Source of the DNA: a virus
Taxonomy: Duplodnaviria; Caudoviricetes
Length of the DNA: 64,000 bases
IMG/VR virus record: IMGVR_UViG_3300037470_000126
Span: 1-64,000 of that record
Direction: 5' to 3' (one strand)
Shown: one piece after another, positions 1-64,000 of the stretch
Numbering within the stretch: position 1 is the stretch's first letter
Layout: each line of letters opens with the position of its first letter
Program-made: the position numbers and the translations under genes
Notes under the pieces: model-generated
What the model was told of the DNA's origin: nothing
The model's input: the letters and a program-made list of their open reading frames with translations, nothing else
Database searches by the model: none

Positions 1-387
1 GCCGGCCTTGGAGTTGTAGTCGCGGACGCTCTCGGCCCGGGTGTTCTTCGTAGCCGTGATGGTCTGCCGGAGCTTGGCCTTGCGGTCGTCGGCTGTCTCG
101 TCGGCCTCCAGCTCTTCCTCCAGGTTCCGGATGCTGTCCTCGTCGGACTGCACGGAAGAGCACAGGTCGTAGAAGGATTCGTATGACCCGATCCTCCATG
201 CCGCATCGGCCTTGGTCTGCTCCTTGACCTTGACATCCCCGCGCCAGTCAGCCGTCCACTTCTGGATCGTGCCAGTGGCGAACATGGTGATGGTGGCCAG
301 AACCAGGACGGACAAGATGCCCAGAACAGCCATGCCCATCGTGGTTCCGTACCACTTAGCACCCTCGCGGACCTCGCTACGCTTCAT
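1..387 (-). CDS. Membrane-anchored hypothetical protein, running off the left edge
   Basis: ATG at 387 after GAGGAG. Reads MKRSEVREGAKWYGTTMGMAVLGILSVLVLATITMF (one TM segment) then a charged coiled-coil; open to base 1. Not in the ORF track. Confidence 0.8.
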   Translation of the reverse strand, partial: MKRSEVREGAKWYGTTMGMAVLGILSVLVLATITMFATGTIQKWTADWRGDVKVKEQTKADAAWRIGSYESFYDLCSSVQSDEDSIRNLEEELEADETADDRKAKLRQTITATKNTRAESVRDYNSKAG

Positions 388-395
388 TACGCTCC

Positions 396-494
396 TCACT
401 TATTGCGGAGGAGGTCCCAGACGCCACACACGAACAGGATGCCCCAGAAGCCTCCGAACAATGCTGCCGGCAGCCAGTCGGGAATGGACCACAT
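396..494 (-). CDS. 32-aa hydrophobic peptide
   Basis: Strong RBS GAGGAGGT. MWSIPDWLPAALFGGFWGILFVCGVWDLLRNK*; the stop overlaps the RBS region of the next gene. Confidence 0.65.
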   Translation of the reverse strand: MWSIPDWLPAALFGGFWGILFVCGVWDLLRNK

Positions 495-531
495 ATCTGT
501 CACCTCCTCATCACTATCCCCCTTGGTGGTG

Positions 532-568
532 AGGGACCCCGGGCGGGGGGAAGTATCCCGGGGTCCCT
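532..568. terminator. Strong GC hairpin (terminator or leader structure)
   Basis: AGGGACCCCGGG (532-543) / CCCGGGGTCCCT (557-568), a perfect 12-bp inverted repeat. Confidence 0.6.
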
Positions 569-621
569 ACTGTGCCGAGCGGGAGATCATCGCGGATTCG
601 ACTCTCGCTCGGACAAGACAA

Positions 622-651
622 ACACTAGCGCCCGGACTAACGACGTGTCAA
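622..651 (-). promoter_or_regulatory. sigma70/HrdB-type promoter
   Basis: TTGACA-N18-TAGTGT on the minus strand. Confidence 0.75.
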
Positions 652-674
652 CCCACGCTCCTAATTGTTTGCCA

Positions 675-866
675 CTACCTCTTCCTTCGGCTCCGCTTCC
701 TACCACGAGAACGATGGCCGACGTGGTACTTATCGCACCAGGGGCACCTGTATACCTCCAGCAGAACGTTACCCTTGCGGATTAAGTTATGCATGTGGGC
801 CTGTGCCTGGGCTCTCGTATCGTGCCCCTGTTTACCCTCGCACGCCCTATCTCGTGACCTTCTCAT
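675..866 (-). CDS. Small basic Zn-binding phage protein (Y-x-C-x2-C-x2-Y-H)
   Basis: RBS GGAGGTG before the ATG at 866; VYRCPWCDKYHVGH motif. Confidence 0.7.
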   Translation of the reverse strand: MRRSRDRACEGKQGHDTRAQAQAHMHNLIRKGNVLLEVYRCPWCDKYHVGHRSRGRKRSRRKR

Positions 867-901
867 ATCACCTCCACCCTCCCCGTGCTTGTGCCGGCTA
901 T

Positions 902-988
902 CTACCACACCCAACGTGTGTGCTCACATCCAGGCTCTCCATGCCGATGTCCTCGACCACAGAGGAAGTGGACGAGGACATCTCTCAT
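902..988 (-). CDS. Possible 28-aa peptide
   Basis: MRDVLVHFLCGRGHRHGEPGCEHTRWVW* fills the gap between neighbours; GAGGGG upstream. Confidence 0.35.
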   Translation of the reverse strand: MRDVLVHFLCGRGHRHGEPGCEHTRWVW

Positions 989-994
989 GGCTTT

Positions 995-1390
995 TTACCC
1001 CTCGCGGAATCCCATGTCCTCCATGGCCCCGCTCCACCCACGCTCAGGTGTGAACTTCACGGCCCTGTCATCGAGGTACACACGGACCGCCGGCTTGCGG
1101 TTCGTCACGAGGACGCGCCCCTTCTCGTTCCAGAAGGCACTCCCATGCTCCTCTGCGGGCCTCTCACGGTCCCACTGAGCCTGCGTGATGCACTCCACGC
1201 CCCAGTGCGTCAGAGAATCACACACGGCGTCTAGGTCAGTCCTGGCGGTGAAGACTACGACAGCCTCCACCTCCTGGATCTCCTTGATCGCCCCGATGGC
1301 GCCGGGCATGGGCGGGTCGTAGATCTCTCCCCCACACCAGCCCCGGCTGTACTTGTGGATCACGCCATCAAAGTCAATGGCCACTGTCAT
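995..1390 (-). CDS. HAD-superfamily phosphatase (nucleotidase / PNK-phosphatase-like)
   Basis: N-terminal IDFDGV, then FTAR and YLDDRA, corresponding to HAD motifs I, II and IV. Confidence 0.85.
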   Translation of the reverse strand: MTVAIDFDGVIHKYSRGWCGGEIYDPPMPGAIGAIKEIQEVEAVVVFTARTDLDAVCDSLTHWGVECITQAQWDRERPAEEHGSAFWNEKGRVLVTNRKPAVRVYLDDRAVKFTPERGWSGAMEDMGFREG

Positions 1391-1692
1391 GATCGCTCCT
1401 CGTTCCGAACCAGCTTCATTTCACGCGGGATGGTGTGCATGGTGACCCACTCCATGATCTTCGCCTGGAAGTCAAGGATGCTTGTGGAGATCTCGATCCG
1501 ACCGTCCTCGTGGTCCAGCCAGATCTCGGGGAGCTCCTCGGGCAGGCCGCCGAACTCACGGAGCACGTACGCCTCCAGCTCGGCACGATCACCCAGGACG
1601 GACAACATCTCGCCCTTGGCCTGTACTTCGTACGGGTCGAACTCCAGGAACAGTGACCACCGCTCCCGCTCGAACCTCTCGCCCTCAGCCAC
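1387..1692 (-). CDS. Hypothetical protein
   Basis: GTG at 1692 overlaps the upstream stop; the stop overlaps the HAD start (ATGA coupling). Confidence 0.6.
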   Translation of the reverse strand: MAEGERFERERWSLFLEFDPYEVQAKGEMLSVLGDRAELEAYVLREFGGLPEELPEIWLDHEDGRIEISTSILDFQAKIMEWVTMHTIPREMKLVRNEERS

Positions 1693-2287
1693 TGTCCGAC
1701 TCCATCTCTGTGATCTCCTGGCCCGTTGCTTCTGTCGTCTCCGACTGTAGCACAACACGAGCCACGACACTTCCGCATGTGGGACATGCGTGTCCCGCCG
1801 GCAACTCGATCGGGACGGACGGAATCCCCTTGACGAACTCAGGTGCGGCGGGCGTCTCCCACCATGACTCACGTGCCACACCAGCCTGCCAGGCGAGAGC
1901 CGTGAGGTGTGCCCTGTTGACCGCTCCCCACTTCTTGAGCAGACGAGCCACGTACGTTTTGATGGTGTCCTCGGTGAGGAACAGACGACGCCCGATGTAC
2001 GCGTTATCCCACCCATGGACAACCGACTGCAACACCTCCAGCTCACGGTTCGTCATCTTCGGCACGTCGGCCTCGGTCTTCTCCTTGGACAGGCCCTGGA
2101 GATAGCCGTTCCTGTAGCCCCACGAGACAACAGCCGCACGGTTCGGGCTCTTACCGGCACGGGTTAGAACGCGGTGGACGTGAGTCTTGACCGCCATCTC
2201 CGACAGACCCAGGTCTGTGGCGAGCTCCTTATTGGACTTGCCTCGGGTAATGCCGGCAAGAACCTGTACTTCCCTCGGACTGAACAC
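1685..2287 (-). CDS. Tandem LuxR/GerE-type HTH transcription regulator with a C-terminal CxxC
   Basis: Two repeats, FSPREVQVL..ITRGKSNKELATDLGLSEMAVKTHV and MTNRELEVL..VVHGWDNAYIGRRLFLTEDTIKTYV, followed by HACPTCG. GTG start after TAGGAG. Confidence 0.9.
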   Translation of the reverse strand: MFSPREVQVLAGITRGKSNKELATDLGLSEMAVKTHVHRVLTRAGKSPNRAAVVSWGYRNGYLQGLSKEKTEADVPKMTNRELEVLQSVVHGWDNAYIGRRLFLTEDTIKTYVARLLKKWGAVNRAHLTALAWQAGVARESWWETPAAPEFVKGIPSVPIELPAGHACPTCGSVVARVVLQSETTEATGQEITEMESDSG

Positions 2288-2298
2288 TGCACCGACTC

Positions 2299-2706
2299 CT
2301 AACAGATGACCTTGTTCCGTTCGGACTGCATGAGCGCCTTGCCTTCTGGCTCGATCCAGCAACGGATCTCGCACGTCCCACAGTTGAGATAGCCGCGGCC
2401 GTTGTCTCGGCGGAATGCAGCCAGCACAACCTTCCACGGGTACGTCTCACATAGTACCTCGTACGCCCGCCACGAGTATACCTGGACGCACGCAAGGAGC
2501 ATCGGCGTACTGATGTCAGAGCGCTTGTACGGGCGTCTGTAAGACACGCCAGCCTCCGCCAGTAGCTTCATGCGGCGCCGACTCTTCAAGGCGTTCAGCT
2601 GGTCCCTGACGTCCTTCTGAGACGAGTCTGAGGCCAGCCGCTCCTTGAGGTAGTACACCTCGTCCATGGTCTCACCAGTCTCAGGGTGTACCCGGTACAG
2701 CTTCAT
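2299..2706 (-). CDS. Hypothetical protein
   Basis: ORF coupled to both neighbours; C-terminal YPWKVVLAAF..RGYLNCGTC. Confidence 0.65.
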   Translation of the reverse strand: MKLYRVHPETGETMDEVYYLKERLASDSSQKDVRDQLNALKSRRRMKLLAEAGVSYRRPYKRSDISTPMLLACVQVYSWRAYEVLCETYPWKVVLAAFRRDNGRGYLNCGTCEIRCWIEPEGKALMQSERNKVIC

Positions 2707-2927
2707 GCCACCGCCTCACAGCCTGTGCCATCGAACCCTTCAACCCACTTCACTCGCTTGCCGGTCTTGCCCCTCTTGACCGTGTTGGTCAGATGCCATG
2801 CCTTGCAATCCTGGCTGTAGTACCAGGACAGCGTGGCGTCTCCGCTCAGCGCGGCCTTAACACAGGCTAGCTGTGCCGTCGTCTCGGCCGTATACATGAC
2901 CTTTCCACATGGCGCATTGCAGCGCAT
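2703..2927 (-). CDS. Small Zn-binding phage protein, distant paralog of 675-866
   Basis: CNAPCGKVMY...WYYSQDCKAWHLT; ATGA overlap with the next gene. Confidence 0.7.
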   Translation of the reverse strand: MRCNAPCGKVMYTAETTAQLACVKAALSGDATLSWYYSQDCKAWHLTNTVKRGKTGKRVKWVEGFDGTGCEAVA

Positions 2928-2965
2928 GGTCCTACACCTACCTCTCGTGTTCTCATCCTAACGCG

Positions 2966-3006
2966 GGGGACAGCCCCTGACCTCTTACCCGCCTGAGACT
3001 GTCCCC
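2966..3006 (-). terminator. Hairpin / probable terminator
   Basis: GGGGACAG ... CTGTCCCC inverted repeat in an intergenic gap. Confidence 0.45.
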
Positions 3007-3029
3007 TGTTACCCTCGTCCCCGTCTCGC

Positions 3030-3131
3030 TTACATAGGGTCGAGGTTCTCCGCGTTCTCCCGAGACTCTTCCTCACCAGAGGGCTCCTCGGGCAGCTCCT
3101 CATCACTGCCTGATCCTACGCCTATACCCAC
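3030..3131 (-). CDS. 33-aa acidic peptide
   Basis: GAGGAGGT RBS then GTG; MGIGVGSGSDEELPEEPSGEEESRENAENLDPM*; directly downstream of a promoter. Confidence 0.55.
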   Translation of the reverse strand: MGIGVGSGSDEELPEEPSGEEESRENAENLDPM

Positions 3132-3161
3132 GCGGTTACCTCCTCTCTTCACTCACTCATC

Positions 3162-3190
3162 ACATTAGCACCCGCAAGCACTCACGACAA
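3162..3190 (-). promoter_or_regulatory. sigma70-type promoter
   Basis: TTGTCG-N17-TAATGT. Confidence 0.6.
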
Positions 3191-3739
3191 GAGGCGGAGG
3201 GCAAGACGTGCCCCATTCTCTGCCGCCTCATACCGCATCATGGCCTCAGGCGTGCCCTTGAACACGCCCACCCTGTATGAGGGCGCGGCCTGGATCATGC
3301 CATAGCGGTTGGTGAAGTGAGCCGGGTTATGAGTGGAGTACGGACGCCCATCGCTCTGGACGTACTCCTTCATGGACACGTACTGTGCACGGAGAGCCCA
3401 CATGTCCGCATGACGGGCAGGCCTACCTTCCAGCGCGTAGTGTTCCAGCATGACCCGTGTCTTAGCCTGCCCGCGAGTCTCCCTCTGCCGGCACGGGCTC
3501 TCATCACCGTACCGCGCACACGAGGCACAATCACCGTCCCCGTCCGTATCATTCACGCACACGGTACGGCGGGACTCCTCGAACACGTCAGGGGCACCGT
3601 ACGGGCTCTCATACACCTTGTCCAGCAGAGACACCAGGTCCTCGTATGTCAAGGGCCTGTCATTCCCAGGTACCTTGTGCGGTATCAGCTCCTTAGGTAC
3701 TTCTGTCATGGCCAGCAGGGCCTCAAAGTCCATGTCCAT
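3182..3739 (-). CDS. Hypothetical protein with an internal Cys cluster
   Basis: RBS GGGAG; 185 aa; C-x9-C-x2-C-x8-C region. Confidence 0.7.
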   Translation of the reverse strand: MDMDFEALLAMTEVPKELIPHKVPGNDRPLTYEDLVSLLDKVYESPYGAPDVFEESRRTVCVNDTDGDGDCASCARYGDESPCRQRETRGQAKTRVMLEHYALEGRPARHADMWALRAQYVSMKEYVQSDGRPYSTHNPAHFTNRYGMIQAAPSYRVGVFKGTPEAMMRYEAAENGARLALRLLS

Positions 3740-4076
3740 GCCTGCGCTCCCATTCCCTCATGTCTCGGATCCGCTCTTGCTTCTCACGACGCCAGCCCCA
3801 GGACGTCTGTCCCGGAGGCGGCATCATCACTTCCTGGGTGACCTCTATCCCCACACCCGCGTACTCAGTGCCGCACACTGCACATCTCGTGCCTGTGCCT
3901 TCCCCGTACATGCCATCTCGACAGCCACACGCACACCAGCGACTCTCAGTACAGGTGGTGTGGCACGTGTGCTTCCTAAGCCTTCTGTCTTCAAGCCAGC
4001 GCTGGATCTGATCACCCCTCGTGGCCAGTACCCCGAACAGTACCAGCACGATACCGCCCACGATCATTCCGCCCAT
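3723..4076 (-). CDS. Membrane-anchored Cys-rich hypothetical protein
   Basis: N-terminal TM (MGGMIVGGIVLVLFGVLA) followed by multiple CxC/CxxC. Confidence 0.65.
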   Translation of the reverse strand: MGGMIVGGIVLVLFGVLATRGDQIQRWLEDRRLRKHTCHTTCTESRWCACGCRDGMYGEGTGTRCAVCGTEYAGVGIEVTQEVMMPPPGQTSWGWRREKQERIRDMREWERRHGHGL

Positions 4077-4145
4077 CACGCCCTCTTTCCTCCTTCCCTC
4101 TTTACCACGTACCCACACCCCGAGATGATACAGGCCAGCACGTAC

Positions 4146-4487
4146 CTACCGCTGATCCACGTCCAGATCAGGCAGTGGCGGTTCTCCTTGCACATCCTGG
4201 ACTCCTTTGTCCTCGATGTGTCGAGTATTCCCCGTCCGGCGCACAGAGTCAAGCGCTACGAGGATGTATGTGTGCGTCCACTCGAATGCAGCAATCCGCA
4301 CATTGTCCATAGCCGTGATCACGAAGGCTGCTACCCAGACCACAGCCAGCAGACAGCCAATCACCCTGTGTCCATACGAGAATGCCAGCATAGCACCCCA
4401 CGTGCACGCGAACACCACAGACAGGTGCAGCACGAACACCCAGATGGGCGTAGGCTTACCTCGTCGGCTCACACCTGGACCTCTCAT
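4146..4487 (-). CDS. Membrane protein (2 TM)
   Basis: Two hydrophobic stretches, IWVFVLHLSVVFACTWGAML and VIGCLLAVVWVAAFVI. Confidence 0.65.
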   Translation of the reverse strand: MRGPGVSRRGKPTPIWVFVLHLSVVFACTWGAMLAFSYGHRVIGCLLAVVWVAAFVITAMDNVRIAAFEWTHTYILVALDSVRRTGNTRHIEDKGVQDVQGEPPLPDLDVDQR

Positions 4488-4518
4488 GTTCCACACCTGC
4501 CTGACTCGTTGTGCCCGC

Positions 4519-4695
4519 TCATGCTCGGATCCACCTCCACTCGCGTCCCTCGACAACGAACGCGCCTCCGTGACAGCGGCCGATGCCCTTGACCGTCTTG
4601 TGGTCCGTGGTCCCGCACTTCTCGCAGTACATGACCTTACCGGCTCTCGGATCCTTCTTCTTCCGCTTGCCTCGTGCCGTCCCGCTCTTTGCCAT
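4519..4695 (-). CDS. 58-aa basic Zn-ribbon protein
   Basis: AAGGAG RBS; MAKSGTARGKRKKKDPRAGKVMYCEKCGTTDH...RCH; absent from the ORF track. Confidence 0.7.
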   Translation of the reverse strand: MAKSGTARGKRKKKDPRAGKVMYCEKCGTTDHKTVKGIGRCHGGAFVVEGREWRWIRA

Positions 4696-4704
4696 CCCGG
4701 CTCC

Positions 4705-5034
4705 TTACCTCTGTGCCTCTGCCATGAGCCTAAGCCAGGCCTCATAGCGGTAGGCGGTACGTTCACTGATACTGAGGACAGTACACGCTCTCTTGCGGCT
4801 AAGCGAACCTGGGCCCTGACGCATTGCCTCATATTCCCGCGCACGATCCATGGCGAACTCTCGCTCCAGCTCATACACGGCCCGCTTTCTGAGCTTAGGC
4901 CATCTCTCCAGTTGGCCTGACCCCCTCCTCTTCACGTAGCGGTAATAGCACGTGGCCCTAAGACCACGAGCCATGATCCCGCCCCATACGCCACAGCAGA
5001 CACACGGAGCGGGCGGGCCTACTCTGCTGGGCAT
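4705..5034 (-). CDS. HTH DNA-binding protein with N-terminal Cys motif
   Basis: CVCCG...CYYR at the N-terminus; SRKRACTVLSISERTAYRY is HTH-like. Confidence 0.65.
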   Translation of the reverse strand: MPSRVGPPAPCVCCGVWGGIMARGLRATCYYRYVKRRGSGQLERWPKLRKRAVYELEREFAMDRAREYEAMRQGPGSLSRKRACTVLSISERTAYRYEAWLRLMAEAQR

Positions 5035-5143
5035 GATCAAAAGCTCCTGACGGCTGTACGGCGAGATCGGTAAGCGAGAGTGAGAGTACACGCGCACTGC
5101 ACACTCACAGAGCCTCAGGCATGCGTACAGCGCTCCTAACACG

Positions 5144-5371
5144 TCAGGATGAGCGAGACACGCGCTCTTGTCGTCGTGAGTTCGCTACGCGCTGTCCATG
5201 TCGCTCTGTCAGCCAGTCTCTTGCCTCTTCCCACGTCTCAAATATGCGCCAGGTACCGTAGGGTACACGGGCTTTCCAGCACCCTCCACAGCCGAGAAGC
5301 TGGTACCTCTTGAGGCGAGCGTGGCCCGACTGTGAGGCGAATGATCCTCGTGTTCCTATGGCCTTGGACAT
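5144..5371 (-). CDS. Hypothetical protein
   Basis: ATG after GAGAGGG; first gene of the leftward arm. Confidence 0.55.
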   Translation of the reverse strand: MSKAIGTRGSFASQSGHARLKRYQLLGCGGCWKARVPYGTWRIFETWEEARDWLTERHGQRVANSRRQERVSRSS

Positions 5372-5598
5372 GGTTCCCTCTCGTGTGCGTATGTAGTGGC
5401 TTCGGCTGTAGCAGTGCCGATCTGGCGGCAAGGGCTATTGAATTGGCCGCCTAACTTAGGACCCATAGCATGGGCGACTATGTGGGACCCAATAGCCCGA
5501 CTCAAGATTTGTTAGCTTCTAGATCAGAGCCTTACTCTCCGTAATCATATCCCAGAATCCATGTTCACCAGAAACCCGATGCAGCGTCATTGCCAGCG

Positions 5599-5642
5599 AC
5601 ACACCCTCTACGCTCACTCCTTCGGAGTGCGTAGAGGTGTGT
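5599..5642. other. Long hairpin with a CUUCGG tetraloop
   Basis: ACACACCCTCTACGCTCACTC-CTTCGG-AGTGCGTAGAGGTGTGT. Confidence 0.65.
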
Positions 5643-5666
5643 ACGCATGACGCATACGCGCGTAGG

Positions 5667-5963
5667 CAGAACTTGATCAGAACTCTCGGAACTTCTCAAA
5701 GCCACTAAAGGCCTGACCTGCGGTTTTACCGCAGAACTTTGCCGGAACTTTACCTCAGAACTTGCTCAGAACTCTTAGAACTCGTGTCCCATACGGGACC
5801 CGTCTTAGCTAGCCCCCAAACTACCGCAGAACCCTCAAGATCCCCAAATTCACCCAGAACTCCTAGAACTCCCAGAACACCGATCACGAGGGGAACACAG
5901 CACCCGGATATATCAACCTATTCTCCCCTAAATTCACCCAGAACGGGACGGAACACCTAGAAC
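5667..5963 (+). repeat. Phased RGAAC short-repeat tract (candidate origin / protein-binding array)
   Basis: About 16 AGAAC/GGAAC copies, mostly 9-13 bp apart; a 15-bp direct repeat AAATTCACCCAGAAC at 5846 and 5930. Confidence 0.7.
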
Positions 5964-6077
5964 ACTCTTTTTGCCGGCACACAAAATCCACGTTCTCTGG
6001 TATGCCCCCGTGGGCTATTTGCACCATGCTATGCCTAAGAGCCGCTGTCACCCGCCTACTGGCACAAAACTCATCAC

Positions 6078-6107
6078 TTGTCAAGCGGCATAGCATCATG
6101 TTACGAT
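6078..6107 (+). promoter_or_regulatory. Promoter of the rightward replication operon
   Basis: TTGTCA-N18-TACGAT upstream of the gene at 6152. Confidence 0.55.
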
Positions 6108-6151
6108 GACATGGCTAACTGTCACTGAGAGTGAGGAAGGGAAGCCATCAC

Positions 6152-6619
6152 ATGGCAGAGGTACTAACCCACTGGCCGGAGCTGCGTAAGAAGCGACCTG
6201 CCGCGTTCACTTACCCCTGGGCCCAGTGGATCGACCTGGATGAAAACGGCCACGGCGATATCTGGCTAGCGGAACAGGGGATCGACTTCCCCGAGACTTC
6301 CAGCGCGGTTCGATTCCGTGCCGCTCTGTACGACCGAGCACAGGTCCTCACGCGCCAGCGAAAGAAGAAGGCGCCTCTGGTCGTCAAACGTGTCCGAGTC
6401 AAGTCCACCGGCGAGGAGAAAGTCCGACGTGTCCCGGACTTCACCACCCTCAAGGTCAAGGTCAAGATGATCTCGGACAGCCAGGTCGCGTTCCAGTTCT
6501 ACGAGGGTGACGAGCCACCGCCGGAGCCCCCTGTCCAGCGGGTAGCCATTCCCCGTCGCAAACCTGTCCACCGCGCCGTCACCCGCCGCACCATTGAAAA
6601 GAAACTGGTCTCCGTATAA
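6152..6619 (+). CDS. Hypothetical basic protein (YPW-x2-W motif)
   Basis: RBS AAGGGA; FTYPWAQWIDLD..IWLAEQGIDF; phage-like codon usage. Confidence 0.75.
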   Translation: MAEVLTHWPELRKKRPAAFTYPWAQWIDLDENGHGDIWLAEQGIDFPETSSAVRFRAALYDRAQVLTRQRKKKAPLVVKRVRVKSTGEEKVRRVPDFTTLKVKVKMISDSQVAFQFYEGDEPPPEPPVQRVAIPRRKPVHRAVTRRTIEKKLVSV

Positions 6620-7152
6620 TGGCCCTCTCACAGTGGGACCGCGACTACATCGAGCATCTAATCCGACGTGAAGCGGAACAGGAGCGTAAGTTCCACGAGG
6701 AACAGGAAGAGCTATCCCGGAAGATGTTCATGGGGTGGGACCCCTTCTACTGGGACATCAGTGGGTGGCCCCACCCCCCGGGAATCCAACGCCATCACGA
6801 GATGATTGCCATCCAGTGTCCGGGATGCGGTTCTCGAATTGACTTGGACCTCAAGGGTGGAAGTTGTTACCCGGGTGGTCACACCGACCATAAGGTCAAC
6901 TGTGAGTTTTTCCGCGGAGAACAGAGGCAATGGGTAGATGACTATGCGGACCTTCGCCACGACTGTCAGCGTGGAACAACCCGCCATGGCTATTCCCGCG
7001 TGCCTCTCCTCAGGTCTCCCACACCCTCGGAGAAAACTCTTCTCCAGATCCTCACTCAAGACCCCGAGCCTAGCTCCTGCTATCAGATAGCGGTAAGAAT
7101 GCGGGACTATCAACTGGTGCGAGAGGTTATCGAAGTTCCCAGCTTTCGGTAA
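6619..7152 (+). CDS. Hypothetical protein
   Basis: TAATG overlap with the previous gene; CPGC and HxxxC motifs. Confidence 0.6.
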   Translation: MALSQWDRDYIEHLIRREAEQERKFHEEQEELSRKMFMGWDPFYWDISGWPHPPGIQRHHEMIAIQCPGCGSRIDLDLKGGSCYPGGHTDHKVNCEFFRGEQRQWVDDYADLRHDCQRGTTRHGYSRVPLLRSPTPSEKTLLQILTQDPEPSSCYQIAVRMRDYQLVREVIEVPSFR

Positions 7153-7235
7153 TCCACATTCTCCATCCAAGTCTTCACGGCTCACTCACTCGACCGCTAC
7201 TCTAACGCGGGACACGGACACGGCAAGGGGTTTCG

Positions 7236-9662
7236 GTGGCAGCTACATTCACTGAGGAACAGCGGGCAGACGAGGCAATCAAGTTCTTCCAGACCCTGTA
7301 CGGCAAGAGGAAGGTATCACTAGCGCGGGCTACAATTCGGGACCGAGGTAAGACCACCCAGACCTTTGCCGAGAGCCCGGGTCGGTTTAAGCCTTGGTCC
7401 ATGAGTCTTCGCGGCCACGTTCGCTCCATGCTCAAAAAGGCTGATCAGGGAGTGGAGATCTTCTATGCTCCCACTCCCATGTCAGGTACCAGGGGGCGTA
7501 AGCAAAGCCAAGCTCTTCCCAATAATGTGATGTATGGCGATGCCGACAACGGGCTCACAGTGGACGTTAAGGCTCGTCTCATTGAGCTTGGCGCTTGTCT
7601 CGTGCGATCAGGAGGTACAACCGAGGATGGCCACCCCAAGTACCATGTATACCTCCTACTAACTCACGAGATTGACGCGGCCGAGCTAAAAGAGCTTAAC
7701 CGCGGTCTCATGGTATTCATTGACGGGGACAGTAAGTTCGACCCCACTACTCTCCTCCGCGTTCCCGGCACAAGGAATCACAAGTACGCCAAGGGGGGTC
7801 CCCAGTCATCCCCTGTTGTTCGTGTGGAGCGCTACGCGGATAAACGCCATGATCCCGCCGATATGACCTCTGAGTTCGGTGTGGGAGAGAGGTCAGTTTC
7901 AGCCAAGGGGATGTCCCCCGATGGTTATCCTCTTCCTGAGGTCCCCGAGTCATTCAACCACCTAGACAATAAGCCCGGGTATGCCCACGTCCGAAGAGTG
8001 GTTAAACTTTGGAATGGCAGGTGGGACGATCCCACCCAGCTTATCCAACGCCACAAGGCAGCCGCTGCCATTGTAGGAGAGTCTCTTACACAAGACCTGT
8101 CCATGGATGAGGCATACGCTTTCGCGTCCATGTGTGAGCCCCTGTTGGACAAACAGGAAGACGAGAACGGCTATAACATCCAGGCCGATGTAGCCAAGCA
8201 GTGGGCGGAGATGCCCATAAAGCGCAAGGTTAAAGAGAAGGTCACTCCCACCCCTAGTTCCACTCCGAGCCCGACACCGACTTCCGCAACATTCGCCGGC
8301 TCCCCCAAGCTAGACTCACGGTTCCCATTCCAGGTACCCAATCTGGATGAGCTCCTGTCCGGCGAATATGTGCCGTTGGAGCCTACACTCGTACCATGCG
8401 GCTCGTTCTTCCTTCTGTATGCGGGTAAGTCTCACAGCCTCGTGGCTGACCGAAGCGTCGGCAAAACCCTGATCGCCATTGCCATGGTTCAGCAGATTAT
8501 GAAGGCTGGTGGCCGTGTGGCTTACTTCGACTTTGAGGACAGCCCCGATACATTCATCCGTGACCGTATGATGAACCAGTACGGCATTACCGCGGAACAG
8601 GTCAGGAACCAGTTCCTATACGTGGGTGGTTCGGTTGCCGAACTTGACGTGATGGAGGCCGACGAGGGTACCGCATACCTGGCTGAGCAGATCAAGGACT
8701 GGGACCTCGTCATCATTGACGGCGTGTCTGCATCCATGGGTGATCTGGACGGCGACTGGGACGGCAATAAGGACGTGGACTACAAGAAGTGGCACAAGAT
8801 CATGGTCCAGCCCTTCCTGGATCAAGGTATCGCCACCCTCCAGCTTGACCACTCGACCAAGAATGCTGCCCGTGCCGGCGGTACCATGCAGAAAGGCGCC
8901 AAGCTCACTGGTGTGGAATACCAAGTCAGAGTCGATGGCCCCAATGGTTTCACCATCGGCCGTACAGGTAAGGTGATCATTGAGGCCGTAAAGGACCGCG
9001 TGGGTCGCATCTCCAAGCACCGACGTACCACACCACCCGTTGGTCATGACTCTAAGTCCGACTGGCCGTGGAACGATATTGCCACGTTCACCCTCACGTC
9101 AGACGGCGATGGCAAGATCACCCAAGCTGAGTTCGAGCCAATCAACTACAAGGACAGTGCCCCCGCCCAGAGCAATGTCCCGTATCAGCCCACACAGGCT
9201 GAAACCCATGTGATCAATACCCTTCAAAATTATGGCCAGCCCATCGCCAAGACTAACCTGGTTAAGCTGACCAAGAGAAACCGTCAAGACACTCTCCGCC
9301 TTATCGACAGCATGGTGGATCGAGGCTTGATTGGCATTCATCGAGAGGGGTCACGAGGTACTAAGCTCATTCCTATTGCCAATGCCCCCACCCCAACATC
9401 GAGCGACGGCCAAGCCGAACTAGACTTCTCCCAGGTTGATCGAAAGCCCAAGGCAGCTAAGCGGAGGCTAGACTGCCACAACTGTGGGGATCACCACTAC
9501 TACCCAGAGGAGTTCGTCCAGGCCGACGATATCGGTTACCAGCCCAACCGGCGTACCTGTCGCTCGTGTGCAGACGAAGGGATCCCCCGAGACGGCGCAG
9601 AATGGGCCCGTGGGATCCGCGAGAGCATCGACCGCGACTCTGATACTGACGAGGGCAGTTGA
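7236..9662 (+). CDS. DNA primase/helicase (RepB-like primase + RecA/AAA_25-type helicase)
   Basis: Primase motifs MYGDAD, SGG..KYHVY and LLRVPGTRNHK; Walker A variant ADRSVGKT; YFDFED; Walker B LVIIDG; C-terminal CHNC..CRSC. Confidence 0.88.
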   Translation: MAATFTEEQRADEAIKFFQTLYGKRKVSLARATIRDRGKTTQTFAESPGRFKPWSMSLRGHVRSMLKKADQGVEIFYAPTPMSGTRGRKQSQALPNNVMYGDADNGLTVDVKARLIELGACLVRSGGTTEDGHPKYHVYLLLTHEIDAAELKELNRGLMVFIDGDSKFDPTTLLRVPGTRNHKYAKGGPQSSPVVRVERYADKRHDPADMTSEFGVGERSVSAKGMSPDGYPLPEVPESFNHLDNKPGYAHVRRVVKLWNGRWDDPTQLIQRHKAAAAIVGESLTQDLSMDEAYAFASMCEPLLDKQEDENGYNIQADVAKQWAEMPIKRKVKEKVTPTPSSTPSPTPTSATFAGSPKLDSRFPFQVPNLDELLSGEYVPLEPTLVPCGSFFLLYAGKSHSLVADRSVGKTLIAIAMVQQIMKAGGRVAYFDFEDSPDTFIRDRMMNQYGITAEQVRNQFLYVGGSVAELDVMEADEGTAYLAEQIKDWDLVIIDGVSASMGDLDGDWDGNKDVDYKKWHKIMVQPFLDQGIATLQLDHSTKNAARAGGTMQKGAKLTGVEYQVRVDGPNGFTIGRTGKVIIEAVKDRVGRISKHRRTTPPVGHDSKSDWPWNDIATFTLTSDGDGKITQAEFEPINYKDSAPAQSNVPYQPTQAETHVINTLQNYGQPIAKTNLVKLTKRNRQDTLRLIDSMVDRGLIGIHREGSRGTKLIPIANAPTPTSSDGQAELDFSQVDRKPKAAKRRLDCHNCGDHHYYPEEFVQADDIGYQPNRRTCRSCADEGIPRDGAEWARGIRESIDRDSDTDEGS

Positions 9663-9705
9663 TCTCTCCTAACGCGCTCTCAGGGCTTTTCTCGCACTTC
9701 CGTAG

Positions 9706-9735
9706 TTGACCCGCACGCACCCACCAGTATAAGAT
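9706..9735 (+). promoter_or_regulatory. Promoter, probably leaderless
   Basis: TTGACC-N18-TAAGAT-N6-ATG(9742). Confidence 0.7.
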
Positions 9736-9741
9736 CGAGTC

Positions 9742-10197
9742 ATGTCACCGACACTGAGTACCCTCCTCCGTGACCCGGCTTACAAGGCGTACTTCCGTCG
9801 CCAGCCGGTGCTCCCGAAGAACCTGTACCACCCTGCGCCCTTCCGCGTCTGGGGCCTCCGCGTGGACGGTCGCTGGGCTGGCAAGGCTGTCCCGAGCTAC
9901 CCCGAAGGGTTCGAGCTGGCCAAGAAGATGCTTCGCTCCGACTCATTCCAGGACGTGTCCATCTCATCTCGTGTCGTCGGGTTCAAGCCTCCGGAGAACC
10001 TTCGAGACGAGTACAGGGCCCGCGGCTATGACTGGTGCATCATGTGCCGGCGTCCCACACACTTCGCTCCCAAGCGCAAGCACCACGCGCTCCGCGACGA
10101 CCTCCACCGCTACTTCTCGCACCAGCCTGTCTGTCCCTACTGCGGGATTCGTGAGGAGACCATGATTCACGGAAACGTCACCATCGGGAAAAACTAA
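9742..10197 (+). CDS. Hypothetical protein with a C-terminal Zn finger
   Basis: CIMCRRP...VCPYCG. Confidence 0.8.
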   Translation: MSPTLSTLLRDPAYKAYFRRQPVLPKNLYHPAPFRVWGLRVDGRWAGKAVPSYPEGFELAKKMLRSDSFQDVSISSRVVGFKPPENLRDEYRARGYDWCIMCRRPTHFAPKRKHHALRDDLHRYFSHQPVCPYCGIREETMIHGNVTIGKN

Positions 10198-10220
10198 TCC
10201 ACGTAAGGAGTCAGGCGACC

Positions 10221-10607
10221 GTGTCGAATATCGTACCGGTCCTCCATCTTCTGGGTCTTCCGCTCACCGCGGGAGTCCCGGAGGTGCTGGAGGCCATCAA
10301 AGCTCAGCAGCGGCAGATGGACACCCAGAAACGCAAAGCCGACGCCATGGAGGAAGCGTGGGCGACTGAGCACGCACGAGTCCAGCGGGCAGAGAACCCC
10401 GACAACTGGCGCGCCACCTGGGCGGGTGACCCCAGTACAGAGGACGTGGACACTACGGTACTGGATCACGGCAACCTCATCACTCTTGACCACGGTACCG
10501 GGCAGGTGCTCATGCACTTCCGCCCCTGCTGTCAGAACCTCCGCTGTGAGTGTACCCGACGTCAATTCCCCGGCGGGTACTGCGACTGCCACGAGAACGA
10601 CGAGTGA
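10221..10607 (+). CDS. Hypothetical protein with a Cys-rich C-terminus
   Basis: AAGGAG RBS then GTG; PCCQNLRCEC...YCDCH. Confidence 0.7.
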   Translation: MSNIVPVLHLLGLPLTAGVPEVLEAIKAQQRQMDTQKRKADAMEEAWATEHARVQRAENPDNWRATWAGDPSTEDVDTTVLDHGNLITLDHGTGQVLMHFRPCCQNLRCECTRRQFPGGYCDCHENDE

Positions 10608-10622
10608 GGACAGCAGACTTCC

Positions 10623-12134
10623 ATGGCCAAGACGGTCTACCGCTTCAAGACAAGGCCCTACGCTCATCAGAAGGAGGCCCTTCGTAAGCTCATAAGCAAC
10701 CGCTATGGCGGAGCATTGCTCATGGAGCCACGTACAGGTAAGACCAAAACCACCATCGACTATATGTCCATGCTCCACATGAAGCGTGGCGTACGTCGAT
10801 TCCTCGTGGTTTGCCCGACACGAGTCATGGGCGTATGGGCCGAGGAGCTCCACAACCACTGCCCGTACATGGTCCAGACGATCATCTGGGACTCTCGCAC
10901 GCGGCGCAAGATGCCTACGCTCCCGGACAGTCTCGGACCGTACGACATGCAGGTGGTGGTAATCAATTACGAGGCCTTTGCCACACCAGGCAGGAAGCTC
11001 CCGTCTGGTCGTCGCTCCAAGGCTACGGGGCGGTTCAAGACGAGGAAGACCCTGCTAGACTGGTCCAGCCTTGGGGGAGACCGCAAGAACGACCGTAACA
11101 CCTGCATGATCCTGGACGAGTCGCACAAGATCAAGAGTCCATCTGGTAAGGCGGCCATGATGGTCGTGTCCATGCAGGGGTATTTTGGCTGGCGGGTGAT
11201 CCTCACCGGCACGCCTGTCACCAAGGCCAAGAAGATCGCCGACCTCTACATGCAGTGGAAGTTCCTAAATCCCGCGCGTCTCCGTGAGCTGGGCATCCAG
11301 ACCCATGCTGACATGCAGGACATGACGGGGAAGTGGATCGACCGCAATGGCTACCCACAGTTTGTGGGAACCAAGCGTCAAGGTCTGGACGCGGTCCATG
11401 CAGCGATTTTCAAGGACTCCTACGCCATCAAGCGGTCAGAGTGCTTTGACCTGCCGCCCCGCGAGAACATCCGCGAGTATGTACGGCTCAAGGGCGAGAG
11501 TGCGCGGGTGTACGACCAGCTAGCCGAGGAGATGGTCGCCAGACTGGAGAACGGCGAGATTACGGAGGCATCCATCGCTCTCGTCCTCGCTCTCCGTCTG
11601 TCACAGATCACAGGTGGCACGACCAAGACCACGGAAGGCAACATCGTCCGTGTCGGCAAAGAGAAGCTGGACGCTCTCAAACCCCATCTAGAGGACGCTC
11701 TGGACCGAGAGGAAAAGCTGGTCATCGCCGCACGGTTCAAGTCAGACATGGACGCTATCGCCAGCATGGCCTCACGTCTCGGCCTGAAGGTGTGGCAGAT
11801 CCGCGGAGGCGTCAAGCGAGCGGAGTCCGACGAGGCAATCCGTGAGTTCCGCAAGCACGATGACGCCGGCGTGATGGTTGTCCAGCCGCAGGCCGCATCC
11901 CTCGGCATCGACCTGAGCACGGCGTCCAAGATGATCTGGTTTTCCCTCACCCCGTCATACGTGGACTTCACTCAGTGCTGCGACCGGATCGCCCTGTCCA
12001 GAAACTCAACCACGTTCGTGTTTCTCCTTGCCGCGGGTACGGTGGACGAACTCCTCATGGAGACCCTGGAGAATGATCACGATGTAGCACAGATGATCAT
12101 CACATCGCCCGAGAAGCTTCTTAGGACCAAGTGA
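10623..12134 (+). CDS. SNF2/DEXD-family helicase
   Basis: MEPRTGKT (motif I), ILDESH (II), LTGTP (III), LGIDL (V), QCCDRI (VI). Confidence 0.93.
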   Translation: MAKTVYRFKTRPYAHQKEALRKLISNRYGGALLMEPRTGKTKTTIDYMSMLHMKRGVRRFLVVCPTRVMGVWAEELHNHCPYMVQTIIWDSRTRRKMPTLPDSLGPYDMQVVVINYEAFATPGRKLPSGRRSKATGRFKTRKTLLDWSSLGGDRKNDRNTCMILDESHKIKSPSGKAAMMVVSMQGYFGWRVILTGTPVTKAKKIADLYMQWKFLNPARLRELGIQTHADMQDMTGKWIDRNGYPQFVGTKRQGLDAVHAAIFKDSYAIKRSECFDLPPRENIREYVRLKGESARVYDQLAEEMVARLENGEITEASIALVLALRLSQITGGTTKTTEGNIVRVGKEKLDALKPHLEDALDREEKLVIAARFKSDMDAIASMASRLGLKVWQIRGGVKRAESDEAIREFRKHDDAGVMVVQPQAASLGIDLSTASKMIWFSLTPSYVDFTQCCDRIALSRNSTTFVFLLAAGTVDELLMETLENDHDVAQMIITSPEKLLRTK

Positions 12135-12640
12135 TGCCCCTTATCGAGGAGGGACAACTCACCCTTGAATGTTCCGATTGCAAAGAGGAGTTGCCCATCG
12201 AGAGGTTCCGAATAGAGCACAAGGAGGCTTATCCGGACTGTAGTTACCGCAGCAAGCGGTGCGATCCTTGCCGACGTGCGTGGCGTATGGGTGCTGCGGA
12301 CAGGAAAGCTCTTAACCTGGCCCGAGGTACCACGAGAGTAGTCAATCCCCGGGCCACGTTCTATGCCAGAGGTAGAGTATATGGTCTTACTCCTGACGCC
12401 CTGGATCAACTGGTTGTGGATTCATGCGGCCTCTGTGCCGTCTGCCTAAACCAGTTCGCTCGAATTAGGGAACCACAGATCGACCACTGTCACGCCACGA
12501 ACGTGGTTAGGGAATTGCTGTGTCAGAAGTGCAATCTCCTAGTGGGAGCTATTGAGAATAGCCCTAAGGATCTCCGAGCTGCCGTTAGGTACATCAAGAA
12601 GCATCGAGCCGCAGAGAAGGGCGTATCGTCAACGACATGA
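12134..12640 (+). CDS. Endonuclease VII-family HNH (free-standing homing endonuclease)
   Basis: CSDC..C N-terminal finger; CAVC...IDHCHATNVVRELLCQKCNLLVG; lower-GC codon usage; overlaps both neighbours. Confidence 0.9.
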   Translation: MPLIEEGQLTLECSDCKEELPIERFRIEHKEAYPDCSYRSKRCDPCRRAWRMGAADRKALNLARGTTRVVNPRATFYARGRVYGLTPDALDQLVVDSCGLCAVCLNQFARIREPQIDHCHATNVVRELLCQKCNLLVGAIENSPKDLRAAVRYIKKHRAAEKGVSSTT

Positions 12641-13251
12641 GCACACGCAGCAATCGGCACGTAGTGGTAGAGGGACCTGACGGCGCGGGCAAGTCGACCG
12701 TTGTCAAGCACCTGTCCACGATCACCGACACTCCCGTGGCACGTCGTATCTCCGATTCCATCCGTGGCGTAAAGGGGAAGGATCTCCAGGCGTACGTCAA
12801 CCAGGACATGGGCGAGTGGGCGAACTACGCGTCCGCCGACCCCCAGGTCAACCGGTCGACCTACTCCTCGTTCCACACCCACCGTTCGTCGCACATCTAC
12901 GACCGTTACCCGCTCATCTCCGAGCCGATCTATGGTCTCCACGTGCGCAAGTCGCCGCAGCCGGCATTCCTCACCGGCTGGTATCGAGACAAGTGGCGGG
13001 AGTTCCTGGCCCATGACCCGCTCGTGATCTGGTGTCTCCCGCCGTACGACGAGGTAGCCAAGCATGTGCACCCGGACAGGGATATGGACGGCGTCTGGTC
13101 GAACCTATTGCCGCTGTACCGTGCGTACACGTTCGCGGCCCTCACGTTCCCCGGCAAGTCCATCGTGTACGATTACACCAGCGACGAGCCGGGTGGCATG
13201 TCCGAGCCTGGCGATATCGTCGCCGCCGTCTCCCGTCATTTCGAGCAGTGA
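12637..13251 (+). CDS. P-loop (deoxy)nucleoside monophosphate kinase, thymidylate-kinase-like
   Basis: VVEGPDGAGKST; DRYPLISEPIYG. Confidence 0.85.
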   Translation: MSTRSNRHVVVEGPDGAGKSTVVKHLSTITDTPVARRISDSIRGVKGKDLQAYVNQDMGEWANYASADPQVNRSTYSSFHTHRSSHIYDRYPLISEPIYGLHVRKSPQPAFLTGWYRDKWREFLAHDPLVIWCLPPYDEVAKHVHPDRDMDGVWSNLLPLYRAYTFAALTFPGKSIVYDYTSDEPGGMSEPGDIVAAVSRHFEQ

Positions 13252-13259
13252 GGACCAAC

Positions 13260-14015
13260 ATGACCAACCCCGACCCGATTGAGAACGCCCTCCGTGAGTT
13301 CTCCTGGGACAACTACGGCATGGACGGCGTCTCGTACGCACTGGACGCGGACCCCGACGCTCAGGAATGGGTGCCGGATCTCGCCAAGAAGATCCGCGGT
13401 GCCATCGCCGAACGCTCGGTCGACCCCACGCCGGCTTTCTCCCAGCGGATCGCTCTGGGCGCCTCTCAGGACCCGAACGAGGTTCGTACACCCTTCGACA
13501 TGCTCCGGCAGGTGTTCGCGTCTCAGGACCACTTCCAGCGCCTCCTGGGGTACAACCGTGACGACATGACGGTGGAAGAGAGGGTCGAATACCTCAAGGG
13601 TCAGATCATGGCTCTCCAGGCAGAGACCGTCGAGGCTCTGGACGAGATGAGTTGGAAGCCGTGGACTCACGGCGAGAAGTTCGTCAACAGGGAGGCCATG
13701 GCGGGGGAGTTGGCGGACATCTTCTGCTTCCTCGTGAACATCGCCTGGGGTATCAGCCTCACCGCCGAGGACTTCTACACGTACCACCAGGAGAAGGCCC
13801 TCCGCAACATCAAGCGGCAGGAGGACAAGTACGACGGCGTCCAGGACAAGTGCCCCGGCTGTCGGCGTGATATCAACGACCTCAAGGCCAAGAACATTCC
13901 CGTTGGTACGCTCGGGGGTGTAGACTACTGCTCTCCGGAGTGCATCGTGAAGGTGAACCCCCACATGGACGGTTCACTCCAGAGTTCCATGTTCCACACC
14001 AACCAGGAGTCCTGA
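13260..14015 (+). CDS. All-alpha dNTP pyrophosphatase (dimeric dUTPase/dCTPase, MazG-like)
   Basis: ETVEALDE.SWKPW; ELADIFCF; K...N..RQ...Y. Confidence 0.85.
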   Translation: MTNPDPIENALREFSWDNYGMDGVSYALDADPDAQEWVPDLAKKIRGAIAERSVDPTPAFSQRIALGASQDPNEVRTPFDMLRQVFASQDHFQRLLGYNRDDMTVEERVEYLKGQIMALQAETVEALDEMSWKPWTHGEKFVNREAMAGELADIFCFLVNIAWGISLTAEDFYTYHQEKALRNIKRQEDKYDGVQDKCPGCRRDINDLKAKNIPVGTLGGVDYCSPECIVKVNPHMDGSLQSSMFHTNQES

Positions 14016-14019
14016 ATCC

Positions 14020-15072
14020 ATGGCGCATCTCTTCCAGTCCCCGACGGCCAATGACCTCATGCGGGACGTGACCACTCGCCTGGTCTACGGAGCCCACCCC
14101 GACGCCGCGGCCGACTTGCCCGCCGGTGAACAGCCTGTGGACATGGTCTCGTCCGTGGACACGCACCTCCTGAACGTCGTGGCCGAGGCCGACTCGTTCC
14201 AGTGGGGTTTCAATCTCAAGGACGCATGGCTGACCAAGGCCAGGTTCAACACCCTTATCCGCCAGTACATCGACCCTGTAGCCACGGAGAACTGGCTGGA
14301 CACTGTCCAAGCCAAGCTCGGCAAGCGCAAGCGGGGCACTGCCGTCATGCGTACGAACCTCGTCCAGAAGCGCGGCAACACGAACCGGCCCAGCCGACAG
14401 TGGGGCTCCTGTATGCTGGCGATCTCGTTCCGCCGCGTACCTGTGCCCCAGATCACGCTGTACTCCAGGACCTCGTACTTCGGGTACATCGGATACCTGG
14501 ACATGACCGCGGCTCACGTTCTCGCCAGGGAAGTCTCCAAGCGGGTCGGAGTCCCTGTCGAGGACATGAGGTTCGTGTGGCAGATCGAGGACGCCCAGTG
14601 GAGCTGGAAGTCCCTCTCGTACATGTTCCAGTCCGAGGAGCGTGCACAGCGCCTCTGGCGGGCGCGTGAGGAGCTAATGGACGACGAACAGGCCGACATC
14701 CTGTACGAGCGTCACCCGGGTCTGTTCGTCGCCGCTCTGTGGTTCGACCGCTTCCTCCTGGAAGACGAGGAAAACGTTAAGTACGGCGACATGACCTGGG
14801 GTGGCTGTGCGCGTGTGCGCCGGCGCTATCACACCGAGGTTCACGGCCCCCAGTTCGGCAAGAAGTGGGAGGGCTGGGATGGTGTGGGAAAGCTTCGCGG
14901 TCAGTCCAAGACCTTCCCGCCGCTGCCCTCGTGCCACTCGGACACCCTCGACCTGTCCGCCCTGCGGAAGCTCAAGAAGGAGCCGTCCGAGGAAGAGCGG
15001 GCGACCATGGCCAACTTCACTGAGGACGGGTGCGAATGCCTGTATGGAGACACGGGGGCCGAGGACGTATGA
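14020..15072 (+). CDS. Divergent thymidylate-synthase-fold protein
   Basis: GSCMLAISF...ITLYSRTSYFGYIGYLD parallels the TS core PC...QF...L...RSxDxxxGxxxN/D; catalytic Cys retained; Asp at the base-specificity position. Confidence 0.65.
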   Translation: MAHLFQSPTANDLMRDVTTRLVYGAHPDAAADLPAGEQPVDMVSSVDTHLLNVVAEADSFQWGFNLKDAWLTKARFNTLIRQYIDPVATENWLDTVQAKLGKRKRGTAVMRTNLVQKRGNTNRPSRQWGSCMLAISFRRVPVPQITLYSRTSYFGYIGYLDMTAAHVLAREVSKRVGVPVEDMRFVWQIEDAQWSWKSLSYMFQSEERAQRLWRAREELMDDEQADILYERHPGLFVAALWFDRFLLEDEENVKYGDMTWGGCARVRRRYHTEVHGPQFGKKWEGWDGVGKLRGQSKTFPPLPSCHSDTLDLSALRKLKKEPSEEERATMANFTEDGCECLYGDTGAEDV

Positions 15073-15974
15073 CCATTCGAGAGAGCTGGCCGTCCGCTCG
15101 CTATGACTTTGCCATGCGTCTGTTGGCAGCGGATCCGGTCTACGTCGGCGAGTGGCAGTCACAGAAAGACGTGACCGGCGCCAACACCACATACGAGGTG
15201 CTTAACGCCTCGTTCCAGATGCCTATGCCCCAGACCGCGGAAGAGGCCGCTCGGGTCGTCGGCGCGAACCTCCCGTGGGCCGAGGATCACTTCCAGGAGC
15301 GTGTCGGGGGAAAGCCTCTCAACCCTCCGCCGTCGAATGCATGGTGGCCGTTCAATGTAGACGGCAACGCCCTGCACAAGGCAGAGGACAAGTTCTCCCA
15401 CACCTACCCCGAGCGTTACTGGCCGAAGTTCGCCAACGTCGGTGAGACCCGGCCGAACGGCCGTCAGGTATTCGTTCCGCACAACGGGGTCCGATTCGAG
15501 TACGGCGACCTGGGTGACGTGGTGGATCTTCTCCAGCGCTCTCCGTACACGAGGCAGGCATATCTCCCCGTGTGGTTCCCGGAAGACACTGGCTCGGTCG
15601 ACGGGCAGCGTGTGCCGTGCACTCTCGGCTATCAGTTCATCATTCGCGAGGGTGCAGCCGGCAAGCGTCTCCATATCATCTACAACATGAGGTCCTGTGA
15701 CTTCATGCGCCACCTGGCGGATGACATCTACATGACCATCCGTCTGGCTCAGTGGGTGCGTGACCGTCTGCCGTCGGAGTACGACGACGACCCGGACAAC
15801 CCGTTCGCCGGCATGACGCTCGGGACTCTGTACTTCCACGCCGGCTCGCTCCACATCTTCGAGCCGGACAGGCACGCCCTCGCGGTGATCGTGAAGGACA
15901 TGACCTCGGCGTACACCAGCCGTCTCACCCAGTACGCCAGCGGCAACGGAGGTCCCACGACTGATGAAGCCTAA
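15069..15974 (+). CDS. Thymidylate-synthase-family enzyme, probably dCMP hydroxymethylase/methylase
   Basis: TRQA..W; VPCTLGYQF; NMRSCDFMRHLADD, with Asp at the position equivalent to E. coli TS Asn177, as in T4 gp42. Confidence 0.85.
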   Translation: MTIRESWPSARYDFAMRLLAADPVYVGEWQSQKDVTGANTTYEVLNASFQMPMPQTAEEAARVVGANLPWAEDHFQERVGGKPLNPPPSNAWWPFNVDGNALHKAEDKFSHTYPERYWPKFANVGETRPNGRQVFVPHNGVRFEYGDLGDVVDLLQRSPYTRQAYLPVWFPEDTGSVDGQRVPCTLGYQFIIREGAAGKRLHIIYNMRSCDFMRHLADDIYMTIRLAQWVRDRLPSEYDDDPDNPFAGMTLGTLYFHAGSLHIFEPDRHALAVIVKDMTSAYTSRLTQYASGNGGPTTDEA

Positions 15975-16104
15975 CCGAGACACGACACTGATGGGTGTGG
16001 CACGCCTCTGGGCGGAACACTCCACGTGCTCTCGTCTGGCGGTAGGAGCGGTCATCTCTCGGGATGGCCGCTCCTTCTCGACCCACTCCAAGGACACCCG
16101 ATGA
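15964..16104 (+). pseudogene. Truncated 5' fragment of dCMP deaminase
   Basis: MKPNRDTTLMGVARLWAEHSTCSRLAVGAVISRDGRSFSTHSKDTR* aligns with the N-terminus of 16510-16974 and stops just before GYNG. Confidence 0.85.
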
Positions 16105-16529
16105 CAACTGAAACACCCGATTCCAAGGTTTGCCGCGGTTGCAGAAAGGTGCTGCCCTTTGATCAGTTCCACAGGGCAGCTAAATACCGCTCGGGTTTGG
16201 CTAGTCAGTGCAAGGCCTGCAAGGCAAAGCGTCAAAAGGCTCGTGGCCAACAGGCTCAACAACTGAGGCATAGGTACGGCATTGACTTGCCCGAATATGA
16301 GGCCCTGGCCCAAGCACAAGATCACAAATGTGCCATCTGCCTACAGCCGGAAACCCGTCGGCACAGGTTCGGCGATGAACCCAAGAGCTTGGCCGTGGAC
16401 CACGACCACGGGACCGGCCGAGTAAGGGGGTTGTTGTGTGACAACTGCAACAACATGCTGGGCCGGGCAAAGGACAACCCCGACATCTTGAGAAGGGCGG
16501 CCGAGTACCTTGAGACCCCCCAGGGATGA
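16101..16529 (+). mobile_element. Endonuclease VII-family homing endonuclease inserted in the dCMP deaminase locus
   Basis: CRGC...CKAC; CAIC...VDHDHGTGRVRGLLCDNCNNMLG; ATGA overlap with the fragment's stop. Confidence 0.9.
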
Positions 16530-16974
16530 AATCCTCATGGGCATGGCCCATTTGATTTCACAACGATCCACATGCTCCAGGCTAAACGTGGGAGCCGTCA
16601 TTTCCCAAAACGGCCGAACAACCTCGATGGGCTACAACGGAGCACCCGCTGGCCTGCCTCATTGTGACCACGACGAGTGCACGTGCCGTTACGAGGGGGG
16701 ACACCTCCTTGGTGGCGACCCGATGTGTCCCAAGCATGGGGCCTGCCGCACCGCGGTACATGCAGAGGCTAACGCCCTCGCGTTCGCCGCTAGGTTCGGA
16801 CTAGGCACTGAAGGTGCAGAGCTTCACACCACCCACCAGCCATGTCTGACATGCGCCATGTCCATCATCAATGCGGGTATCATCCGCGTGGTATTTGAGA
16901 ACCCGTACAGGGATAACGGGGGCCTTCTTCTTCTCCATCACGCCGACCTAACCGCAGAGAAGCTAGTACGGTGA
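16510..16974 (+). CDS. dCMP deaminase (ComEB/cytidine-deaminase family)
   Basis: STCSRLNVGAVI, GYNG, HAEANA, PCLTC. TTG start at 16510, or ATG at 16537. Confidence 0.92.
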   Translation: MRPPRDEILMGMAHLISQRSTCSRLNVGAVISQNGRTTSMGYNGAPAGLPHCDHDECTCRYEGGHLLGGDPMCPKHGACRTAVHAEANALAFAARFGLGTEGAELHTTHQPCLTCAMSIINAGIIRVVFENPYRDNGGLLLLHHADLTAEKLVR

Positions 16975-16978
16975 TCTC

Positions 16979-19555
16979 GTGACTTCTCCTCCCCTGAAAC
17001 TCCTACCCGTCACGTCCAAAGTGCGGGACTCATCATGTGACCTGTGTGTCATGTCGTCGTCGGCGACCGCCAAGGACGTCTGTGTGACTGCTCAGGGCTC
17101 TATGAAGGCGACGCCTAAGTATCTGGTCGTCGGGAAGTTCCCGCCGTCCGAGGGAGCGTACAGGGAGCTCCGTACGTATCTCGAAGAAGTCGGGCTCAAC
17201 CCGGATGAGGCGATCTTTACCGGCGCGGTCAAGTGTCGGACGTGGGATGCATCTCCCACACGCACCGTCGTGAAGGCGTGCGCTCCTTACCTGCACCGGG
17301 AGCTAGCTCTCCTGCCTGACACGGTGACTCACGTTCTCGTCATGGGTAACGAGGCTCTCCAGGCGACGCTCGGTAAGTCGGGGATCACCAAGTACCGGAG
17401 TAAGGAATACGACCTGCCGGCAGGACTCCGTACTCTCACGGCTATCCCCACGATCGCTCACACCGCGGTCAAGAGGAATCCAGGTCAGTATTCCGGCTTC
17501 ATGGCGGACCTCAAGTTCTTTGCCGCCTCAGCAACCGGGGGTGATGCTGGTGGGGTCAAGCCGCCCAAGAAGATCCGGTACGTCCTCGACAAGCTGACTC
17601 TCCGTGCTCTCCGTACTGCGCTGGAGAATGCCGAGGTGGTCTCGTATGACATCGAGTCGGCCTCGGATCACCCCGGCTTCCTGGAGAAGGACCCGTCCTC
17701 GAAGATCGTGTCCATCGCGTTCACGATCATGTCCAAGGAGAGGAAGCTGTCCGTCTGGGCTCTCCCGCTGTACCACCCGGGATCACCGTGGCGGAACGTC
17801 TGGGAGCGTGTCCTAGACTTCATCCGAGACGCGTTCTCACGGGTACGGAAGTCGATTGCCCATAACGGCAAGTTCGACAACCGCTGGTTGCGTCAGTGGG
17901 GTGTGGAACGTTATCTCACCTTCGACACCATGCTGGCCGCTCATCTCCTGGACGAGAACCGGCGGAAGTCTCTCAAGGAACTAGCCCACATGGAACTGGG
18001 AGTTCCTAACTGGGCCATCGAGACCAAAGAGCTCCTAAAGACTCCCATCATGGAGGTCCTGGAATACAACGCCCTGGACACGTGGTACACGTACTGGCTC
18101 TACCGCAAGTTCCGTTCCCAGCTCAATGAACAACCGAGGCTCCGCCGCATCTTCCAGCGGTTCTACATGCCAGCAGCCAACGAGTTCACGGACATTGAGC
18201 GGCGCGGTGTCTGGATGGACCGCGAACGTCTCGTGACGAGGCACCAAGAAGCCAGGCGCCAACTGGCTGAGGTAGATGCCAAGATCATGGAATACGTGCC
18301 TGAGGATCAACCGTTCCGCACGTATCTCCGAGATGGTACCCTCAAGAACACTGGGATCAATTTCAACCCATCGAACTTTCTCCGGTGGCTTCTGTACGAA
18401 CACCTGGAATTGCCTGTCTTCCGACGCGGCAAGGAGAAGGACGACGGTACCCCGGGTGACCCCTCTGTGGCTGAAGGCGTCATGATGGAACTGGCAGAGA
18501 TCCATCCTGTTGCCCAGCTTCTTCTGGATCGTGTGAAGTGGAACAAATTCTGTTCCTCCTTCTTCGCGGCCTACCTGGAGCTCATTGACGACAACGACCG
18601 CATCCACACCACATTCAAGCTCCACGGCACAACCACTGGGCGTCTCTCGTCGGGCAAGGAGAATGACGGCGATAAGATCTCCGCTAAGAAGCAAATCCGC
18701 GGAATGAACGTCCAGCAGATCCCCCGAGACAAGTTCATCCGCGGTCTAGTCGGTGCACCCCCCGGTTCGTATTTCGTGGAGTTCGACTATTCCCAGGTTG
18801 AGCTCCGCGTGGCTGCCGAACTGTCCAAAGAGCCCACCATGATCCACTTGTACCAGACAGGCCAGGACATCCACATGGCTATGGCTATGCAGATGACCGG
18901 GAAGCCCGCGCATCTGGTCACGAAGGAAGAGCGGAAGAAAGCCAAGTCCGTGAACTTTGGCTTCCTCTATGGTATGCAGTGGAAGAAGTACATCCAGACG
19001 GCGTGGGAAAGCTACGGGCTCCGGGTCACCGAGGCAGAGGCCCAGGCATTCCGTCAAGCGTTCTTCCAGCAATTCCCGGAGCTTCTCGTCTGGCACCGCA
19101 AACAGCGGCAGCTAGTAGCTAAGTACGGGCGCGTAGAGAGCCCTCTCGGGCGCGTTCGTCACCTGCCTGACGTCTACTCGCCGGACCGTGAAGTGAAGTC
19201 CGAGGCAGAGCGTCAGGCGATTAACTCGCCGGTCCAGTCGTTCGCCTCTGACCTCATCCTGATATCCCTGGTGATTGCCCACAAGAAATTCCGAGAGATG
19301 GGACTCCAGGCTCGTGCCATCGGCACAGTCCATGACGCCATGATCATGGAAGTGCCGGCACATGAGATGTCCACCGTTCTCCCGATGGTCAAGGAGATCA
19401 TGGATAATCCACCCCTAGAAGAGTGGTTCGGCATTCACATGTCCGTACCCCTCGTGGCAGACTGCAAGGTAGGAACTCACTGGGGCGACGCTATCGAACT
19501 AGAGGAGGCACAGACACTCAACTGGGACCCGAGCATCCTGACACAAGCCGCGTAA
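16979..19555 (+). CDS. polA: Family A DNA polymerase with N-terminal UDG family 4-like domain and 3'-5' exonuclease
   Basis: Exo motifs YDIES, HNGKFD, YNALD; Pol motifs DYSQVELR, KSVNFGFLYG, VHDA; N-terminal CDLC..AVKC-x14-C. Confidence 0.95.
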   Translation: MTSPPLKLLPVTSKVRDSSCDLCVMSSSATAKDVCVTAQGSMKATPKYLVVGKFPPSEGAYRELRTYLEEVGLNPDEAIFTGAVKCRTWDASPTRTVVKACAPYLHRELALLPDTVTHVLVMGNEALQATLGKSGITKYRSKEYDLPAGLRTLTAIPTIAHTAVKRNPGQYSGFMADLKFFAASATGGDAGGVKPPKKIRYVLDKLTLRALRTALENAEVVSYDIESASDHPGFLEKDPSSKIVSIAFTIMSKERKLSVWALPLYHPGSPWRNVWERVLDFIRDAFSRVRKSIAHNGKFDNRWLRQWGVERYLTFDTMLAAHLLDENRRKSLKELAHMELGVPNWAIETKELLKTPIMEVLEYNALDTWYTYWLYRKFRSQLNEQPRLRRIFQRFYMPAANEFTDIERRGVWMDRERLVTRHQEARRQLAEVDAKIMEYVPEDQPFRTYLRDGTLKNTGINFNPSNFLRWLLYEHLELPVFRRGKEKDDGTPGDPSVAEGVMMELAEIHPVAQLLLDRVKWNKFCSSFFAAYLELIDDNDRIHTTFKLHGTTTGRLSSGKENDGDKISAKKQIRGMNVQQIPRDKFIRGLVGAPPGSYFVEFDYSQVELRVAAELSKEPTMIHLYQTGQDIHMAMAMQMTGKPAHLVTKEERKKAKSVNFGFLYGMQWKKYIQTAWESYGLRVTEAEAQAFRQAFFQQFPELLVWHRKQRQLVAKYGRVESPLGRVRHLPDVYSPDREVKSEAERQAINSPVQSFASDLILISLVIAHKKFREMGLQARAIGTVHDAMIMEVPAHEMSTVLPMVKEIMDNPPLEEWFGIHMSVPLVADCKVGTHWGDAIELEEAQTLNWDPSILTQAA

Positions 19556-19560
19556 CTCGC

Positions 19561-19583
19561 AACCGCAAACGAAGGGCTATGAT
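19561..19583 (+). promoter_or_regulatory. Candidate -35-less promoter (class 2), leaderless
   Basis: AACCGCAAAC-N7-TATGAT-N6-ATG; the same geometry recurs at 21172 and 31058. Confidence 0.5.
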
Positions 19584-19589
19584 CAAGTC

Positions 19590-20042
19590 ATGACATCGAC
19601 ACCGTTCCACACCACTGGGCTTGTCTACGACGAGACCCGACAGAAGCCTGGCTGGTACCCAGCTCGTATCATCGGTCTCAAGGCTCGCCGCTCCCGGCAC
19701 GGCAACCCCATGCCCACTGTGGAGTTCGAGACGCCGGCCACCGGTCACATCTACCCCCTGTGGTGCCCGCTCCCACCCGAGACGGCCAAGAGCTACGCCG
19801 ACGACCTGGAGAAGTTCAACCAGGTTGCCCGTGCCTGCGACATGCCGGCTCTGACCTGGCACGAGGTCGTCAACACGATGCCGGTCCAGCGGATGCTCGG
19901 CTGCACCGTCGCCGTCCGTCTGGAGTCCGAGCATCACCAGGGCAAGTGGCGTTCCGTGATCAAGGAGGTCCGACCTCTGTTCGATTTCAAGGTCCGGATC
20001 ACGTTTCCCACACCCGCCGAGCTTGACGGGGTGTCCGCGTGA
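19590..20042 (+). CDS. OB-fold (DUF669-like) ssDNA-binding-type protein without an acidic tail
   Basis: PGWYPARII..SRHGNPM..VEFE and LGCTVAVRLE..QGKWRSVIKEV resemble the core of 22039-22707. Confidence 0.55.
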   Translation: MTSTPFHTTGLVYDETRQKPGWYPARIIGLKARRSRHGNPMPTVEFETPATGHIYPLWCPLPPETAKSYADDLEKFNQVARACDMPALTWHEVVNTMPVQRMLGCTVAVRLESEHHQGKWRSVIKEVRPLFDFKVRITFPTPAELDGVSA

Positions 20043-21145
20043 CTCTGGACATCTCTCAGGGCCTCGCCGGCAAGCACTTCCCGTTGGAAGTCGTCAGCCA
20101 GTCCATGGCCAAGACGTTCAAGCGGTGTCCGCTCCAGTTCAAGTACAAGTACCTAGACGAACTGTCGCCGCGGGTCTCGTCCAAGCCTCTGACACGAGGC
20201 AAGTGGTTCCACTCCCTGCTGGAGACGTACTACACTCCAGAGGACGAGCGAGGGGACGACTACCAGACGTGGGAGGAAGTGCATAAGCACATGTCCCACA
20301 AGTTCTCCCAGCTCTTTGACGAGGAGAAAGAGGAGCTGGGTGATCTCCCCCGGGAGATGCAACACCTCATGGAGTCCTACCTCTGGCACTACAGGAACGA
20401 CGAGTCCTGGACCGTGCACGAGGTGGAGAAGACCATTGAGGTCCCGCTGCCATTTCTCTCGGGCGTGAATCTCAGGCTCCGCCTGGACATGCTCGTGGAG
20501 GATGAGTACGGCCTCTGGATCGTGGACCACAAGACCCACAAGACCATCCCCAAGACCACGGACCGCCTCCTCGACATCCAGTCTCCGCTGTACGTCTGGG
20601 CGGCACAGGAAGCGGGCATCCCGGTGTCCGGGTTCCAGTGGAACTACATCCGCACCAAGGCCCCGTCTGTCCCGAAGATGGCCTACGTGGGTACTCCAAG
20701 GCAGCGCCTCTCCAAGGCGGCCTGTGACACGGATTACCCGACGTTCCTCAAGACCATAAAGGAATACCGCAAGACCTATGGTCTCAAGGTGGACGAGGGG
20801 ATCAAGCTCTGGGCCGACCGGCTCAAGGCTCAGCGGTACGACTACCACAGTGTCCAGACCTCAGAGTTCTTCCTCCGGGTTCGCCTGGAGCGAGACGAGG
20901 AGCAAATCCAGCGGGCTCTCCGTGAGCTTCACCACACCGCCAAGCGTATCGGCGATTACGACTTTGACCCAGACTGGGTGGAGCGTAATCAGGACCGCGG
21001 CTGTAACTTCATGTGCTCTTACCGGGACCTGTGTCTCGCGGAATACATGGGCGGTAACGCGGATCTAGTCCGCCGGAAGAACTACATCCAGCAGGATCCG
21101 TGGGCATATTACGAGGAGGGTAAGCCTGACGCTCCGGTGGAGTAA
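20039..21145 (+). CDS. PD-(D/E)xK RecB/Cas4-like exonuclease
   Basis: FKRCP..F, RGKWFH, RLDML...IVDHKT, C-terminal CNFMCSYRDLC. Confidence 0.9.
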   Translation: MTLDISQGLAGKHFPLEVVSQSMAKTFKRCPLQFKYKYLDELSPRVSSKPLTRGKWFHSLLETYYTPEDERGDDYQTWEEVHKHMSHKFSQLFDEEKEELGDLPREMQHLMESYLWHYRNDESWTVHEVEKTIEVPLPFLSGVNLRLRLDMLVEDEYGLWIVDHKTHKTIPKTTDRLLDIQSPLYVWAAQEAGIPVSGFQWNYIRTKAPSVPKMAYVGTPRQRLSKAACDTDYPTFLKTIKEYRKTYGLKVDEGIKLWADRLKAQRYDYHSVQTSEFFLRVRLERDEEQIQRALRELHHTAKRIGDYDFDPDWVERNQDRGCNFMCSYRDLCLAEYMGGNADLVRRKNYIQQDPWAYYEEGKPDAPVE

Positions 21146-21171
21146 CACACTCCACGCTCACTGTCAAGCGA

Positions 21172-21194
21172 AACCGCAAACACAGTGATAACCT
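21172..21194 (+). promoter_or_regulatory. Candidate class 2 promoter
   Basis: AACCGCAAAC-N7-TAACCT upstream of the AAA gene. Confidence 0.5.
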
Positions 21195-21229
21195 CTATCC
21201 TATCAACACGACACGACAAGGAGATTCCT

Positions 21230-22039
21230 TTGGCAGTCTCAGCCAAGAAGGATTACGCGGCTATCGCCGCCGCGAAGATCCAGAAGCCGAGCGGCCAGAA
21301 GCGGATGCCTCAGGTTCTGGTCTACGCGAGGAACAAGAAGGGGAAGAGCACTTTCGGTGCCAGCGCCCCCGACGTCCTCATGATCGACCCGGAGAACGGC
21401 ACCGATCACCTTCGGAAGGTTGACCCGGCTGTGTGGAAGGTCTCACAGTGGGAAGACCTGGAGGAGGTGTACCGCTTCCTCCGCCTCGGTACCCACAAGT
21501 ACAAGTGGGTATGCGTGGACGGTATCACCCGTATCCACAACATGGCCCTCCGATTCGTGATGCAACAGCAGGAGGAACGAGACCTCGACCGTATTCCTGG
21601 GTTCGTCCAGCTCAAGGACTACGGCAAGGCCAACGAACTCCTCAAGGGGATGATGTTGAACTTCCAGGCCCTGGGAGTCGGCGTCGTCTACACCGTCCAA
21701 GAGCGGATGCAAGCGGTGGAGAACACCGCCGAAGAGGACGAGGACGCGGAGGAGTCGGACGTCATGTTCGTCCCTGACGTGTCCAAGGGAGCCCGTAGCG
21801 CCATCAATGCAATGGTGGACGTAATCGGTCGCCTCTACACCGTGCGGACCACCAAGACCGTCAAGCTCCGGAACGGCGGCACCAAGGAGAAGGAGTACGT
21901 CCAGCGCCGTCTGTGGCTGGGTGTGCACCCTCGGTACGACACCGGCTTCCGTTCAGACTACGAACTGCCGGATTTCCTCACTGACCCGACGGTCCCTCGT
22001 CTGGTCGAACTTCTCAACAGTGGAAAGGTCGCTAAGTAA
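21230..22039 (+). CDS. AAA_24/Sak4-like ATPase (recombination / ssDNA annealing)
   Basis: YARNKKGKST, IDPENG, CVDGIT; TTG start after AAGGAG. Confidence 0.85.
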   Translation: MAVSAKKDYAAIAAAKIQKPSGQKRMPQVLVYARNKKGKSTFGASAPDVLMIDPENGTDHLRKVDPAVWKVSQWEDLEEVYRFLRLGTHKYKWVCVDGITRIHNMALRFVMQQQEERDLDRIPGFVQLKDYGKANELLKGMMLNFQALGVGVVYTVQERMQAVENTAEEDEDAEESDVMFVPDVSKGARSAINAMVDVIGRLYTVRTTKTVKLRNGGTKEKEYVQRRLWLGVHPRYDTGFRSDYELPDFLTDPTVPRLVELLNSGKVAK

Positions 22040-22707
22040 TGGCACAGCAGGAGACCCTAGACTTTTCTCAGGTACGGGACGCGGGTAACTTCAACCCCAA
22101 GCGCAAGACCGAGGGCGAATACCTCGGCACCATCGTGTCGTACGAGGACACCAAGTCCAAGTCCGGCAACAAGATGTGGGTCTACGGCATCCAGCTCAAG
22201 TCCGACCGCCGTGCCGTGTACCCCGTGTACTGCGTGCTGGACGTCAAGAGCCTGTGGAAGCTCCGTGACCTCCTGATGGCCTGCGGCAAGAAGGTCCCCA
22301 AGAAGCGGCTGTCCATCAAGGGCGACGTGATCATGGGCAAGGAGGTCGGCATCTTCCTGGAAGACGACGAGTACGAGGGCAAGCCCAAGTCCGTCATCAC
22401 CTCATTCTTCCCCGCCGACGAGTACGAGGGCACCGACGCCGACGGCTCCAACGACGACTCGGACGAGGACGAGGAGGTCGAGGAGGAGGAGTACGAGGAC
22501 GAGGCTCCCGCCGACGACGAGGACGACACCGACGAGGAGTCGGAAGACGACGAGGACGAGGAAGACGAGGAGGACGAGCCGGAGCCGGCACCCAAGAAGG
22601 CTCCTGCCAAGAAGTCTCCCGCGGCTCGCAAGGCCCCGGCCCGTGCCAAGAAGAAGGCCCCGCCGGCTGACGAGGACGACGACGAGATGGACGTGGAAGA
22701 TCTCTGA
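22039..22707 (+). CDS. ssDNA-binding protein (DUF669-like) with an acidic tract, AKK repeats and an acidic tip
   Basis: EGEYLGTI..KSKSGNKMW core; D/E tract; ends DDDEMDVEDL; follows the exonuclease and Sak4-like genes. Confidence 0.8.
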   Translation: MAQQETLDFSQVRDAGNFNPKRKTEGEYLGTIVSYEDTKSKSGNKMWVYGIQLKSDRRAVYPVYCVLDVKSLWKLRDLLMACGKKVPKKRLSIKGDVIMGKEVGIFLEDDEYEGKPKSVITSFFPADEYEGTDADGSNDDSDEDEEVEEEEYEDEAPADDEDDTDEESEDDEDEEDEEDEPEPAPKKAPAKKSPAARKAPARAKKKAPPADEDDDEMDVEDL

Positions 22708-22732
22708 TCTCCCATTCCCCCAGGTCAGAGCG

Positions 22733-22762
22733 TTGACACCGGTAACCCGCTGGTGATACTCT
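22733..22762 (+). promoter_or_regulatory. sigma70-type promoter
   Basis: TTGACA-N18-TACTCT, followed by a hairpin (AGGGCCCCGCATC/GATGTGGGGCCCT). Confidence 0.6.
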
Positions 22763-22858
22763 CTTGATCGTGAGTCCTCACTCTCACGCCATAGGGCCCC
22801 GCATCATGTTCCCCTCGGTTCAGATGTGGGGCCCTCTGGTATCTAGACCGGAGCACTC

Positions 22859-23278
22859 ATGCCCAACGTATTCCACTCGCCGGCGCTGAGAGAGGCACTG
22901 GGCTTGCCGGCAAGTCCCACACCCATCGACGCGAGAGCCGACGGAGAGACCATGAGCCAGCCGGAAGCGCGACTCGGGAGCGCCATCCGCCGTGCGTGTA
23001 TCGAGCGGGGCGGCTTCGCTTTCAAGATCCATGGCGGACCGACCATGATGGCCGGCCTCCCAGACCTGATCTTCTGCTACCGCGGTCAGTTCGTCGCCCT
23101 CGAAGTGAAGATGCCAGAGGGTAAAGTCTCTGTGATCCAGAAGCGCCGCATCCGAGAGATCCGAGACGCTGGCGGTCGTGCGTACGTAGTGCGCTCCGTG
23201 AGCGCCGCTATGCGCGTTCTGGACGCCGTAGACAAGTCTCTTGACGCTCACCGCCCGGGAGACTCTGAGAGCGCCTGA
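22859..23278 (+). CDS. VRR-NUC / Holliday-junction resolvase-like nuclease
   Basis: AGLPDLIFCYRGQFVALEVK; S..Q..RI..I..AGG.AYVVRS. Confidence 0.88.
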   Translation: MPNVFHSPALREALGLPASPTPIDARADGETMSQPEARLGSAIRRACIERGGFAFKIHGGPTMMAGLPDLIFCYRGQFVALEVKMPEGKVSVIQKRRIREIRDAGGRAYVVRSVSAAMRVLDAVDKSLDAHRPGDSESA

Positions 23279-23330
23279 GAACGCCGCACAGAGCTTTTCT
23301 GTCCCGAGTTTTGTATTACCCTGTTCCACG

Positions 23331-23373
23331 AGAAAGCCCCGTCTCCTCGATCACTCAAGGAGCGGGGCTCTCT
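23331..23373 (-). terminator. Intrinsic terminator
   Basis: AGCCCCG / CGGGGCT stem with flanking pyrimidine runs, between convergent genes. Confidence 0.65.
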
Positions 23374-23393
23374 GCTGTCTGCTGGTGTGGAAC

Positions 23394-23654
23394 TTAGACT
23401 CCCATCATGCCGGGGTCGTGGTTGTGGTGCCAGTCCATCGGGTCGAGTTCGTGAGCCAGAGCGAGGTGACCCGCAGCCAGCTCCTTGTCGTGGAGACCCA
23501 TCATCACCTTGTCGGCAGCCTCGTTCATCAGGTCACGGATGCACTGGGGGCACAGCGGGTCATCCTCGACGCTGTCCGGCGCGATAACCTCAACCCGACC
23601 GCAACGGGTGCACGGGACAGTGTTGGTGAGCTGGGCGTGAAGGTCGTCGGTCAT
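23394..23654 (-). CDS. Cassette protein, hypothetical with CxxC pairs
   Basis: AAGGAG RBS; CTRC...CPQC. Confidence 0.75.
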   Translation of the reverse strand: MTDDLHAQLTNTVPCTRCGRVEVIAPDSVEDDPLCPQCIRDLMNEAADKVMMGLHDKELAAGHLALAHELDPMDWHHNHDPGMMGV

Positions 23655-23689
23655 GGCGGTGAGCTCCTTTGCTCTCGACTACACGGACG

Positions 23690-23718
23690 ACGTTACGCCT
23701 GTCGTCGGAACGTGTCAA
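23690..23718 (-). promoter_or_regulatory. Array promoter
   Basis: TTGACA-N17-TAACGT. Confidence 0.85.
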
Positions 23719-23770
23719 GCGCTGAGACCGAGGCGCTGTATGCCCGCCTAAGCGACTGACCCCCGCCGAG

Positions 23771-23784
23771 GATACCCGGGTATC
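23771..23784. promoter_or_regulatory. Palindromic operator (perfect copy)
   Basis: GATACCCGGGTATC, a perfect 14-bp palindrome. Confidence 0.8.
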
Positions 23785-23958
23785 TACGGGCCAGCTAGCG
23801 GCGCTTAGAAGCGAAAAGCTCTGTGCGCTCCTCTCGGCGCCTCTCAGACGCTCGCCGAAGAGAGACACGCGCGACGTACTGAGAGCTCCTTAGAAGCGCG
23901 TACAGGCGCCCTAACGCACGTATTGCGCGCTCTCGATCGCTCACACTCGCAGACATGC

Positions 23959-23988
23959 GAAAAGGCGCCCCTCTCGGGACGCCCTCTC
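23959..23988 (-). terminator. Intrinsic terminator
   Basis: GGCGCCC/GGGACGCC imperfect stem with a TTTTC tail on the minus strand. Confidence 0.5.
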
Positions 23989-24001
23989 TAATCGGGTCGA
24001 G

Positions 24002-25387
24002 TCACTCCGCGGCGGGCAGTTCGTCAACGATGGCGCAGCGGGTGAGCTGGGTGGACTTCATGCCCTCCCACTCCTTGTGCGCCTTCACGGAACCCTTGAT
24101 CACGTAGCGGGCGCCGATCTCCTCGCCCAGGGTGTCGTTCGAGGCGAACCACTTAACGACGTTGCCCTCCTCTGTGATCATGGTGTAGAGGGTGGTGCTG
24201 CCGTAGTCGCTGTCCAGGTACTTGATGGCCTTGATTTCAACGGTCAGCGTCTCGCGGCTGCCCTTCACACCCGCTGCCTTGTCAGGCGCGGTACCGATGA
24301 ACTCAGAGGCGGCGTACACGCTGGCCTCACGCTCACGGATCAACGTGCGCTCCAGGTGCTTGGCCCAAGCCTGCGGGGCAGAGGCGAGGAGGCCGATGTT
24401 GCGAGCGGAGACCATCTTGCCTGCGGCAACAGCCTTCATGTTCAGGACGTAGTCAGACGAGCCGGAGAAGTCGTCGGACAGGATGAACGCGAGAAGCTGG
24501 GCAGCCTTGTCGGCAGCCTCGTCGGCAAGCGGGGCGATCTTCGCGGCCCACTCGCGGTCGTGCTTGCTCTTGCTCGGCGAGAGGGCGGTCATAACGTCGC
24601 CCTTCGTGGTGTTGCCGTAAGAGCTGGCGGGCTTGAACCCTTCAAGCTTCACGCAGGCCCAGGCAACGGCGAGGACGGTCAGCGGGTTGTACTCACGCTC
24701 ACCGGCTCCCCCGAAGAACGAACCCTCCTCGTCGTCGTCTCCGGACAGCTCGGGGAAGGCAATGGTCGTGTACTGCCCGGTGAAGTCCTTCAGGCAAGAG
24801 CTACCGACCTGGAGCATCTCGCCGGACTCCTGGTTGCGTACGACGTAGGTCACGAGGCGCTGGCGCGTAGTGCGGCAGTGGTCGCACCAGCCTTCGGTCA
24901 CGGAGTCGCGGTTCACGCCCTCGACACCCGGGACGGAGCGCACGATCAGGCCAGCGTTCGCGTCCCAATCAAGCTTGGCGATGAACTCCCACCCGTTGTA
25001 CGCGGGGGCGTTGCCGGTGATCTCGACCTTGTACTCGGTCCAGGTCTCGGTGATCTTGGTGAGTTCGTTGGTCTCGGTGACCTCGACCTCTTCGACGCTC
25101 ATGGACAGCGTGCCGGCGAGGCCCTTACGCTCGGCGCGGGCGTTGATCTTGTTCAGCTTCTCCTGGGTGGCGAGGAGCTGGAAGTGGTCGATGCGAGCGC
25201 TCATGGCGATCTCGCGGACGGTCACGTCGGTGACAGCCTGGATGGTGTGGGACGGGGTGACGGGCGTCTGGATCTCGGTGGCGAGCGGCTTAACAACGGG
25301 AGCGGAGACACCCTTCGCGGCGGCCTTGCGGCACGCGGCACGCGCGCTCTTGGTCTTCGGGTGGGTGCAGTTCGCGTGGGCGCTCAT
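24002..25387 (-). CDS. Cassette protein: N-terminal HCHC module, central Zn ribbon, C-terminal OB-fold-like domain
   Basis: MSAHANCTHPKTKSARAACR; WCDHCRTTRQR...QVGSSCLKDF; beta-rich C-terminus ending KGSVKAHKEWEG.KSTQLTRC. Confidence 0.85.
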   Translation of the reverse strand: MSAHANCTHPKTKSARAACRKAAAKGVSAPVVKPLATEIQTPVTPSHTIQAVTDVTVREIAMSARIDHFQLLATQEKLNKINARAERKGLAGTLSMSVEEVEVTETNELTKITETWTEYKVEITGNAPAYNGWEFIAKLDWDANAGLIVRSVPGVEGVNRDSVTEGWCDHCRTTRQRLVTYVVRNQESGEMLQVGSSCLKDFTGQYTTIAFPELSGDDDEEGSFFGGAGEREYNPLTVLAVAWACVKLEGFKPASSYGNTTKGDVMTALSPSKSKHDREWAAKIAPLADEAADKAAQLLAFILSDDFSGSSDYVLNMKAVAAGKMVSARNIGLLASAPQAWAKHLERTLIREREASVYAASEFIGTAPDKAAGVKGSRETLTVEIKAIKYLDSDYGSTTLYTMITEEGNVVKWFASNDTLGEEIGARYVIKGSVKAHKEWEGMKSTQLTRCAIVDELPAAE

Positions 25388-25425
25388 GTCGGGCTCCTCG
25401 TCTCGTCGTGTTCTCTCTTGAGAGA

Positions 25426-25454
25426 AGCTTACCAAGTGAAACCGCACGATGCAA
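25426..25454 (-). promoter_or_regulatory. Array promoter
   Basis: TTGCAT-N17-TAAGCT. Confidence 0.8.
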
Positions 25455-25507
25455 GGCGGGAGCGAAAGTCGTGTGCGCCCATCTCACGGCGCTATCCGTG
25501 CCCGAGG

Positions 25508-25521
25508 AATGCCGGGTATCC
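25508..25521. promoter_or_regulatory. Operator copy
   Basis: AATGCCGGGTATCC. Confidence 0.7.
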
Positions 25522-25608
25522 GCCCCTCCCGATCAAGCGTCACACGCCCGTACAGAGCCTTGGGCCGTACCACACCCAACGTGTGTGCCGGCAAGCTAGC
25601 CCGTCCAC

Positions 25609-25636
25609 GAGAAAGGGCCCCGTAGGGCCCCTCTCT
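25609..25636 (-). terminator. Intrinsic terminator
   Basis: AGGGCCC-CGTA-GGGCCCCT stem with a TTTCTC tail on the minus strand. Confidence 0.7.
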
Positions 25637-25655
25637 GCTACTCTCTCGCCCCCTC

Positions 25656-26087
25656 TCAGTCGGCGAGGCGGATGTTCCCCGTCAGGTAGTCGCTGGACGA
25701 GTACAGCGCGCGCTGGACGGCGCTCTCGGCGTTGGGGTCGATCTGGAAGGCGATGCGCCACAGGCGCTTGCCGGGCTGGCTCTTGCTGTCCTGGACATAG
25801 TCAAGCTGGCCGGTGATCTCGCGGAGGACAACACCCTCGGGCAGACGGTGGTCGTCGTACTTGGCCCACCCGGTGACCTTCGTGCCGGCTCGCATCGCAG
25901 CGGACAGCTCCTCGTCGGTCAGGGGGGTGAAGCCGGCGATGGTGCTACGGATCTTGCGGCAGTTGGCACGGGCCTTCTTCGTGCTCTGGTGGTCACACGC
26001 GGCGTGCGAGGTGCCGGCCTTCAGGTACTGCGAGAGGGTCAGGGGGGTCTCGGTGACGGTGGTCTCGGGGGCGGTGTTCTCAGTCAT
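25656..26087 (-). CDS. Cassette protein with HCHC module
   Basis: GAGGAG RBS; SHAACDHQSTKKARANCR. Confidence 0.85.
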   Translation of the reverse strand: MTENTAPETTVTETPLTLSQYLKAGTSHAACDHQSTKKARANCRKIRSTIAGFTPLTDEELSAAMRAGTKVTGWAKYDDHRLPEGVVLREITGQLDYVQDSKSQPGKRLWRIAFQIDPNAESAVQRALYSSSDYLTGNIRLAD

Positions 26088-26116
26088 TGTGTGCTCCTCG
26101 TGTTGTCGTTGGCACG

Positions 26117-26145
26117 ACTCTAGCATGCCCGTGGCGGTCGTCCAA
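26117..26145 (-). promoter_or_regulatory. Array promoter
   Basis: TTGGAC-N17-TAGAGT. Confidence 0.7.
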
Positions 26146-26154
26146 GGGGTGAAT

Positions 26155-26469
26155 TCAGGGGCGCATGTCGTCGGCGAGGATCTCCCACTCGCCCATCAGG
26201 CGGGCGGTCTCGTGGACGAGACGAACGGCGAGGGCAGGGTTCCAGTCGGCGAGGCGGTACCCGTGCTCCTGGGCGACCTCGTCAAGGGTGATGCGGTGGA
26301 TCATGTTCACGCAACCCTCGGCGCGGGCACGACGGACGAACACGAAGGTGTGGTTAACGATCGTGGCGGTGGTCTCCTTCACACGCTCACGCCGGCAAGC
26401 GGAGCGGGCGGCCTTCGTGGCCTCGTGCTGGCAGCGGCTGTGGTCGGTGGTCTTGCGTGTCGTCGTCAT
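26155..26469 (-). CDS. Cassette protein with HCHC module (leaderless)
   Basis: DHSRCQHEATKAARSACR; ATG 6 nt after the -10 box. Confidence 0.85.
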   Translation of the reverse strand: MTTTRKTTDHSRCQHEATKAARSACRRERVKETTATIVNHTFVFVRRARAEGCVNMIHRITLDEVAQEHGYRLADWNPALAVRLVHETARLMGEWEILADDMRP

Positions 26470-26475
26470 GTGACG

Positions 26476-26505
26476 ACCATACACCCTGCCGGCGGTCCCG
26501 CGCAA
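26476..26505 (-). promoter_or_regulatory. Array promoter
   Basis: TTGCGC-N18-TATGGT-N6-ATG. Confidence 0.75.
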
Positions 26506-26556
26506 GGGGAGCCCAGAGGCCGTGTGTGCCCGTCTAACGATGGCAGCGGCACGGAG

Positions 26557-26571
26557 GTATGCCGGGTATCC
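26557..26571. promoter_or_regulatory. Operator copy
   Basis: GTATGCCGGGTATCC. Confidence 0.75.
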
Positions 26572-26610
26572 TCTGTCCCGCGTCGGCTCTCAGAAGCCGG
26601 CTCAGCCACC

Positions 26611-26636
26611 GAGAAACCCGCTTGCGCGGGTTCTCT
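26611..26636 (-). terminator. Intrinsic terminator
   Basis: GAGAAACCCGC-TT-GCGCGGGTTCTC hairpin. Confidence 0.7.
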
Positions 26637-26648
26637 GCTGGGTGCGGC

Positions 26649-26906
26649 TCAGTGGCGGACAGCGGCGATGATCTCTTCCACGTCCTTCGTGTTGTCGTAG
26701 TACCCTTCGATCAGGGCGGAGTCAATGGCTCCCAGACCGAAGATGATCTCATCGGCGTCGGCGCTGTTGTCGTAGTACGAGGCGACGAGGGCGGCGATCT
26801 TCGTGGCGGTCTCAGTGGCACGAGCCTTGCGAGCGGCGCGGCACTTGGCGCGGGCGGTCTTGGTAGCGGGGTGGAGGCAGTCGCTGTGGTTCGTGTTCGT
26901 CTTCAT
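26649..26906 (-). CDS. Cassette protein with HCHC module (leaderless)
   Basis: NHSDCLHPATKTARAKCR; acidic helical C-terminus with a repeated YYDN. Confidence 0.85.
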   Translation of the reverse strand: MKTNTNHSDCLHPATKTARAKCRAARKARATETATKIAALVASYYDNSADADEIIFGLGAIDSALIEGYYDNTKDVEEIIAAVRH

Positions 26907-26912
26907 GTGAGA

Positions 26913-26942
26913 ACAGTACCACGGCCCCACCGGCGAGTGCAA
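26913..26942 (-). promoter_or_regulatory. Array promoter
   Basis: TTGCAC-N18-TACTGT-N6-ATG. Confidence 0.75.
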
Positions 26943-27010
26943 GGGCACAACGCGAGAAAGGGCCTCTCCCCTTTCGAGAAAGACCCTCGCTCTTATGTGG
27001 ATTCAGGCTG

Positions 27011-27376
27011 TCAGGCCTCGACAGTCTCCGCGTAGGTGCAGGAGATGGTGGTGCGCTTGGTCTTGCCCTCGTCGTTCACGTAGTTGATCCACTGCTTACC
27101 CCACCCGGAGATCTTGACGCCGGTGGCGACCTCGGACTCCTCGTCGTCGGTCAGGCGAACAGCGATGCGGACGGGGGTCTCGCGGAACTCCCTCCAGTTC
27201 TCAGCGGTAACGCGCACCGGCTCGAACACGGGGGCGGGAGTCTCGATGGTGGTAACACCCTCGGCGGCAACGGTGGAGAGCATGTCGGCGAACTTGGCGC
27301 GGCTCCGACGGCACTGGGCACGGGCGGCCTTCGTGCTGACGTGCTCGCAGTTCGCGTGGCTCTGGATCTTGGACAT
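27011..27376 (-). CDS. Cassette protein with HCHC module and a small beta-barrel-like domain
   Basis: SHANCEHVSTKAARAQCR; GAGGAG RBS; the C-terminal domain resembles that of 29694-30083. Confidence 0.85.
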   Translation of the reverse strand: MSKIQSHANCEHVSTKAARAQCRRSRAKFADMLSTVAAEGVTTIETPAPVFEPVRVTAENWREFRETPVRIAVRLTDDEESEVATGVKISGWGKQWINYVNDEGKTKRTTISCTYAETVEA

Positions 27377-27417
27377 TCTGTGCTCCTCGGTTCGTGTCGT
27401 TCTTGCTTACAGGGATA

Positions 27418-27446
27418 ACACTACGCACTCAGCGCCGGGCCGTCAA
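27418..27446 (-). promoter_or_regulatory. Array promoter
   Basis: TTGACG-N17-TAGTGT, followed by GTAAGCAAGA. Confidence 0.85.
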
Positions 27447-27576
27447 GGCCAGCTCACGGTTTCTTTCAAGATTCTTTAGGTTGCCACAATCCCTGCTACA
27501 GAAAGGCTCTGTGCGCTCGCCAGTGAGCCGGCACCCTCTCCCCGGAGGTACCGGCTCGGCTGACCCTGCTAAGCGC

Positions 27577-27831
27577 TTACGCGCCGGCGTGAGGGTTGAG
27601 AAGGCGCTCCATGAGCCGGTTGGTCAGCTCACGCGCCACCTCCTGCTCGGTGACGGCGTAGACACGAGACGCGGCAGCGTGGAGCTCCGCTACGTCCCAC
27701 ACCTCCCCGAACTTCTGATCCATCGTGGCGTCGGAGAACTCCTTGACCACTGCCGTCATCGGCTCGTGGATCAAGGGGACCAGCTCGGTGATCAGTTCAT
27801 CTAGGCGGCGGGATTGATCGGCAGAGAACAT
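27577..27831 (-). CDS. Cassette protein, helical hypothetical
   Basis: AAGGGAG RBS; own promoter; 84 aa. Confidence 0.75.
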   Translation of the reverse strand: MFSADQSRRLDELITELVPLIHEPMTAVVKEFSDATMDQKFGEVWDVAELHAAASRVYAVTEQEVARELTNRLMERLLNPHAGA

Positions 27832-27869
27832 GGCACACTCCCTTGTGTACGTTCGGTTCCTACTCGACT

Positions 27870-27898
27870 ACAGTACCGCGGTGAGAGACAGATCACAA
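27870..27898 (-). promoter_or_regulatory. Array promoter
   Basis: TTGTGA-N17-TACTGT. Confidence 0.65.
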
Positions 27899-27974
27899 GG
27901 GGGCGCACAGGGGGCGCACGGAGCACGAGGGGCGCACGCACACACGGCCGTCTGACGGCCTCAGTGTCCGCGGT

Positions 27975-27989
27975 GGGTACCCGGCATAC
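27975..27989. promoter_or_regulatory. Operator copy (inverted)
   Basis: GGGTACCCGGCATAC, the reverse complement of GTATGCCGGGTACCC. Confidence 0.7.
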
Positions 27990-28070
27990 CTCCGCCTCGT
28001 TCAGGCTCTCAGAAGCCCGTACAGGCTTGATCGGCAGATCTCAATATGGCAACGTTGCCAGCTCCCAAAC

Positions 28071-28107
28071 GAGGAAGCCCCTCCCTCTTTCGAGGTCGGG
28101 GCCTTCC
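28071..28107 (-). terminator. Intrinsic terminator
   Basis: GGAAGCCCC / GGGGCCTTCC stem. Confidence 0.55.
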
Positions 28108-28119
28108 CTAACAGTTTGG

Positions 28120-28428
28120 TTACTCGGCGGCGCGGGCCTTGCGGCAGATCGCGCGGTCCTTCTTGGTCTTCGGGTGCTTGCACGCTGCGTGGCTGGTGTG
28201 GGACTTGGCGATCCCGTTGGAGTGACCCTTCGCCGGCGGCGTGGTCTCAGGGTCGGGGGCACCCTGGCAGATCAGGCAGTCATCCTGGGCACCCTCGGTC
28301 TCGTGGCTCTCGTCACTGTGGGTGTTCTCGTGACCCTGGTAGTCGTAGCAGGCTTCGCAGATGTTGCCCTCAAGCAGGTCGGAGGAGACGGGGCGGAAGG
28401 TGCAGTAGGTGCAAAGCTTGCGAGCCAT
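28120..28428 (-). CDS. Cys/His-rich cassette protein with a C-terminal HCHC module
   Basis: CTYC, CEAC, H..H, CLIC, then SHAACKHPKTKKDRAICR. Confidence 0.85.
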   Translation of the reverse strand: MARKLCTYCTFRPVSSDLLEGNICEACYDYQGHENTHSDESHETEGAQDDCLICQGAPDPETTPPAKGHSNGIAKSHTSHAACKHPKTKKDRAICRKARAAE

Positions 28429-28474
28429 TTGGATCACTCTCTCTGGTTGGTGTTGCTCTGTGCTGATAGATAGA

Positions 28475-28503
28475 ACATTACACGGGTCCAGTGGCTAGCG
28501 CAA
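28475..28503 (-). promoter_or_regulatory. Array promoter
   Basis: TTGCGC-N17-TAATGT. Confidence 0.75.
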
Positions 28504-28577
28504 GGCCTGGCAACGTTGTCATTGAAAAAATCTTGAGGAGGCCTGTACGGCGATCTGACGCCGGCAGCCTCTCGCCG

Positions 28578-28592
28578 GTATGCCGGGTATCC
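28578..28592. promoter_or_regulatory. Operator copy
   Basis: GTATGCCGGGTATCC. Confidence 0.75.
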
Positions 28593-28683
28593 GGCGGCAC
28601 CGCTGGGCTCTTAGGCGGGCTCTCAGAGCCTCGCTCATGCGAGTGCCCCCGCCCTCTCACGAGGACGGAGGCTCTCTGATCGG

Positions 28684-29079
28684 TCAGGCGTTACGCTGGC
28701 GACGGCACGCGGCTCGTGCGCTCTTGGTCGCGGCGTGATCACACTCGGCGTGAGCGCCACGCACACCCACGACCTTCATCTCCTTGACGACAGGTGCGGC
28801 AGCGGCCTTCTTGGCGGTCTTCTTCGCAGCCGGCGACGCCTTGTCCAGAGCCTCCGTGCAGCGGCTCTCGGGGTGGATCTGACGCTGGCGGGCGTCAAGC
28901 TCCCAGCCTCCCGTGATCTCGAAGCCACAGAGGCCACAGAGGGGGTTGCAGCGGTAGCAACGGCCGTTCTCGTCAACCTCGCACACGGTGTCGAGGCAAC
29001 AAGTGGTCTCGCCGTCCTCGTCGGTCTCGGGGTCGATGGTCTGGCAGGTGGTGCAGTGCTTGGACATCGGGTCGAACAT
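28684..29079 (-). CDS. Cys-rich cassette protein with a C-terminal HCHC module
   Basis: CTTC, CC, CYRC, CGLC, then AHAECDHAATKSARAACR; AAGGAG RBS. Confidence 0.85.
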   Translation of the reverse strand: MFDPMSKHCTTCQTIDPETDEDGETTCCLDTVCEVDENGRCYRCNPLCGLCGFEITGGWELDARQRQIHPESRCTEALDKASPAAKKTAKKAAAAPVVKEMKVVGVRGAHAECDHAATKSARAACRRQRNA

Positions 29080-29118
29080 CTGAGGCTCCTTGCTCGCTCG
29101 GTCTTGCTTACGAGTAGA

Positions 29119-29147
29119 ACACTACGGCATACGTGGGACCGTGTCAA
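29119..29147 (-). promoter_or_regulatory. Array promoter
   Basis: TTGACA-N17-TAGTGT, followed by GTAAGCAAGA. Confidence 0.9.
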
Positions 29148-29187
29148 GGACGTGAGCGAGAATCTTCCACACAAGCCTGTGACGTCC

Positions 29188-29223
29188 GAAAACCCCGTCT
29201 CACTAGTGAGAGCGGGGTTCTCT
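29188..29223 (-). terminator. Intrinsic terminator
   Basis: AACCCCG-TCTCAC-TA-GTGAGA-GCGGGGTT hairpin. Confidence 0.7.
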
Positions 29224-29238
29224 GCCAGGGTCAATATG

Positions 29239-29376
29239 TCAGTATGAGCAGTTCTCGCAGGTCCCGTCCTCCTCCAGGTGCGTCTCACAGGTCGAGCAGA
29301 AGTGGATCTCATCGCGGCAGATCTCGATCGGGCAGCCGACCAGACCCTCAAGTGACATTTCGATCTCGAAGTCCAT
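29239..29376 (-). CDS. 45-aa acidic Cys-rich cassette peptide
   Basis: AAGGGAG RBS, own promoter and terminator; MDFEIEMSLEGLVGCPIEICRDEIHFCSTCETHLEEDGTCENCSY*. Confidence 0.8.
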   Translation of the reverse strand: MDFEIEMSLEGLVGCPIEICRDEIHFCSTCETHLEEDGTCENCSY

Positions 29377-29417
29377 TGTCTTCTCCCTTGTTTCGCTCTC
29401 TCTTGCTTACATGGACT

Positions 29418-29446
29418 ACTTTACGCGACTGACCCGGGGCCGTCAA
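29418..29446 (-). promoter_or_regulatory. Array promoter
   Basis: TTGACG-N17-TAAAGT, followed by GTAAGCAAGA. Confidence 0.85.
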
Positions 29447-29638
29447 GGCAGATCAGTGGTTTTCTTCAAGATTCTTTTGGAAGCTCTGTGTGCCCGTCTA
29501 AGCGCCTGTCAGACACTCGCCGGCAGTCTCGTACGCTCACGCGCTCTCGTGCTCTCACATCGCCGTCTAGGACGTCTCAGGCGCGTCTCTAGGGCTCTCG
29601 CACTCACGACACGCAGACTTGTGCCGGCTCAGACATGC

Positions 29639-29677
29639 GAAAGCCCGAGAGACTGTCTTAGCTCTCTCGGGCTCTCT
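29639..29677 (-). terminator. Intrinsic terminator
   Basis: AGCCCGAGAGA / TCTCTCGGGCT stem. Confidence 0.7.
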
Positions 29678-29693
29678 AATCGTGCTGGGCAGT

Positions 29694-30083
29694 TCAGTTG
29701 GTCAGGCGGACGCTGTCCTCCTCGATCAGGTCGGCAACGGGGCGACGGACGGTCTTGCCGTCCTCGTTCTTGAACTGGATGTTCCGCTCGCTCCAGCCGG
29801 TCAGCTCGGTGGCGATCACGTCGCCGTCGGTGAAGCGGAGCGTAACGCCGCGGCCCTTGTACTCCTTCCAGTTCTCGCGGTGCAGGACGAGGGCGTTGAC
29901 GGAGATGTGAACGCGGTGCGGAGCCGGCATGAGCATCTTCGGGCCGTTCATCGCAGCCTCAACGGCGGCAAGAATCGGGTTGGCGATCTCGACGGTGGTC
30001 GCCTTCTTCATTGCGCGGCGGCAGGCAGCGCGGGCAACCTTGGTGGAGGGGTGCTGGCAGGCGGCGTGAGAGAAGCGGGCCAT
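29694..30083 (-). CDS. Cassette protein with HCHC module and a small beta-barrel-like domain
   Basis: FSHAACQHPSTKVARAACR; GAAGGA RBS. Confidence 0.85.
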   Translation of the reverse strand: MARFSHAACQHPSTKVARAACRRAMKKATTVEIANPILAAVEAAMNGPKMLMPAPHRVHISVNALVLHRENWKEYKGRGVTLRFTDGDVIATELTGWSERNIQFKNEDGKTVRRPVADLIEEDSVRLTN

Positions 30084-30133
30084 TTGGATCATTCCTTCGG
30101 TTGGTGTTGCGCTCTGTTGTGCTGACATGGATA

Positions 30134-30162
30134 ACACTACGGCACTCCGCGTGCTCCGTCAA
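30134..30162 (-). promoter_or_regulatory. Array promoter
   Basis: TTGACG-N17-TAGTGT. Confidence 0.85.
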
Positions 30163-30237
30163 GGCGAGAACGAGGTTTTCTCCAAGATCTTTTAGAAACC
30201 TCTCTGTGGCCTTCTAAGCGCCTCAGCCCGTGCCTCG

Positions 30238-30252
30238 GTATGCCGGGTATCC
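30238..30252. promoter_or_regulatory. Operator copy
   Basis: GTATGCCGGGTATCC. Confidence 0.75.
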
Positions 30253-30348
30253 TCTGTCCCGCGTCGTCCGCGAGAGAGCCGCACAGGGCCTCGTTCCATA
30301 CGAGTGCCCTCACCCTCTTTCGAGGGCAAGGGCTCTCTTCTCTCAGTC

Positions 30349-30528
30349 TCAGAAGATCCAGTTCCAGATCTTGACGTGCACGGACTTGATCATGTCCCAG
30401 ACGACGGAGAACACGGCGGCAACCCCGTCAAACCCGAGAATGGTGATCGTGGTCAGGATAACGGCGATCACGAGAATGATCATCGCACCCGAGAACCCGT
30501 CTGTGTCGCGCTGGGGGTGGTTCATCAT
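30349..30528 (-). CDS. 59-aa membrane cassette protein
   Basis: AGGGAG RBS; MMNHPQRDTDGFSGAMIILVIAVILTTITILGFDGVAAVFSVVWDMIKSVHVKIWNWIF*. Confidence 0.8.
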   Translation of the reverse strand: MMNHPQRDTDGFSGAMIILVIAVILTTITILGFDGVAAVFSVVWDMIKSVHVKIWNWIF

Positions 30529-30567
30529 CAGAGACTCCCTGCCTCGTTGTTTCTTGCTTACGAAGTA

Positions 30568-30597
30568 AGCTTACCACGCGCCCCGCGCTACATGCAA
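30568..30597 (-). promoter_or_regulatory. Array promoter
   Basis: TTGCAT-N18-TAAGCT, followed by GTAAGCAAGA. Confidence 0.8.
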
Positions 30598-30645
30598 GGG
30601 CGAGAGCTGAATTTCTCAACTCTCGCCCTCGCTCACGTCATCGGA

Positions 30646-30858
30646 TCACTGGTGCTTGGTCGGCGTGATCTTCGCGTCGGGGTGCTCACGCTTGATCTCG
30701 TCGGCGCTCACGGCGCTGTACGTCTGGAGAGTGACAGGCTTGCCGCTCTCGTCCTTGTACGTCACGACGTGCGTGGGACGGTCGATGGACGGCGTACGAT
30801 CGCTGCCGCTCTCGTCACCCTCGCTCTTGCGTCCCTTGATCTTGTCCCAGAGTCCCAT
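30646..30858 (-). CDS. Cassette protein with an amphipathic MGLWDKIKG start
   Basis: GAGAGGG RBS; own promoter; 70 aa. Confidence 0.8.
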   Translation of the reverse strand: MGLWDKIKGRKSEGDESGSDRTPSIDRPTHVVTYKDESGKPVTLQTYSAVSADEIKREHPDAKITPTKHQ

Positions 30859-30894
30859 TAGATCCCTCTCGTCGTTGTTCTTGCTTACGGAGTA

Positions 30895-30923
30895 AGCTTA
30901 CCACTCTGCTCCGCGTCATGCAA
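30895..30923 (-). promoter_or_regulatory. Array promoter
   Basis: TTGCAT-N17-TAAGCT, followed by GTAAGCAAGA. Confidence 0.8.
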
Positions 30924-30977
30924 GGTGGCACGCCGATGAATCCTACGCGGATCTGAGAGCCGCTAGCTAGCCGCACT

Positions 30978-30991
30978 ATACCCGGGTATCC
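30978..30991. promoter_or_regulatory. Operator copy
   Basis: ATACCCGGGTATCC. Confidence 0.75.
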
Positions 30992-31057
30992 GTCGTCCGT
31001 CATCGGCTCGCACACGGGCACACAGAGCCTCGTCCATACGAGGAGGCCCCCGCTCGA

Positions 31058-31080
31058 AGCCGCAAATGGGGGCCTATAAT
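31058..31080 (+). promoter_or_regulatory. Candidate class 2 promoter for the HNH gene
   Basis: AGCCGCAAAT-N7-TATAAT-N7-ATG(31088). Confidence 0.55.
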
Positions 31081-31087
31081 AGATCTC

Positions 31088-31429
31088 ATGCCCATTGGTG
31101 TGCCATGTACTAATCCTGACCATCATCGGAAAAGCAAAAGAGGGAGGTGCCTTGACTGTAGGTATCTACGCATGAAGCCGCGCAATCACTACGGGGACTA
31201 TGTCAAGGGTGCCAAGTGTGAAGTATGCGGTTCAACCGAGAACTTGGGCGTGGATCACGATCACTCGTGCTGCCCCCGTAACGGACGCTCCCGGTCTTGC
31301 GGTGAGTGTGTGAGGGGGACACTATGCCAGAGCTGTAACATGGCTCTGACCTATGATGTCACCCCGGAGATCCTGAGAGCACTAGCGGACTATCTGGAGA
31401 AATACGAGAGCGGCACTACTCCCGAGTAG
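31088..31429 (+). mobile_element. Endonuclease VII-family homing endonuclease, antisense to the array
   Basis: CEVC...VDHDHSCC...CGECVRGTLCQSCNMAL; ILRALADYL C-terminus. Confidence 0.85.
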
Positions 31430-31457
31430 TGCCGCCCCCTCTTCTTGCCGGCTTCGC

Positions 31458-31709
31458 TTAGCCCTTGTTGTTGATCTTCTTCATGTGGTCGAGGATCGTG
31501 TTGGTGATCAAGGTCTCGGCGGCGTTGTAGATCTTGAGGGCGTCGTGGCTGTCGTGATCTTCCACACCCTTCTCGTCGCAACGCGCGATGGCGATGGCAT
31601 CCGCGTAGTCGGCGATCTCGGCGGAGATGGCGTCGATCATCTGATGGGCGATGGCTTCGAGGTTCGCCTCCTTCATGATGTTGTGGATCTTGAGCTGCAT
31701 GGCGTCCAT
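31458..31709 (-). CDS. Cassette protein, helical hypothetical
   Basis: GGGGAG RBS; own promoter. Confidence 0.75.
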   Translation of the reverse strand: MDAMQLKIHNIMKEANLEAIAHQMIDAISAEIADYADAIAIARCDEKGVEDHDSHDALKIYNAAETLITNTILDHMKKINNKG

Positions 31710-31751
31710 CGTGCTCTCCCCTCAGGCCCGTCTCTCGGGCTCACGTCTACG

Positions 31752-31780
31752 ACTATACACGGTGCCGGCTCTCGTGACAA
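31752..31780 (-). promoter_or_regulatory. Array promoter
   Basis: TTGTCA-N17-TATAGT. Confidence 0.85.
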
Positions 31781-31802
31781 GGACGCGCCGGCTCAACCGC
31801 CG

Positions 31803-31841
31803 AGAGAGGGAGTCTCGTGATGCTGTGAGACTCCCTCTCTC
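31803..31841 (-). terminator. Intrinsic terminator
   Basis: AGAGAGGGAGTCTC / GAGACTCCCTCTCT, a 14-bp stem. Confidence 0.75.
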
Positions 31842-31848
31842 TACTCAG

Positions 31849-32133
31849 TCACCCAAGATCGCCGGCGTTGTACGTAGGCTCTTCGCCGGTCTCGTGGACG
31901 TGAAGCTCTTCCGCGTATGCAGCTTCGAGCTTGTCAAGGATCATGCGAAAGATCACGAGTTCAGCGCCTCGCTTAGCCTTCGGGTCCTTGATGTCAGCAG
32001 TAACCTTCTCTGCCTCTCGCTCGATGAAGTTCTCCGCGATGCTTGCCGCACCTTCAGCGCCGATCACGTTGATCATGTGATCGAAAGCCTGTCGCGCTTC
32101 ATCCGTCGTGAGCCTGTTAATGCTCTCGCTCAT
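31849..32133 (-). CDS. Cassette protein, acidic helical hypothetical
   Basis: GAGGGA RBS; 94 aa. Confidence 0.75.
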   Translation of the reverse strand: MSESINRLTTDEARQAFDHMINVIGAEGAASIAENFIEREAEKVTADIKDPKAKRGAELVIFRMILDKLEAAYAEELHVHETGEEPTYNAGDLG

Positions 32134-32201
32134 GTGACTTCCCTCTGTTGAGTTAACAATCGCCTTGCTCTGTGAGCCGGTCTCGCTTGCTCACGAGAAG
32201 A

Positions 32202-32230
32202 ACACTAGCCGGCTACAGCCGGCTTGTCAA
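32202..32230 (-). promoter_or_regulatory. Array promoter (leftward member of a divergent pair)
   Basis: TTGACA-N17-TAGTGT. Confidence 0.9.
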
Positions 32231-32440
32231 CACGTTCACGAGAGAAGTTGAGAAAGCTCTGTGCGTACGTCTGAAGCTCTCTCGCGTCGCTCTCGTCTCT
32301 CAGCACGTACGCGCTCTGTGAAGCGCTCACAGACGCTCTCACACGCGCTCTCGCGTCGCTCTGCTGTCTCTGCTCTGTGTCGAGAACGCGCACGTCAGAG
32401 CACGTCTCAAAAGATCTTGAAACTTTTCCTCGCTACTTCC

Positions 32441-32469
32441 TTGCATCGTAGCGAGGAAGCGCGTAGTGT
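32441..32469 (+). promoter_or_regulatory. Array promoter (rightward member of a divergent pair)
   Basis: TTGCAT-N17-TAGTGT; AAAAGATCTTGAAA upstream. Confidence 0.8.
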
Positions 32470-32516
32470 CTTACTCAGCAGCACAGAACGACGCAAGACA
32501 CGCAAGACAGTACAAC

Positions 32517-32545
32517 TGATCTTTGACAACTCAACAGAGTGTGAA
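32517..32545 (+). promoter_or_regulatory. rrn-like boxA/boxC-like element
   Basis: TGATCTTTGACAACTCAACAGAGTGTGAA in the 5' leader; no -10 box follows the embedded TTGACA at 17-18 nt. Confidence 0.5.
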
Positions 32546-32581
32546 TCGCAAGAAACGACACACAACAACAGGAGTCAGACA

Positions 32582-32842
32582 ATGACGACTAAGCGTTTCT
32601 CTCACGCGAACTGTGCTCACGCTTCCTCGAAGGTAGCGCGTGCGAAGTGCCGGCGTGATCGTGCGAAGTTCGCTCAGATCCTCTCAGACGAGATCTTGAA
32701 CCACGAGATCGAGACTCAGGAGATCATCCCGAACCCGATCATGGATGAAGTGAGCGCCATGATCAACGGCCCGAAGATGCTGGAGATGGGCAAGAAGGGT
32801 CGGGACACGCTTCGCAAGCGTGCCGCGCGTGCCAAGAAGTAA
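32582..32842 (+). CDS. Cassette protein with HCHC module
   Basis: AGGAG RBS; MTTKRFSHANCAHASSKVARAKCR. Confidence 0.85.
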   Translation: MTTKRFSHANCAHASSKVARAKCRRDRAKFAQILSDEILNHEIETQEIIPNPIMDEVSAMINGPKMLEMGKKGRDTLRKRAARAKK

Positions 32843-32848
32843 CTAGTA

Positions 32849-32886
32849 GAGAAGCCCTGAGAGCTAACACAGTCTCAGGGCTTCTC
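32849..32886 (+). terminator. Bidirectional hairpin terminator
   Basis: GAGAAGCCCTGAGA / TCTCAGGGCTTCTC, a perfect 14-bp stem. Confidence 0.75.
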
Positions 32887-33042
32887 GGCGTTCTCTGACG
32901 CTCTCGCGTATGCGACTCGACACAGAGCACACGAGACGCGCGTTAGGCGATTACACGCGCTCTCAGGAGCTCTCACATACGTAAGAGAGCGAGAGACATA
33001 CACGCTCTGTCTCTCGCTCCCTATCACGCGCTCACGTCATTC

Positions 33043-33312
33043 TCAGACGTTGATACCCGGGATCCCGCTCCAGTGCTCGCTCTCGATGCCGACGGCACTC
33101 GGGTCTACTTGCCAGTAACCCTCGCAGCCGATCACCACGACCAGCTCACCCCGGGCAGCGTCGAACAGGATCCAGTGATCGGCAGCGCCGAAGTCTTCCC
33201 CGATCACTCCCTCGCACTCCGTGCACTTCGTGGTGGTCAGGATCTCGTTCGTCCCGCTCTTGAGCGCGTCATCCACCACGCTCAAGTAAATGAGTGTACG
33301 GGCGTCTCCCAT
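33043..33312 (-). CDS. Cassette protein, hypothetical with C-x2-C...H...C
   Basis: GAGGGAG RBS; own promoter. Confidence 0.75.
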   Translation of the reverse strand: MGDARTLIYLSVVDDALKSGTNEILTTTKCTECEGVIGEDFGAADHWILFDAARGELVVVIGCEGYWQVDPSAVGIESEHWSGIPGINV

Positions 33313-33350
33313 GTTCTCTCCCTCGTGTTCTGTACGGGCTTACAACGAGA

Positions 33351-33379
33351 ACACTACGCCCCGCGCTACACCATGTCAA
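33351..33379 (-). promoter_or_regulatory. Array promoter
   Basis: TTGACA-N17-TAGTGT. Confidence 0.9.
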
Positions 33380-33578
33380 GGACGCCGGCACAGCCACCAA
33401 AAAACCCCCGAGACACGGCCGATCTAGCGACTCTTGGTCTCAGGGGCTTCTGGCGTGGCTGTCTGGCATCTGGCTAAGGAGACGACAACTCCCCCACACT
33501 CACAACGGGCGCGGCTGTAGCACTAACTGCCCCAGGCATTACCACGCGACCTAACTAACGTGGCACCACTTACTTAAA

Positions 33579-33644
33579 GGCTCGGCGGGTTGGGCAAGGA
33601 CGCCCAGATAGCATGTGGAAGCGATCTCCCCTACCCACCGAACC
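33579..33644 (-). ncRNA. Candidate structured small RNA (long terminal stem)
   Basis: GGTTCGGTGGGT pairs with ACCCGCCGAGCC (with GU pairs); starts immediately 3' of the tRNA-Ile-like gene. Confidence 0.4.
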
Positions 33645-33647
33645 TAG

Positions 33648-33721
33648 TCCCGCCAACTGGACTTGAACCAGTGACCTCGGCTTTATCAGAGCCGCGCTCT
33701 TACCAACTGAGCTACGTAAGC
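33648..33721 (-). tRNA. tRNA-Ile(GAT)-like gene with a mismatched acceptor stem
   Basis: Intact D arm (GCTC/GAGC), anticodon arm CGGCT-CTGATAA-AGCCG and T arm ACTGG-TTCAAGT-CCAGT; the acceptor GCTTACG/TGGCGGG has three mismatches. Confidence 0.75.
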
Positions 33722-33725
33722 AGGT

Positions 33726-33807
33726 GTCGCCCCTAGGTCTCCATTTATTCCCCGGCTGGGGAGACTCCACGCAGTGCCGGGCCAGATGTTCCCGATGTCA
33801 GGGCGAC
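33726..33807 (-). ncRNA. Candidate structured small RNA between the two tRNAs
   Basis: GTCGCCCT/AGGGGCGAC closing stem, internal GTCTCC/GGAGAC helix and CCCC-AGCC-GGGG hairpin. Confidence 0.4.
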
Positions 33808-33822
33808 TGGGGAACCAACGCG

Positions 33823-33896
33823 TACCCACGGAGGGATTTGAACCCCCAACCTTTCGGACCTAAACCGAACGCCTCTCCCAATTGGGCTACGCGGGC
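33823..33896 (-). tRNA. tRNA-Leu(TAG) with a short variable loop
   Basis: Acceptor GCCCGCG/CGTGGGT, 3-bp D stem, TTCGG-TTTAGGT-CCGAA, T arm GGGGG-TTCAAAT-CCCTC, discriminator A73; CCA not encoded. Confidence 0.85.
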
Positions 33897-33909
33897 TTAA
33901 ACAATATCT

Positions 33910-33932
33910 CGCTATGGAGTTCTCAATGAACG
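33910..33932 (-). promoter_or_regulatory. rrn-like boxA antitermination element upstream of the tRNA cluster
   Basis: CGTTCATTGAGAACTCCATAGCG, close to the Streptomyces rrn leader CGTTCCTTGAGAACTCAACAGCG (reference recalled from memory). Confidence 0.65.
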
Positions 33933-34039
33933 GGGCTTCCTTAGCCCCCTCCCCACATGGACGATACGGGGAGGGGACCGGCAAGGAGCGTCAGGTTCGG
34001 ACTGACAAGAAGAACAGTACAGACCGTCACGAGAGTCTG

Positions 34040-34252
34040 TCAACCCTCTACTTTCTTAGTGCGGGTTACGGGCTGCCGCTTAGCCTTCCAGGACTTGAAC
34101 CCCTTGATCGCCGCGGCCTCGTCTCGGTCGCTGAACATGTACCGCTTGCCCGTGCCAGGGTTGTTCCACGAGGGCACCGCTCGCAAGAAGCGACGGAACT
34201 CCTTCGGGTCCAGGTCGTTGTCTCGGGCTACCTGCGCTCCACTCTTTGCCAT
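34040..34252 (-). CDS. Small basic putative DNA-binding protein
   Basis: DPKEFRRFLR...PGTGKRYMF; a similar domain occurs in 34317-35081 and 35688-36461. Confidence 0.75.
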   Translation of the reverse strand: MAKSGAQVARDNDLDPKEFRRFLRAVPSWNNPGTGKRYMFSDRDEAAAIKGFKSWKAKRQPVTRTKKVEG

Positions 34253-34273
34253 GACTCGCTCCCTCGGTTTACG

Positions 34274-34306
34274 AGGGGTGTGGAAGAGTCACGTCCCACA
34301 CCCCCC
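34274..34306 (-). terminator. Hairpin terminator
   Basis: AGGGGTGTGG / CCACACCCCCT stem. Confidence 0.6.
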
Positions 34307-34316
34307 TGATAGATGC

Positions 34317-35081
34317 TCAGTGCGTGGCGTTCCAGGCTGCCACGATCTTCTTTACGTCCTCTGCGGTGAAGACGTAAGAGCCTCCGGCGCTCTGCTGGAA
34401 GTTGCGACCTACGGCCCACTTACGAAGCCACGCACGGAAGTTCTTTGCCGGCACACCCATCGCGGCTGCGACCTCAGGCGCTGAGAACGTCTTAGGAGCG
34501 CTCTCGTCAGTCGATGCGAGAGTCTGTGCCGGCGCTGCCTGCGAGGCGCTTACAGGAGCGCTCACGCGCTTCTCGGGCATACTCACGACGACCGGAGCGA
34601 CTGTGTCAACGAACGTGATAGCCGCGGCGGCGATCCTCTCGTCTTTCGGCAGGTAAGAGAGGCCCTTCCAGCACGGCGGGCAGTAGTAGAAACGGCCACC
34701 CGTGGGAGCCTTCGGCTTGCGGTGCTTGGAGTAGCGCTTCCCGCACGAGTGCTCGGCGACCCAGCGGCCTTCGGGCATGTCAGCCTCAGTGCACGGCTTG
34801 GGATCCACCACGCCCAACTGGATCGCGACTGCCTGCCACTCGGGACCGTGCTTGGCTCCCGGCGTCAGGGCGTGGGCAATCTCGTGCCGGCACGTCTGCT
34901 CCACGTGCTCACGGTCGTGGCGGTCGACGTACGCGACGGACAGGAGGAGTTCCTTAGGGCCGTACTTGCACAGGCCCAGGGTCCTCATGCGATTCATCCA
35001 AGCGAACCGCCATCCCTGCTCCCACAGACCGTACTCCTTGATTAGGTGGGTCATCATCTGTGCGGCTTCTTCTCTATTCAT
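34317..35081 (-). CDS. SprT-like metalloprotease with a C-terminal putative DNA-binding domain
   Basis: RTLGLC; HEIAHAL...HGPEW (HExxH); CGKRY..CPPC; C-terminal APEVAAAMGVPAKNFRAWLR. Confidence 0.88.
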   Translation of the reverse strand: MNREEAAQMMTHLIKEYGLWEQGWRFAWMNRMRTLGLCKYGPKELLLSVAYVDRHDREHVEQTCRHEIAHALTPGAKHGPEWQAVAIQLGVVDPKPCTEADMPEGRWVAEHSCGKRYSKHRKPKAPTGGRFYYCPPCWKGLSYLPKDERIAAAAITFVDTVAPVVVSMPEKRVSAPVSASQAAPAQTLASTDESAPKTFSAPEVAAAMGVPAKNFRAWLRKWAVGRNFQQSAGGSYVFTAEDVKKIVAAWNATH

Positions 35082-35088
35082 GTCTCCG

Positions 35089-35118
35089 ACTCTATACCTC
35101 GTGGTGCCGCACTGTCAA
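35089..35118 (-). promoter_or_regulatory. Array promoter, leaderless
   Basis: TTGACA-N18-TAGAGT-N7-ATG. Confidence 0.75.
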
Positions 35119-35144
35119 CCCGCACGCATCAAGGAGTTTCCAGC

Positions 35145-35184
35145 GAAAAGCCCCGGGAGTGTGACGGCTCCCGGGGCCTCTCTA
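35145..35184 (-). terminator. Intrinsic terminator
   Basis: GCCCCGGGAG / CTCCCGGGGC stem with a TTTTC tail on the minus strand. Confidence 0.75.
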
Positions 35185-35193
35185 CTCCCGACA

Positions 35194-35529
35194 CTACGGC
35201 CGGCAGACCAACTTGCCGATCGGCTCGTGGCCCGTGGCGATGCGCACGTTCCGACGCGCGACCTGGGCGAGAGCGGCCAGCGTCTCCGTCTCGGAGAACC
35301 ACTGGTTCTTGAAGACCAGCCACTCGGCCGGCGGACGGTGGGGGTTGTCGGCGCTCCACGCCTCGTCGGGCGTGTTGATCGCGGCCCACTGGTCGGGGGT
35401 GCAGTCCTCGCCGCTCAGGTGCTCAGCCATGCGACGCTCCGCCTGGTCACGGAGCCACCAGAGCATCTCCAGGTTGCCGGACTTACGCCCGAAGGCCTTG
35501 GTCACGCGGACGGTCTCGACAATCTCCAC
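35194..35529 (-). CDS. Cassette protein, Trp-rich hypothetical
   Basis: GAGGAG RBS then GTG at 35529. Confidence 0.75.
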   Translation of the reverse strand: MEIVETVRVTKAFGRKSGNLEMLWWLRDQAERRMAEHLSGEDCTPDQWAAINTPDEAWSADNPHRPPAEWLVFKNQWFSETETLAALAQVARRNVRIATGHEPIGKLVCRP

Positions 35530-35567
35530 GGCATCTCCTCGTGTCGTCGGTCTTACTGACAGGGCTA

Positions 35568-35597
35568 ACGTTACTCTTCCACACCTACCCGTGTCAA
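35568..35597 (-). promoter_or_regulatory. Array promoter
   Basis: TTGACA-N18-TAACGT. Confidence 0.8.
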
Positions 35598-35687
35598 CAC
35601 GTCTCGGGAAGTTTCTCAAGCCGCCAAAGAACCCCTGCACCATCGGTACAGGGGCTCCCTGGGAGGGGTTCACGCCGGCGGCATGAA

Positions 35688-36461
35688 TTACTCGTCGTCG
35701 TCCGAGTCATCCTCGGCGACGTCCGTGGCCTTCTTGCGCGCCGGGGCCTTGCGACGGCTCGTGGTCGTCTTGCGCGCGGCCGGCTTACGAGCGGGCTTCT
35801 TCGGGGCCGGGGCCTCCTCGACCTCGGCCTCCTCCAGCTCCTCGTCGTCCGCGTCGTCCGCGTCATCCTCGTCGGCGGACTCCGACTCGGCCTCCGCAGC
35901 CAGGCGCTCCTTCTCGGCCTTCTTCGCCGCGCGCTTGGCCTCCGCGGTCTCCTTGAGCTTGTCCAGGGCCAGCTTCTGGGCCTCGTCGATCTCGCCGGCC
36001 TTGACCCGCTTGATGATGGCGACCACCTTCGGGTCGTCCACGCCGGTGAAGGAGTAGCGCTTGCCGTCCGCAGCCTCGCCCGGCAGCTCGCCGGCGGCCT
36101 TCATCTTGCGGAGCAGGACACGCAGGCCGCGGCCGTCGTAGCGCTTGCCGGTCTCCTTCTCGATGTGGTCCAGGAGCTCGGCGGTGCCGAACGCCACGTC
36201 ATTGGCCTTCTTCGCCGGCTTCTTGGCAGCGGCCTTCTTGGCGCCGCGCTTGCCCTTGGCCTTCGGGGCCTCGTCCTCTTCCACCTCGTCCTCGTCGGCG
36301 TCCTCGACCTCGTCCAGCTCCAGGTCGTCCAGGTCGTCGCCGGTGCCGGCGATCTCGTTGTCGTCGTCCTCGACCTCGACGCCGTCCTCATCCTCTTCCA
36401 GCTCGAACTCCTCGACCTCTTCCTCAGCGGCCTTGGACTTCGCTCGGGTGCGAGTTGCCAT
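35688..36461 (-). CDS. Acidic/basic low-complexity protein with a central folded domain (nucleoid-associated or DNA-mimic candidate)
   Basis: D/E tracts, AKK/KPARK repeats, core YDGRGLRVLLRKM...GKRYSF. Confidence 0.85.
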   Translation of the reverse strand: MATRTRAKSKAAEEEVEEFELEEDEDGVEVEDDDNEIAGTGDDLDDLELDEVEDADEDEVEEDEAPKAKGKRGAKKAAAKKPAKKANDVAFGTAELLDHIEKETGKRYDGRGLRVLLRKMKAAGELPGEAADGKRYSFTGVDDPKVVAIIKRVKAGEIDEAQKLALDKLKETAEAKRAAKKAEKERLAAEAESESADEDDADDADDEELEEAEVEEAPAPKKPARKPAARKTTTSRRKAPARKKATDVAEDDSDDDE

Positions 36462-36537
36462 GGTGTGTTCCCCTCTCACGGGTAATACGTAGTTGGATGT
36501 TCGAGTCGTGGTGACCTCGTTTGTTGCGACGGAGACA

Positions 36538-36566
36538 ACATTACTTCCTCTCGGCCGATGTGTCAA
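36538..36566 (-). promoter_or_regulatory. Array promoter
   Basis: TTGACA-N17-TAATGT. Confidence 0.9.
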
Positions 36567-37088
36567 ACCCTTCATTCCCACTCCCGCCGTGGACTGTTCG
36601 TGTCGTCCTACTCGCGTGCGCGCGTTCGTTATATGCCCGTACGCGCCTGTGATGATCTTGTTTCCCAGCTCTAAATGTGGGTGTGATCTGAGTCACGTTT
36701 TGATGATCAACTCCTGTCGTTCTCCACCTGGATGCTCCAGTCTCGCACTTGACAGAGACGTTATGCTGTACTTCGTATCGCCTCGCGACGAAGCGGCTCC
36801 GCCGCCGACGAGAGCGCGACGCCCGCAGGGCGCAGCATAACGATCCTCTGCAAGGCGACTTACCGATCATGAAACCTGCTGATCAGGACGTTACGCTCAC
36901 AGACAGTGACGAGATCGTATCGTTCTCAAGATCAGAACACTTCAGAACACAAGCGAAAAACAAGCGCTTGACGTGCAGGAACATTGGTTCTGTCCCCAAA
37001 TGTCTGAATTACTCTCGGTGATCTAGCGCTCTTCCCTTCACAGACTGTTACTGTGGGCCGACGTCTGATATACTCGTGCCGATAGGCC

Positions 37089-37484
37089 GTGACAACGAGT
37101 GAGGACCACATGGAACAGAAACCGCCGGGGAGGCTCGTTCTCCTGTACTTCGGGGACGAGGACAGGGCCCAAGAGTTCTTCACGAACAACCCGGACGCCC
37201 GCGTCGTCGGGATGTATGAAGACCCGAAAGGCAAGGAGTGCCGTTGCCGCTCCCAGAAGACCGCTAGGAACAAGGACTTTGGTTGGGGCCCCCAACATGA
37301 GTTCTGGGGCTGGCAGCGTCACTCCATGTGCAGCCGCGCCGGCGTCTGGTGGCGTCGGAACTACGGCCGCCGTCTGTTTCTCGCCCTCGGCGTGAACTTG
37401 CTGGGCGAGAAGGCACCCAAGATCTTCCAGTCCCCACAGGGCTGGGGCCACCCCAATTACGAGCCGAAAGACGGGGAAATCTGA
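37089..37484 (+). CDS. Hypothetical protein
   Basis: First rightward gene; start either GTG 37089 or ATG 37110; CRC and H..C motifs. Confidence 0.7.
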   Translation: MTTSEDHMEQKPPGRLVLLYFGDEDRAQEFFTNNPDARVVGMYEDPKGKECRCRSQKTARNKDFGWGPQHEFWGWQRHSMCSRAGVWWRRNYGRRLFLALGVNLLGEKAPKIFQSPQGWGHPNYEPKDGEI

Positions 37485-38053
37485 TGGCTGACGGCACTTA
37501 CATCCTGTTTGAGGGTATCGGTACTCTCACGGTGAACGAGAAGCCCCAGAACCATCCCGACTTCTCCAAGGTCGAACTTCACGAGGTCACGGACTATGAT
37601 GTCTGTGTCAAGGTCTGGGCCGAGACTCTGGGCAACTTCATCCGCTGGTATGGCACCATCGAGGCCCTGGGAGAGCTGCCCAAGAACCTCTCAGGCGACT
37701 ACACACTCCGGCTGTCAGACGACAGGGTGGGTGTGGTACGTGTGCTCGGCCCGTTCATGGATGACCGATACCAGTTCCAAGGCCAAGATCTCCCGCCGGG
37801 CTTCCTCAACTTCGTGGAGCCCACGGACTTGGTCAGCGTGGAACTCACATCTTCCACACCAACCTGGCGTGTTTGGTTGTCCCGCGCATTCGGTCTCGTG
37901 TCCATCGTGTCGATATTCGCGGCCGTCTGGGTGGACAGCTATCGGGGAGAGCTGGTCTATACCGGCTGTATCTCCATGCTCCTGGCCCTCGGCTTCACGC
38001 CGACTCGCCCTAAGTCCCTGCCGGAGGTGCCCCTTGACTGCCCACACCAGTGA
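37484..38053 (+). CDS. Hypothetical protein with two C-terminal TM segments
   Basis: TGATG coupling; AFGLVSIVSIFAAVWV and LVYTGCISMLLALGF. Confidence 0.7.
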   Translation: MADGTYILFEGIGTLTVNEKPQNHPDFSKVELHEVTDYDVCVKVWAETLGNFIRWYGTIEALGELPKNLSGDYTLRLSDDRVGVVRVLGPFMDDRYQFQGQDLPPGFLNFVEPTDLVSVELTSSTPTWRVWLSRAFGLVSIVSIFAAVWVDSYRGELVYTGCISMLLALGFTPTRPKSLPEVPLDCPHQ

Positions 38054-38321
38054 ACCCCTCAAGGTCTGTTTCCAGTTCGTCACCAAGGGCGGCGCGGTGA
38101 TGGACACGGAGCCTGAAGAGTTCCCGAACATCCAGGCCGCCACCAAGCGGGCCCAGGAATGGATGGAGCTCAAGGGACGGGTCCTAGCCTTTACATCATT
38201 CGAGGGCTACGGCGTCAGTATGCGGACAGACGAGATCGAGCATATTACCGCCATGCCCGCAGCAAAGATGGCCGAGCTATTCGACGCGGCCTCCACGGAA
38301 GGATTCCCGACCAATGAGTAA
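38034..38321 (+). CDS. Hypothetical protein
   Basis: GGAGGT RBS then TTG; overlaps the next start. Confidence 0.65.
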   Translation: MTAHTSEPLKVCFQFVTKGGAVMDTEPEEFPNIQAATKRAQEWMELKGRVLAFTSFEGYGVSMRTDEIEHITAMPAAKMAELFDAASTEGFPTNE

Positions 38322-39366
38322 GACCCTGTTCCTCACGGGAGCCTCCGGTTTTGTGGGGTCCGCTGCTCTCCAGCACGTTCTGGAGAACACGGACTGGCGG
38401 GTCATCTGCCCCACGACCATGCGCCACTACGGGGACCAGTCCAGGCTAGTGGAGCTCCGCGAGAAGTACGGCGAGCGTGTCCACGTCGTCCCCTGCGACC
38501 TTGCCATGCCGTTCCACCCTGAGCTGTTCGGCCTCGACGGTCCGGGCTCCGTGGACTTCATCTGGAACATCGCCTCGGAGTCTCACGTCGACCGCTCCCT
38601 AGGCGACCCTGAGGGCTTCATCAGGAACAACATGGAGCTTATGCTTAACGTCCTGCGGTTCGCCATTGACGTCAAGCCGAGGCTGTTCCTGCACATGAGC
38701 ACCGACGAGGTGTTTGGCCCGCAGTACGACGGCGACTCTCCCCACACGGAGTGGTCCTCGATCAAGCCCAGCAATCCGTACAGTGCGAGCAAGGCGGCCC
38801 AGGAAGCCATCGCCTACTCGTACTGGAGGGCATACGGCATCCCACTGGTGATCACGAACACCATGAACCTCATCGGGCCTCGGCAGCACCCGGAGAAGTT
38901 CGTCCCCAAGATGATCCGCGCCCTCAAGGCCGGCGAGCCGCTGACTATCCACTCTAACCCGGACGGTGAGAGCGGGACCAGGTGCTGGATCGGTATCGAG
39001 GACTTCGCCAATGCGTGGCTGTGGCTAACGCGGAAGTTTGACCTCATCACCCAGTCGTCGGCACACGCGGATCACCTCACTTACTACCCGTCCATGCCGC
39101 GAGAGCCTCACCGGTTCAACATCGTGGGCCAGCGTGCGTCGAACCTGGAAGTAGCGGAACTCCTCGCCGAGATCATGGGTGTGGAAGAGCCGGACATTCA
39201 GATGGTGAACTTCCACACCAGCCGGCCGGGACACGATATGCACTACGGCCTAGACGGATCCAAGCTAGCCCACTTCGGCTGGACCCCGCCGTCGAACCTC
39301 ACGGACCGCCTGATCGAGACCGTCCACTGGTACCAGGACTTCCCCTCTGCTCTGGAGACACGGTGA
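38314..39366 (+). CDS. NAD-dependent NDP-sugar 4,6-dehydratase/epimerase (RmlB-like extended SDR)
   Basis: TGASGFVG; ASESHVDRS; STDEVFG; PSNPYSASKAA; NTMNLIGPRQHPEKFVP; RPGHDMHY. Confidence 0.92.
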   Translation: MSKTLFLTGASGFVGSAALQHVLENTDWRVICPTTMRHYGDQSRLVELREKYGERVHVVPCDLAMPFHPELFGLDGPGSVDFIWNIASESHVDRSLGDPEGFIRNNMELMLNVLRFAIDVKPRLFLHMSTDEVFGPQYDGDSPHTEWSSIKPSNPYSASKAAQEAIAYSYWRAYGIPLVITNTMNLIGPRQHPEKFVPKMIRALKAGEPLTIHSNPDGESGTRCWIGIEDFANAWLWLTRKFDLITQSSAHADHLTYYPSMPREPHRFNIVGQRASNLEVAELLAEIMGVEEPDIQMVNFHTSRPGHDMHYGLDGSKLAHFGWTPPSNLTDRLIETVHWYQDFPSALETR

Positions 39367-39776
39367 ACCCGCCTCTATACCTCGTAGGTTCGTGGGGTAT
39401 CGGTAAGTCCACCGTGGCGAACCAGCTAGGTATCCCCCACCTGGATCTGAGTAAGGACCTGAATCTCCCCGACACAATCGACCAACCGAGGCTGGTGTGG
39501 GAGAATATGATCAAGCCCGCTCTAGCCTACTCCGAGTTGCGGGGCGGCATGGTCATCTCCGTAGGTTCCCGGTGCATGGTCGGGGATGATGAGCGGGAGT
39601 GGGCACTCCGTGATTGGCTGGCTGATCTTAGCCCCCGAGTGGTTAGGCTAACTGGGGAACCCCGGCGGCCGTTGACTCGGTGCGAGGAGGCTATCCTGCC
39701 CGTTGCGGGTAAGTCAGTTCCTGCCCGCCCTCGGAGTGAAGCGGTAGCCCGGATCAAGGAATGGTTTTCACTATGA
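39363..39776 (+). CDS. Small P-loop kinase-like protein
   Basis: LVGSWGIGKST. Confidence 0.7.
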   Translation: MNPPLYLVGSWGIGKSTVANQLGIPHLDLSKDLNLPDTIDQPRLVWENMIKPALAYSELRGGMVISVGSRCMVGDDEREWALRDWLADLSPRVVRLTGEPRRPLTRCEEAILPVAGKSVPARPRSEAVARIKEWFSL

Positions 39777-40318
39777 CCACGTTCTATCTCGTAGGCTCAT
39801 CCGGAGTAGGTAAGACGACCACCGCGGGACTTCTGGCCAAGCGGGGGGTCTGTGTCCATCGTGAGGCGAGCACAGAGTCCAGGAACAAGGCTGGTGCCAA
39901 GTGGCACAAGTCGCCTGAGACCGACTGGCAGATCATCCAGCCGGTGCTGACTGACATGGAAGCTCACCAGGGATCCCTTCCCCTCATGGTTGTACTAGGA
40001 GCCGGCACACAGCTATACGGTCAGTTGAACAACCGGGCTATCCAGAAGTGGCTGGACTCTCGAAAGGACCGGGTGATCTGGCTACAGTCTTCCCACGAGG
40101 AAGCTTACCGTCACTACCGGGAGCGGGCGGTTAAGCACCGTCACGGGGCCAGTAAGACCTTCCCCCAGTTCGTCAAGGTCGAGTTTGATCCGCTCCGCAC
40201 CGACCTGTATTCCGTAGCAGGCCTGAGGGTGGACGTCAACGGGCAGACAGTCAGCCAGACAGCAGACGCGGTAACCAGCCTGATCAACCAGTACGGGAAG
40301 GCTTCGAACCATGCATAA
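39773..40318 (+). CDS. Small P-loop kinase-like protein (shikimate/adenylate-kinase fold)
   Basis: LVGSSGVGKTT; VIWLQSS; RVDVNG. Confidence 0.75.
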   Translation: MTTFYLVGSSGVGKTTTAGLLAKRGVCVHREASTESRNKAGAKWHKSPETDWQIIQPVLTDMEAHQGSLPLMVVLGAGTQLYGQLNNRAIQKWLDSRKDRVIWLQSSHEEAYRHYRERAVKHRHGASKTFPQFVKVEFDPLRTDLYSVAGLRVDVNGQTVSQTADAVTSLINQYGKASNHA

Positions 40319-41105
40319 GATCCTGGACGCCCTCGCCGCCGGCAACTTCCATGAGCCGCTGGAAGCTAACCCCCTCCGAGCCATGGGAGTTGGTCTCCCC
40401 AGTGATGAGGGCTACCAGGCCCTCCAAGAGGAGGTCCGGTATATCATGGCTCATCTGTCCCCGTCTCACGTGGCATCCAAGGGCCATGGTACTAACTGGA
40501 CCAAGCCGGTGGGGCAGGTGCGACAGTGGTCCCTCTTCAACACCCACAGGGACACGAGCAACACCAGCGACGATTTCAACTACCACAACATCCCCGACAA
40601 GCGACCCGTTCCCGGGTACAGCTTCCTCGGGAAGATGTGCCGAACTCTGCCGAGTCTGGTGAACATGCGGCTTAACGCCATGTCGCCTGGCGGTGCCTTG
40701 TCGCCCCATGAGGAGCACCTACCGATCGCCATCGGCTCAGACAAGGTGGCTTTCCGTTGCCGCTTCCACCTCCCTGTGTTCACCAACCCAGAATCGGTCA
40801 TGCTGGCCGACGGGGACCTGTTCCACTTCCAGGGAGGCAAGGTCTATGCCTTCAACAACGGGTGTATCCACTCCGCGAAGAACGACGGCGGCAGTGAGAG
40901 GGTACACCTGGTCTGGGACCAGCTCATGACCGAGCGGGCTATCCAAGCCATGTTTGATGGTGACCGAACTCCGTCCTGGCTCATCTCTGCCGTCCAGCCG
41001 ATCAACCCGGTGGGTCACCTGGATGTGACCAAGTTCCAGCCGTCAGGCGGCATGAAGCGCCAGGAGTTCGACCGCCGTCGAGTCGTGTTCCACCCGGGGG
41101 TCTGA
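40311..41105 (+). CDS. Aspartyl/asparaginyl beta-hydroxylase-like 2OG-Fe(II) oxygenase
   Basis: MSPGGALSPHEE; RFHLP; FNNGCIHSAKNDGGSERVHLVWD. Confidence 0.85.
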   Translation: MHKILDALAAGNFHEPLEANPLRAMGVGLPSDEGYQALQEEVRYIMAHLSPSHVASKGHGTNWTKPVGQVRQWSLFNTHRDTSNTSDDFNYHNIPDKRPVPGYSFLGKMCRTLPSLVNMRLNAMSPGGALSPHEEHLPIAIGSDKVAFRCRFHLPVFTNPESVMLADGDLFHFQGGKVYAFNNGCIHSAKNDGGSERVHLVWDQLMTERAIQAMFDGDRTPSWLISAVQPINPVGHLDVTKFQPSGGMKRQEFDRRRVVFHPGV

Positions 41106-41106
41106 C

Positions 41107-41763
41107 ATGACCAGTATCGGAATGTGGTGGTTCAGACCGTCCGCTGGTACCACCAACTTCGGGGATGAGCTAGGTCCACAGATTGTCACCCGTCTGGGTT
41201 ACGAGGTCCATCGGGTCCCTCTCGAACAAGCGGACCTAGTAGGCTGCGGGAGCATCCTAGGCATTGTGGACGCGAAAGCCAAGCCTGGTACCATAGTGTG
41301 GGGATCCGGCCTGATCATGCCCACGGACAACATGAGGGCCAAGAGATTCAACGTCAAGGCAGTGCGAGGCGTGATCTCAGCACGTCGGTTGGGTGTGGAA
41401 GTTCCTCTTGGTGATCCAGGCATCCTGGTGCCCCTGCTGTGGCCTCGAAAGGTTAACCCCCGTCACCGCATCGGGGTTATCCCTCACTACGTGGATAAGA
41501 ACCGGTATGCCTGGGCGGACAAGGTAATCAATCCCAAGTCACCGGTAGACCAGGTTATCGAGGAGATCCAGTCGTGCCACACCATCGCCTCGTCTAGTCT
41601 CCACGGGCTCATCATCGCCGAAGCCTACGGCATTCCTGCCGTCCGCCTTTACCACCCAAAGGTAGTCGGGGATGAGTTCAAGTGGGTGGACTACATGAGC
41701 GCGTTTGCCGGCACGTCTATGTCAGAAGCGCAACGGGGGTTGATTAGGGCGCTTGAATCATGA
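41107..41763 (+). CDS. Polysaccharide pyruvyltransferase (ExoV-like)
   Basis: NFGDEL; GSIL; WGSG; AVRG; GDPG; IPH; SSSLHGLIIAEAYGIP. Confidence 0.88.
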   Translation: MTSIGMWWFRPSAGTTNFGDELGPQIVTRLGYEVHRVPLEQADLVGCGSILGIVDAKAKPGTIVWGSGLIMPTDNMRAKRFNVKAVRGVISARRLGVEVPLGDPGILVPLLWPRKVNPRHRIGVIPHYVDKNRYAWADKVINPKSPVDQVIEEIQSCHTIASSSLHGLIIAEAYGIPAVRLYHPKVVGDEFKWVDYMSAFAGTSMSEAQRGLIRALES

Positions 41764-42398
41764 GTGAGCTAGAGATCCTAGACAGTATCACTGTGGTGAT
41801 CCCCGTACACCCCGAACGTGTCCGTAACGGTATGCTAGAGCGTGCTCTTAGCTCTGTGAGAAGTCAGACACTGCCGGCGGACGAGATCATCGTGGTTGAG
41901 GACCATGAGGGTCAAGGAGCCGCCAGGACCCGCCATCAAGGCCTCATGGAAGTAACCTCCGAATGGGTGGCCTTCCTGGACTCCGATGATGAGTTCCTGC
42001 CTCGTCACCTGGAGAGGCTCATGGCTTGTGCCCAGGAGACCGAGGCGGACTTTGTATACTCGTGGTACAAGATCAAAGGTGCCTCGGATCCCATGCCTAA
42101 CCGCTTCGGCAAGGCATGGAACCCAGATAAGCCCGCCCTAACCACCATTACCGTAATGGTTAAGACCCAGCTAGCCCAACGAGTGGGTTTTCACCCTGAC
42201 CCCAACCGCGTTAAGAATAGCGGTGAGGACATGATGTTTGTCCGCGGGTGTAACAGTCTGGGTGCTAAGATTGTGCATCTCCCAGAGAGGACCTGGGTAT
42301 GGCACCATCACGGCGGCAACACATCAGGCCTGAACACTCGGGGTGACGCGGTACCACCAGCACCCGTCAAGGGGCGTAAGAAGGGAAGGAGGAAGTAA
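41760..42398 (+). CDS. GT2-family glycosyltransferase
   Basis: VVIP; AARTRHQGL; VAFLDSDD; GED. Confidence 0.88.
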   Translation: MSELEILDSITVVIPVHPERVRNGMLERALSSVRSQTLPADEIIVVEDHEGQGAARTRHQGLMEVTSEWVAFLDSDDEFLPRHLERLMACAQETEADFVYSWYKIKGASDPMPNRFGKAWNPDKPALTTITVMVKTQLAQRVGFHPDPNRVKNSGEDMMFVRGCNSLGAKIVHLPERTWVWHHHGGNTSGLNTRGDAVPPAPVKGRKKGRRK

Positions 42399-42994
42399 TG
42401 GACATCACGGTTATCATTCCTACGATCCCCAGCCGTAAGGAGAGACTGTACGAGGCGATGGCGTCTGTTAGCTCCCAGACCAAGCCAGCTACTAGCATCA
42501 TCATCCAGGCTGATCTGAACTGGGAAGGTTCAGCGGAGACGAGGAACAGGGCCCTGAAAGCTGTCAGGACGCCGTGGGTCGCCTTCCTAGACGACGACGA
42601 CTCATTCCTTCCGCATCACCTAGAGAGGCTGTCTCAGGCGCTCTCAGACGCCCAGGCGGACGTGGCGTACCCTCTGCCCCTGGTGCTGGACAAGAACGGC
42701 AGGAAGATCCCGAGGCAGAGGGATTGGGGTGGCGGCCCCGAGTTCAGCGGCGAGACACTGGAACAGCGGTCGTACATCAACATCTGTTCAGTGGTCCGCA
42801 CAGAGCTAGCGGTGGGTGTGGGAGGGTTTGAGTTCGTCCGAGGATCTACCGGCCAGCTTAACGACGACCATGGTTTCTATCTCAAGCTATACCGAGCTGG
42901 TGCCAAGTTCGTCCATGTTCATGAGCCTACTTTCATCTGGAATCACCACGGTGGAAACACCTCGGGCCAACCCGGTAAAGGAGATGCCGCATGA
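42398..42994 (+). CDS. GT2-family glycosyltransferase (paralog of 41760-42398)
   Basis: VIIP; SAETRNRAL; VAFLDDDD; both end W.HHGGNTSG..GDA. Confidence 0.88.
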   Translation: MDITVIIPTIPSRKERLYEAMASVSSQTKPATSIIIQADLNWEGSAETRNRALKAVRTPWVAFLDDDDSFLPHHLERLSQALSDAQADVAYPLPLVLDKNGRKIPRQRDWGGGPEFSGETLEQRSYINICSVVRTELAVGVGGFEFVRGSTGQLNDDHGFYLKLYRAGAKFVHVHEPTFIWNHHGGNTSGQPGKGDAA

Positions 42995-43455
42995 GGGTTT
43001 TCCTGGGCGGCTGGTCTGGCACGGGAAAGACTACGGTGGGCAATTACCTAAGATCTCATGGATGGGTACATGTGGACGTGGAGGATATGTTCCACACCAG
43101 CCCTCGATCCTTCGGGACCTTTATTCGTAATCCCGCAGTGTGGCTTAGTGACAGGACTTACCCCACCGACGACGTGGTCATAACCTGGGGCTACGGTCGA
43201 GAGGGCAAGCCAACCGTTGGGCGGATTCTGGACATCGGGTTCAAGCCAGTTTGGCTGACGGGAGACCTTAAGCACAGCCTGGCCAATAGAGCCCGACGGG
43301 GGGACAAGATCCAGCACCGACCAGACCTTGAGAGACTACAGGAGGTAGAATACCTCAAGGCGGGTTACACCTGGACTAACATCCAGGTCTTTCACCCAGA
43401 TGGTACAATGCTAGCCACAAAGGAAGTGGCTGACATGGTATGTGACGCGGAGTAG
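42991..43455 (+). CDS. Small P-loop kinase-like protein
   Basis: LGGWSGTGKTT. Confidence 0.7.
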   Translation: MRVFLGGWSGTGKTTVGNYLRSHGWVHVDVEDMFHTSPRSFGTFIRNPAVWLSDRTYPTDDVVITWGYGREGKPTVGRILDIGFKPVWLTGDLKHSLANRARRGDKIQHRPDLERLQEVEYLKAGYTWTNIQVFHPDGTMLATKEVADMVCDAE

Positions 43456-43463
43456 GGGATTAA

Positions 43464-44102
43464 ATGTTCGTGGTAACTGGCTCTGGCCACTCGGGGACGG
43501 GCTGGGCATCCGAGTTCTTCACCCAGTTAGGATTCCCGTGCGGCCATGAGGAGTGGTTCAACGAGAGGCTTTACCGGGGCATGAGGACTTCGGACGCCTC
43601 TTGGGCGGCTGTACCTCGTCTGGCCGTGATCGGTGATGCCCCGCTGATTCTGCTCCTACGGGACCCGCTGGCTGTCGTCCAGTCGTTCCTACGGTCGGGA
43701 ACTTACCGGAGCCCTAACACCTCGTGTGTCATGACTCGGTACACTTACGACCAGCTCCCCAGTCTCAAGTCTACTCCGGATGAGCTGGGGCGGTGCATCG
43801 TGAGAACTGCCGACTGGGACATGCCGGCGCAGAGCCATCACCTTCTCATGACCCTCCGCATTGAGGACATGGCCCTAAACTCTCCCGACTGGTGGGACGA
43901 GGTCAGCGCCATGGTCCGATTTGTTACCGGTGAGACCGTGAGCGAGGATAAAGCCGGTCAGGTTCTGTATGACCTGGGCAAGAACTACAACGCCCACGCC
44001 CGGGACGCTCGGGTGGATCTGTCGTGGGAAGACATCCTGAAGCACCCGCTGGGATACAAGCTGGTGGAGCGGGCCACACAATTCGGATACGAGGTGAACT
44101 AG
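43464..44102 (+). CDS. Sulfotransferase-like protein
   Basis: TGSGHSGT (5'-PSB-like loop), GHE, LLRDPLAVVQS (3'-PB), LRIED. Confidence 0.75.
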   Translation: MFVVTGSGHSGTGWASEFFTQLGFPCGHEEWFNERLYRGMRTSDASWAAVPRLAVIGDAPLILLLRDPLAVVQSFLRSGTYRSPNTSCVMTRYTYDQLPSLKSTPDELGRCIVRTADWDMPAQSHHLLMTLRIEDMALNSPDWWDEVSAMVRFVTGETVSEDKAGQVLYDLGKNYNAHARDARVDLSWEDILKHPLGYKLVERATQFGYEVN

Positions 44103-45085
44103 TGAGGATCTGGGGCTGGTCGGCAGACCGAGGCGGGTGTCAGGCTTACCGGGTTAGGTTCCCGTTCGACGCCATCAAGGAACACAGGCCTGACCTGGTC
44201 ATAGGCTGGGGTGGGGTAATTCCCAAGCCGGCACGAGAGACCGCGGACGTAATCGTAGGTCAGCGGGTGTGTAACCCCGGACCGTCGGAACTCTGGCAGA
44301 AGTGGGCTAAAGCCGGGGATCGGAAACTGGTCTATGAGATGGACGACGATCTCTGGAATGTGGATCCGTCCAACGAGAGGGCCTATTACTTCTTCCGGAA
44401 CCTGGATATCCAAAGGCGGATCACAGAGAATATCCAGGTGGCCCACGCGGTTACTGTCTCGACCCCTGAGCTAGCCGAGATGGTACGAGAGAAGACCGGC
44501 CACGGTAACATCCACGTGGTGCCCAATGCTGTACCGGCGTGGCTTCTCGACCACCAGGCGGAGCGGAATCATCACGTCGGCTGGGGAGGATCTCCCACAC
44601 ACCACGGAGACTTTGGTCTCCTTCGGCAGGGAATGAAGAAGTTCCTCCAGCACAACAAGGACAAGACGTTCCACTGTATCGGCATGAACTACGCGGAGTG
44701 GATGAAGCTCCCGCCGGCACAGTGCGCATTCACCAAGTGGGTTCCCACGCCCGAGGACTTCTTCCTCACCATCGACTACTCGGTGGGTGTGGCACCCCTC
44801 GCGGACACCTTGTTCAACAGTTCCAAGTCGGACATTAAGTTCCTGGAGCTGGCCGCTCTCGGTATCCCCACTATCGCGTCTGACGTGCCGGCATACAAGT
44901 CCATCCAGGATGGCTGTAACGGCCTGCTCATCAAGAATGACCACGAGTGGGGCCGAGCCCTAAAGGCCAGCGTGGAACAGCGGGACTTCTTCCTGGAAAT
45001 GGGGCAGGACGCAAAGGAGTATGTGGCCGCCAACCGGACGACCGCTCACACTGCCCCGCTCTGGTTGAAGGCTCTAGAATCTTGA
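44102..45085 (+). CDS. GT-B (GT4-like) glycosyltransferase
   Basis: YRVRFP; YEMDDDLW; VSTPELA; GWGGS..H; FNSSKSDIKFLELAALGIPTIAS. Confidence 0.88.
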   Translation: MRIWGWSADRGGCQAYRVRFPFDAIKEHRPDLVIGWGGVIPKPARETADVIVGQRVCNPGPSELWQKWAKAGDRKLVYEMDDDLWNVDPSNERAYYFFRNLDIQRRITENIQVAHAVTVSTPELAEMVREKTGHGNIHVVPNAVPAWLLDHQAERNHHVGWGGSPTHHGDFGLLRQGMKKFLQHNKDKTFHCIGMNYAEWMKLPPAQCAFTKWVPTPEDFFLTIDYSVGVAPLADTLFNSSKSDIKFLELAALGIPTIASDVPAYKSIQDGCNGLLIKNDHEWGRALKASVEQRDFFLEMGQDAKEYVAANRTTAHTAPLWLKALES

Positions 45086-45110
45086 CATAGGCCACTTGAC
45101 AGACTACCAT
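45082..45110 (+). promoter_or_regulatory. Promoter of the packaging genes
   Basis: TTGACA-N17-TACCAT. Confidence 0.65.
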
Positions 45111-45149
45111 AGATACGGTACACACCCTTCTTATCTTACGGAGTCTGCC

Positions 45150-45674
45150 ATGGGAAACAGGGAGCCGGGAACCACGTCTCGTCCGCGTCCTACCCACTTC
45201 AACAAGGAGAAGGAGGCCGCGGACGCCAAGCGGATGTTCCAGTTGCGGACGGGCCCGGACAGGCTGACCCTCGCCGCCATCGCCGACGAGATGGGGTGTT
45301 CAGTCTTCCGGGTCCAGAAGCTCCTCAACAAGTACACCCCCAAGCTCCTTGAGAAGGACGCAAACGCCCACCGGGATATCGAGATCGGCAAGCTGGACCT
45401 CCTGGAGGAAAAGCTGTGGATGATGGTGGACGAGAATTACTACACGGTTTCTAATGGCCAGGTGGTCATCTTCGAGACCGGCGAGCCAGTCCCGGACATC
45501 GACCCCGTCCTAAAAATCATCGACCGAATCCTCAAGGTGGCCGAGCGTCGATCCAAGCTCCTCGGCCTGGACAAGCCGATCCGCGTGGACGCCACCGTGA
45601 CTCAGGTGGATTCCATGGACCGAGAACTGATGGAGATGATGCGTCAGGGGAGGGGCCAGTTCAATGGTAGTTGA
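45150..45674 (+). CDS. Terminase small subunit (HTH)
   Basis: TLAAIADEMGCS HTH; RRSKLLGLD.P motif; directly upstream of TerL. Confidence 0.8.
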   Translation: MGNREPGTTSRPRPTHFNKEKEAADAKRMFQLRTGPDRLTLAAIADEMGCSVFRVQKLLNKYTPKLLEKDANAHRDIEIGKLDLLEEKLWMMVDENYYTVSNGQVVIFETGEPVPDIDPVLKIIDRILKVAERRSKLLGLDKPIRVDATVTQVDSMDRELMEMMRQGRGQFNGS

Positions 45675-47307
45675 CCCCCTGGGTCCCGACCTTCACTCTG
45701 GCAACTTCGACCATATCGCTTACATGGAGTGGTGTGTTAACCATGTAATGCGTGAAGACGGGGTACGGGGGACCTTTGATGATCCAGATTTCGGCCTGAC
45801 TCTATGGGCTCGGGATGAACATGATGAGTTCCTCCTGAACGAGGCGGGAGAGAGATTTCCCGTACTAACCGCCAAGGGAAGAATCTTCGCCACCGAAGAT
45901 AATCCCATGCTGTTTGCCTTGGTCTACTGTCGGAATCTGATCTCCGATGACTCGGGACACGTTTCGTTTGCCGACCTTCACCTAGAGCTATGCCGCTACG
46001 TCCAGGCGTGGAAGAAGGCTATTGAGCCGAGGGAGTCTCGGACGGCATTCGTCGCTCCTCGTGAGGCCGGCAAGTCCTCATGGGTGTTCAAGATCCTGCC
46101 TCTGTGGGCAGCGGCTCATAGACACATCCGGTTCGTGGCCGCGTTCTCATCGTCGGCAACCCAGGCACAGAAGCACCTGTCCGGCTTCAAGCGGCAGCTA
46201 GACACCAACGTCAAGATCCGCGAGGACTACCCGGATCTATGCAAGCCAGCCAAGAGGCCTAGCGGCGGTAACGTCTCCGACACTCAGGAGATGTACCACT
46301 CCACGTCCGGGTTTACGTTCACCGCGGCCGGTCTCGACTCCGAGATCCTGGGTCTGGTCGACCCGAACAACGTCCGTCCTGACTTGATTATCCTAGATGA
46401 CATCGAGCCGGACGAGTCGAATTACAGCCAGTACCAGATGAAGAAGCGCCGTACCACGATCCTGGACACGGTGCTCCCGATGAACGAGCGGGCACACGTT
46501 GCCCTCATCGGTACTGTGACCATGCCTCAGTCTATCGTCCACCAGTTGGTCGAGACTGTCACCACGGACAAAGAAGTTCCACAGTGGATCAAGGACGAGA
46601 AGTTCAACGTCCGCTACCTGGAGCCTATTGTCAACGAGGAGGACGGCGAGCGTCGCTCCATCTGGCCGTTCAAGTGGCCGCTGGTCTACCTGGAAGAGAT
46701 CGAACATACACGGTCCTACAAGAAGAACTTTAAGAACCAGCCCGTCTCCGAGGATGGAGACTACTGGACCGAGCAGGACTTCCAGTACGGGGACGTTCCA
46801 CACCCAACGCATGTGGTCCTCCAGATTGACCCCGCCGTCACGAGTAAGCAAACCTCGGACTATTACGGGGTAGCGGTGGTCGCCTTTGACCGAGACGCGC
46901 GTAAGTGTGCGGTGTGGTACTGCCGGCAGTTCAAGGTCTCGCCCAAGGTCATGCGGAAGAAGGCTCTTGAGATCTGCGAGCTATTCCCCCAGATCGGCCG
47001 TATCCGGGTCGAGGCTAACCAGGGTCACGAGACATGGCATTCTGTATTCCACGATATGCCGGTTAAGGTAATCCTCCATTCGGAGTCCATCCCTAAGAAG
47101 GTACGGGCCTCGCATACGTTGAATCACTACCAGCGCGGTCGGGTGTTTCATACCAAGAAGTTCCCCGAGCTGGAAGACCAAATGCTCGCCTTTCCACACG
47201 TTCTCAATGATGATATGGTTGATGCCGTAGGTGCGGGTACGAGTTACTTCCTCAAGCCCATGAAGAAAGCCGGCGGCAACTCCATTCCCTATGGCGGGAG
47301 GTCCTAG
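45664..47307 (+). CDS. terL: Terminase large subunit
   Basis: APREAGKS (Walker A), LIILDD (Walker B), IGT, IDPA, DDMVDA. Confidence 0.93.
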   Translation: MVVDPLGPDLHSGNFDHIAYMEWCVNHVMREDGVRGTFDDPDFGLTLWARDEHDEFLLNEAGERFPVLTAKGRIFATEDNPMLFALVYCRNLISDDSGHVSFADLHLELCRYVQAWKKAIEPRESRTAFVAPREAGKSSWVFKILPLWAAAHRHIRFVAAFSSSATQAQKHLSGFKRQLDTNVKIREDYPDLCKPAKRPSGGNVSDTQEMYHSTSGFTFTAAGLDSEILGLVDPNNVRPDLIILDDIEPDESNYSQYQMKKRRTTILDTVLPMNERAHVALIGTVTMPQSIVHQLVETVTTDKEVPQWIKDEKFNVRYLEPIVNEEDGERRSIWPFKWPLVYLEEIEHTRSYKKNFKNQPVSEDGDYWTEQDFQYGDVPHPTHVVLQIDPAVTSKQTSDYYGVAVVAFDRDARKCAVWYCRQFKVSPKVMRKKALEICELFPQIGRIRVEANQGHETWHSVFHDMPVKVILHSESIPKKVRASHTLNHYQRGRVFHTKKFPELEDQMLAFPHVLNDDMVDAVGAGTSYFLKPMKKAGGNSIPYGGRS

Positions 47308-49037
47308 TGGCAATCGAGGATAAGGTGGTGGACGGCATGGTCGTTCCCACCTCGAAGGACTCAGGGGGTGAAACCCCAAACCAGTCAGCCGGCGTGCCTG
47401 AGCCGAAGGTCTGGGAAGACCTGGAAGAGGCTCTGGAAGATCTAGAAGCCGCCATTCCCGGCTACCAGAAGGCAGAGGAGTATTACGAGGGAACGGTCAA
47501 GGAGAAGTTCCTCAACAAGGCCGTACAGGCTCTCCTGACGGGCTCCGATACAGACTTCCGAGTCAACCTAGCTGGCCGTGTTGTTGACGCCGTACAGGAC
47601 CGTATGGAGGTCGCAGCGGTCACGGCGGAGCCTATCGACGACGACGAGGACGGCATCCCCGACTCGGAGCAGGACGATACCGACAACCAGACCGAGGACG
47701 CCACCGGCTTCGAGGGTGACGAACCCGAAGAAGAGGTCATGTCCGAGGAGGAGAAGCTCCTGGACGAGGCCATCTCCAAGATCTGGCGTGACAATGAAAT
47801 GGACATCGAGGCTCCCGAGGTCCACCAGAAGATGCTCACGTACGGGGACGCCTACCTGTTCGTGGGTCTCTCCGACGACGAGGAAGAAGAGGACAGGGTG
47901 GACCTGTTCTTCAACTCCCCGTTGAATGTCCGTATCCTGTACCAGGACGAGAACCCGCGGAAGAAGCGGCTGGCCATCAAGAAGTGGGAGGTGGGCCCGA
48001 AGAACAGTAAGAAGGTCCGCCTTAACCTGTACTACCCGGAGGGTACGTACAAGTTCATTTCCCAGGGTGCCGGCCGATCGTCCACGGGAACCTCCTCTGC
48101 CAACTTCGAGGTGTTCACGGACGACTCCACGGACGAGATGGGTTTCGTGGAGAACGAGACGGGAGAGATTCCGTTCTTCCACTTCCGCACCGCCCGGCCA
48201 TACGGTCGCCCTGAGCACAAGAAGGCTTTCGGTGCCCAGGACGCTCTGACCAAGCTGGTCACCAACATGATGTCCACCTCCGACTTTGCGGCCTTCCCGC
48301 AGAGGTGGGCACTCCAAGAAACTGGCACCACCACGGACGATGACCTCGACTGGGACGGCGGGGACTCCGACGTTTCGGACGAGAAGAACCCGTCCACGCT
48401 CCAGTCCCAGCTCATCTCGGGTCCTGGTCGCATCTGGCCGCTCCGCAACATGAAGGCAGTTGGTCAGTTCACCGCGGCCGACGTGGAACAGTTCCTCAAG
48501 CCCATTAACCTGTTCACGGGTCTAATGGCTGCGGTCACTGCCACGCCAGTCTCGTACTTCCTGGTCTCGCTCGGGGCAACTGCCACACCAGCCTCCGGCG
48601 AGTCGCAGCGGAAGGGCGAGAGCCCGTTCCTTTCCAAGGTCAATGCCCGGCAGCTCTCCGCCGAGGCCTCGTGGCAAGATGCTCTAGGCTATGGCCTGGG
48701 TCTGCTAAACCTGGAAGCCGAGGTTCGTGTCCGCTGGGCACCGTCTCAGGTCGTCTCTGGCGAGTCGGGATGGAAGGCCGTACAGGAACAGCAGAAGGCG
48801 GGCGTACCGGTCCGTCAGACGCTCCTGGAAGCCGGCTACACGGACGCCGAGGTTACGTCGTGGGGCTACACCGACGACAACCCGGATGGGCCCGGTATCG
48901 ACCTCTCAGGCATGGTCAACCCGCCTCCCGTTCCCGGTCAGGCGCCCCCCACCCAGCCGACGGCACCGGGAGCACCAATCCCGACCGAGGCCCCCGCTCC
49001 CCCGCCGGCTCAGACGCCCGCCCCCGTAGGAGCGTAA
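47307..49037 (+). CDS. Portal protein (SPP1 Gp6-like)
   Basis: Position after TerL; YYEG, N...VVDA, YGDAYL, PASGES motifs; Pro-rich tail. Confidence 0.9.
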   Translation: MAIEDKVVDGMVVPTSKDSGGETPNQSAGVPEPKVWEDLEEALEDLEAAIPGYQKAEEYYEGTVKEKFLNKAVQALLTGSDTDFRVNLAGRVVDAVQDRMEVAAVTAEPIDDDEDGIPDSEQDDTDNQTEDATGFEGDEPEEEVMSEEEKLLDEAISKIWRDNEMDIEAPEVHQKMLTYGDAYLFVGLSDDEEEEDRVDLFFNSPLNVRILYQDENPRKKRLAIKKWEVGPKNSKKVRLNLYYPEGTYKFISQGAGRSSTGTSSANFEVFTDDSTDEMGFVENETGEIPFFHFRTARPYGRPEHKKAFGAQDALTKLVTNMMSTSDFAAFPQRWALQETGTTTDDDLDWDGGDSDVSDEKNPSTLQSQLISGPGRIWPLRNMKAVGQFTAADVEQFLKPINLFTGLMAAVTATPVSYFLVSLGATATPASGESQRKGESPFLSKVNARQLSAEASWQDALGYGLGLLNLEAEVRVRWAPSQVVSGESGWKAVQEQQKAGVPVRQTLLEAGYTDAEVTSWGYTDDNPDGPGIDLSGMVNPPPVPGQAPPTQPTAPGAPIPTEAPAPPPAQTPAPVGA

Positions 49038-49040
49038 GCC

Positions 49041-49925
49041 ATGGCACTAGAGGATGAACTCATTGGCCAGGCTGCGGCTGATGCTCTGGTGAAGTGGGAA
49101 GAGCGCGCGTCGTCTGGTGTGGGAGATATCATTACTGACGCTGTAGCTCAGTTCGGTTACAGCGCACAAGCGCTCCTAACGTCCCAAATCAGCGTTACGG
49201 AGTTCATCGGTAGCACACTCGCTCAAGTCTTCAACGTCGGTACTGCCATCGCCGGAGGCGCCTTCCAGCTCATTACTGGACGCCGCCCAACCGTTCGGCG
49301 GAGGGGAATCAACGTGCGTGAGCTACCTCCCACACCAGCTATCACATACCCGCAGAGGGTGGAAGCCACGATCACCCAAGCGGTTGCGCTCATTGAGCAA
49401 CAGCCGGACCAGTCTCAGCGTATCGTGGAGCGTGCGCGAGATGACATGAAAGGCATTGCCGCATCGGAAGTCAATTCCACTGCGGCTCGTGCCTCGGAGA
49501 TTACTGCCCGGTCACTAGGTGCCCGCGGCGTGATCTGGGTTGCCGAGAGGGATGCCTGTGTGAACTGCACGGCTCTAGCCGGTCAGGTAGCCAGGCCCGG
49601 TCAGTCATTCGACGGTTCCCTAACATGGGGTGATAAGCCGCTGGCATGGACTGGGTTCAACGGTAGGCCACCTCGTCATCCCCACTGCCGTTGTCGACTC
49701 ATTCCATGGGACGGCGGACGAGAAACTCCAGATGCCATCAAACGTGAGGCGGAACGGTCTGTTGCTCGTGGCTGGTCTCTGCCCAGTGAGTCCAACGCGG
49801 CTCGTCTCCGTGCCCTTGACAGACTTCTCCGTCAAGGTACGGGCCTACCGCCTAGCGTAGTCAAGAGAGCGCGCGCCGCTCTTGCAGCCGGGAACTTCCC
49901 ACAGGGTAGAAACTTTCCCGGTTGA
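49041..49925 (+). CDS. MuF-like head morphogenesis / minor capsid protein
   Basis: W.AERDAC..C..L.G and PP.HPHCRC. Confidence 0.8.
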   Translation: MALEDELIGQAAADALVKWEERASSGVGDIITDAVAQFGYSAQALLTSQISVTEFIGSTLAQVFNVGTAIAGGAFQLITGRRPTVRRRGINVRELPPTPAITYPQRVEATITQAVALIEQQPDQSQRIVERARDDMKGIAASEVNSTAARASEITARSLGARGVIWVAERDACVNCTALAGQVARPGQSFDGSLTWGDKPLAWTGFNGRPPRHPHCRCRLIPWDGGRETPDAIKREAERSVARGWSLPSESNAARLRALDRLLRQGTGLPPSVVKRARAALAAGNFPQGRNFPG

Positions 49926-49958
49926 TCGTGTATAGTTCCATCAACAGGTAAGGAGGTA

Positions 49959-50180
49959 GTGGTGGCCACCACTCCTGGTAAGGGCGGAACGACTCCGGGC
50001 GGGTCATTCCGGATCAACAATGAGGCGGATCTCCGGAAGGCCATCTCCGCGGCCGGCTCGGTAGCTGGCAGTGAAGAGGAGAAGCGGCGCGTCCGTCGTC
50101 TCGTCATGCGCAAGGCCAAGGCGATGGGGAAGGCCAACATGATCCCCAGCGGCTGGGCAGCCGACGGCTCCACCAAGTAG
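49959..50180 (+). CDS. Small conserved head-region protein
   Basis: AAGGAGGT RBS; RINNEADLRKAI...RKAKAMG...IPSGW. Confidence 0.75.
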   Translation: MVATTPGKGGTTPGGSFRINNEADLRKAISAAGSVAGSEEEKRRVRRLVMRKAKAMGKANMIPSGWAADGSTK

Positions 50181-50248
50181 TACCACACCCAGCGGTGCGA
50201 GGCTCTGGCGGATACCAACCTCGCCCGCCCGATTGAGAGAGAGGGCCC

Positions 50249-50968
50249 ATGCCCAAGGAGAACGACGAGACCAAGCCCGAGGGCACCGAGGCGGAGACCG
50301 AGGAAGAGGAGGACACCGAAGCGGAGCGACTTCTCGCGGCAGCCGTCAAGAACAAGGGCAAGGGCGGCAAGCCCTCGGACGACGACGACACGGAAGATGA
50401 GGACGAGGCCGAAGCGGAAGCCGGCGCGAACGACACCGTTCCGCGGGCGGAACTCCTCAAGGCCATCAAGTCTCGTCAGGCGGCCAAGAAGCGGATCCGC
50501 GAGATGGAAACGGCCATCGCTGCGGAGAAGGCCAAGAACGAGACGGAGTCTGAGAAGGCTGTCCGCGAGGCTCAGGAGAAGACCCTCAAGGCCGCCACGG
50601 ACAAGTACAAGCCGGCTCTGGTCAAGGCCGGTGCGACGGCTGCACTTCTCGCGGCTGGGCCCAAGAAGGGCAAGGACGGCGTCCCGCGTCTCCTCAAGCT
50701 CATGGACCTGGACGCCATCGACCTCACCGACGACAACGACCTGGAGGGTGTGGAAGAGGAGGTCATGCGCCTCCAGGAGGAGTACCCCGAGCTATTCAAC
50801 GACGGGTCCGAGTCGGTCAAGGGGGATGACGACGAGGAGGACGAGGAGAAGCCGAAGCCTCGCCGGCGTACCACCTCCAAGTCCCAGGACGGCGCCGGCA
50901 AGAAGCCTGCCCCCAAGAAGCTCTCCACGTCGGAGCTCATCCTCAAGAAGATGAGGGGCGAAGCATAA
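50249..50968 (+). CDS. Capsid scaffolding protein
   Basis: Charged, helical, immediately upstream of the capsid gene. Confidence 0.8.
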   Translation: MPKENDETKPEGTEAETEEEEDTEAERLLAAAVKNKGKGGKPSDDDDTEDEDEAEAEAGANDTVPRAELLKAIKSRQAAKKRIREMETAIAAEKAKNETESEKAVREAQEKTLKAATDKYKPALVKAGATAALLAAGPKKGKDGVPRLLKLMDLDAIDLTDDNDLEGVEEEVMRLQEEYPELFNDGSESVKGDDDEEDEEKPKPRRRTTSKSQDGAGKKPAPKKLSTSELILKKMRGEA

Positions 50969-51018
50969 CGATTTGGTAACGGAATAGTGCCTGCCGCTTG
51001 ACAAAAGCCGCCCCGCCC

Positions 51019-51048
51019 TTGACACGTTCAAGGAATTTCCGTTACCGT
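51019..51048 (+). promoter_or_regulatory. Promoter of the major capsid gene
   Basis: TTGACA-N18-TACCGT, then a structured leader of about 140 nt. Confidence 0.6.
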
Positions 51049-51194
51049 TGTGGCAATTGTAAGACCCATAGCCCTCTGGATAGAGGGTGGCGAAACGTCG
51101 GAAGACGAGACACCACCCCTTTTCACGAGGGCTTTGTGGTATCTCGGCCTCCTTCTTTCGTGATCATCTCTTACCCTGAAGGAGGGTTGACATC

Positions 51195-52121
51195 ATGGCA
51201 CGTAATACCTTTGAGGACTGGATCCCCGAAGAGTGGGACTCCAAGGTCATCATGCGGGTCAATCAGGTCTCGGTCATCGAGTCTGAGGCCACTCCGTATC
51301 CGATGAGCACCGACACCCGTCACATCCCCCGGTCCGCCGGCGTGGACGTCAACGGCGTCTCCAAGGGCTCCGCGTACGGCGAGGACCAGTCTGAGAACGA
51401 CGATGTCCTCCTCACCGCCAAGAAGGCCGGCCGTGCCATCCGCATCGCCGACGAGGACCTCCAGGACTCCAACGTCGCGATCCTGGAGCAGAAGCGCGTG
51501 GACTGGGCCACTTCGTGGGCCAAGTACATCGACAATGCCGCGCTCGCCGTCACCGCTGCGGAGTCGGGCGTCACCGTCCCCTACAAGTCCGTCTACAAGG
51601 CGATCCGCACGACCAACGCGGACACGGACTACACCGCGGATGACAACTACGTGGCCACGGCCACCGGTTCCGCGCTGACCTACAACGATCTGTCCTCGGT
51701 CCTGGGCAAGGTCGAAGGCGGCGACTACTGGGACGAGGGCCTGACCCTGGTCATCGCGCACCCGTCGCTCCGGGAGCGGATCCGGAACATCAAGGACGAC
51801 GACGGCATGCCGATCTTCGTTCGCGGCCAGGGCGGTGACAGCGGCACGCCGGACACGCTGTTCGGTCACCGGATCCGCTGGAGCCTCGGCGCCAAGACCT
51901 CTGCGACCGCCGTCCACAACCCGACCGGCAACCCGCTGCTGATCGTCGCGAACCGTGAGTTCCTGGCCATCGGCAAGCGCTCCGGTCCGGAGTCCCGCGT
52001 CGCCGGTCCCGACTCGGGTGCCGCGTTCCTCACGGATGAGGCTCTGCTCAAGATGCGTGCCCGTCGCGCGTTCGCTCTCACCCACGAGAAGGCCGCGGCC
52101 GTCCTGGAGGTTGTGGCGTAA
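51195..52121 (+). CDS. Major capsid protein (HK97 fold)
   Basis: WIPEEW N-terminus; AH..LRERIRNIKDDDG.PIF; LFG; strong GC3 codon bias. Confidence 0.9.
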   Translation: MARNTFEDWIPEEWDSKVIMRVNQVSVIESEATPYPMSTDTRHIPRSAGVDVNGVSKGSAYGEDQSENDDVLLTAKKAGRAIRIADEDLQDSNVAILEQKRVDWATSWAKYIDNAALAVTAAESGVTVPYKSVYKAIRTTNADTDYTADDNYVATATGSALTYNDLSSVLGKVEGGDYWDEGLTLVIAHPSLRERIRNIKDDDGMPIFVRGQGGDSGTPDTLFGHRIRWSLGAKTSATAVHNPTGNPLLIVANREFLAIGKRSGPESRVAGPDSGAAFLTDEALLKMRARRAFALTHEKAAAVLEVVA

Positions 52122-52164
52122 CTGCCACACCCACCGGACTAACGTCTGAGAGGAGGTGAACAGT

Positions 52165-52653
52165 ATGGCGAAGGAAGACGAGAAGGTTACCTGTGCCGAG
52201 TGCGGCTACCCGGTAGGCACGAAGGAAGACGGTACCAAGCTCAAGGTCCACAAGGTCGAAGGAGTTCGATGCGACGGATCGGACAGTGAGGTTCTGTACG
52301 ACGACGCGCAGACCGGGGGAATCGACAAGGGACAGTCCTACGAGACGCTGGAGAGCGCTCAGGACGACGAACAGGGACCGAACGACTCTACCGACCCGGT
52401 CACGCCGACGGAGCCCGAGACGGGCACACAGGGCGTTGCCAAGTCGGCCACCGCCTCGTTCACCCACACCATCACTGTTCGTAAGCCGTGTCCCTACCTG
52501 GGAGACCAGGCGTGGCACGTCGAGAACGGCAAGATGGTGTACCGCCTCGCGATGAAGGCCGGGCATGTCCCGACCACCGGCGAGGCCAAGCACACCGGCA
52601 CAACTGAGACGGACCGTCACGTTCTCGTGACGTACACCGTCCCCGTGAAGTAG
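52165..52653 (+). CDS. Hypothetical protein (N-terminal Zn ribbon)
   Basis: GAGGAGGT RBS; CAEC...H...C. Confidence 0.75.
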   Translation: MAKEDEKVTCAECGYPVGTKEDGTKLKVHKVEGVRCDGSDSEVLYDDAQTGGIDKGQSYETLESAQDDEQGPNDSTDPVTPTEPETGTQGVAKSATASFTHTITVRKPCPYLGDQAWHVENGKMVYRLAMKAGHVPTTGEAKHTGTTETDRHVLVTYTVPVK

Positions 52654-52667
52654 AGGGAGGAGGAGTC

Positions 52668-53828
52668 ATGGCAGCAACCGGATACACTACCGGCGACCCG
52701 AACAAGGTCAGTCGTTCAGGCGACACCATGACCGGCGAGCTGGTTTTGCCTGACTCCTCCCCCGATGCTGCACTATCGGCCGCGTCCCGTGGATACGTGG
52801 ACAACGAGGTCAACGCCCTATCTGGTACCTACGTGGACACGTCGGGTGACACCATGACGGGCGACCTTCGAATCCAGTATGGTCTGGTGAACACCCTACT
52901 TGGTCATGACATGTCTGTGGTGGCATCCACGGGCATTATGTACCAGGAGGGCCCGCTTTCTCTAGCTACTTCCACTTCCGTGACCGTGCCGGCGGGCATC
53001 GCCACATTCGTGGGACCACATCATGTTCACGACGATCCGCGGATCGGTTCTGTTGCCTACGGGCCGGAGACGGTCACCATCACGGACTTGACCGACCCCC
53101 TGACGTACCTACTGGTGGATTCCACGGGTGCGATCATCCAGAATGCCGGCGTACCGACTCGTGCCCAGCGCCGAGAGTTCGCCGTCCTGGGACGGGTCGT
53201 GGTTCTGTCAAACGTCATCGTGAGTGTGCAGGATAGCCCGATCCTGGCCTCACAGCCGCTGGCAACGACCCTCGACATCCTGAACGCCATGGGTGACATC
53301 AGGTTGAGTGGCGTCCGGCTAACCCCCGTCGGCGGAAACCTTGAGTTCAACGTGTCCGAGGGTCAGATCTTCAACCTGGGCGCGAACAACTCGGTAGACC
53401 CCGACGACCCGAACGTCTCCACGTTCACCGCCCAGACTCCTGGGTCATTCCGCTACGTGTCCCAGAACTCGATCATCAGTGCCACACCTCGCACGACGAT
53501 TGATCCCACGATCTATGATGTGGGTGGCGTCTCGACCGCTGTACCCGGCGGAGCCGGTACCTCAACGATCCAGCGCGTCCACTGCTTCCCCACCCAGAAC
53601 ACCTTTATTCAGCTTGGCCAGAACACGTTCTCCAGTCTCCAAGCCGCGCTGGATTCACTTACCCTTGGAGAGTCGGGAGCCATGCCCTTCGTGACTCACC
53701 CCGATCTAGTGGGGGGCGGAGTGCGAACCGGGTTCATCGTGGTCACTCGTACCGCCACTGATCTAGCCGACACCGTCAATGCCCGGGTGCTCCGCGCCAC
53801 TCGACTCGGTGACCCAGGAGGCCTGTGA
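52668..53828 (+). CDS. Virion fibre/decoration-like protein
   Basis: Two GDTMTG repeats typical of fibre N-termini; Ser/Thr-rich beta structure. Confidence 0.6.
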   Translation: MAATGYTTGDPNKVSRSGDTMTGELVLPDSSPDAALSAASRGYVDNEVNALSGTYVDTSGDTMTGDLRIQYGLVNTLLGHDMSVVASTGIMYQEGPLSLATSTSVTVPAGIATFVGPHHVHDDPRIGSVAYGPETVTITDLTDPLTYLLVDSTGAIIQNAGVPTRAQRREFAVLGRVVVLSNVIVSVQDSPILASQPLATTLDILNAMGDIRLSGVRLTPVGGNLEFNVSEGQIFNLGANNSVDPDDPNVSTFTAQTPGSFRYVSQNSIISATPRTTIDPTIYDVGGVSTAVPGGAGTSTIQRVHCFPTQNTFIQLGQNTFSSLQAALDSLTLGESGAMPFVTHPDLVGGGVRTGFIVVTRTATDLADTVNARVLRATRLGDPGGL

Positions 53829-54595
53829 TGACCAGTGTTGCACAGGGTAGCGAGATCACCCTCATCTCCCAGTGGTTCGAGTACGGCGGGGGCCCCGCTG
53901 TTGACCTCGTCACAGGCCCGACCATCAACATCATCCGGCTGTCGGACAACGACAACACGGTACCCGAGACGACGGCGGGAATCAGCCACCCGTCCGTCGG
54001 AGTCTACACCTTCAACTGGACGCCTGCGGCGGATGCCGAGCTGGGCAACTATCTGGTGGTGTGGGAAGGGACCGACGCCGACTCCGAGACTGTCACGGCC
54101 AACGAGGTCGTAGAGGTCACGGTCACAGCCGCTCTTGCCGGCACGTGGGCTACTCCCGCCGAGGCGTCCAGCATCACCGGGCAGTCTCTCACCCAGGCTC
54201 AGTTGAACGTGGCCTACCACGTGATCGAGATCTTCGTGGGCGCGATCATCAACAGCCGGGCGAATCTGACCAACCGAGACTTGCGCGGGCTCAAGAAGGC
54301 TGAGTCCTACCAGGCCGCGTGGATGGCAGCACAGATCGACCTCACTGGCCGATCGGATGCCACGCTGGTTGCCCAAGACGGCTTGCAGTACAGCAAGGGT
54401 GACCCGGACATGCACATCCTGGGTCCGCTCGCTAAGGCTGCGATCATGCGGTTGTCGTGGATGCGAACCCGCACAATTGACCCGCTCACGCCGGCACAGG
54501 CTCTCGTCCTTCGGAACAAGGTTACCGCAGAGACCTACGGCTTGGATGACCGGGAGGACCTGGATGATCTCGGCGGCGACTGGGAACCGCTATGA
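53825..54595 (+). CDS. Head-to-tail adaptor with an N-terminal Ig-like domain
   Basis: VGVYTFNW..A...GNYLVVW (Ig-like), then WAT..E..KAESYQAAW; gene order. Confidence 0.65.
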   Translation: MMTSVAQGSEITLISQWFEYGGGPAVDLVTGPTINIIRLSDNDNTVPETTAGISHPSVGVYTFNWTPAADAELGNYLVVWEGTDADSETVTANEVVEVTVTAALAGTWATPAEASSITGQSLTQAQLNVAYHVIEIFVGAIINSRANLTNRDLRGLKKAESYQAAWMAAQIDLTGRSDATLVAQDGLQYSKGDPDMHILGPLAKAAIMRLSWMRTRTIDPLTPAQALVLRNKVTAETYGLDDREDLDDLGGDWEPL

Positions 54596-54954
54596 GTACC
54601 TCCGCGAACTTCCGGCCAACCACCCTCGTAACCGTATTGCGCACGTCTCCCAGTAACAATACGGATGAGTTCGGGGACCCTGAGGACAACGAAACTGAGT
54701 CCTCGACGGGAAACCCCTTCTCCATCATCATGCAGTCCAAGCGGGTGTTTGTTCCCGCTGAGAATCGCACCACCATCGTCCAAACGATCGCCGGACGATG
54801 CCGAGCCAACGTGGACGTAAAGGAAACGGACCGGCTCAAGGATGAGCGCACAGGCTACCTCTACATGATCGAATCCATCGTGGAACCACAGGATCCGATC
54901 GGCGCGGCGGCCAAGAGTTTCCTCCTCAAGAGGGTCCAGACTAACAATCTCTAG
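54592..54954 (+). CDS. Head-tail stopper/joining protein
   Basis: DEFGDP...DRLKD; size and gene order. Confidence 0.7.
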   Translation: MSTSANFRPTTLVTVLRTSPSNNTDEFGDPEDNETESSTGNPFSIIMQSKRVFVPAENRTTIVQTIAGRCRANVDVKETDRLKDERTGYLYMIESIVEPQDPIGAAAKSFLLKRVQTNNL

Positions 54955-54977
54955 CCAACGTAAAGGAGGCTGAGGGC

Positions 54978-55367
54978 ATGACCACTGTTGTGGCCCACAT
55001 CGAAGTACGGATGGCATCCGGGTTCCACCAGAACCTAGAAGAAGCTGTCCAGCCTGCCTTGATCCAGGTGGCCAAAGAGGTTGAGGAAGACATCAAGCGG
55101 AACGCCCCCGTTGACACGGGAGAGCTGGTCCGTTCTGTCCGGAGACGTGGTACTGTAATTACCATCTCCGCTCCCTACTGGCACTTTGTGGAGTATGGCA
55201 CCCGGCCGCACATCATCCGGCCTCGTCGGAGGCAGGCACTATGGTGGCCAGACGCTCACCACCCGGTCCGACAGGTTTACCACCCCGGCACCCAGGCTCA
55301 GCCGTTCATCCGCCCCGCGGCGCTCCGCCAACGGCGCCTCCGGCCTGGCATCTCAGTGGGGGTGTGA
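54978..55367 (+). CDS. HK97 gp10-like neck protein
   Basis: APVDTGEL; Y..FVEYGT; HPGT.AQPFIRPA. Confidence 0.85.
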   Translation: MTTVVAHIEVRMASGFHQNLEEAVQPALIQVAKEVEEDIKRNAPVDTGELVRSVRRRGTVITISAPYWHFVEYGTRPHIIRPRRRQALWWPDAHHPVRQVYHPGTQAQPFIRPAALRQRRLRPGISVGV

Positions 55368-55369
55368 AC

Positions 55370-55816
55370 GTGGCTTTTCTTCCGACCAATGAGCTGGTGG
55401 GAATCCACTGGATCAAGTCCATCACAGGTATCCCGACCAACTCTGTGGGCACCACGCTACCCGCGGACAACAGCACGTGGGAAGCCTCAGGCTTCATCCA
55501 GGTGCAACTGGCTTCGGGTAACCCTGACCTCTACACCCCCCAGAACCAGCCTGTCTTCCAGGTCGACTGTTGGGCCGCCAAGCCTAACTCCCAAAAGCCG
55601 CCGTGGGGTAAGGCCAACAACCTGGCTGAGATCATCAAGGCAGCCACCTACGATAAGACCTACTGGGGGTCCCTGGCTCTGCCGGCGACACACGACGATG
55701 CCCGCGTCCTCGGTTCGGTGGCAGTAACAGAACCGCGACGAGTCCTAGGAGATGAAGCACGGTTCGCCAATTACACATTTGATCTCCAACTGTTCTGGGT
55801 GAGGAAACTACCATGA
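55370..55816 (+). CDS. Tail terminator
   Basis: FQVDCWA motif; gene order before the major tail gene. Confidence 0.7.
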   Translation: MAFLPTNELVGIHWIKSITGIPTNSVGTTLPADNSTWEASGFIQVQLASGNPDLYTPQNQPVFQVDCWAAKPNSQKPPWGKANNLAEIIKAATYDKTYWGSLALPATHDDARVLGSVAVTEPRRVLGDEARFANYTFDLQLFWVRKLP

Positions 55817-56073
55817 TGACCGTCATAAACCAGGAAGCTGTCAAGCTGCCCACCGGGCAACTGTACGGACTCTGGGGCGAGAAGTCGGGACAGTTCCTCA
55901 CACAGGGAGGCCGGGTAATCTTCCACACCAACCGTGCGGAGCTTGAGTTCCTGTTCCCGGGAACCCGAGTGAAGCCCGTGGACGTGAGCCCGTTGGAGGG
56001 AATCCCGCTCCAGTACATGCGCGGGATGGAAGCCGTTCGATTTCCACTGGACAGGAGTGAGTTCCGTGCCTGA
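55813..56073 (+). CDS. Hypothetical protein
   Basis: ATGA-coupled; 86 aa. Confidence 0.65.
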   Translation: MMTVINQEAVKLPTGQLYGLWGEKSGQFLTQGGRVIFHTNRAELEFLFPGTRVKPVDVSPLEGIPLQYMRGMEAVRFPLDRSEFRA

Positions 56074-56290
56074 CATCCGAACTACATTCCAGCCGGGTAC
56101 CGTGCGAACGGTATCCGACTCGGAATTCCTCGACCTCAAGCGCCAGGGCCTGATCAAGGAGGTAGTGCCTCCGCCCGCCCCGGTGGCCCCGGCTCCCAAG
56201 CCGACGGCCAAAACGAGGCCGACCCCCACGCCAAAGGTCTTCCGGACCTCCACGACCACGAGCAACACCGACGGCGACTCCTCCGAGTAG
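56066..56290 (+). CDS. Hypothetical protein, Pro/Thr-rich tail
   Basis: AGGAG RBS then GTG. Confidence 0.6.
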   Translation: MPDIRTTFQPGTVRTVSDSEFLDLKRQGLIKEVVPPPAPVAPAPKPTAKTRPTPTPKVFRTSTTTSNTDGDSSE

Positions 56291-56313
56291 CCTGAGCCAG
56301 AAGGGAGAGCACC

Positions 56314-56889
56314 ATGGCCGTAACCGTAACCAACCTTACCCTTGGCCCGGGTGAACTGTTCAAGGGAGACGTTGGCGCCACCGAGCCCGACGACACGGAC
56401 GTTTCCAACGAGATCTCCAACACCTCGGTCTCCGGCGACTGGGACGACCTGGGGGGTACCCAGGGCGGTATCACCCTGGAGCTGAACCAGGAGTACACGG
56501 AGCTGGAAGTCGACCAGGTCGTGGACATCCCCGGCCGCCGGCTCACCAAGCGTGAGTTCAAGATCAACACCAACCTGGCGGAGCCTACGCTGGAGAACTA
56601 CCAGCTAGCCTCCAACGGCGGTGAGATCACGACCGGCTCCGGCTTCCGTACCTACGAGCCGTCCATGGACAACTCGGGAGAGACTCCGGAGTTCGCGGCT
56701 CTGATCTTCGACGGCTTCGGCCCGAACAGCCTCAAGCGCCGCGTGATCGCCCGGAAGGTGCTGAACGTCGCCACCGTCGGCCAGGAGTACATGAAGGACT
56801 CCCAGCTCCTGTTCCCCGTCGAGTTCTCGTGCCACTACATCTCCGCGGCCACGCGCCCGTTCCGGTACGTGGACGAGGTCGCCGCCTGA
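56314..56889 (+). CDS. Major tail protein
   Basis: LGGTQGGITL, L.E.TLEN; strong codon bias; precedes the chaperone and tape measure genes. Confidence 0.85.
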   Translation: MAVTVTNLTLGPGELFKGDVGATEPDDTDVSNEISNTSVSGDWDDLGGTQGGITLELNQEYTELEVDQVVDIPGRRLTKREFKINTNLAEPTLENYQLASNGGEITTGSGFRTYEPSMDNSGETPEFAALIFDGFGPNSLKRRVIARKVLNVATVGQEYMKDSQLLFPVEFSCHYISAATRPFRYVDEVAA

Positions 56890-57025
56890 CATCTGCGCCA
56901 GCTTCGGCTGGTGTGGAACGTAAGATCTCTCGGGGCCTCGTGCCTCACTCCCGTGTGCCGGGGCCCCGAGTTGTACCACACCCAACGTTCGCCCGTAAAC
57001 GGCGACCGCTTCTAGGAGAAACGCC

Positions 57026-57406
57026 ATGTCTGTAGAAGACGAGTTCGAGGGCTACGACATCATCCAGCTTCCGTCCACCGAGACGGTGGAAGGTGCCGAG
57101 GTCGAGGTTCCCATGGAGCCTCTGTTCGAGTTGAACGATGAGGTCTACCTCATCCCCAAGAAGCCCTCAGCCGGCATGGCGCTCGGCTACCTGGAGCGGC
57201 AGACCGAGGTCGGTCCCGACGCGGCCATCCACTGGATGATGCTGGAGATGCTCGGCGAGGAGGGTTACGACGCCCTCAAGAACCACCCCACCCTAGAGCG
57301 GGAGACCCTGGACCAGATCATCGGCAAGGTCGAGAAGAAGGTCCTGGGGGGCATGGAGGGAAAGCGCCCTTCTGGCAAGAGCCGTCGCCGCGTCTCCAGG
57401 AAGTAG
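57026..57406 (+). CDS. Tail assembly chaperone (G)
   Basis: Lies between the major tail and tape measure genes; has a slippery site near its 3' end. Confidence 0.8.
   Translation: MSVEDEFEGYDIIQLPSTETVEGAEVEVPMEPLFELNDEVYLIPKKPSAGMALGYLERQTEVGPDAAIHWMMLEMLGEEGYDALKNHPTLERETLDQIIGKVEKKVLGGMEGKRPSGKSRRRVSRK
57358..57364 (+). other. -1 ribosomal frameshift site
   Basis: G GGA AAG heptamer in frame; the -1 frame is open to 57726. Confidence 0.8.
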
Positions 57407-57726
57407 CCTGGGTCCTCGACTATCTAGAGGACATCTGGAGCGATCTATCCGCCTTCCACCGAGTCGGAGAATGGGACGAGGTAGAGGACATGAGCGCTGA
57501 ACGCTTCTTCTCGTTCACAGATCGCCTAGTGAGCTACAGCGGCGTTGTAAGGGCCCGAGCATCGCGTGAGCGTCACTCTGTATCAGACTCGTCTGACAGC
57601 GCCCCTAACGCGCGTACAGAGACGCGACAGACGTCCTCTAGAAGCAACGACGGCGGCGTTAAGCATTACCGGGACGTCAAGCATAACCCCGAGCTATCCG
57701 TGTACTTTGAGAAGGGAGCGGGCTAG
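57362..57726 (+). CDS. Frameshift extension of the tail chaperone (G-T)
   Basis: -1 frame reads APFWQEPSPRLQEVAWVLDYLEDIWSDLSAFHRV...MSAERFFSF...EKGAG*. Confidence 0.75.
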
Positions 57727-60700
57727 TGGCTGTGAGAGTGGCTGATGGTATTGTAACCATCAGTGCCCAGATTGACGACAATACGGTTCGTCGCTCTGCC
57801 ACACGAGCCGGTCAGCGTGCCGGCGACTCGTTCTCCCGTGGCTTTGTCCGCACCGCCGATGACGGGATGGATCCCGCTCGGTTCAGGCGCATGGGTGACG
57901 ATGCGGGAGACGGCCTGGTTCGGGGTGCTGACGGTCGTCTCCGGAACTCTCGGGGGCGGTTTGCACGAGCCGGAACCCAAGCTGGTGACTCGTTCTCCAC
58001 AGGTCTAGGTGACGGCGGCTCACGAGGCATGAACCAGGCCTCCGGCAAGATGGGCAAGGCTCTTGCCGCCGGCGCTGCATTCGCGGCCGCTGGTGCTGCT
58101 GTGGGAGCCGTGTTCGTTAAGGCCTTCGCCGACGCTATGGCTCAGGAACAGTCCGTCGCTCTCCTGTCCGCTCAGGTGGGAGCCTTCGGGCCGGAGTCCA
58201 AGAAGCTCGGCAAGGTCGCGGGCTCTCTGTACGCGGACGGTTATGGTGAGTCGTTCGGCGACGTAACCGACGCCATCCGCGGCGTCAAACAGAACATGAA
58301 CGCCCTCGGCGTGTCGGGTGACGAGGACCTAAAGAAGATCGCCAAAGGCTCCATGAACGTGAGCCAGATCATGGGCGAAGACGTGGGTAAGACTACCCGC
58401 GCCGTGGCCAAGATGATCAAAACGGGGATCGCCAAGAACTCCGAAGAGGCTTTCGATATCCTCACGCGCGGCGTACAGACGGGCGCCAATGAAGCTGAGG
58501 ACCTGCTAGACACCTTCTCGGAGTACAGCACCCAGTTCCGGAACGTCGGGCTCAATGGCAAGCAGGCAATGGGCCTGATTAGCCAGGGTCTACAGGGCGG
58601 CGCTCGTGATGCTGACTTGGTGGCCGACACTATCAAGGAATTCTCCATCGAGGCGGTACAGGGTGGAGAGCGCGTTCGTGGAGGCTTTGAAAGCCTCAAG
58701 CTAAATGCGGATGACATGGTGGATGCCTTTGCCGCAGGCGGACCGAAGGCGGCCGAGGCATTCGACACGGTACTGGATAAGCTCCGAGACATCAAGGATC
58801 CCGCCGAGCGGAACGCCGTTGCAGTAGAAGTGTTCGGTACCAAGGCCGAGGACATGGGCGATGCTCTATTCGCCTTGGACCCGTCCAAGGCTGAGAAGAC
58901 CCTCGGCGATGTGGGCGGTGCGGCCAAGAAGGCCGGCGACATGATCCACTCCAGCCTTTCCGCGAGGCTAGAGCGGCTAAAGCGGACCATGCAACAGGGC
59001 TTGGTCAACTTCATCAACGACAGGGTTATGCCGGTCATTGACCGGTTCGCCAAGTGGATGAAAGACAACCCCAAGATCGTTAAGCCGGTCATCGAGGCCA
59101 TGAAGACCTTGGCCATTGTGTTCGGCGGCCTGGCTGTCGGTGGTGCGATCATTGCCGGCGTCGCCGCTGCGTTCGCTCTCGTGTCTGGCCCCGTTCTCGC
59201 GGTGATCGCTGCCATTGCTGCCCTAACCCTCGGCCTCAAGTTCGCATGGCAGAACTCGGAGACCTTCCGAGACGTCGTACTAGGTGTGTGGGACAAGGTC
59301 AAGGAAGGTGCCGAGGCCGCGGTCAAGTTCTTCAAGTCCGACGTGGTTCCCACCTTCGTCAACGCCTGGGACAGCATCAAGGAGAAGGGTCAGGTCCTAC
59401 TAGACTTTTTCCAGGGTACTCTGTGGCCTATGCTCCAGGCGGGCTGGGATATCCTGGTCGCCGCGGTCCAGCCAATCATCGAGCGGTTTAAGGGCTTCTT
59501 TGATGACATGGCCGGCAAGGGTGAGGGACTGTCCGGTGTCTGGGAGACGGTAACCACATTCATCGGTGAGAAGGTCAATGAGATCTGGGACGTAATCCAG
59601 ACCGCTCTAGAGGCCATCACCGCCATCTGGGAGAAGCACAAGGGTTGGATTATTCCCACCCTAACATTCATCTGGACCACCATCGGCACGATCATCGGCG
59701 TGGCTCTCGGTAACATCTGGGCCACGATCAAGGGTGTCTGGACTGCCATCTCCGGCGTGATCTCAGGCGCCATGCAGGTGATCAAGGGTATCATCCAGGT
59801 TATCACCGGCATCATTACCCTCGACTGGAAGACCACCTGGGAGGGGATCAAGAACATCTTTGGCGGCATCTGGAAGGCCGTCCTCTCAATCCTCAAGGGC
59901 GCCTGGCAGATCATGAAGGGCGTCTTTACCAACATGTGGAACTTCATTACGGGGATCTTCAAGAAGCTGTTTAACTGGCTGGTTGGTAACTCCCTCATCC
60001 CCGACCTGGTAAAGGCCATCATCAAGTGGTTCACCACTCTCCGGGATAAGGCTGTCGCCCTTATCGGGTTGCTCAAGGACTGGGTGATCAGGCGATTCAA
60101 TGCCCTAAGGGATTCAGCGGTTCGAGCGGTCACCAACCTGCGGGATCGAGCCGTCGCCATTTTCAACAACATCCGCGACTGGGTTACGTCCCGAGCGCGT
60201 AAGCTCCGGGACAATGTCGTCGGGGCATTCAACACCTTCAAAGATAAGGCCATCTCAGCCTTCAGGAAGGCTAAAGACGGCATCAAGGTTGTCTGGAACA
60301 AGCTTAAGAAGCTGGCAGCCAGCCCCGTCAACTTCGTAATCGGGACGGTCTACAACAAGGGTATCCGGAAGTTCTGGAACGCCATCGCGGGTAAGGTCGG
60401 GCTCGGCAAGCTAGGCGAGATCCCCACCCTCAAGTTCCAGAAGGGTGGTGTGGCGGATCTTCGTAACGGCGCCAAGCTACCCGGCTTCTCCACCAAGGAT
60501 GATACGCTCGCCATGGTTCGAAGTGGCGAAGGCGTTCTAGTCCCGGAGGCTGTCCAGGCTCTCGGCGGTGCTCAGTTCATCAACCGTGCCAACCGGATGA
60601 AGGGACGAGCCGGCTCCCTAGCGGGGAAGAGTAAGGGAACTGGAATTCCTCACTTCTTCCTCGGCGGCATCGTGGACGCGGTCGGTGGATTCATTGACAA

Positions 60701-61664
60701 GGGCAAGGACTTTTTTAAGCAGGGCTTTGTAAAGGCCCTCAACGCAGTGACCGCTCCTATCGTGAATAACATGAAGGACCGGTTTGGAACGTCAGGCTTC
60801 AAGGGACTTCCCACACAAGCCGTTATGGCGATCGTGAGTAAGATCAAGGCTTTCCTTGGTCCGAAGGCTGGTCAGCTTGAAGGCGGTGACGGCAAGAAGG
60901 TCGCGGACGTTGCTCGCTCCCAGACGGGTTACTACGGCCGCCCGAACAAGTTCACCAAGGCACCAGGCATGTGGACCGACGAGTGGTGCGGCATGTTCGT
61001 GGACTGGGTGTTCAAGAAGGCCGGCGCCAGTAAGGCCCTGAGCGGGATCCGTACTCCCTCCGTCGCCTCGTACCGACAGATGGGCAGCACGAGCAAGGGC
61101 TCCATGAGGCCCGGCGACCTCGCTCTGTACCGCGGTGACTCTGGCCACATCAACATCGTGACCGATCCCAAGTCCAAGGAAACTGTCGGCGGTAACGAGT
61201 CGAACAACCGGGTGGCCAAGACCCGCGGCTACGTCAACTCCGCGTCCTCGATCCGTCGACCTGCGTTCGCACGAGGAGGCGTCCTAGACGCCCGTACAGT
61301 GCGTTTGGCGGGAGGCCTAGAGGGACTACGCAACATTGCTTGGCAGGACCGTCTAGAGTCCCCTGACGTCGATCCTGAGACTCAGCGTCGCCGTGCTCTG
61401 TTCGCAGCTCCGCCGTGGGTGTCTCGTGATATGGGTGGCCTACTACCCGACGGCATGATGGCTGTCAACACTTCGGGTACGGCTGAGGTTGTCAGTACAC
61501 TTGATCAGTTGAAGGCGCTGGTGGCCTCCGGTAAGGGTCAAACCTACATCTTCAACGAGGGCGCCATTACCCTTGACGCCTCCAAGATCAAGAGTGTCCA
61601 AGATCTAGTGGACATGATTGAGTCCATCCAGGTTACCTCACGTCAGTTTGGAGCGAGACTGTGA
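57726..61664 (+). CDS. Tape measure protein with a C-terminal CHAP-like peptidoglycan hydrolase
   Basis: 1312 aa, Ala/Gly-rich, W/F-periodic repeats; EWCGMFVDWVF...PGDL...GHINIV...VGGNE. Confidence 0.92.
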   Translation: MAVRVADGIVTISAQIDDNTVRRSATRAGQRAGDSFSRGFVRTADDGMDPARFRRMGDDAGDGLVRGADGRLRNSRGRFARAGTQAGDSFSTGLGDGGSRGMNQASGKMGKALAAGAAFAAAGAAVGAVFVKAFADAMAQEQSVALLSAQVGAFGPESKKLGKVAGSLYADGYGESFGDVTDAIRGVKQNMNALGVSGDEDLKKIAKGSMNVSQIMGEDVGKTTRAVAKMIKTGIAKNSEEAFDILTRGVQTGANEAEDLLDTFSEYSTQFRNVGLNGKQAMGLISQGLQGGARDADLVADTIKEFSIEAVQGGERVRGGFESLKLNADDMVDAFAAGGPKAAEAFDTVLDKLRDIKDPAERNAVAVEVFGTKAEDMGDALFALDPSKAEKTLGDVGGAAKKAGDMIHSSLSARLERLKRTMQQGLVNFINDRVMPVIDRFAKWMKDNPKIVKPVIEAMKTLAIVFGGLAVGGAIIAGVAAAFALVSGPVLAVIAAIAALTLGLKFAWQNSETFRDVVLGVWDKVKEGAEAAVKFFKSDVVPTFVNAWDSIKEKGQVLLDFFQGTLWPMLQAGWDILVAAVQPIIERFKGFFDDMAGKGEGLSGVWETVTTFIGEKVNEIWDVIQTALEAITAIWEKHKGWIIPTLTFIWTTIGTIIGVALGNIWATIKGVWTAISGVISGAMQVIKGIIQVITGIITLDWKTTWEGIKNIFGGIWKAVLSILKGAWQIMKGVFTNMWNFITGIFKKLFNWLVGNSLIPDLVKAIIKWFTTLRDKAVALIGLLKDWVIRRFNALRDSAVRAVTNLRDRAVAIFNNIRDWVTSRARKLRDNVVGAFNTFKDKAISAFRKAKDGIKVVWNKLKKLAASPVNFVIGTVYNKGIRKFWNAIAGKVGLGKLGEIPTLKFQKGGVADLRNGAKLPGFSTKDDTLAMVRSGEGVLVPEAVQALGGAQFINRANRMKGRAGSLAGKSKGTGIPHFFLGGIVDAVGGFIDKGKDFFKQGFVKALNAVTAPIVNNMKDRFGTSGFKGLPTQAVMAIVSKIKAFLGPKAGQLEGGDGKKVADVARSQTGYYGRPNKFTKAPGMWTDEWCGMFVDWVFKKAGASKALSGIRTPSVASYRQMGSTSKGSMRPGDLALYRGDSGHINIVTDPKSKETVGGNESNNRVAKTRGYVNSASSIRRPAFARGGVLDARTVRLAGGLEGLRNIAWQDRLESPDVDPETQRRRALFAAPPWVSRDMGGLLPDGMMAVNTSGTAEVVSTLDQLKALVASGKGQTYIFNEGAITLDASKIKSVQDLVDMIESIQVTSRQFGARL

Positions 61665-62089
61665 GTATCCACGACGACCTGGGAGCCCTCCGAGAAGAAG
61701 CTCCCACCGCCGCCCAGGCGTTGCAACGTATCAGCCGGGAGAAGGCCCGAGAGGTAGCGAGGCAGTGGGATAAGCACCCCTCCCGGAACATGGACGGTAC
61801 CGCTACGTTCCACACCCGCGCAGGAAAGGCGACCATCGGGTCCATCCGATACCACCCGGATGATGACCGACTGGACTCTGTAGAGGTCTGGACTGGCCCC
61901 CAGCAGGGTCCTCCCCAGTACCGCCTCATCAATCCGCCTATGCTTGTTCCCGACTCCCGCGGTGAGGTGGTATTGAACGAGGTCAACAAGGCAAGAGGGA
62001 AGACCACCGCCCGCCGCTATCGGATTGATCCCCTCGTGGCCATCGCGGAATTCATCGCGTCTCACCAGGGTGGGAAGGAAAAGGGATGA
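61661..62089 (+). CDS. Hypothetical protein
   Basis: GTGA/ATGA-coupled on both sides. Confidence 0.7.
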   Translation: MSIHDDLGALREEAPTAAQALQRISREKAREVARQWDKHPSRNMDGTATFHTRAGKATIGSIRYHPDDDRLDSVEVWTGPQQGPPQYRLINPPMLVPDSRGEVVLNEVNKARGKTTARRYRIDPLVAIAEFIASHQGGKEKG

Positions 62090-64000
62090 CCACCACCGTA
62101 GCATTCGCCAACACGAATGACGCCTATCTGTTCTCGGGGTCCTCGTCTTATTCCTCCGCTCTGTCCGGGCCCGCCGACGGTGTGAGCGCGGTTGACGACG
62201 CCTCGCTATTCATCGGCCAGCAACTCTCCGGCAGTACGTTCACCATCTACCAGGCGTTTGTCCAGTTCGGCTACACCGCAGCCGCGGACCAGATGCCGAC
62301 CTCCGCGTACTTCCGTCTGAACTCCCACAGTGTTACCGGCACTAGCGTGGCTCGTGGTCTGGAAGTTCAGACCTTCGACTGGGATGGCACGGTAGATGTC
62401 AACGACTGGCGCACGCCGGCACAGCTAGCCCTGGGCAATAACAACCGTGTTGCCAACCTGATCGACATCCAGAATGCCAGTAACCTAACCATGCGTGCGG
62501 GCATCCCGGATCTAGACGAGGTGGACGACGACGCCACCCTCCGGTACGTCATCAACTCCACGAACAACCGCCAGCAGGAAGCCCCGTCTAGTCTAGAGTA
62601 CAACGGCATCCGCTCAGCGGACTACAGCGGCACCTCGGCGGATCCCGCGCTGTACGTAGCCAGCGTTACGGACTCCCTCCTGAACCGCTCCCTAGGTGCC
62701 CAGGTTCAGCTCTCAGACGGCACCCACGTTTACATCGAGTTCTCCAGCGTGGTCGACGGGGAGGACGACAACTCCCTAATCCATCAGGACAACGATGGGA
62801 ACACCACCAACCTCGGAACCTTCACTGGTCAGACGTTCACCCGACGGGGAGCCCAGAACTACTCACTGGCTCGTGACGCCGACGATAACCTGTACGTCAT
62901 CAACCAGAGGGACGCGGACAACTCCCTAAACTGCCGGGCATTCATCAAGGGCTCCGGTTACTCGTGGTCCACTGGAACTCTGCGGGGTCTAACCCTGCCC
63001 ACCTACGAGTCAGACGTTAACAACACCGCTCTTACCTGGCACCCTCAGGGCGGCTCGTTCGGCACTCTGGTGGCTCTCATCGGTCACCGGGCGGCGGGCA
63101 ACCGCAACCGAGAGAACCAGATGCTTTATGCCCTACTGAACTGTGACCACCTGATCAACGGGTCCGGGTCTCTGGCTCGTCGGGTAGCCAGCGCGGACGG
63201 CCTTCTCGTTGCCGGCACCTCCATCAACGGGTTCAACAACTTCCCGAATGAGACGGGTACCCTTCTGGATGTCTCGTCGGCCCAGGAAGGATCTGCCCGC
63301 GGGTACGTGATGAGCACGGCTCGTCACCACGTACTATCAGCCAACTCGGGGCAGTCTGTAGCCCGGTACACCTTGAACGGGTCGGGTACCGGCTTCTCGG
63401 AGGTGTGGAACTTCCACGACAACTTCTCCGGGTTCTCCACCAAGGATGCCAATGCCAAGTCCCGTCTACTTCCGGTCTCTGAGTCTCGGTATGCCACGGT
63501 AAATGCCAGCTCATCCACTGAGTTCGGCCTGGTGGTTAAGCACCGGCAACAGCTCGGTAATGAGTTCACCGTGTTGGCAGACGTGAGGCTGGATGAGCAG
63601 GACCTAACCTCCATGCCGTCCGCCTCTACTCTGTCCACCGCGAACAACTGGGACGCCATCTATAACCCGCTGGATAACCGGGTATGGGTGTACTACTTTG
63701 ACACCAACGACGGTCAAAGGCTCATGCGTACCCACGTGGATCTCAGCACAGGCCAAGCCGGCCAGGACGAGGTGGAAGTAAACGACTCGGTCGGAGCTAC
63801 CGGGTCAACCAACCACGCCATCCGTGTTCACCGCCACCACACCATCGGTGAGCAGATGCTCATTACGGTGGCCAATGAGACCTCAGGTGGAACTCACTCG
63901 CTCATCTACGTTGACGACTTGATTAACGTAGCTCCTGACCAGCCCGTATTGATCCCTAAGGAGAATTTCGACTCAGACGAAGAGGCTACCTTTGAGTGGA
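62086..64000 (+). CDS. Minor tail protein, running off the right edge
   Basis: ATG at 62086 after GGAAGG; the segments I translated (first ~220 codons and the last line) have no stop; Ser/Thr/Asn-rich beta sequence ending APDQPVLIPKENFDSDEEATFEW. Confidence 0.8.
   Translation, partial: MTTTVAFANTNDAYLFSGSSSYSSALSGPADGVSAVDDASLFIGQQLSGSTFTIYQAFVQFGYTAAADQMPTSAYFRLNSHSVTGTSVARGLEVQTFDWDGTVDVNDWRTPAQLALGNNNRVANLIDIQNASNLTMRAGIPDLDEVDDDATLRYVINSTNNRQQEAPSSLEYNGIRSADYSGTSADPALYVASVTDSLLNRSLGAQVQLSDGTHVYIEFSSVVDGEDDNSLIHQDNDGNTTNLGTFTGQTFTRRGAQNYSLARDADDNLYVINQRDADNSLNCRAFIKGSGYSWSTGTLRGLTLPTYESDVNNTALTWHPQGGSFGTLVALIGHRAAGNRNRENQMLYALLNCDHLINGSGSLARRVASADGLLVAGTSINGFNNFPNETGTLLDVSSAQEGSARGYVMSTARHHVLSANSGQSVARYTLNGSGTGFSEVWNFHDNFSGFSTKDANAKSRLLPVSESRYATVNASSSTEFGLVVKHRQQLGNEFTVLADVRLDEQDLTSMPSASTLSTANNWDAIYNPLDNRVWVYYFDTNDGQRLMRTHVDLSTGQAGQDEVEVNDSVGATGSTNHAIRVHRHHTIGEQMLITVANETSGGTHSLIYVDDLINVAPDQPVLIPKENFDSDEEATFEW

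Follow-up and report, generated by a model that had tools for sequence, protein, structure and literature searches.

Organization of the gene block

In this soil Streptomyces-type phage, a block of genes predicted to alter cytosine nucleotides is located 5' of the DNA polymerase gene. The following features were identified in the window, i.e. the whole stretch of 64,000 nucleotides analysed:

10623–12134, + strand: SNF2-family helicase, upstream neighbour of the module (PF00176, 1.3e-19; PF00271)
12131–12640, + strand: Endonuclease VII/HNH-type ORF before the kinase (PF02945, 1.1e-17)
12637–13251, + strand: TMPK-like nucleoside-monophosphate kinase (phrog_761 'thymidylate kinase', 3.3e-12; P-loop)
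13260–14015, + strand: all-alpha NTP pyrophosphatase of the dimeric-dUTPase/T4 gp56 family (PF08761; phrog_18650)
14020–15072, + strand: TS-fold 1, unannotated (AF2 model, fold comparison)
15069–15974, + strand: TS 2, ThyA-family with a cytosine signature (PF00303, 25.3 bits, barely over the cut-off)
15964–16104, + strand: dead 5' end left over from an older dCMP deaminase gene (stop after 46 codons)
16026–16529, + strand: Endonuclease VII/HNH-type ORF between TS 2 and the deaminase (PF02945, 3.3e-25; phrog_2633, 3.7e-40)
16510–16974, + strand: intact dCMP-family deaminase (PF00383, 5.7e-21)
16979–19555, + strand: PolA, a family A polymerase (PF00476, 2.9e-79) with a 3'-5' exonuclease (PF01612, 5.4e-13) and an N-terminal UDG-like domain (PF03167, 1.3e-8)

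The sequence-only reading had described five contiguous genes, from kinase to deaminase, directly upstream of the polymerase. Indeed, all five types are found there on the + strand, but the block is interrupted between TS 2 and the deaminase by the second Endonuclease VII/HNH-type ORF, which is missing from KimJongPhill, Muddy and Serbin, and by the deaminase remnant, whose translation corresponds to the N-terminus of the KimJongPhill deaminase and stops just before the GYNGAP motif. The first such ORF, whose stop overlaps the kinase start (ATGA), is likely a homing endonuclease inserted 5' of the kinase, and is missing from the same position in KimJongPhill. Another ATGA overlap, read directly in the sequence, translationally couples TS 2 to TS-fold 1.

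The order kinase–pyrophosphatase–TS-fold 1–TS 2–deaminase–PolA is kept across phages of Actinobacteria and Proteobacteria, its carriers including Zukovirus, Muddy, Gordonia phage GTE2, Serratia phage Serbin, KimJongPhill and uncultured phages. Its recurrence in Muddy, Serbin, KimJongPhill and two metagenomic contigs argues that the module pattern is not due to chance. The SNF2 helicase is also the upstream neighbour in Muddy (gp50), KimJongPhill (gp74) and both metagenomic contigs. One metagenomic relative of the module has a PRA-PH-type pyrophosphatase, and the UDG–PolA fusion adjoins the deaminase in a metagenomic relative too. The literature searched contained no report of DNA modification in Muddy, GTE2, Serbin, PMBT14 or Zukovirus.

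TS 2 as a cytosine-directed enzyme

TS 2 contains the motif RSCDFMRHLADD, which falls in register in each of three separate HMM alignments (to L. casei TS, to MilA and to T4 dCH). The equivalences are R208/S209 with R166/S167, D211 with D169, D218 with F176, D219 with N177, C184 with C146, T185 with H147, R181 with L143, H262 with H207 and F264 with Y209, so that TS 2 retains its catalytic Cys, the Arg-Ser pair that binds phosphate and the counterpart of the folate-binding Asp169. D219 is invariant in 42 TS 2 homologues, and the Thr at the H147 position is likewise invariant in the homologues. The presence of an Asp at the Asn177-equivalent position, proposed initially as specifying dCMP, is thus upheld by three concordant alignments and by its invariance. 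According to the literature, the N177D substitution changes the substrate of TS to dCMP, and no positions are more strongly associated with modification in metaviromes than 177 and 147 (PMC8670742; PMC13326640). PDB 1njc is among the TS 2 matches. With the TS 2 family as query, a PDB profile search retrieved MilA (5.6e-9), then T4 dCH (3.3e-6), then TSs, and the best Foldseek match was again MilA (9e-11). Asp at N177 together with Thr at H147, as in T4 gp42 and MilA, marks TS 2 as cytosine-directed.

GenBank labels the homologues of these genes as ordinary thymidylate synthase, dUTPase, thymidylate kinase and dCMP deaminase. That these labels are simply correct, TS 2 converting dUMP to dTMP, agrees with the annotations but seems highly improbable given the invariant Asp and Thr, the marginal PF00303 score, the coverage of dTMP synthesis by ThyX (see below) and the N177D/N229D mutants of genuine TS, which are dCMP methylases according to literature cited in PMC8670742.

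The parallel with the T4 hydroxymethylase drawn initially holds only in part: the N177 and H147 sites point to cytosine, but the L143 equivalent (R181) is an invariant Arg where T4 gp42, SPO1 gp29 and MilA have Asp/Glu, so that TS 2 is at most a candidate hydroxymethylase. Since this is the usual site of the water-activating residue, TS 2 could perform other chemistry. Positions 147 (Thr) and 176 (Asp/Asn) resemble those of the hydroxymethylases T4 gp42 and MilA, which makes 5-hydroxymethyl-dCMP a somewhat more likely product than 5-methyl-dCMP, as judged from these residues.

TS-fold 1, a second TS-shaped protein

TS-fold 1 has no sequence match in Pfam, NCBIfam or PDB, and belongs to phrog_13667 ('unknown function'); its family comprises 256 clusters at 50% identity. 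The AF2 model (pLDDT 86.3) predicts a TS fold over roughly the first 205 residues, followed by a helical C-terminal extension. This model superimposes on the dCMP hydroxylase 9iqu (VIA Z 15.3, rmsd 3.6, 186 residues), on MilA (Z 14.4) and on ThyA (Z about 11). Among 45 diverse members, C131 and R150 never vary and at least 90% have D161, the R150–D161 gap of 11 residues being equal to the R166–N177 gap; the folate-binding Asp169 is replaced by Tyr. The model thereby sustains the earlier claim of two TS-fold genes, and TS-fold 1 would represent a second TS-shaped enzyme without prior annotation.

Kinase, pyrophosphatase and deaminase

The kinase harbours a P-loop (EGPDGAGK) and a DR..SE..Y motif of thymidylate-kinase type (D89-R90...S95-E96..Y99), both shared by Muddy gp49 and Serbin gp53, its Pfam and NCBIfam matches all lying below their cut-offs. 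The pyrophosphatase matches PF08761 (dUTPase_2; 31.9 bits, cut-off 22.9) and phrog_18650 (4e-25); the T4 gp56 dCTPase/dUTPase is likewise in PF08761, and a pairwise BLASTP between the two gives 4e-7 over 42 aa. Both assignments concern the enzyme class, substrate specificity not being readable from sequence. The deaminase retains the HAE and PCxxC motifs, and its best PDB match is T4 dCMP deaminase (1vq2, 2.3e-20). The set thus parallels T4 gp1, gp56, gp42 and cd, as first proposed. ThyX is encoded outside the window in the same genome (1.6e-47), so that TS 2 is dispensable for dTMP; KimJongPhill also encodes ThyX. No DHFR was found encoded in the genome.

Avoidance of restriction sites

In this genome, 8 of 51 testable 6-bp palindromes display a z below -3, versus 0 of 3508 non-palindromes. 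CTCGAG, TGTACA, AGTACT, ATCGAT and CTGCAG are each absent where 10–28 occurrences are expected. Enzyme sensitivities were taken from published tables (Flodman 2020): the prototype enzymes of all eight purged sites are blocked by 5hmC DNA, and seven do not cut 5mC DNA, ScaI being blocked partially. Cassette-bearing phages purge too (KimJongPhill 3/41, Muddy 5/44, GTE2 4/42), as do the unmodified actinophages phiC31 (3/32), phiBT1 (3/35) and R4 (7/39), whereas fully modified phages do not (Xp12 1/39, PaMx74 0/34, T4 1/55). The sole palindrome purged in T4 is GATATC, the site of EcoRV, which cuts 5hmC (T4gt) DNA completely and T4 DNA very partially.

This purge implies that any cytosine replacement is incomplete or non-shielding, unlike the total replacement of T4. 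Accordingly, the genome-wide, restriction-protective replacement put forward in the sequence-only reading is indirectly contradicted, such a purge of C-containing palindromes being absent in Xp12, PaMx74 and T4. Complete T4-like replacement by a 5-substituted, perhaps glycosylated, cytosine would fit the T4 gp1/gp56/gp42/cd logic with Asp177, the MetaGPA link of this neighbourhood to fully modified contigs, and a sugar-nucleotide/glycosyltransferase cluster at 38314–45085. It would also fit the GC-only 6-bp palindromes, whose observed/expected ratio shows no depletion here (1.07) or in KimJongPhill (1.02), Muddy (0.99) and GTE2 (0.96), unlike in five unmodified controls (0.47–0.92). We nevertheless regard it as unlikely, because none of the enzymes of the five vanished palindromes is able to cut 5hmC DNA, and four of these enzymes are blocked on 5mC DNA too, ScaI partly. 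Moreover, the glycosyltransferase cluster has generic PHROG families and lies outside the conserved module (none is annotated among Muddy's 71 genes), and Streptomyces has 5mC/5hmC-dependent nucleases, such as ScoA3IV (PMC6212794, abstract).

Proposed pathway

We propose, with a probability of about 0.45, that the module channels deoxycytidine nucleotides, ahead of replication, towards a derivative substituted at C5, the replacement being incomplete or non-shielding. The gp56-family pyrophosphatase would convert dCTP and dCDP to dCMP, or remove dUTP; TS 2 would add a one-carbon unit onto C5 of dCMP, and TS-fold 1 may use a different cofactor to act on the same cytosine nucleotide or one derived from it, or serve as a partner subunit. 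The TMPK-like kinase would then phosphorylate the product, for incorporation by the adjoining PolA, while the dCMP deaminase and ThyX would maintain the dTMP supply. The Arg at the L143 position counts against this proposal, as do the site purge here and in KimJongPhill, Muddy and GTE2, kinase and pyrophosphatase substrates that sequence does not reveal, and the lack of reported modification in cultured carriers.

A rather doubtful alternative is that virion DNA is canonical and that the module only converts pools, from dCTP through dCMP and 5-methyl-dCMP to dTMP and on to the kinase. Streptomyces GC is typically well above 60%, and such a route would feed dTTP to a phage of 60% GC; Muddy, GTE2 and Serbin, in which modification is unreported, have a GC of 0.52–0.60. 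The thymidylate-kinase motif and a site purge resembling that of phiC31, phiBT1 and R4 agree with it, and the methylate-then-deaminate route of Xp12, whose thymidine nucleotides are made via 5-methyl-dC nucleotides, offers a precedent (bioRxiv 10.1101/2024.12.05.627091; Kuo 1982). However, TS 2 is hydroxymethylase-like where proven 5mC synthases have Pro147 and an aromatic residue at 176, no DHFR is encoded although Xp12 and PaMx74 have one beside the TS, and TS-fold 1 is left without a role. The detour would also be redundant, since ThyX and an ordinary-looking deaminase nearest T4 Cd are already present.

Thymine rather than cytosine could be altered, if TS 2 made 5-hydroxymethyl-dCMP, the deaminase turned it into 5-hydroxymethyl-dUMP and the kinase phosphorylated it, 5hmU partly replacing T. 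The hmU phages share the same four enzyme types, as does the Xp12-type methylate-then-deaminate thymidylate route. Furthermore, only about 8% of type II enzymes are blocked by 5hmU DNA (SP8), which would be compatible with the purge, and seven phage deaminases from TS-linked loci produced 5hmdU from 5hmdC in vivo (bioRxiv 10.1101/2024.12.05.627091). This scenario appears very unlikely, as ThyX in this phage and in KimJongPhill represents an investment in dTMP, neither a 5-HMUDK nor an aGPT-Pplase-type partner turned up, and TS-fold 1 has a TS fold, not the helical fold reported for PaMx11 gp46.

Comparison with known systems

The T4 hmC pathway (gp56 dCTPase/dUTPase, gp42 dCMP hydroxymethylase, gp1 dNMP kinase, cd dCMP deaminase, td) shares four enzyme classes and a separate TS (here ThyX) with the system proposed here. 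In both, Asp occupies N177 and Thr H147, and the pyrophosphatase is in PF08761; T4 Cd is the nearest solved deaminase. However, the L143 equivalent is Arg here and Asp145 in T4, Tyr209 is Phe here, an extra TS-fold partner is present, the genes are clustered beside a family A polymerase, and restriction sites are avoided in this genome but not in that of T4.

The Pamexvirus-type 5mC module of Xp12/PaMx74 resembles this one in its pyrophosphatase–TS(Asp177)–deaminase order and pre-replicative logic. Its TSs have Asn143, Pro147 and Tyr176, unlike TS 2; it includes DHFR and a PF01503 (PRA-PH) pyrophosphatase, is without a second TS-fold gene or an adjoining kinase, and shows 0–1 purged palindromes. 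In bioRxiv 10.1101/2024.12.05.627091, TS(Asp) adjoins a dCMP deaminase in 104 of 149 contigs with modified cytosine versus 17 of 277 unmodified ones, and PRA-PH and DNA_pol_A with its exonuclease complete the list of top neighbours in a 3-kb range. The PolA adjacency fits the present module and not Xp12/PaMx74, in which over 5 kb separates PolA from these genes. Indeed, MetaGPA neighbourhoods (Yang 2021; 5mC-deaminase preprint 2024) have the same domains with PolA directly by the deaminase; the passages available give no second TS-fold gene and no actinophage, and their characterised examples made 5mC.

Among cytosine-nucleotide enzymes, MilA (the CMP 5-hydroxymethylase of Streptomyces mildiomycin synthesis) is the best profile and fold match of TS 2 but has Asp at L143 instead of Arg. 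AfhB (HY126) and RB69 gp48 are flavin-dependent dCMP hydroxylases, and TS-fold 1 matches AfhB (Z 15.3) and MilA (Z 14.4); sequence identity is 9–19%. A D169N signature marks the 5-hydroxy synthases; at this site TS 2 retains Asp, and Tyr is found in TS-fold 1.

Finally, the SPO1 5hmU pathway (gp29 dUMP hydroxymethylase, dCMP deaminase, dTTPase/dUTPase, hmdUMP kinase) shares enzyme classes and a UDG-like PolA N-terminus with this phage, but gp29 has Asn at 177 where TS 2 has Asp, and ThyX is encoded here.

Layout and conservation of the module

The source record is complete (82,368 bp; CheckV 100%), the window covering its first 64 kb, and the stretch occurs in sediment and soil metagenome runs only, no RNA run being present among the sequencing runs that carry it. 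Its cassette DNA is approximately 80% identical to that of the Streptomyces phages KimJongPhill and Zuko (genus Zukovirus). The following genes were drawn from the ORF listing and family scans, all cassette genes lying on the + strand.

10623-12134 (+), SNF2 helicase
12131-12640 (+), Endonuclease_7/HNH ORF, between the SNF2 helicase and the kinase, with a 4-nt overlap with each
12637-13251 (+), P-loop kinase
13260-14015 (+), all-alpha NTP pyrophosphatase (PF08761)
14020-15072 (+), TS-fold 1, 350 aa, no Pfam match
15069-15974 (+), TS 2, weak PF00303 match
16026-16529 (+), second Endonuclease_7/HNH ORF
16510-16974 (+), dCMP deaminase
16979-19555 (+), family A polymerase with exonuclease and UDG-like N-terminus

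The HNH/kinase and TS-fold 1/TS 2 junctions are ATGA overlaps, and the remaining cassette junctions are 8- and 4-nt gaps, with a GAGGA or AGGAG box ahead of each. The sequence-only reading had described the five nucleotide genes as contiguous. They do lie at one place, but the word is slightly too strong, because a deaminase remnant and an HNH ORF split TS 2 from the deaminase. Indeed, 46 codons of the 5' end of an older deaminase persist from position 15964, between TS 2 and the HNH ORF. This remnant matches the N-terminus of the KimJongPhill deaminase, then meets a stop codon, and it overlaps the stop of TS 2, just as the complete deaminase gene of KimJongPhill does; the functional gene, at 16510, retains its own full N-terminus. 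The segment 15964-16529 looks like a homing-endonuclease insertion that duplicated the 5' end of its target. The first HNH ORF (12131-12640) is not present in KimJongPhill, and the five cassette genes are uninterrupted in KimJongPhill, Muddy and Serbin.

KimJongPhill, Muddy gp50-44 (gp45 being the deaminase) and Serratia phage Serbin gp54-46 share the order (helicase)-kinase-pyrophosphatase-TS-fold 1-TS 2-deaminase-PolA, after which come a PD-(D/E)XK nuclease and AAA_24; so do two distant metagenomic contigs, of which one encodes a PRA-PH pyrophosphatase. By tblastn, TS-fold 1 was found in 85 phage records, nearly all of actinophages, and TS 2 in 144. In a modified-cytosine metavirome study, a TS adjoined a deaminase in 104 of 149 modified-cytosine contigs versus 17 of 277 unmodified ones, and PRA-PH and DNA_pol_A ranked high among the other domains lying within 3 kb (bioRxiv 10.1101/2024.12.05.627091). 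Since in both Xp12 and PaMx74 over 5 kb separates the polymerase from the deaminase, the polymerase-adjacent cases of that study may be of the present module type. In the literature searched, no paper ties modified cytosine or a hydroxymethylase to Zukovirus, Muddy, GTE2, Serbin, Tlacuache or PMBT14, nor to actinobacteriophages in general, which is absence of evidence only.

TS 2 as a cytosine-directed enzyme

Judged from its sequence and predicted structure, TS 2 is an enzyme of the ThyA family. Its AF2 model (pLDDT 76.5) retrieves MilA (9e-11) and ThyA chains (1e-9) in Foldseek with a probability of 1.00, and it scores 25.3 bits against PF00303, for a cut-off of 24.3. The register was taken from alignments to L. 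casei TS, MilA and T4 dCH, and further alignments to E. coli ThyA, Xp12, PaMx74, T4 gp42 and SPO1 gp29 all agree on the equivalences.

Table. Residues of TS 2 and their equivalents (E. coli ThyA numbering).
R181: L143
C184: C146
T185: H147
R208, S209: R166, S167
D211: D169
D218: F176
D219: N177
H262: H207
F264: Y209

Across 42 homologues every tabulated residue is invariant, apart from T185 and S209, each of which at least 90% of the sequences retain. The set formed by Cys146, Arg166-Ser167, Asp169 and His207, all five of which are invariant in the reference alignment, is complete. Tyr209 in ThyA contacts the sugar 3'-OH; Phe is found here in TS 2 (F264) and also in Muddy, Serbin and the metagenomic relative, and Tyr in E. 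coli, T4, SPO1, Xp12 and PaMx74.

The Asp that had been proposed at the Asn177 position is real and in register, because the alignments agree (HMM alignments pair D219 with T4 D179 and with the MilA Asp) and D219 is invariant in the 42 homologues. N177D confers dCMP specificity, and no positions are more strongly associated with modification than 177 and 147 (PMC8670742); Asp/Glu at L143 accompanies hydroxymethylation, and D169N accompanies 5-hydroxylation (PMC13326640; T4 dCH structure paper). These published residue rules make TS 2 cytosine-directed and set it apart from the 5-hydroxy-dCMP synthases (RB69 gp48, DLP3 gp80, AfhB), whose D169N signature is absent from both proteins (D211 in TS 2, Y153 in TS-fold 1).

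The parallel with the T4 hydroxymethylase holds only in part: positions 147 and 176 agree with it, but the acidic, water-activating residue at the Leu143 position is lacking in TS 2, where R181 is invariant. At this position T4 gp42, SPO1 gp29 and MilA have Asp, ThyA has Leu, and Xp12 and PaMx74 have Asn. At positions 176/147, the TS 2 family has D218 (Asn in Muddy)/T185; the corresponding pairs are N/T in T4, S/T in MilA, A/N in SPO1, F/H in E. coli ThyA and Y/P in Xp12 and PaMx74. Under a criterion of our own, drawn from six reference sequences and not a published rule (Thr or Asn at 147, a non-aromatic residue at 176), TS 2 appears to match the hydroxymethylases at both positions, unlike the 5mC synthase type that has experimental support (Pro, Tyr). 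Moreover, MilA and T4 dCH outscore every ThyA against the TS 2 family profile. In view of this match and this ranking, we lean, with low certainty, towards a product that would be hydroxymethyl-type or otherwise non-reductive.

TS-fold 1, a coupled and unannotated family

The AF2 model of TS-fold 1 (pLDDT 86.3) has structural matches to TS-fold enzymes only: Foldseek gives 3e-6 to the flavin-dependent dCMP hydroxylase AfhB, and VIA gives Z 15.3 to 9iqu (rmsd 3.6, 186 residues aligned), Z 14.4 to MilA and Z of approximately 11 to many ThyA chains. These matches span residues 1 to approximately 205, the remainder being a helical extension. A sequence link to TS 2 was dropped, as hhalign found no similarity between the two profiles (probability 0.3%), and the TS-fold 1 profile had no sequence match among PDB chains; the predicted relation between the two proteins is structural only.

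A strand-strand-helix core carries C131, R150 and D161, spaced as Cys146, Arg166 and Asn177 of ThyA. The model places C131 immediately ahead of strand 132-138, R150 within strand 144-153 and D161 in the first turn of helix 157-176. From this topology and spacing we infer that the three residues are the counterparts of those of ThyA. Among 45 diverse members, down to approximately 20% identity, C131 and R150 never vary, and at least 90% retain D161. The equivalent of the folate-binding Asp169 is Tyr153.

This family (phrog_13667, with no Pfam model) comprises 256 clusters at 50% identity in an exhaustive profile search. Its nearest BFVD neighbours are uncharacterised proteins, one of them from Pseudomonas phage PMBT14, which thus encodes a predicted structural match and is counted by structure, not by locus. 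An ESM Atlas search returned viral hypothetical clusters and one PF00303-bearing cluster only. In KimJongPhill, Muddy, Serbin and two metagenomic contigs, too, TS-fold 1 is the gene that immediately precedes an Asp-type ThyA homologue; the Serbin 'hypothetical protein' at this position aligns with TS-fold 1 over the active-site strands (hhalign E 7e-4).

In one possible mechanism, TS 2 would install a C5 one-carbon unit that TS-fold 1, which has no folate site, would then transform; alternatively, the two proteins would form a heterodimer with new chemistry. That they jointly make a pyrimidine nucleotide undescribed in DNA, the base being present, perhaps partially, in the widespread phage group that includes Muddy, is in our view unlikely.

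Accompanying enzymes

PF08761 is common to the cassette pyrophosphatase and T4 gp56 (local BLASTP match, 4e-7), a likeness at family level only, with dCTP, dUTP and dTTP as candidate substrates; PaMx74 has a PRA-PH enzyme in its place. The kinase has a P-loop and a DR..S..Y motif, the latter typical of thymidylate kinases, conserved with Muddy gp49 and Serbin gp53. PDB sequence searches with the kinase and with the pyrophosphatase gave nothing usable, and NCBIfam has no equivalog for any cassette protein. A thymidine-hypermodification reading, with the P-loop kinase as a 5-HMUDK and the 350-aa neighbour as an aGPT-Pplase, was rejected: the neighbour has a TS fold, whereas PaMx11 gp46 has a different helical fold; the kinase motif is of TMPK type; and the TS carries Asp177 instead of the Asn177 of dUMP hydroxymethylases.

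The deaminase is intact; among solved structures T4 Cd comes closest (2.3e-20), clearly ahead of PBCV-1, the nearest structure to the 5mC-selective deaminase (bioRxiv 10.1101/2024.12.05.627091). A scheme in which hydroxymethyl-dCMP is deaminated to feed 5hmU seems very unlikely. In the polymerase, residues encoded by 16979-17560 form an N-terminal UDG-superfamily domain (PF03167, 1.3e-8), and the same fusion stands beside the deaminase in a metagenomic relative.

One further gene of the record bears on thymidylate supply:

G000:C1:79622-80278 (-), ThyX (PF02511, 1.6e-47), in the whole genome (G000), outside the window

This gene is present in KimJongPhill and absent from Muddy, Serbin, T4 and Xp12. 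Since a separate ThyX is encoded, TS 2 is not needed for dTMP, and an ordinary thymidylate synthase gene set is the least credible explanation of the module. No DHFR (PF00186) was found in the 82-kb genome. A PF00303 search of the whole genome gave no match, TS 2 itself included, and therefore shows only the absence of a canonical ThyA.

A cluster of sugar-related genes lies further downstream:

38314-45085 (+), sugar-nucleotide/glycosylation cluster, just upstream of the packaging genes
38314-39366 (+), NAD-dependent epimerase/dehydratase
40311-41105 (+), Asp/Arg-hydroxylase-like cupin
41760-42994 (+), two GT2 glycosyltransferases
44024-45085 (+), GT1/GT4 enzyme
within 38314-45085 (+), two small P-loop proteins and a polysaccharide-pyruvyl-transferase-like protein

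The cluster may act on virion proteins or on DNA; as a DNA glycosylation system it is not established, its PHROG families being a generic 'glycosyltransferase'; because no glycosyltransferase is annotated in Muddy, we place it outside the conserved nucleotide module.

Restriction-site avoidance

Observed and expected counts of 6-bp words were compared under a maximal-order Markov model on both strands, words with z below -3 being considered as purged. The sequence-only reading had proposed complete, restriction-proof replacement of cytosine. This indirect test speaks against it, with 8 of 51 testable palindromes purged versus 0 of 3508 non-palindromes: CTCGAG (0 observed, 27.5 expected), TGTACA (0, 17.8), CAGCTG (1, 19.7), AGTACT (0, 16.0), ACGCGT (5, 22.3), ATCGAT (0, 12.4), CTGCAG (0, 10.2) and GCATGC (4, 16.2).

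Table. Palindromes with z below -3 among those testable.
Cassette carriers: KimJongPhill, 3/41; Muddy, 5/44; GTE2, 4/42; Serbin, 2/40
Unmodified controls: phiC31, 3/32; phiBT1, 3/35; R4, 7/39; L5, 15/41; TM4, 12/38
Fully modified controls: Xp12, 1/39 (TGATCA); PaMx74, 0/34; T4 (100 kb), 1/55 (GATATC)

In this respect the genome resembles unmodified actinophages and differs from Xp12, PaMx74 and T4. EcoRV cuts 5hmC (T4gt) DNA completely and T4 DNA very partially (Flodman et al. tables); T4's one avoided site is thus unprotected by its modification, which speaks for the method. 5hmC DNA blocks every one of XhoI, BsrGI, PvuII, ScaI, MluI, ClaI, PstI and SphI, and so does 5mC DNA with the exception of ScaI, which cuts it partially (Flodman et al. 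tables). Accordingly, there would be no reason for the purge if the injected DNA had every C as 5mC, 5hmC or a bulkier base, with the reservation that these enzymes are commercial prototypes, not the hosts' own, and that the genome sample is small.

However, GC-only palindromes are undepleted, with observed/expected ratios of 0.96-1.07 in four actinophage carriers versus 0.47-0.92 in all five unmodified controls, a hint that modification could be partial. A depletion gradient (2-GC below 4-GC below 6-GC palindromes) proved ambiguous, as it is seen in Xp12 and PaMx74 but also in R4 and TM4. In this genome, GGCC is depleted (536 observed versus 688 expected) and GCCGGC over-represented (137 versus 103 expected), though phiC31 and TM4 purge the latter.

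The same purge bears on a rival in which the DNA is canonical and the module converts dCTP to dTTP by an Xp12-type methylate-then-deaminate route. The likeness to unmodified actinophages is what such DNA would give, and the residues at positions 147 and 176 are unlike those of the 5mC synthase type; we regard this route as possible but on the unlikely side.

Weighing and comparison with known systems

Our preferred reading, with a probability of roughly 0.45, is that the module yields a C5-modified dC and that the DNA contains it to some degree. In favour of this stand the cytosine signature of TS 2, an enzyme set like that of T4, the conserved coupling to a polymerase, the separate ThyX and the association found in metaviromes. 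Complete replacement, which is a subset of this reading and not an addition to it, is rather improbable, the protective form being disfavoured by the restriction-site purge and by the absence, in the literature searched, of reports on much-used phages such as Muddy.

Pre-replicative modification of pyrimidines by TS homologues is well known. What is distinctive here is an enzyme that combines Asp177 with an invariant Arg at the position occupied by Asp/Glu in hydroxymethylases and by Leu in TS, its coupling to an unannotated TS-fold family, and a genome-level signal of DNA still exposed to type II restriction. The carriers include phages that are in culture and easy to handle (Zuko, KimJongPhill, Muddy, GTE2/Emalyn and Serbin, with PMBT14 by structural match). 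For Muddy, a therapeutic mycobacteriophage, the modification status of the DNA bears on host range, sensitivity to host defences and engineering. Should the product be only a thymidylate intermediate, the methylate-then-deaminate route would reach beyond Xp12. The Xp12-type 5mC module is itself built differently: it has a PRA-PH (PF01503) pyrophosphatase and a DHFR, where the present one has a PF08761 enzyme and no DHFR was found, and the active-site residues of its TS differ from those of TS 2.

Follow-up and report, generated by a model that had tools for sequence, protein, structure and literature searches.

Predicted single-gene units behind host-type promoters in a Streptomyces phage, and their rearrangement among related phages

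How is a dense row of small phage genes organized, how would it be read, and by what route does its content change? Positions 23331-36566 of the window (the whole 64,000-nucleotide stretch analysed) raise this question. The window belongs to an 82,368-bp genome related to Zuko and KimJongPhill (cluster BR, Zukovirus-like; Streptomyces host), and the locus is an accessory gene region of a lytic cluster-BR Streptomyces phage without an integrase. It consists of a row of 21 promoter-led units, 20 on the minus strand and one on the plus strand, with 23 protein genes, one tRNA, and one tRNA-like element. The initial annotation described these units as self-contained and mostly carrying one gene each. 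This description holds: each unit has its own predicted promoter, and 20 of the 21 have one gene or RNA genes only, unit 3 being the sole bicistronic one.

The loose pattern TTGNNN-N17/18-TANNNT matches 48 times on both strands of the complete genome. The minus strand of 23331-36566 has 20 of these matches, compared with 2.4 predicted from the background rate (Poisson P = 2.4e-12). All 20 promoter coordinates listed in the initial annotation fit the pattern; 19 are the -10 ends of minus-strand sites, and 32441 marks the beginning of the -35 box in a promoter on the plus strand (32441-32469) that drives an inverted cassette. A 21st promoter (34014-34043), which that list lacked, drives the tRNAs. 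With a matrix made from the 21 sites (leave-one-out scores 9.5-23.9 bits), 24 sites reach at least 16 bits genome-wide, relative to 0.3 per Markov shuffle, and 20 of the 24 lie inside the array. The promoters have the form CCTTGAC, 17 or 18 nt, GTAnnGT, while promoters of Streptomyces coelicolor are characterised by TANNNT at -10 and NTGACC at -35 (PMC4895711). These data support a match between the array promoters, as predicted, and the host housekeeping type. Having actinobacterial -10 boxes (TANNNT), the array shows no enrichment in a generic scan for the E. coli consensus (5 vs 2.7).

In 14 units, all with a GGAG-type site, the start codon lies 30-51 nt from the -10 end; in three others, this distance is 69, 77, and approximately 113 nt, and one further unit drives the tRNAs. 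As the initial annotation had noted, several cassettes are leaderless: in three units (35089, 26913, and 26476) the distance is 7-8 nt, a layout that the orthologs in relatives keep. In S. coelicolor, leaders of 30-39 nt are the commonest, and 21% of the transcripts lack a leader (PMC4895711). Moreover, the genome encodes neither a sigma factor nor WhiB nor a single-subunit RNA polymerase, and the phage therefore depends on the host polymerase. The array is probably the early region.

The rest of the genome had been described as long operons, which is correct in part. Outside the array, ORFs abut within the window, and the Zuko annotation is likewise operon-like. However, four more strong promoters of the array type are located in a second leftward block (window positions 622 and 3162; genome positions 78373 and 81960). 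The Zuko record begins at the ATG of gene 1 and the present genome is continuous across Zuko's ends, which suggests a permuted genome. As far as the data show, the array would lie at no physical genome end.

In the following, units are given in array order with the coordinates of promoter, ORF, and hairpin, on the minus strand unless stated otherwise. Pfam and PHROGs gave no functional annotation for 21 of the 23 array proteins. Unit 1 (36566-36538; 36461-35688, 257 aa; 35662-35624) encodes a protein with acidic tails and a Lys/Ala-rich basic centre (phrog_16498, listed as function unknown). The 111-aa protein of unit 2 (35597-35568; 35529-35194; 35182-35145, with a T run) has no relative among the 11 other arrays. 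Unit 3 combines a leaderless promoter (35118-35089), a SprT-like metalloprotease (35081-34317; Pfam PF10263, E 4.7e-10), a hairpin (34306-34273), and a 70-aa basic protein (34252-34040) whose relatives carry a helix-turn-helix annotation. The promoter of unit 4, the RNA unit, overlaps the stop codon of this preceding gene (34043-34014) and is followed by tRNA-Leu (33896-33822), the tRNA-like element (33721-33651), and a hairpin with a T6 run as predicted terminator (33446-33397). Unit 5 (33379-33351; 33312-33043, 89 aa; 33022-32984) precedes the inverted unit 6 on the plus strand (32441-32469; leader of approximately 106 nt; 32582-32842, 86 aa, HCHC; 32846-32889), which L024 has in the same inverted form. 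Unit 7 (32230-32202; 32133-31849, 94 aa; 31841-31802) is followed by unit 8 (31780-31752; 31709-31458, 83 aa), which shares its 15-bp hairpin (31439-31406) with a converging gene. This free-standing gene, antisense to the array (plus strand, 31088-31429, 113 aa), encodes an endonuclease VII (Pfam PF02945, E 5.9e-11; PHROG endonuclease VII). Intact copies are present at different slots in KimJongPhill and L021, and relatives have two or three other cassettes in the slot that it occupies here.

Unit 9 has a hybrid promoter (30923-30895; 30858-30646, 70 aa) and a hairpin (30632-30594) that overlaps the -35 box of unit 10 (30597-30568; 30528-30349, 59 aa; 30337-30302), whose hydrophobic product has a Zuko homologue annotated as a membrane protein. 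Unit 11 (30162-30134; 30083-29694, 129 aa, HCHC; 29676-29639) and unit 12 (29446-29418; 29376-29239, 45 aa with 6 Cys; 29222-29188) are followed by two units with a C-terminal HCHC, unit 13 (29147-29119; 29079-28684, 131 aa, also with a Cys-rich N-terminus; 28676-28641) and unit 14 (28503-28475; 28428-28120, 102 aa; 28094-28064). The 84-aa protein of unit 15 (27898-27870; 27831-27577; 27557-27525) is found in four of 11 relatives. The next four units all encode HCHC proteins: unit 16 (27446-27418, with an A/T-rich box upstream; 27376-27011, 121 aa; 26992-26954), the leaderless units 17 (26942-26913; 26906-26649, 85 aa; 26637-26610) and 18 (26505-26476; 26469-26155, 104 aa), and unit 19 (26145-26117; 26087-25656, 143 aa; 25637-25606). 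Unit 18 has no hairpin, and the next promoter comes directly after its ORF. The 461-aa protein of unit 20 (25454-25426; 25387-24002; 23988-23959) has an N-terminal HCHC and a C-terminal OB-fold-like barrel, and unit 21 (23718-23690; 23654-23394, 86 aa) ends in a 19-bp hairpin (23373-23331) that faces a converging plus-strand operon.

That a gene is often followed by its own hairpin, another point of the initial annotation, is confirmed by the folding statistics. For 17 of the 20 minus-strand genes, the folding energy of the 60 nt past the stop codon is under the 5th percentile for random windows of the genome (Mann-Whitney P = 1e-10), and the plus-strand cassette behaves alike, giving an unusually stable 3′ fold in 18 of the 21 protein genes tested. 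The hairpins are positioned straight after the upstream stop codon and are separated from the next promoter by 20-250 nt. Promoter and spacer segments are no more stably folded than shuffled sequence (mean z -0.19, P 0.21), and just two hairpins are integrated into promoters, at 30597-30568 (overlapping the -35 box) and at 32230-32202 (within the spacer). Few array hairpins have a long T run. Since most of them lack one, they may act in RNA stabilisation instead of in transcription termination.

Two further conserved boxes suggest added regulation that a model of autonomous units would not account for. Seven palindromic boxes (23770-23785, 25506-25521, 26556-26571, 27969-27984, 28577-28592, 30237-30252, and 30976-30991) are located 51-75 nt upstream of seven -35 boxes. 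Their perfect form, seen in relatives, is GGATACCCGGGTATCC, and all six exact copies in the window of the core 10-mer CCGGGTATCC fall inside the array. In addition, GTAAGCAAGA occurs five times exactly, at a constant distance from the -10 box, at the predicted transcript start of five promoters. In one scenario, a phage DNA-binding protein switches the units via the palindromes or the start-of-transcript motif, and the timing would not simply be "first"; the helix-turn-helix-like gene in unit 3 would fit such a role. However, the palindrome is present at only a third of the promoters, the sequence of the core promoters suggests that they need no activator, and the shared leader motif has no antisense copy within the window. 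We regard a switched array as an unlikely account.

What, then, does the comparison with relatives reveal? The set comprises the present phage and 11 related arrays, i.e., 12 genomes. The same architecture is present in all 11 related arrays, each with 12-22 promoters on the array strand vs 0-3 on the opposite strand. The initial annotation expected variable cassette content and order. Content does vary: whole units have been gained and lost, one unit has been relocated and inverted, one slot has alternative cargo, and one promoter is a hybrid. Gene order, however, is largely constant over the 12 genomes, and turnover is therefore slow and local rather than a free plug-in. The relatives are all just 75-82% identical and the order is mostly fixed; base-level mapping is thus out of reach for most junctions, and the events are old.

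The junctions that can be placed are at promoters or in the HCHC-coding module. In the hybrid promoter of unit 9, where two cassettes are absent, the upstream 58 nt match the promoter of a gene missing from the present phage at 92% and 85% identity, and the segment from -10 to +22 is 84-97% identical to other promoters. The 45-aa cassette (unit 12) is in forward orientation in six genomes, including the present one, and inverted elsewhere in three (Zuko, L021, and L022). In three comparisons of the two contexts, homology begins 2-15 nt before the -35 box; in a fourth, homology is restricted to the ORF. Among unrelated genes, 88% or more of the 17-nt promoter spacer is shared in at least 25 pairs, relative to 0.15 expected, although these pairs are non-independent and correspond to approximately 5-6 events. 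Two unrelated gene families follow the same gene as alternative cargo, and one genome has both. Moreover, the unit 19 protein is a chimera relative to Zuko gp88 with its junction at the HCHC module. These comparisons uphold the proposal of exchange at shared regulatory sequence, and support the view that related phages have lost, moved, and recombined units at shared promoters.

Could the array instead be a relic, i.e., one HCHC cassette duplicated in tandem and then diverged, with no continuing modular exchange? The HCHC module is present in nine of the 23 protein genes, which are paralogs, so that much of the repetition is accounted for by tandem duplication; paralogy also extends to neighbouring promoters and leaders, and the mostly fixed order is as expected. 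In contrast, 13 promoter-led units have unrelated cargo, including the tRNAs and the SprT-like protease, and duplication alone does not produce a hybrid promoter, a moved and inverted cassette, or alternative cargo in one slot. As a full explanation, duplication is thus unlikely.

It had also been suggested that the region might act as an RNA polymerase sink. On a reading of the array as primarily a sink, its selected function would be to titrate host holoenzyme off host genes, with the cargo secondary. Twenty-one near-consensus promoters in 13 kb (1.6 per kb), all with a full -35 box compared with 59% of host promoters (S. coelicolor, PMC4895711), agree with this idea. A decoy, however, would not need terminators or ribosome sites, the array ORFs retain a strong third-position GC bias, and orthologs are 40-89% identical over the 12 genomes, which argues that the cargo is under selection. 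We consider a sink quite improbable as the main function. An integron-like platform, in which a site-specific recombinase captures and excises cassettes at conserved flanking sites, would explain the cassette-like look, the conserved non-coding borders, and the variable cargo, yet is extremely improbable and close to refuted: no tyrosine (PF00589) or serine (PF00239) recombinase matched in the whole 82-kb genome (the former was positive in 14 of 14 control genomes, and control genomes also matched the latter), which extends the reported lack of an integrase in the window, every cassette has its own promoter, and the junctions, which fall within the promoter core, at its edge, or within the coding module, fit homologous exchange.

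We consider it probable that the locus is an array of 21 autonomous host-type units, read early and reshaped by homologous recombination at shared regulatory sequence and the HCHC module. In this model, a unit would comprise a host housekeeping-type promoter, a leader of approximately 30-45 nt with a GGAG site (or none), one small ORF, and a GC-rich hairpin that insulates it from its neighbour. All units would be read upon DNA entry by the host RNA polymerase carrying its primary sigma factor, with no phage factor required. As the genes would be transcriptionally independent, the gain, loss, or relocation of one would have no polar effects. The repeated promoter, leader, and HCHC-coding sequences would provide short homologies, at which homologous recombination could delete, duplicate, invert, and recombine units, possibly aided by the roaming endonuclease VII gene. 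A more speculative extension, which we regard as doubtful, is that promoter, leader, and N-terminal HCHC form an in-frame recombination adapter of approximately 100-150 bp that would put new C-terminal domains under a shared head for expression and targeting. On this view, the array would serve as a self-shuffling effector library against one host target, with endonuclease VII making the breaks.

How does this array relate to known systems? Integrons have an IntI-type tyrosine recombinase beside the array, promoterless cassettes read from one common promoter, and attC sites at the cassette ends. The present array resembles them in lining up single-gene cassettes whose content varies between conserved non-coding borders, but it has no integrase, its cassettes have their own promoters, and its junctions fit homologous rather than site-specific recombination. 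The temperate Streptomyces phage phiC31 has repeated early promoters, which are not known to be of the housekeeping type, and the repressor binds conserved inverted repeats associated with them. Both are Streptomyces phages in which early promoters (predicted in the present case) resemble one another as a family and a palindromic box recurs close by; the present phage differs in its lack of an integrase and its housekeeping-like promoters.

Closer is the SPO1 host-takeover module (Stewart et al. 1998, cited in PMC6873191). Both regions are blocks of approximately 12-13 kb in which 20-26 small genes have strong host-sigma promoters (predicted in the present case) and strong ribosome sites, apart from the replication and structural operons. 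The SPO1 module is said to comprise approximately 12 operons. According to the Fig. 1 legend of PMC6873191, it is operon-organised and lies in the terminal redundancy, whereas 20 of the 21 units here are single-gene or RNA-only and a terminal position is not evident. SPO1 also switches to its own sigma factors, of which the present phage has none, and host shut-off functions have been shown for SPO1.

Promoter-early stem-loop (PeSL) cassettes form hyperplastic regions in T4-type phages (Arbiol et al. 2010, PMC2839356; Comeau et al. 2014, PMC4122927). There, repeated early promoters of the host sigma-70 type are paired with stem-loops between small genes of unknown function, and relatives differ by indels and replacements with junctions at the repeated regulatory motifs (PMC2839356, PMC4122927), as is the case here. 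The motifs are likewise concentrated in the plastic region (20 of the 24 sites of at least 16 bits), and some -35 boxes have an A/T-rich stretch upstream. The two differ in host and phage lineage, the present phage being a siphovirus of an actinobacterium of 60-70% GC. [quoted passage not shown] In the present array, gene order is much more conserved, one paralog family makes up a third of the cargo, and there are extra boxes (the palindrome and the shared transcript start). Mini-circles excised through exchange of adjacent motifs are a PeSL feature, as are experimentally demonstrated promoter and terminator activities; in the present array, promoters and terminators are predicted. Recombination of units at shared promoters is thus already known for T4-type phages, and their PeSL regions, together with the SPO1 host-takeover module, are the closest known kinds.

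The array at 23331-36566 is best read from its sequence as an accessory early region of insulated single-gene units for the host polymerase, its content reshaped by homologous exchange at repeated regulatory sequences and at sequences of the HCHC family (nine paralogous array proteins). The underlying observation is confirmed, and the interpretation offered in the initial annotation is partly supported. A loose promoter pattern matches 48 sites genome-wide on both strands; the minus strand of the array (13.2 kb) holds 20 of these against 2.4 expected (P 2e-12), which bears out the 20 promoters proposed. The minus-strand -10 boxes end at 19 of the 20 coordinates originally listed, while 32441 belongs to a plus-strand promoter serving an inverted cassette. 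A 21st promoter, at 34043-34014, serves a tRNA-Leu together with a tRNA-like element. Alignment of the sites gives CCTTGAC or CCTTGCA, 17-18 nt and GTAnnGT as the consensus. Matrix leave-one-out scores range from 9.5 to 23.9 bits, and 24 sites genome-wide reach at least 16 bits compared with 0.3 per shuffle. Generic E. coli-type scans revealed no enrichment of promoters (5 vs 2.7) or terminators (14 vs 10.9), because the E. coli consensus is ill-suited to actinobacterial -10 boxes and T-poor terminators. Mapping of transcription start sites in S. coelicolor identified TANNNT and NTGACC motifs, leaders most commonly of 30-39 nt and 21% leaderless transcripts (PMC4895711), and the motif, leader lengths and leaderless share of the array agree with these data.

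Fourteen units place the start codon 30-51 nt downstream of the -10 box, preceded by a GGAG-type site. Leaders are longer in three units, and three others are leaderless, as claimed for several units, with the start codon 7-8 nt past the -10 box. The predicted transcript start is GTAAGCAAGA in five units, and approximately eight promoters have an A/T-rich, AAGAATCTTGAAAG-type box. In addition, a palindromic box with the core CCGGGTATCC is located 51-75 nt upstream of seven promoters; all six exact copies of the 10-mer palindrome core in the window are inside the array. With respect to an antisense RNA targeting the shared leader motif, the window carries no opposite-sense copy of this motif. 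The spacer 32230-32441, which separates the back-to-back promoters 32230-32202 (minus strand) and 32441-32469 (plus strand), is composed of the words GAGAGC and GCGCG and contains direct repeats. Outside the array, two near-identical copies of ~135 nt are found ~1 kb apart on the minus strand (window 560-690 and genome 81900-82030), each with a strong array-type promoter ahead of sequence that seems structured and non-coding; the pair may represent a duplicated small-RNA unit.

The expectation of mostly one gene per unit holds, as only one unit carries a second gene, for a 70-aa basic protein, behind that of the SprT-like protease. A hairpin after many of the genes was likewise expected. A crude stem count (at least 12 pairs, with G-T pairs and one mismatch permitted) gave merely a two-fold enrichment, and hence folding of the 60 nt after each stop was compared with random windows, using the 5th percentile as threshold. 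The post-stop sequence falls below this threshold for 17 of the 20 minus-strand genes (P 1e-10) and for the plus-strand cassette. The hairpins have 11-19 pairs, begin 7-25 nt past the stop and are often flanked by AGAGAG and TTCTCG; since few are accompanied by T runs, they are regarded as putative terminators. The GC3-based gene caller overlooked many genes beyond the array, and its gap statistics were therefore set aside.

Homologues of two array proteins are present on many ~80 kb metagenomic contigs, nine of which were fetched and compared together with the present phage, Zuko and KimJongPhill. In each of these 12 arrays, the array strand carries 12-22 promoter matches and the opposite strand 0-3. 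Whole units vary: several genes of the present phage are found in only 0-5 of the 11 relatives, and the relatives hold units absent here. The order of the genes, however, follows a conserved backbone. Cassette content and order across relatives was the comparison that the initial annotation itself had put forward; the variable content stands, while the conserved order weakens the idea of free exchange. An IMG/VR search returned one further relative only, a near-copy of KimJongPhill (3300033412_000006). The ends of that contig fall inside the array, and repeated promoters of this kind probably interrupt assembly.

Exchange at shared regulatory sequence, also suggested initially, is supported by a hybrid promoter, a relocated cassette and common spacers in front of unrelated ORFs. 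In the promoter at 30923-30895, the upstream 58 nt share 92% and 85% identity with the promoter of a gene absent here, the segment from -10 to +22 matches a different KimJongPhill promoter at 97% identity, and the ORF behind it is from a third family; the present phage lacks two cassettes at exactly this point. Six genomes, including the present phage, carry a 45-aa cassette in forward orientation, flanked by two HCHC genes; in three others it is inverted beside the glycosyltransferase operon. Between these contexts, homology begins 2-15 nt upstream of the -35 box and stops at or just before the ORF end in three comparisons; in a fourth (with the related array L023) it is limited to the ORF. 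Within one context, it extends across all 1,058 nt compared. Moreover, the position immediately after one and the same gene is taken by either of two unrelated families, with similar promoters, and one genome carries both. At least 25 pairs of promoter spacers that are at least 88% identical precede unrelated ORFs, compared with 0.15 expected; these spacers are unconstrained by the consensus, and the pairs boil down to ~5-6 events. Zuko gp88 combines the head of one present-phage gene with the body of its neighbour, and the joint sits in the HCHC module. With identities of no more than 75-82% to any relative, most junctions could not be mapped to the base.

An intact endonuclease VII gene, antisense to the array, occupies three different inter-cassette slots in three genomes: 31088-31429 (plus strand) in the window, ~10784-11113 in the KimJongPhill array and 7431-7787 in a third array (L021). 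In the present phage, this slot is the deletion at promoter 30923-30895. Most of the KimJongPhill copy falls between genes 101 and 102, in a stretch that the annotation treats as intergenic. The gene looks like a roaming homing-type nuclease.

Among the array proteins, Pfam and PHROGs annotate only the SprT-like protease and endonuclease VII, and functional annotation is absent for 21 of the 23 compact array genes. The H-x2-C-x-H-x9-C module of the nine HCHC proteins is N-terminal in seven and C-terminal in two; a sequence search of the family against solved structures gave no matches, and the protein atlas only weak small-barrel matches. The model of the 461-aa HCHC protein (24002-25387, minus strand; pLDDT 78.7) has a C-terminal barrel with middling similarity to OB-fold single-strand-binding domains (Z of at most 8.5, rmsd ~3 Å, ~85 residues). 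This protein has a second Cys cluster near residues 168-198, and its relatives (380-690 aa) are encoded on phage-sized ~100 kb contigs and in Streptomyces genomes. Three proteins encoded on the minus strand have a motif in common (roughly a short helix, LRxxLRK, GKRY-F, D/E): the 70-aa basic protein (34040-34252), the SprT-like protease in its C-terminal part (34317-34500) and a 257-aa acidic protein in its centre (~35880-36180). In one relative, the first two also matched each other weakly (36%). At 33651-33721 (minus strand), Rfam calls a tRNA (51 bits) where ARAGORN finds none. Its anticodon loop reads GAT (Ile), and because the ends of its acceptor stem are unpaired it may be a decayed tRNA.

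The whole virus record is 82,368 bp, of which the window covers bases 1-64000. Zuko and KimJongPhill, Streptomyces phages of the genus Zukovirus, are the closest cultured phages, with ~77-79% nucleotide identity spanning 20-45% of any region; both are assigned to actinobacteriophage cluster BR (PMC10690885). In Zuko, the counterpart of the array is genes 84-117, all on the minus strand. The possibility that the array is the first-entering genome end gains no support: the Zuko record opens at the ATG of gene 1, the present genome is continuous across both Zuko "ends", which are a record convention, and a position at a physical terminus is thus not demonstrable. The array starts at a divergent region of ~540 bp with little coding potential (36567-37109); glycan and structural genes leave this region in the opposite direction. 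Bounded by the first promoter of the array and the first gene running rightward, the stretch lacks a convincing ORF and holds several promoter-like sites oriented rightward.

No such array has been described for cluster BR. Candidate expression parts comprise ~65 natural, aligned promoters, leaders and hairpins of the Streptomyces type and ~130 further matrix matches in the metagenomic relatives, and the 23 compact genes are candidates for host-takeover and counter-defence screens in cultured Zuko and KimJongPhill.

Among known systems, the analogy to integrons fails: the whole genome lacks a tyrosine or serine recombinase (as well as a sigma factor, WhiB and a single-subunit RNA polymerase), and each cassette has its own promoter. 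[quoted passage not shown] It falls outside the strict PeSL family, as the lineage is unrelated and the stem-loop is not an integral part of the promoter; PeSL-style hairpins within the promoter spacer were not found. The principle of the array is already known, and the link between promoter-terminator cassette architecture and modular shuffling, seen in T4-type coliphages, now extends to siphoviruses infecting high-GC actinobacteria.

What the first reader, a model, noticed from the sequence alone, without database searches (positions are those of the whole stretch)
24002..32842. Nine different proteins share one portable H-x2-C-x-H-x9-C-R module: a candidate addressing tag
Seen: HANCTHPKTKSARAACR (start 25387), HAACDHQSTKKARANCR (26087), HSRCQHEATKAARSACR (26469), HSDCLHPATKTARAKCR (26906), HANCEHVSTKAARAQCR (27376), HAACKHPKTKKDRAICR (C-terminal, 28428), HAECDHAATKSARAACR (C-terminal, 29079), HAACQHPSTKVARAACR (30083) and HANCAHASSKVARAKCR (32582, opposite strand). 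H, C, H, K, R, C and R are invariant. The module sits at either terminus of largely unrelated cargos of 85-461 aa, and I found it only in the cassette array. I recognise no named family. Inference: a mini zinc finger with an Arg-rich helix used as a universal docking tag. It could target cargos to one host machine (RNA polymerase, ribosome, DNA or an RNA hairpin), to a virion-packaging and injection route like the T4 capsid-targeting sequence, or to a protease such as the adjacent SprT.
Basis: partly seen in the sequence, partly recalled or inferred. Interest (0 to 1): 0.92.

Follow-up and report, generated by a model that had tools for sequence, protein, structure and literature searches.

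The report
Portable His-Cys mini-domain on phage proteins
Nine otherwise unrelated small genes of a Streptomyces phage carry the same 17-residue His/Cys module followed by a basic helix; it is a real, widespread and unnamed mini-domain of actinobacterial phages, most likely a tiny zinc finger that tethers its carriers to DNA or RNA, though nothing about binding has been measured.

Summary
H-x2-C-x-H-x9-C-R occurs exactly nine times in the window and in the whole 82-kb phage genome, against none in shuffles, and only in the small-gene array.

The phage is a relative of Streptomyces phages Zuko and KimJongPhill, which carry 11 and 10 copies in the same array.

The module is not private to this phage:
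- A profile of it finds 558 protein clusters.
- It sits at N-termini, at C-termini, internally, or in tandem (2-4 copies).
- In my sample it is attached to about 90 unrelated cargo groups.
- It matches no Pfam, NCBIfam or PDB entry, and I found no paper on it. Only PHROG families of unknown function cover it.

Models place a His/Cys knuckle that caps a helix starting at the conserved Lys, with a Lys/Arg stripe along that helix. The only variants seen at a ligand position are Cys-to-His.

The recognisable cargos are HNH and endonuclease VII nucleases, SprT-like proteases, Rho_N, a phage zinc-finger domain and an Sm/Hfq-like barrel.

Best reading (about 0.5): a zinc-stabilised basic helix that tethers its carriers to nucleic acid.

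The SprT-substrate route is contradicted, and the virion-packaging route is unsupported and disfavoured.

This scan found the same module earlier in another phage genome.

The parts
25328..25378 (-). Module copy 1, N-terminal in g1 (gene 24002-25387, 461 aa). The cargo is phrog_2319, and that profile starts after the module.
25956..26006 (-). Module copy 2, 26 residues into g2 (gene 25656-26087, 143 aa)
26392..26442 (-). Module copy 3, N-terminal in g3 (gene 26155-26469, 104 aa)
26838..26888 (-). Module copy 4, N-terminal in g4 (gene 26649-26906, 85 aa). This protein was modelled at pLDDT 93: a coil knuckle at residues 7-15, then a helix from Lys16.
27308..27358 (-). Module copy 5, N-terminal in g5 (gene 27011-27376, 121 aa). 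The cargo is the beta-barrel domain shared with g8.
28141..28191 (-). Module copy 6, C-terminal in g6 (gene 28120-28437, 105 aa). The cargo is a Cys-rich zinc-ribbon-like domain of the phrog_18656 type.
28702..28752 (-). Module copy 7, C-terminal in g7 (gene 28684-29079, 131 aa). The cargo is Cys-rich.
30018..30068 (-). Module copy 8, N-terminal in g8 (gene 29694-30083, 129 aa). A flexible linker follows, then a C-terminal Sm/Hfq-like barrel (residues 68-129).
32603..32653 (+). Module copy 9, N-terminal in g9 (gene 32582-32842, 86 aa). It is the only copy on the plus strand, and its linker is shared with g8.

Best explanation
The module is a self-contained mini-domain of about 25 residues. Its consensus is S-H-[AS]-[ND]-C-[DT]-H-P-x-T-K-x-A-R-A-x-C-R-[RK]-x-R.

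The His-x2-Cys-x-His knuckle and the Cys nine residues later most likely hold one zinc ion. That ion would cap and fix the N-terminus of an alpha-helix that begins at the conserved Lys. The helix displays Lys10, Arg13, Arg17/18 and Arg20 as a stripe on one face.

I read the module as a non-enzymatic nucleic-acid tether, for DNA or RNA (undecided). Domain shuffling has attached it to many unrelated early proteins and nucleases of actinobacterial phages. It would then keep those cargos on the host nucleoid, on phage DNA or on transcripts.

Shown: the motif, its portability, its spread, protein-level selection, the ligand substitution pattern, the predicted knuckle-plus-helix shape and the kinds of cargo. 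Inferred: zinc binding, nucleic-acid binding and the localising role.
For: Real and selected:
- Nine copies against none in shuffles.
- Synonymous codon variation at invariant residues.

Portable and widespread:
- 558 clusters at E<=1e-3 among 1.84 billion representatives; the top 150 all keep H..C.H(9)C.
- In the 255 proteins sampled, positions are N-terminal 175, C-terminal 46 and internal 43, on 92 cargo clusters after the module is masked.
- Tandem arrays of 2-4 copies occur.
- The phrog_2319 profile covers g1 only from residue 62, so that cargo family is modelled without the module.

Metal site:
- Among 57 distinct modules in the fetched loci, 55 are HCHC and 2 are HHHC. None has a non-ligand residue at those four positions.

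Shape:
- The g4 model (pLDDT 93) has a coil at residues 7-15 and a helix from Lys16.
- The g8 model starts the helix at the equivalent Lys15.

Basic stripe:
- Consensus positions 10, 13, 17, 18 and 20 are Lys or Arg in 73-97% of 159 modules.

Cargo census:
- Five independent HNH_3 fusions, often arranged [module-HNH] twice, and one endonuclease VII protein with three C-terminal tandem modules. None of these has another recognised DNA-binding domain.
- SprT-like proteases with an N-terminal module.
- Rho_N and Phage_zn_bind_8.
- The largest cargo family (80 of 255, including g5 and g8) has an Sm/Hfq-like barrel: best Z 8.7, rmsd 1.3 A over 57 residues to Hfq 3hfo, and 27 of the top 35 rows are Hfq, Sm or LSm chains, plus three RimP entries.

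Recurrence:
- Clustered multi-copy arrays occur in Zuko (11), KimJongPhill (10) and two other complete phages, G001 (10) and G006 (7).
Against: - No binding to metal or to nucleic acid has been measured.
- No solved structure or curated family resembles the module, so the fold assignment rests on AlphaFold alone. I could not inspect the coordinates of the four ligands.
- Most cargos have no known function. Phage early genes are in any case rich in nucleic-acid enzymes, so the census is only moderate evidence.
- The Sm-like match is at the level where common small barrels also score (note).
- A basic helix could equally bind an acidic protein surface.
- It is unexplained why one phage would need nine to eleven different proteins on nucleic acid.
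Confidence: 0.5

Rival explanations
1. The module is a protein-docking tag. The zinc-capped basic helix binds one acidic surface on a host or phage protein, such as RNA polymerase or a sigma factor, an SSB tail, or the phage's own acidic-tailed DUF669-like protein at 22039-22707. A whole set of early effectors would then be recruited to one hub.
For: - Portability, terminal position and the flexible linkers between module and cargo fit a tag (low pLDDT at g8 residues 30-36 and 46-63).
- Nine to eleven carriers per genome sit in an early-type array beside the replication and recombination genes.
- The phage encodes a protein with a very acidic tail next to the array.
Against: - The conserved exposed residues are Lys, Arg, Thr and Ala, with no conserved hydrophobic contact residues.
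- Many carriers would compete for one site.
- The module is also found on HNH nucleases and SprT-like proteases, where a DNA-binding arm is the ordinary expectation, and in tandem arrays.
- No partner was identified or tested.
Confidence: 0.2
2. The module is a structural staple. It is a tiny metal-binding cap that stabilises or protects the ends of very small proteins, against proteolysis or as a redox or zinc switch. The carriers would share no common target.
For: - The carriers are mostly 70-150 residues.
- The module is at chain ends, and in g4 its helix runs on into the cargo helix.
- Ligand positions are the most strictly conserved.
Against: - A mere staple would not need the conserved Lys/Arg stripe that extends four residues beyond the last ligand.
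- In g8 the module is separated from the cargo by disordered linkers, so it is not packed on it.
- Tandem repeats at the C-terminus of a 499-residue nuclease are not explained.
Confidence: 0.12
3. The module is a virion-packaging or injection signal (like the T4 capsid-targeting sequence), or a recognition tag for the neighbouring SprT-like protease.
For: - The N-terminal position in seven of nine carriers resembles the T4 capsid-targeting sequence (resemblance from memory, not tested).
- A SprT-like gene lies next to the array at 34317-35081.
Against: - The module also occurs at C-termini, internally and in tandem.
- It occurs on HNH nucleases in bacterial chromosomes and on a DUF2637 membrane protein.
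- None of the nine carriers lies in the structural gene block.
- SprT-like genes are absent from complete phages G001 and G006, which carry 10 and 7 modules.
- Elsewhere the SprT-like protease carries the module itself.
Confidence: 0.05

Closest known systems
PHROG families phrog_18656 and phrog_1342 (function unknown)
   Same: Their profiles cover the module in all nine proteins (E 1e-14 to 8e-3). The sequence family therefore already sits in a public phage protein clustering.
   Different: The PHROGs are whole-protein clusters with no annotation. They do not single out the 17-25-residue module as a separate mobile domain, and I found no paper that mentions them.
Accessory DNA-binding modules of homing endonucleases (for example AP2 or NUMOD-type modules attached to HNH enzymes; recalled from the literature)
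   Same: It is a small terminal or repeated module joined by linkers to HNH_3 and endonuclease VII catalytic domains that have no other recognisable DNA-binding domain.
   Different: It has a different sequence and predicted shape, with a His/Cys knuckle plus a single basic helix. Here it is mostly attached to non-nuclease cargos. DNA binding is not shown.
Arginine-rich-motif RNA-binding peptides (lambda N, HIV Tat/Rev; recalled from the literature)
   Same: It is a short basic helix at a protein terminus. It is attached here to an Sm/Hfq-like barrel in the largest carrier family.
   Different: ARM peptides have no metal site and are unstructured until they bind. No target hairpin was identified here. 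This is an analogy only.
T4 capsid-targeting sequence
   Same: It is a short shared N-terminal element on unrelated proteins of one phage.
   Different: This module also occurs at C-termini, internally and in tandem, and in bacterial chromosomes. Its carriers lie in an early-type array, not among head genes.
Classical small zinc fingers (C2H2, zinc knuckles, TAZ-type helix-capping sites)
   Same: Four His/Cys ligands lie within 16 residues, and one ligand is on a helix. The only variants seen at a ligand position are Cys-to-His.
   Different: The ligand order and spacing H-x2-C-x-H-x9-C fits none of these signatures. There is no Pfam, NCBIfam or PDB sequence match and no convincing fold match.

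Membership tests
phrog_18656 / phrog_1342 | Significant match to the family HMM | tested here: met
   All nine proteins match one or both profiles over the module. g6 matches phrog_18656 over 83 residues at E 7e-14.
Classical C2H2 zinc finger | Ligand pattern C-x2-4-C-x12-H-x3-5-H and a match to the Pfam zf-C2H2 models | tested here: not met
   The sequence shows H-x2-C-x-H-x9-C. No Pfam zinc-finger model covers the module at E<=1; the only zinc-finger-type row (zf-RING_13, E 0.54, g6 residues 8-62) lies in the cargo.
ZAS anti-sigma zinc motif | H-x3-C-x2-C signature within an anti-sigma domain (zf-HC2) | tested here: not met
   The spacing differs, and there is no Pfam zf-HC2 match.
T4-type capsid-targeting sequence | Strictly N-terminal, on proteins packaged into the head, removed by the prohead protease | tested here: not met
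   Two of the nine copies here are C-terminal, and elsewhere the counts are 46 C-terminal and 43 internal out of 264. Tandem copies exist. Cleavage and packaging could not be tested.
Zinc-binding domain in general | Four metal ligands conserved, with only ligand-for-ligand substitutions; metal actually bound | tested here: inconclusive
   The counts are 55 HCHC and 2 HHHC, with no non-ligand variants. Metal occupancy is not testable with these tools.
Sm/Hfq fold (cargo of g5 and g8, not the module) | N-terminal helix followed by a five-stranded bent beta-barrel that superposes on Hfq/Sm | tested here: inconclusive
   Z 8.7, rmsd 1.3 A over 57 residues to 3hfo, and the top 35 rows are mostly Hfq, Sm or LSm chains plus RimP. 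Domain pLDDT is only 80-87. A sequence profile against the PDB gave no Hfq hit.
Nucleic-acid-binding module | Direct binding to DNA or RNA | not testable with these tools
   There is only indirect support: the basic stripe and the nuclease, SprT, Rho_N and Sm-like cargos.

The most novel reading that the evidence does not exclude
The module is a phage 'zip code'. A single zinc-capped basic helix would send a whole suite of nine to eleven unrelated early effectors to one cellular address, such as the host nucleoid, the phage replication site or the transcription machinery. New effectors could then be recruited simply by fusing the tag. Actinophages would thereby have a modular effector-addressing system comparable in logic to secretion or capsid-targeting signals.
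Probability: 0.2. Interest if true: 0.85.

Novelty: new variant of a known kind. Interest (0 to 1): 0.55.

Why it matters
Most early genes of actinobacterial phages are annotated only as hypothetical proteins. A single undescribed 25-residue module marks nine to eleven of them in each Zuko-like genome, and hundreds of protein clusters elsewhere.

That gives one experimental handle on many unknown proteins at once. Finding what the module binds would locate all its carriers.

It would also add a new signature to the catalogue of mini zinc fingers. It could serve as a compact fusion tag for work in Streptomyces. It also deserves a domain-database entry, so that these proteins stop being annotated as unrelated.

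Tried and rejected
- Curated libraries: Pfam, NCBIfam and a PDB sequence-profile search gave nothing for the module.
- Fold searches: Foldseek and VIA-align on the g4 model gave only weak generic helical matches. The ESM Atlas gave no usable hit for the module.
- Literature: searches for the motif written as a pattern, for six module peptide strings, for the PHROG ids and for the Zukovirus names found nothing on the module.
- The search for related loci could not use the short alignment, so I used a degenerate DNA pattern instead.
- A complex prediction of two module copies with zinc, testing a self-association rival, returned 'no answer'. I do not count it either way.
- A DNA-level repeat as the cause of the conservation is rejected by the codon analysis.
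- The SprT-substrate idea is contradicted by co-occurrence; the capsid-targeting idea is unsupported and disfavoured by architecture.
- Mimicry of a conserved host protein is unlikely. The strict pattern hits only 10 stretches in 185,579 species genomes, all Actinomycetota. Two of the loci lie beside an HTH/DUF6879 pair (L010) or a transposase (L003).
- tblastn with the 39-residue module against cultured phages found only the two Zukovirus phages and two Gordonia phages. This reflects the low sensitivity of a short query, not the true range.
Full report
**What the window is.** The window is 64 kb of an 82,368-bp complete virus record. It has about 78% nucleotide identity, over parts of the queried region, to Streptomyces phages KimJongPhill and Zuko of the genus Zukovirus. 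The region 24.0-32.8 kb is a run of small genes, mostly on the minus strand. It starts just after the replication and recombination genes: an AAA_24 RecA-like gene, an acidic-tailed DUF669-like gene and a VRR-NUC resolvase. In the two cultured relatives every gene of this run is annotated 'hypothetical protein'.

**Check of the observation.** A profile built from the nine copies finds only these nine in the whole genome. H, C, H, K, R, C and R are invariant. BLASTP among the array proteins shows that similarity is confined to the module, with two exceptions: g5 and g8 share a C-terminal domain, and g8 and g9 share a linker. The invariant Arg, Cys and Ala positions are written with different synonymous codons, and nucleotide identity within the module averages 66%. 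Selection therefore acts on the peptide and not on a DNA or RNA repeat.

**How far the module reaches.**
- Zuko has 11 copies and KimJongPhill has 10, all in the same array.
- A profile search of 1.84 billion representative proteins finds 558 clusters at E<=1e-3. The best 150 all keep H..C.H(9)C, and the consensus is S-H-[AS]-[ND]-C-[DT]-H-P-x-T-K-x-A-R-A-x-C-R-[RK]-x-R.
- In 255 carriers gathered from two searches, the module is N-terminal 175 times, C-terminal 46 times and internal 43 times. After the module is masked, the carriers fall into 92 cargo clusters, 65 of them singletons.
- Some proteins carry two to four copies in tandem.
- Each cargo family keeps its own placement, which fits one fusion event per family followed by descent.
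- The phrog_2319 profile matches g1 only from residue 62, so that cargo family is modelled without the module. Atlas relatives of g1 are 361-420 residues long against 461 for g1.
- A strict back-translated DNA pattern hits only 10 stretches in 185,579 species genomes. All are Actinomycetota: Streptomyces, Frankia, Nocardiopsis and Pseudonocardia. It hits 19 stretches in IMG/VR.
- Two further complete phages with no megablast similarity (G001) or of a different size class (G006) hold clustered arrays of 10 and 7 copies. In G001 the array again sits beside the RecA-like, acidic SSB-like and resolvase genes.
- An earlier report of this scan (e1-3486989) described the same module on four proteins of another Streptomyces phage and read it the same way. 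I list it as prior notice, not as independent evidence.

**What the module looks like.**
- With a 150-sequence alignment, AlphaFold2 models g4 at mean pLDDT 93. Residues 7-15, which hold the His-x2-Cys-x-His part, are coil. A helix starts at the invariant Lys16 and carries the last Cys on its second turn.
- The shallower g8 model starts the helix at the equivalent Lys15. It shows low-confidence linkers between the module and the cargo.
- In the consensus, positions 10, 13, 17, 18 and 20 are Lys or Arg in 73-97% of copies. Positions 10, 13, 17 and 20 follow an i, i+3, i+7, i+10 spacing, which places them on one face of a helix. That last step is my inference from helix geometry.
- Among 57 distinct modules in the fetched loci, 55 have the ligands H, C, H, C and two have H, H, H, C. 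None has a non-ligand residue at these positions. This is the substitution pattern expected of a metal site.
- No curated family, solved structure or fold match covers the module.

**What it is attached to.** Most cargos have no known family. The recognisable ones are:
- HNH_3 nucleases in five independent proteins, several arranged module-HNH-module-HNH;
- an endonuclease VII protein with three C-terminal tandem modules; none of these nucleases has another recognised DNA-binding domain;
- SprT-like metalloproteases with an N-terminal module;
- Rho_N, Phage_zn_bind_8 and DUF2786;
- a DUF2637 membrane protein with a C-terminal module.

The largest carrier family holds 80 of the 255 proteins and includes g5 and g8. 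It has a C-terminal five-stranded barrel whose best structural matches are Hfq, Sm and LSm proteins: Z 8.7, rmsd 1.3 A over 57 residues to 3hfo, and 27 of the first 35 rows are Hfq, Sm or LSm chains, plus three RimP entries. That score is at the level where common small barrels can also appear, and a sequence profile did not recover Hfq. I therefore treat the Sm-like reading as a lead.

**Interpretation.** The best-supported reading, at about 0.5, is a zinc-stabilised basic helix that tethers its carrier to DNA or RNA. The supports are the conserved Lys/Arg stripe without conserved hydrophobic contact residues, the tandem arrays, and the fact that every cargo of known biochemistry works on or with nucleic acid.

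It is still an inference, because neither metal binding nor nucleic-acid binding has been measured. Phage early regions are also rich in nucleic-acid enzymes in any case.

The rivals are:
- docking to one acidic protein surface (0.2);
- a structural or redox staple with no common target (0.12);
- a packaging signal or SprT recognition tag (0.05).

The SprT idea is contradicted: complete phages with 10 and 7 modules have no SprT-like gene, and elsewhere SprT-like proteases themselves carry the module. The capsid-targeting idea fits poorly with C-terminal, internal and tandem copies, with carriers in bacterial chromosomes and with a membrane-protein carrier. A self-association test of the module returned no answer, and I do not use it.

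**Novelty and score.** The sequence family is already inside two PHROG clusters of unknown function. This scan has also met it once before. No domain database, structure or paper that I could search describes it. I class it as a new variant of a known kind: an undescribed mini zinc-finger signature, notable for being deployed on nine to eleven different proteins within one phage genome.

Interest is 0.55. It is a clean, testable handle on many unknown actinophage early proteins, but the function is inferred and the principle of a small shuffled binding module is familiar.

Noticed in passing
window 27011-27376 (g5) and 29694-30083 (g8), C-terminal halves: The shared C-terminal domain is predicted as a five-stranded barrel. 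Its best structural matches are Hfq, Sm and LSm proteins (Z 8.7, rmsd 1.3 A, 57 residues). Module plus this barrel is the commonest carrier architecture (80 of 255) and also occurs in Streptomyces and Nocardiopsis chromosomes.
   Followed up: partly
window 34317-35081 (-): The SprT-like metalloprotease next to the array has no module. It ends instead in a segment with a weak, non-significant MerR-type HTH match (E 0.05). In other phages SprT-like proteins of about 200 aa carry the His/Cys module at the N-terminus (P0197, P0247, P0253).
   Followed up: partly
window 23770, 25512, 26562, 28583, 30243, 30982: CCGGGTATCC has six exact copies, and all lie inside the small-gene array. There are 14 matches with at most one mismatch, against a shuffle mean of 5.1. 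Two of the exact copies lie just upstream of the promoters of g1 and g3. This looks like an operator for an unidentified regulator.
   Followed up: partly
window 31088-31429 (+): A recombination endonuclease VII gene (Pfam E 6e-11) sits inside the array on the opposite strand and has no module. In a metagenomic relative (P0003) a double endonuclease VII protein carries three tandem modules.
   Followed up: no
L013 (+ strand ORF ending near 5162) and L017 2310-2549 / L031 6425-6640: Two natural variants replace the first Cys ligand by His (H-x2-H-x-H-x9-C). These are the only ligand-position variants seen among 57 distinct modules.
   Followed up: yes
L031 3655-4401 (phage G001): A DUF2637 membrane protein (Pfam E 3e-12) ends in the module. 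This suggests that in this phage the module is anchored at the membrane.
   Followed up: no
window 28120-28437 (g6); also L031 2136-2588, P0068, P0084: The g6 cargo is a recurrent Cys-rich domain: two CxxC pairs, an E-N-x-H-x-D-x-H segment and a third CxxC. It always has the module at its C-terminus (phrog_18656 type). Its function is unknown.
   Followed up: no
window 29694-30083, 32582-32842, 27011-27376: g8 is a mosaic. Its linker matches g9 and its barrel matches g5, which suggests recombination between cassettes using the module as a shared end.
   Followed up: partly
window 33822-33896 (-): A tRNA-Leu gene (anticodon TAG) lies between the array and the SprT-like gene.
   Followed up: no
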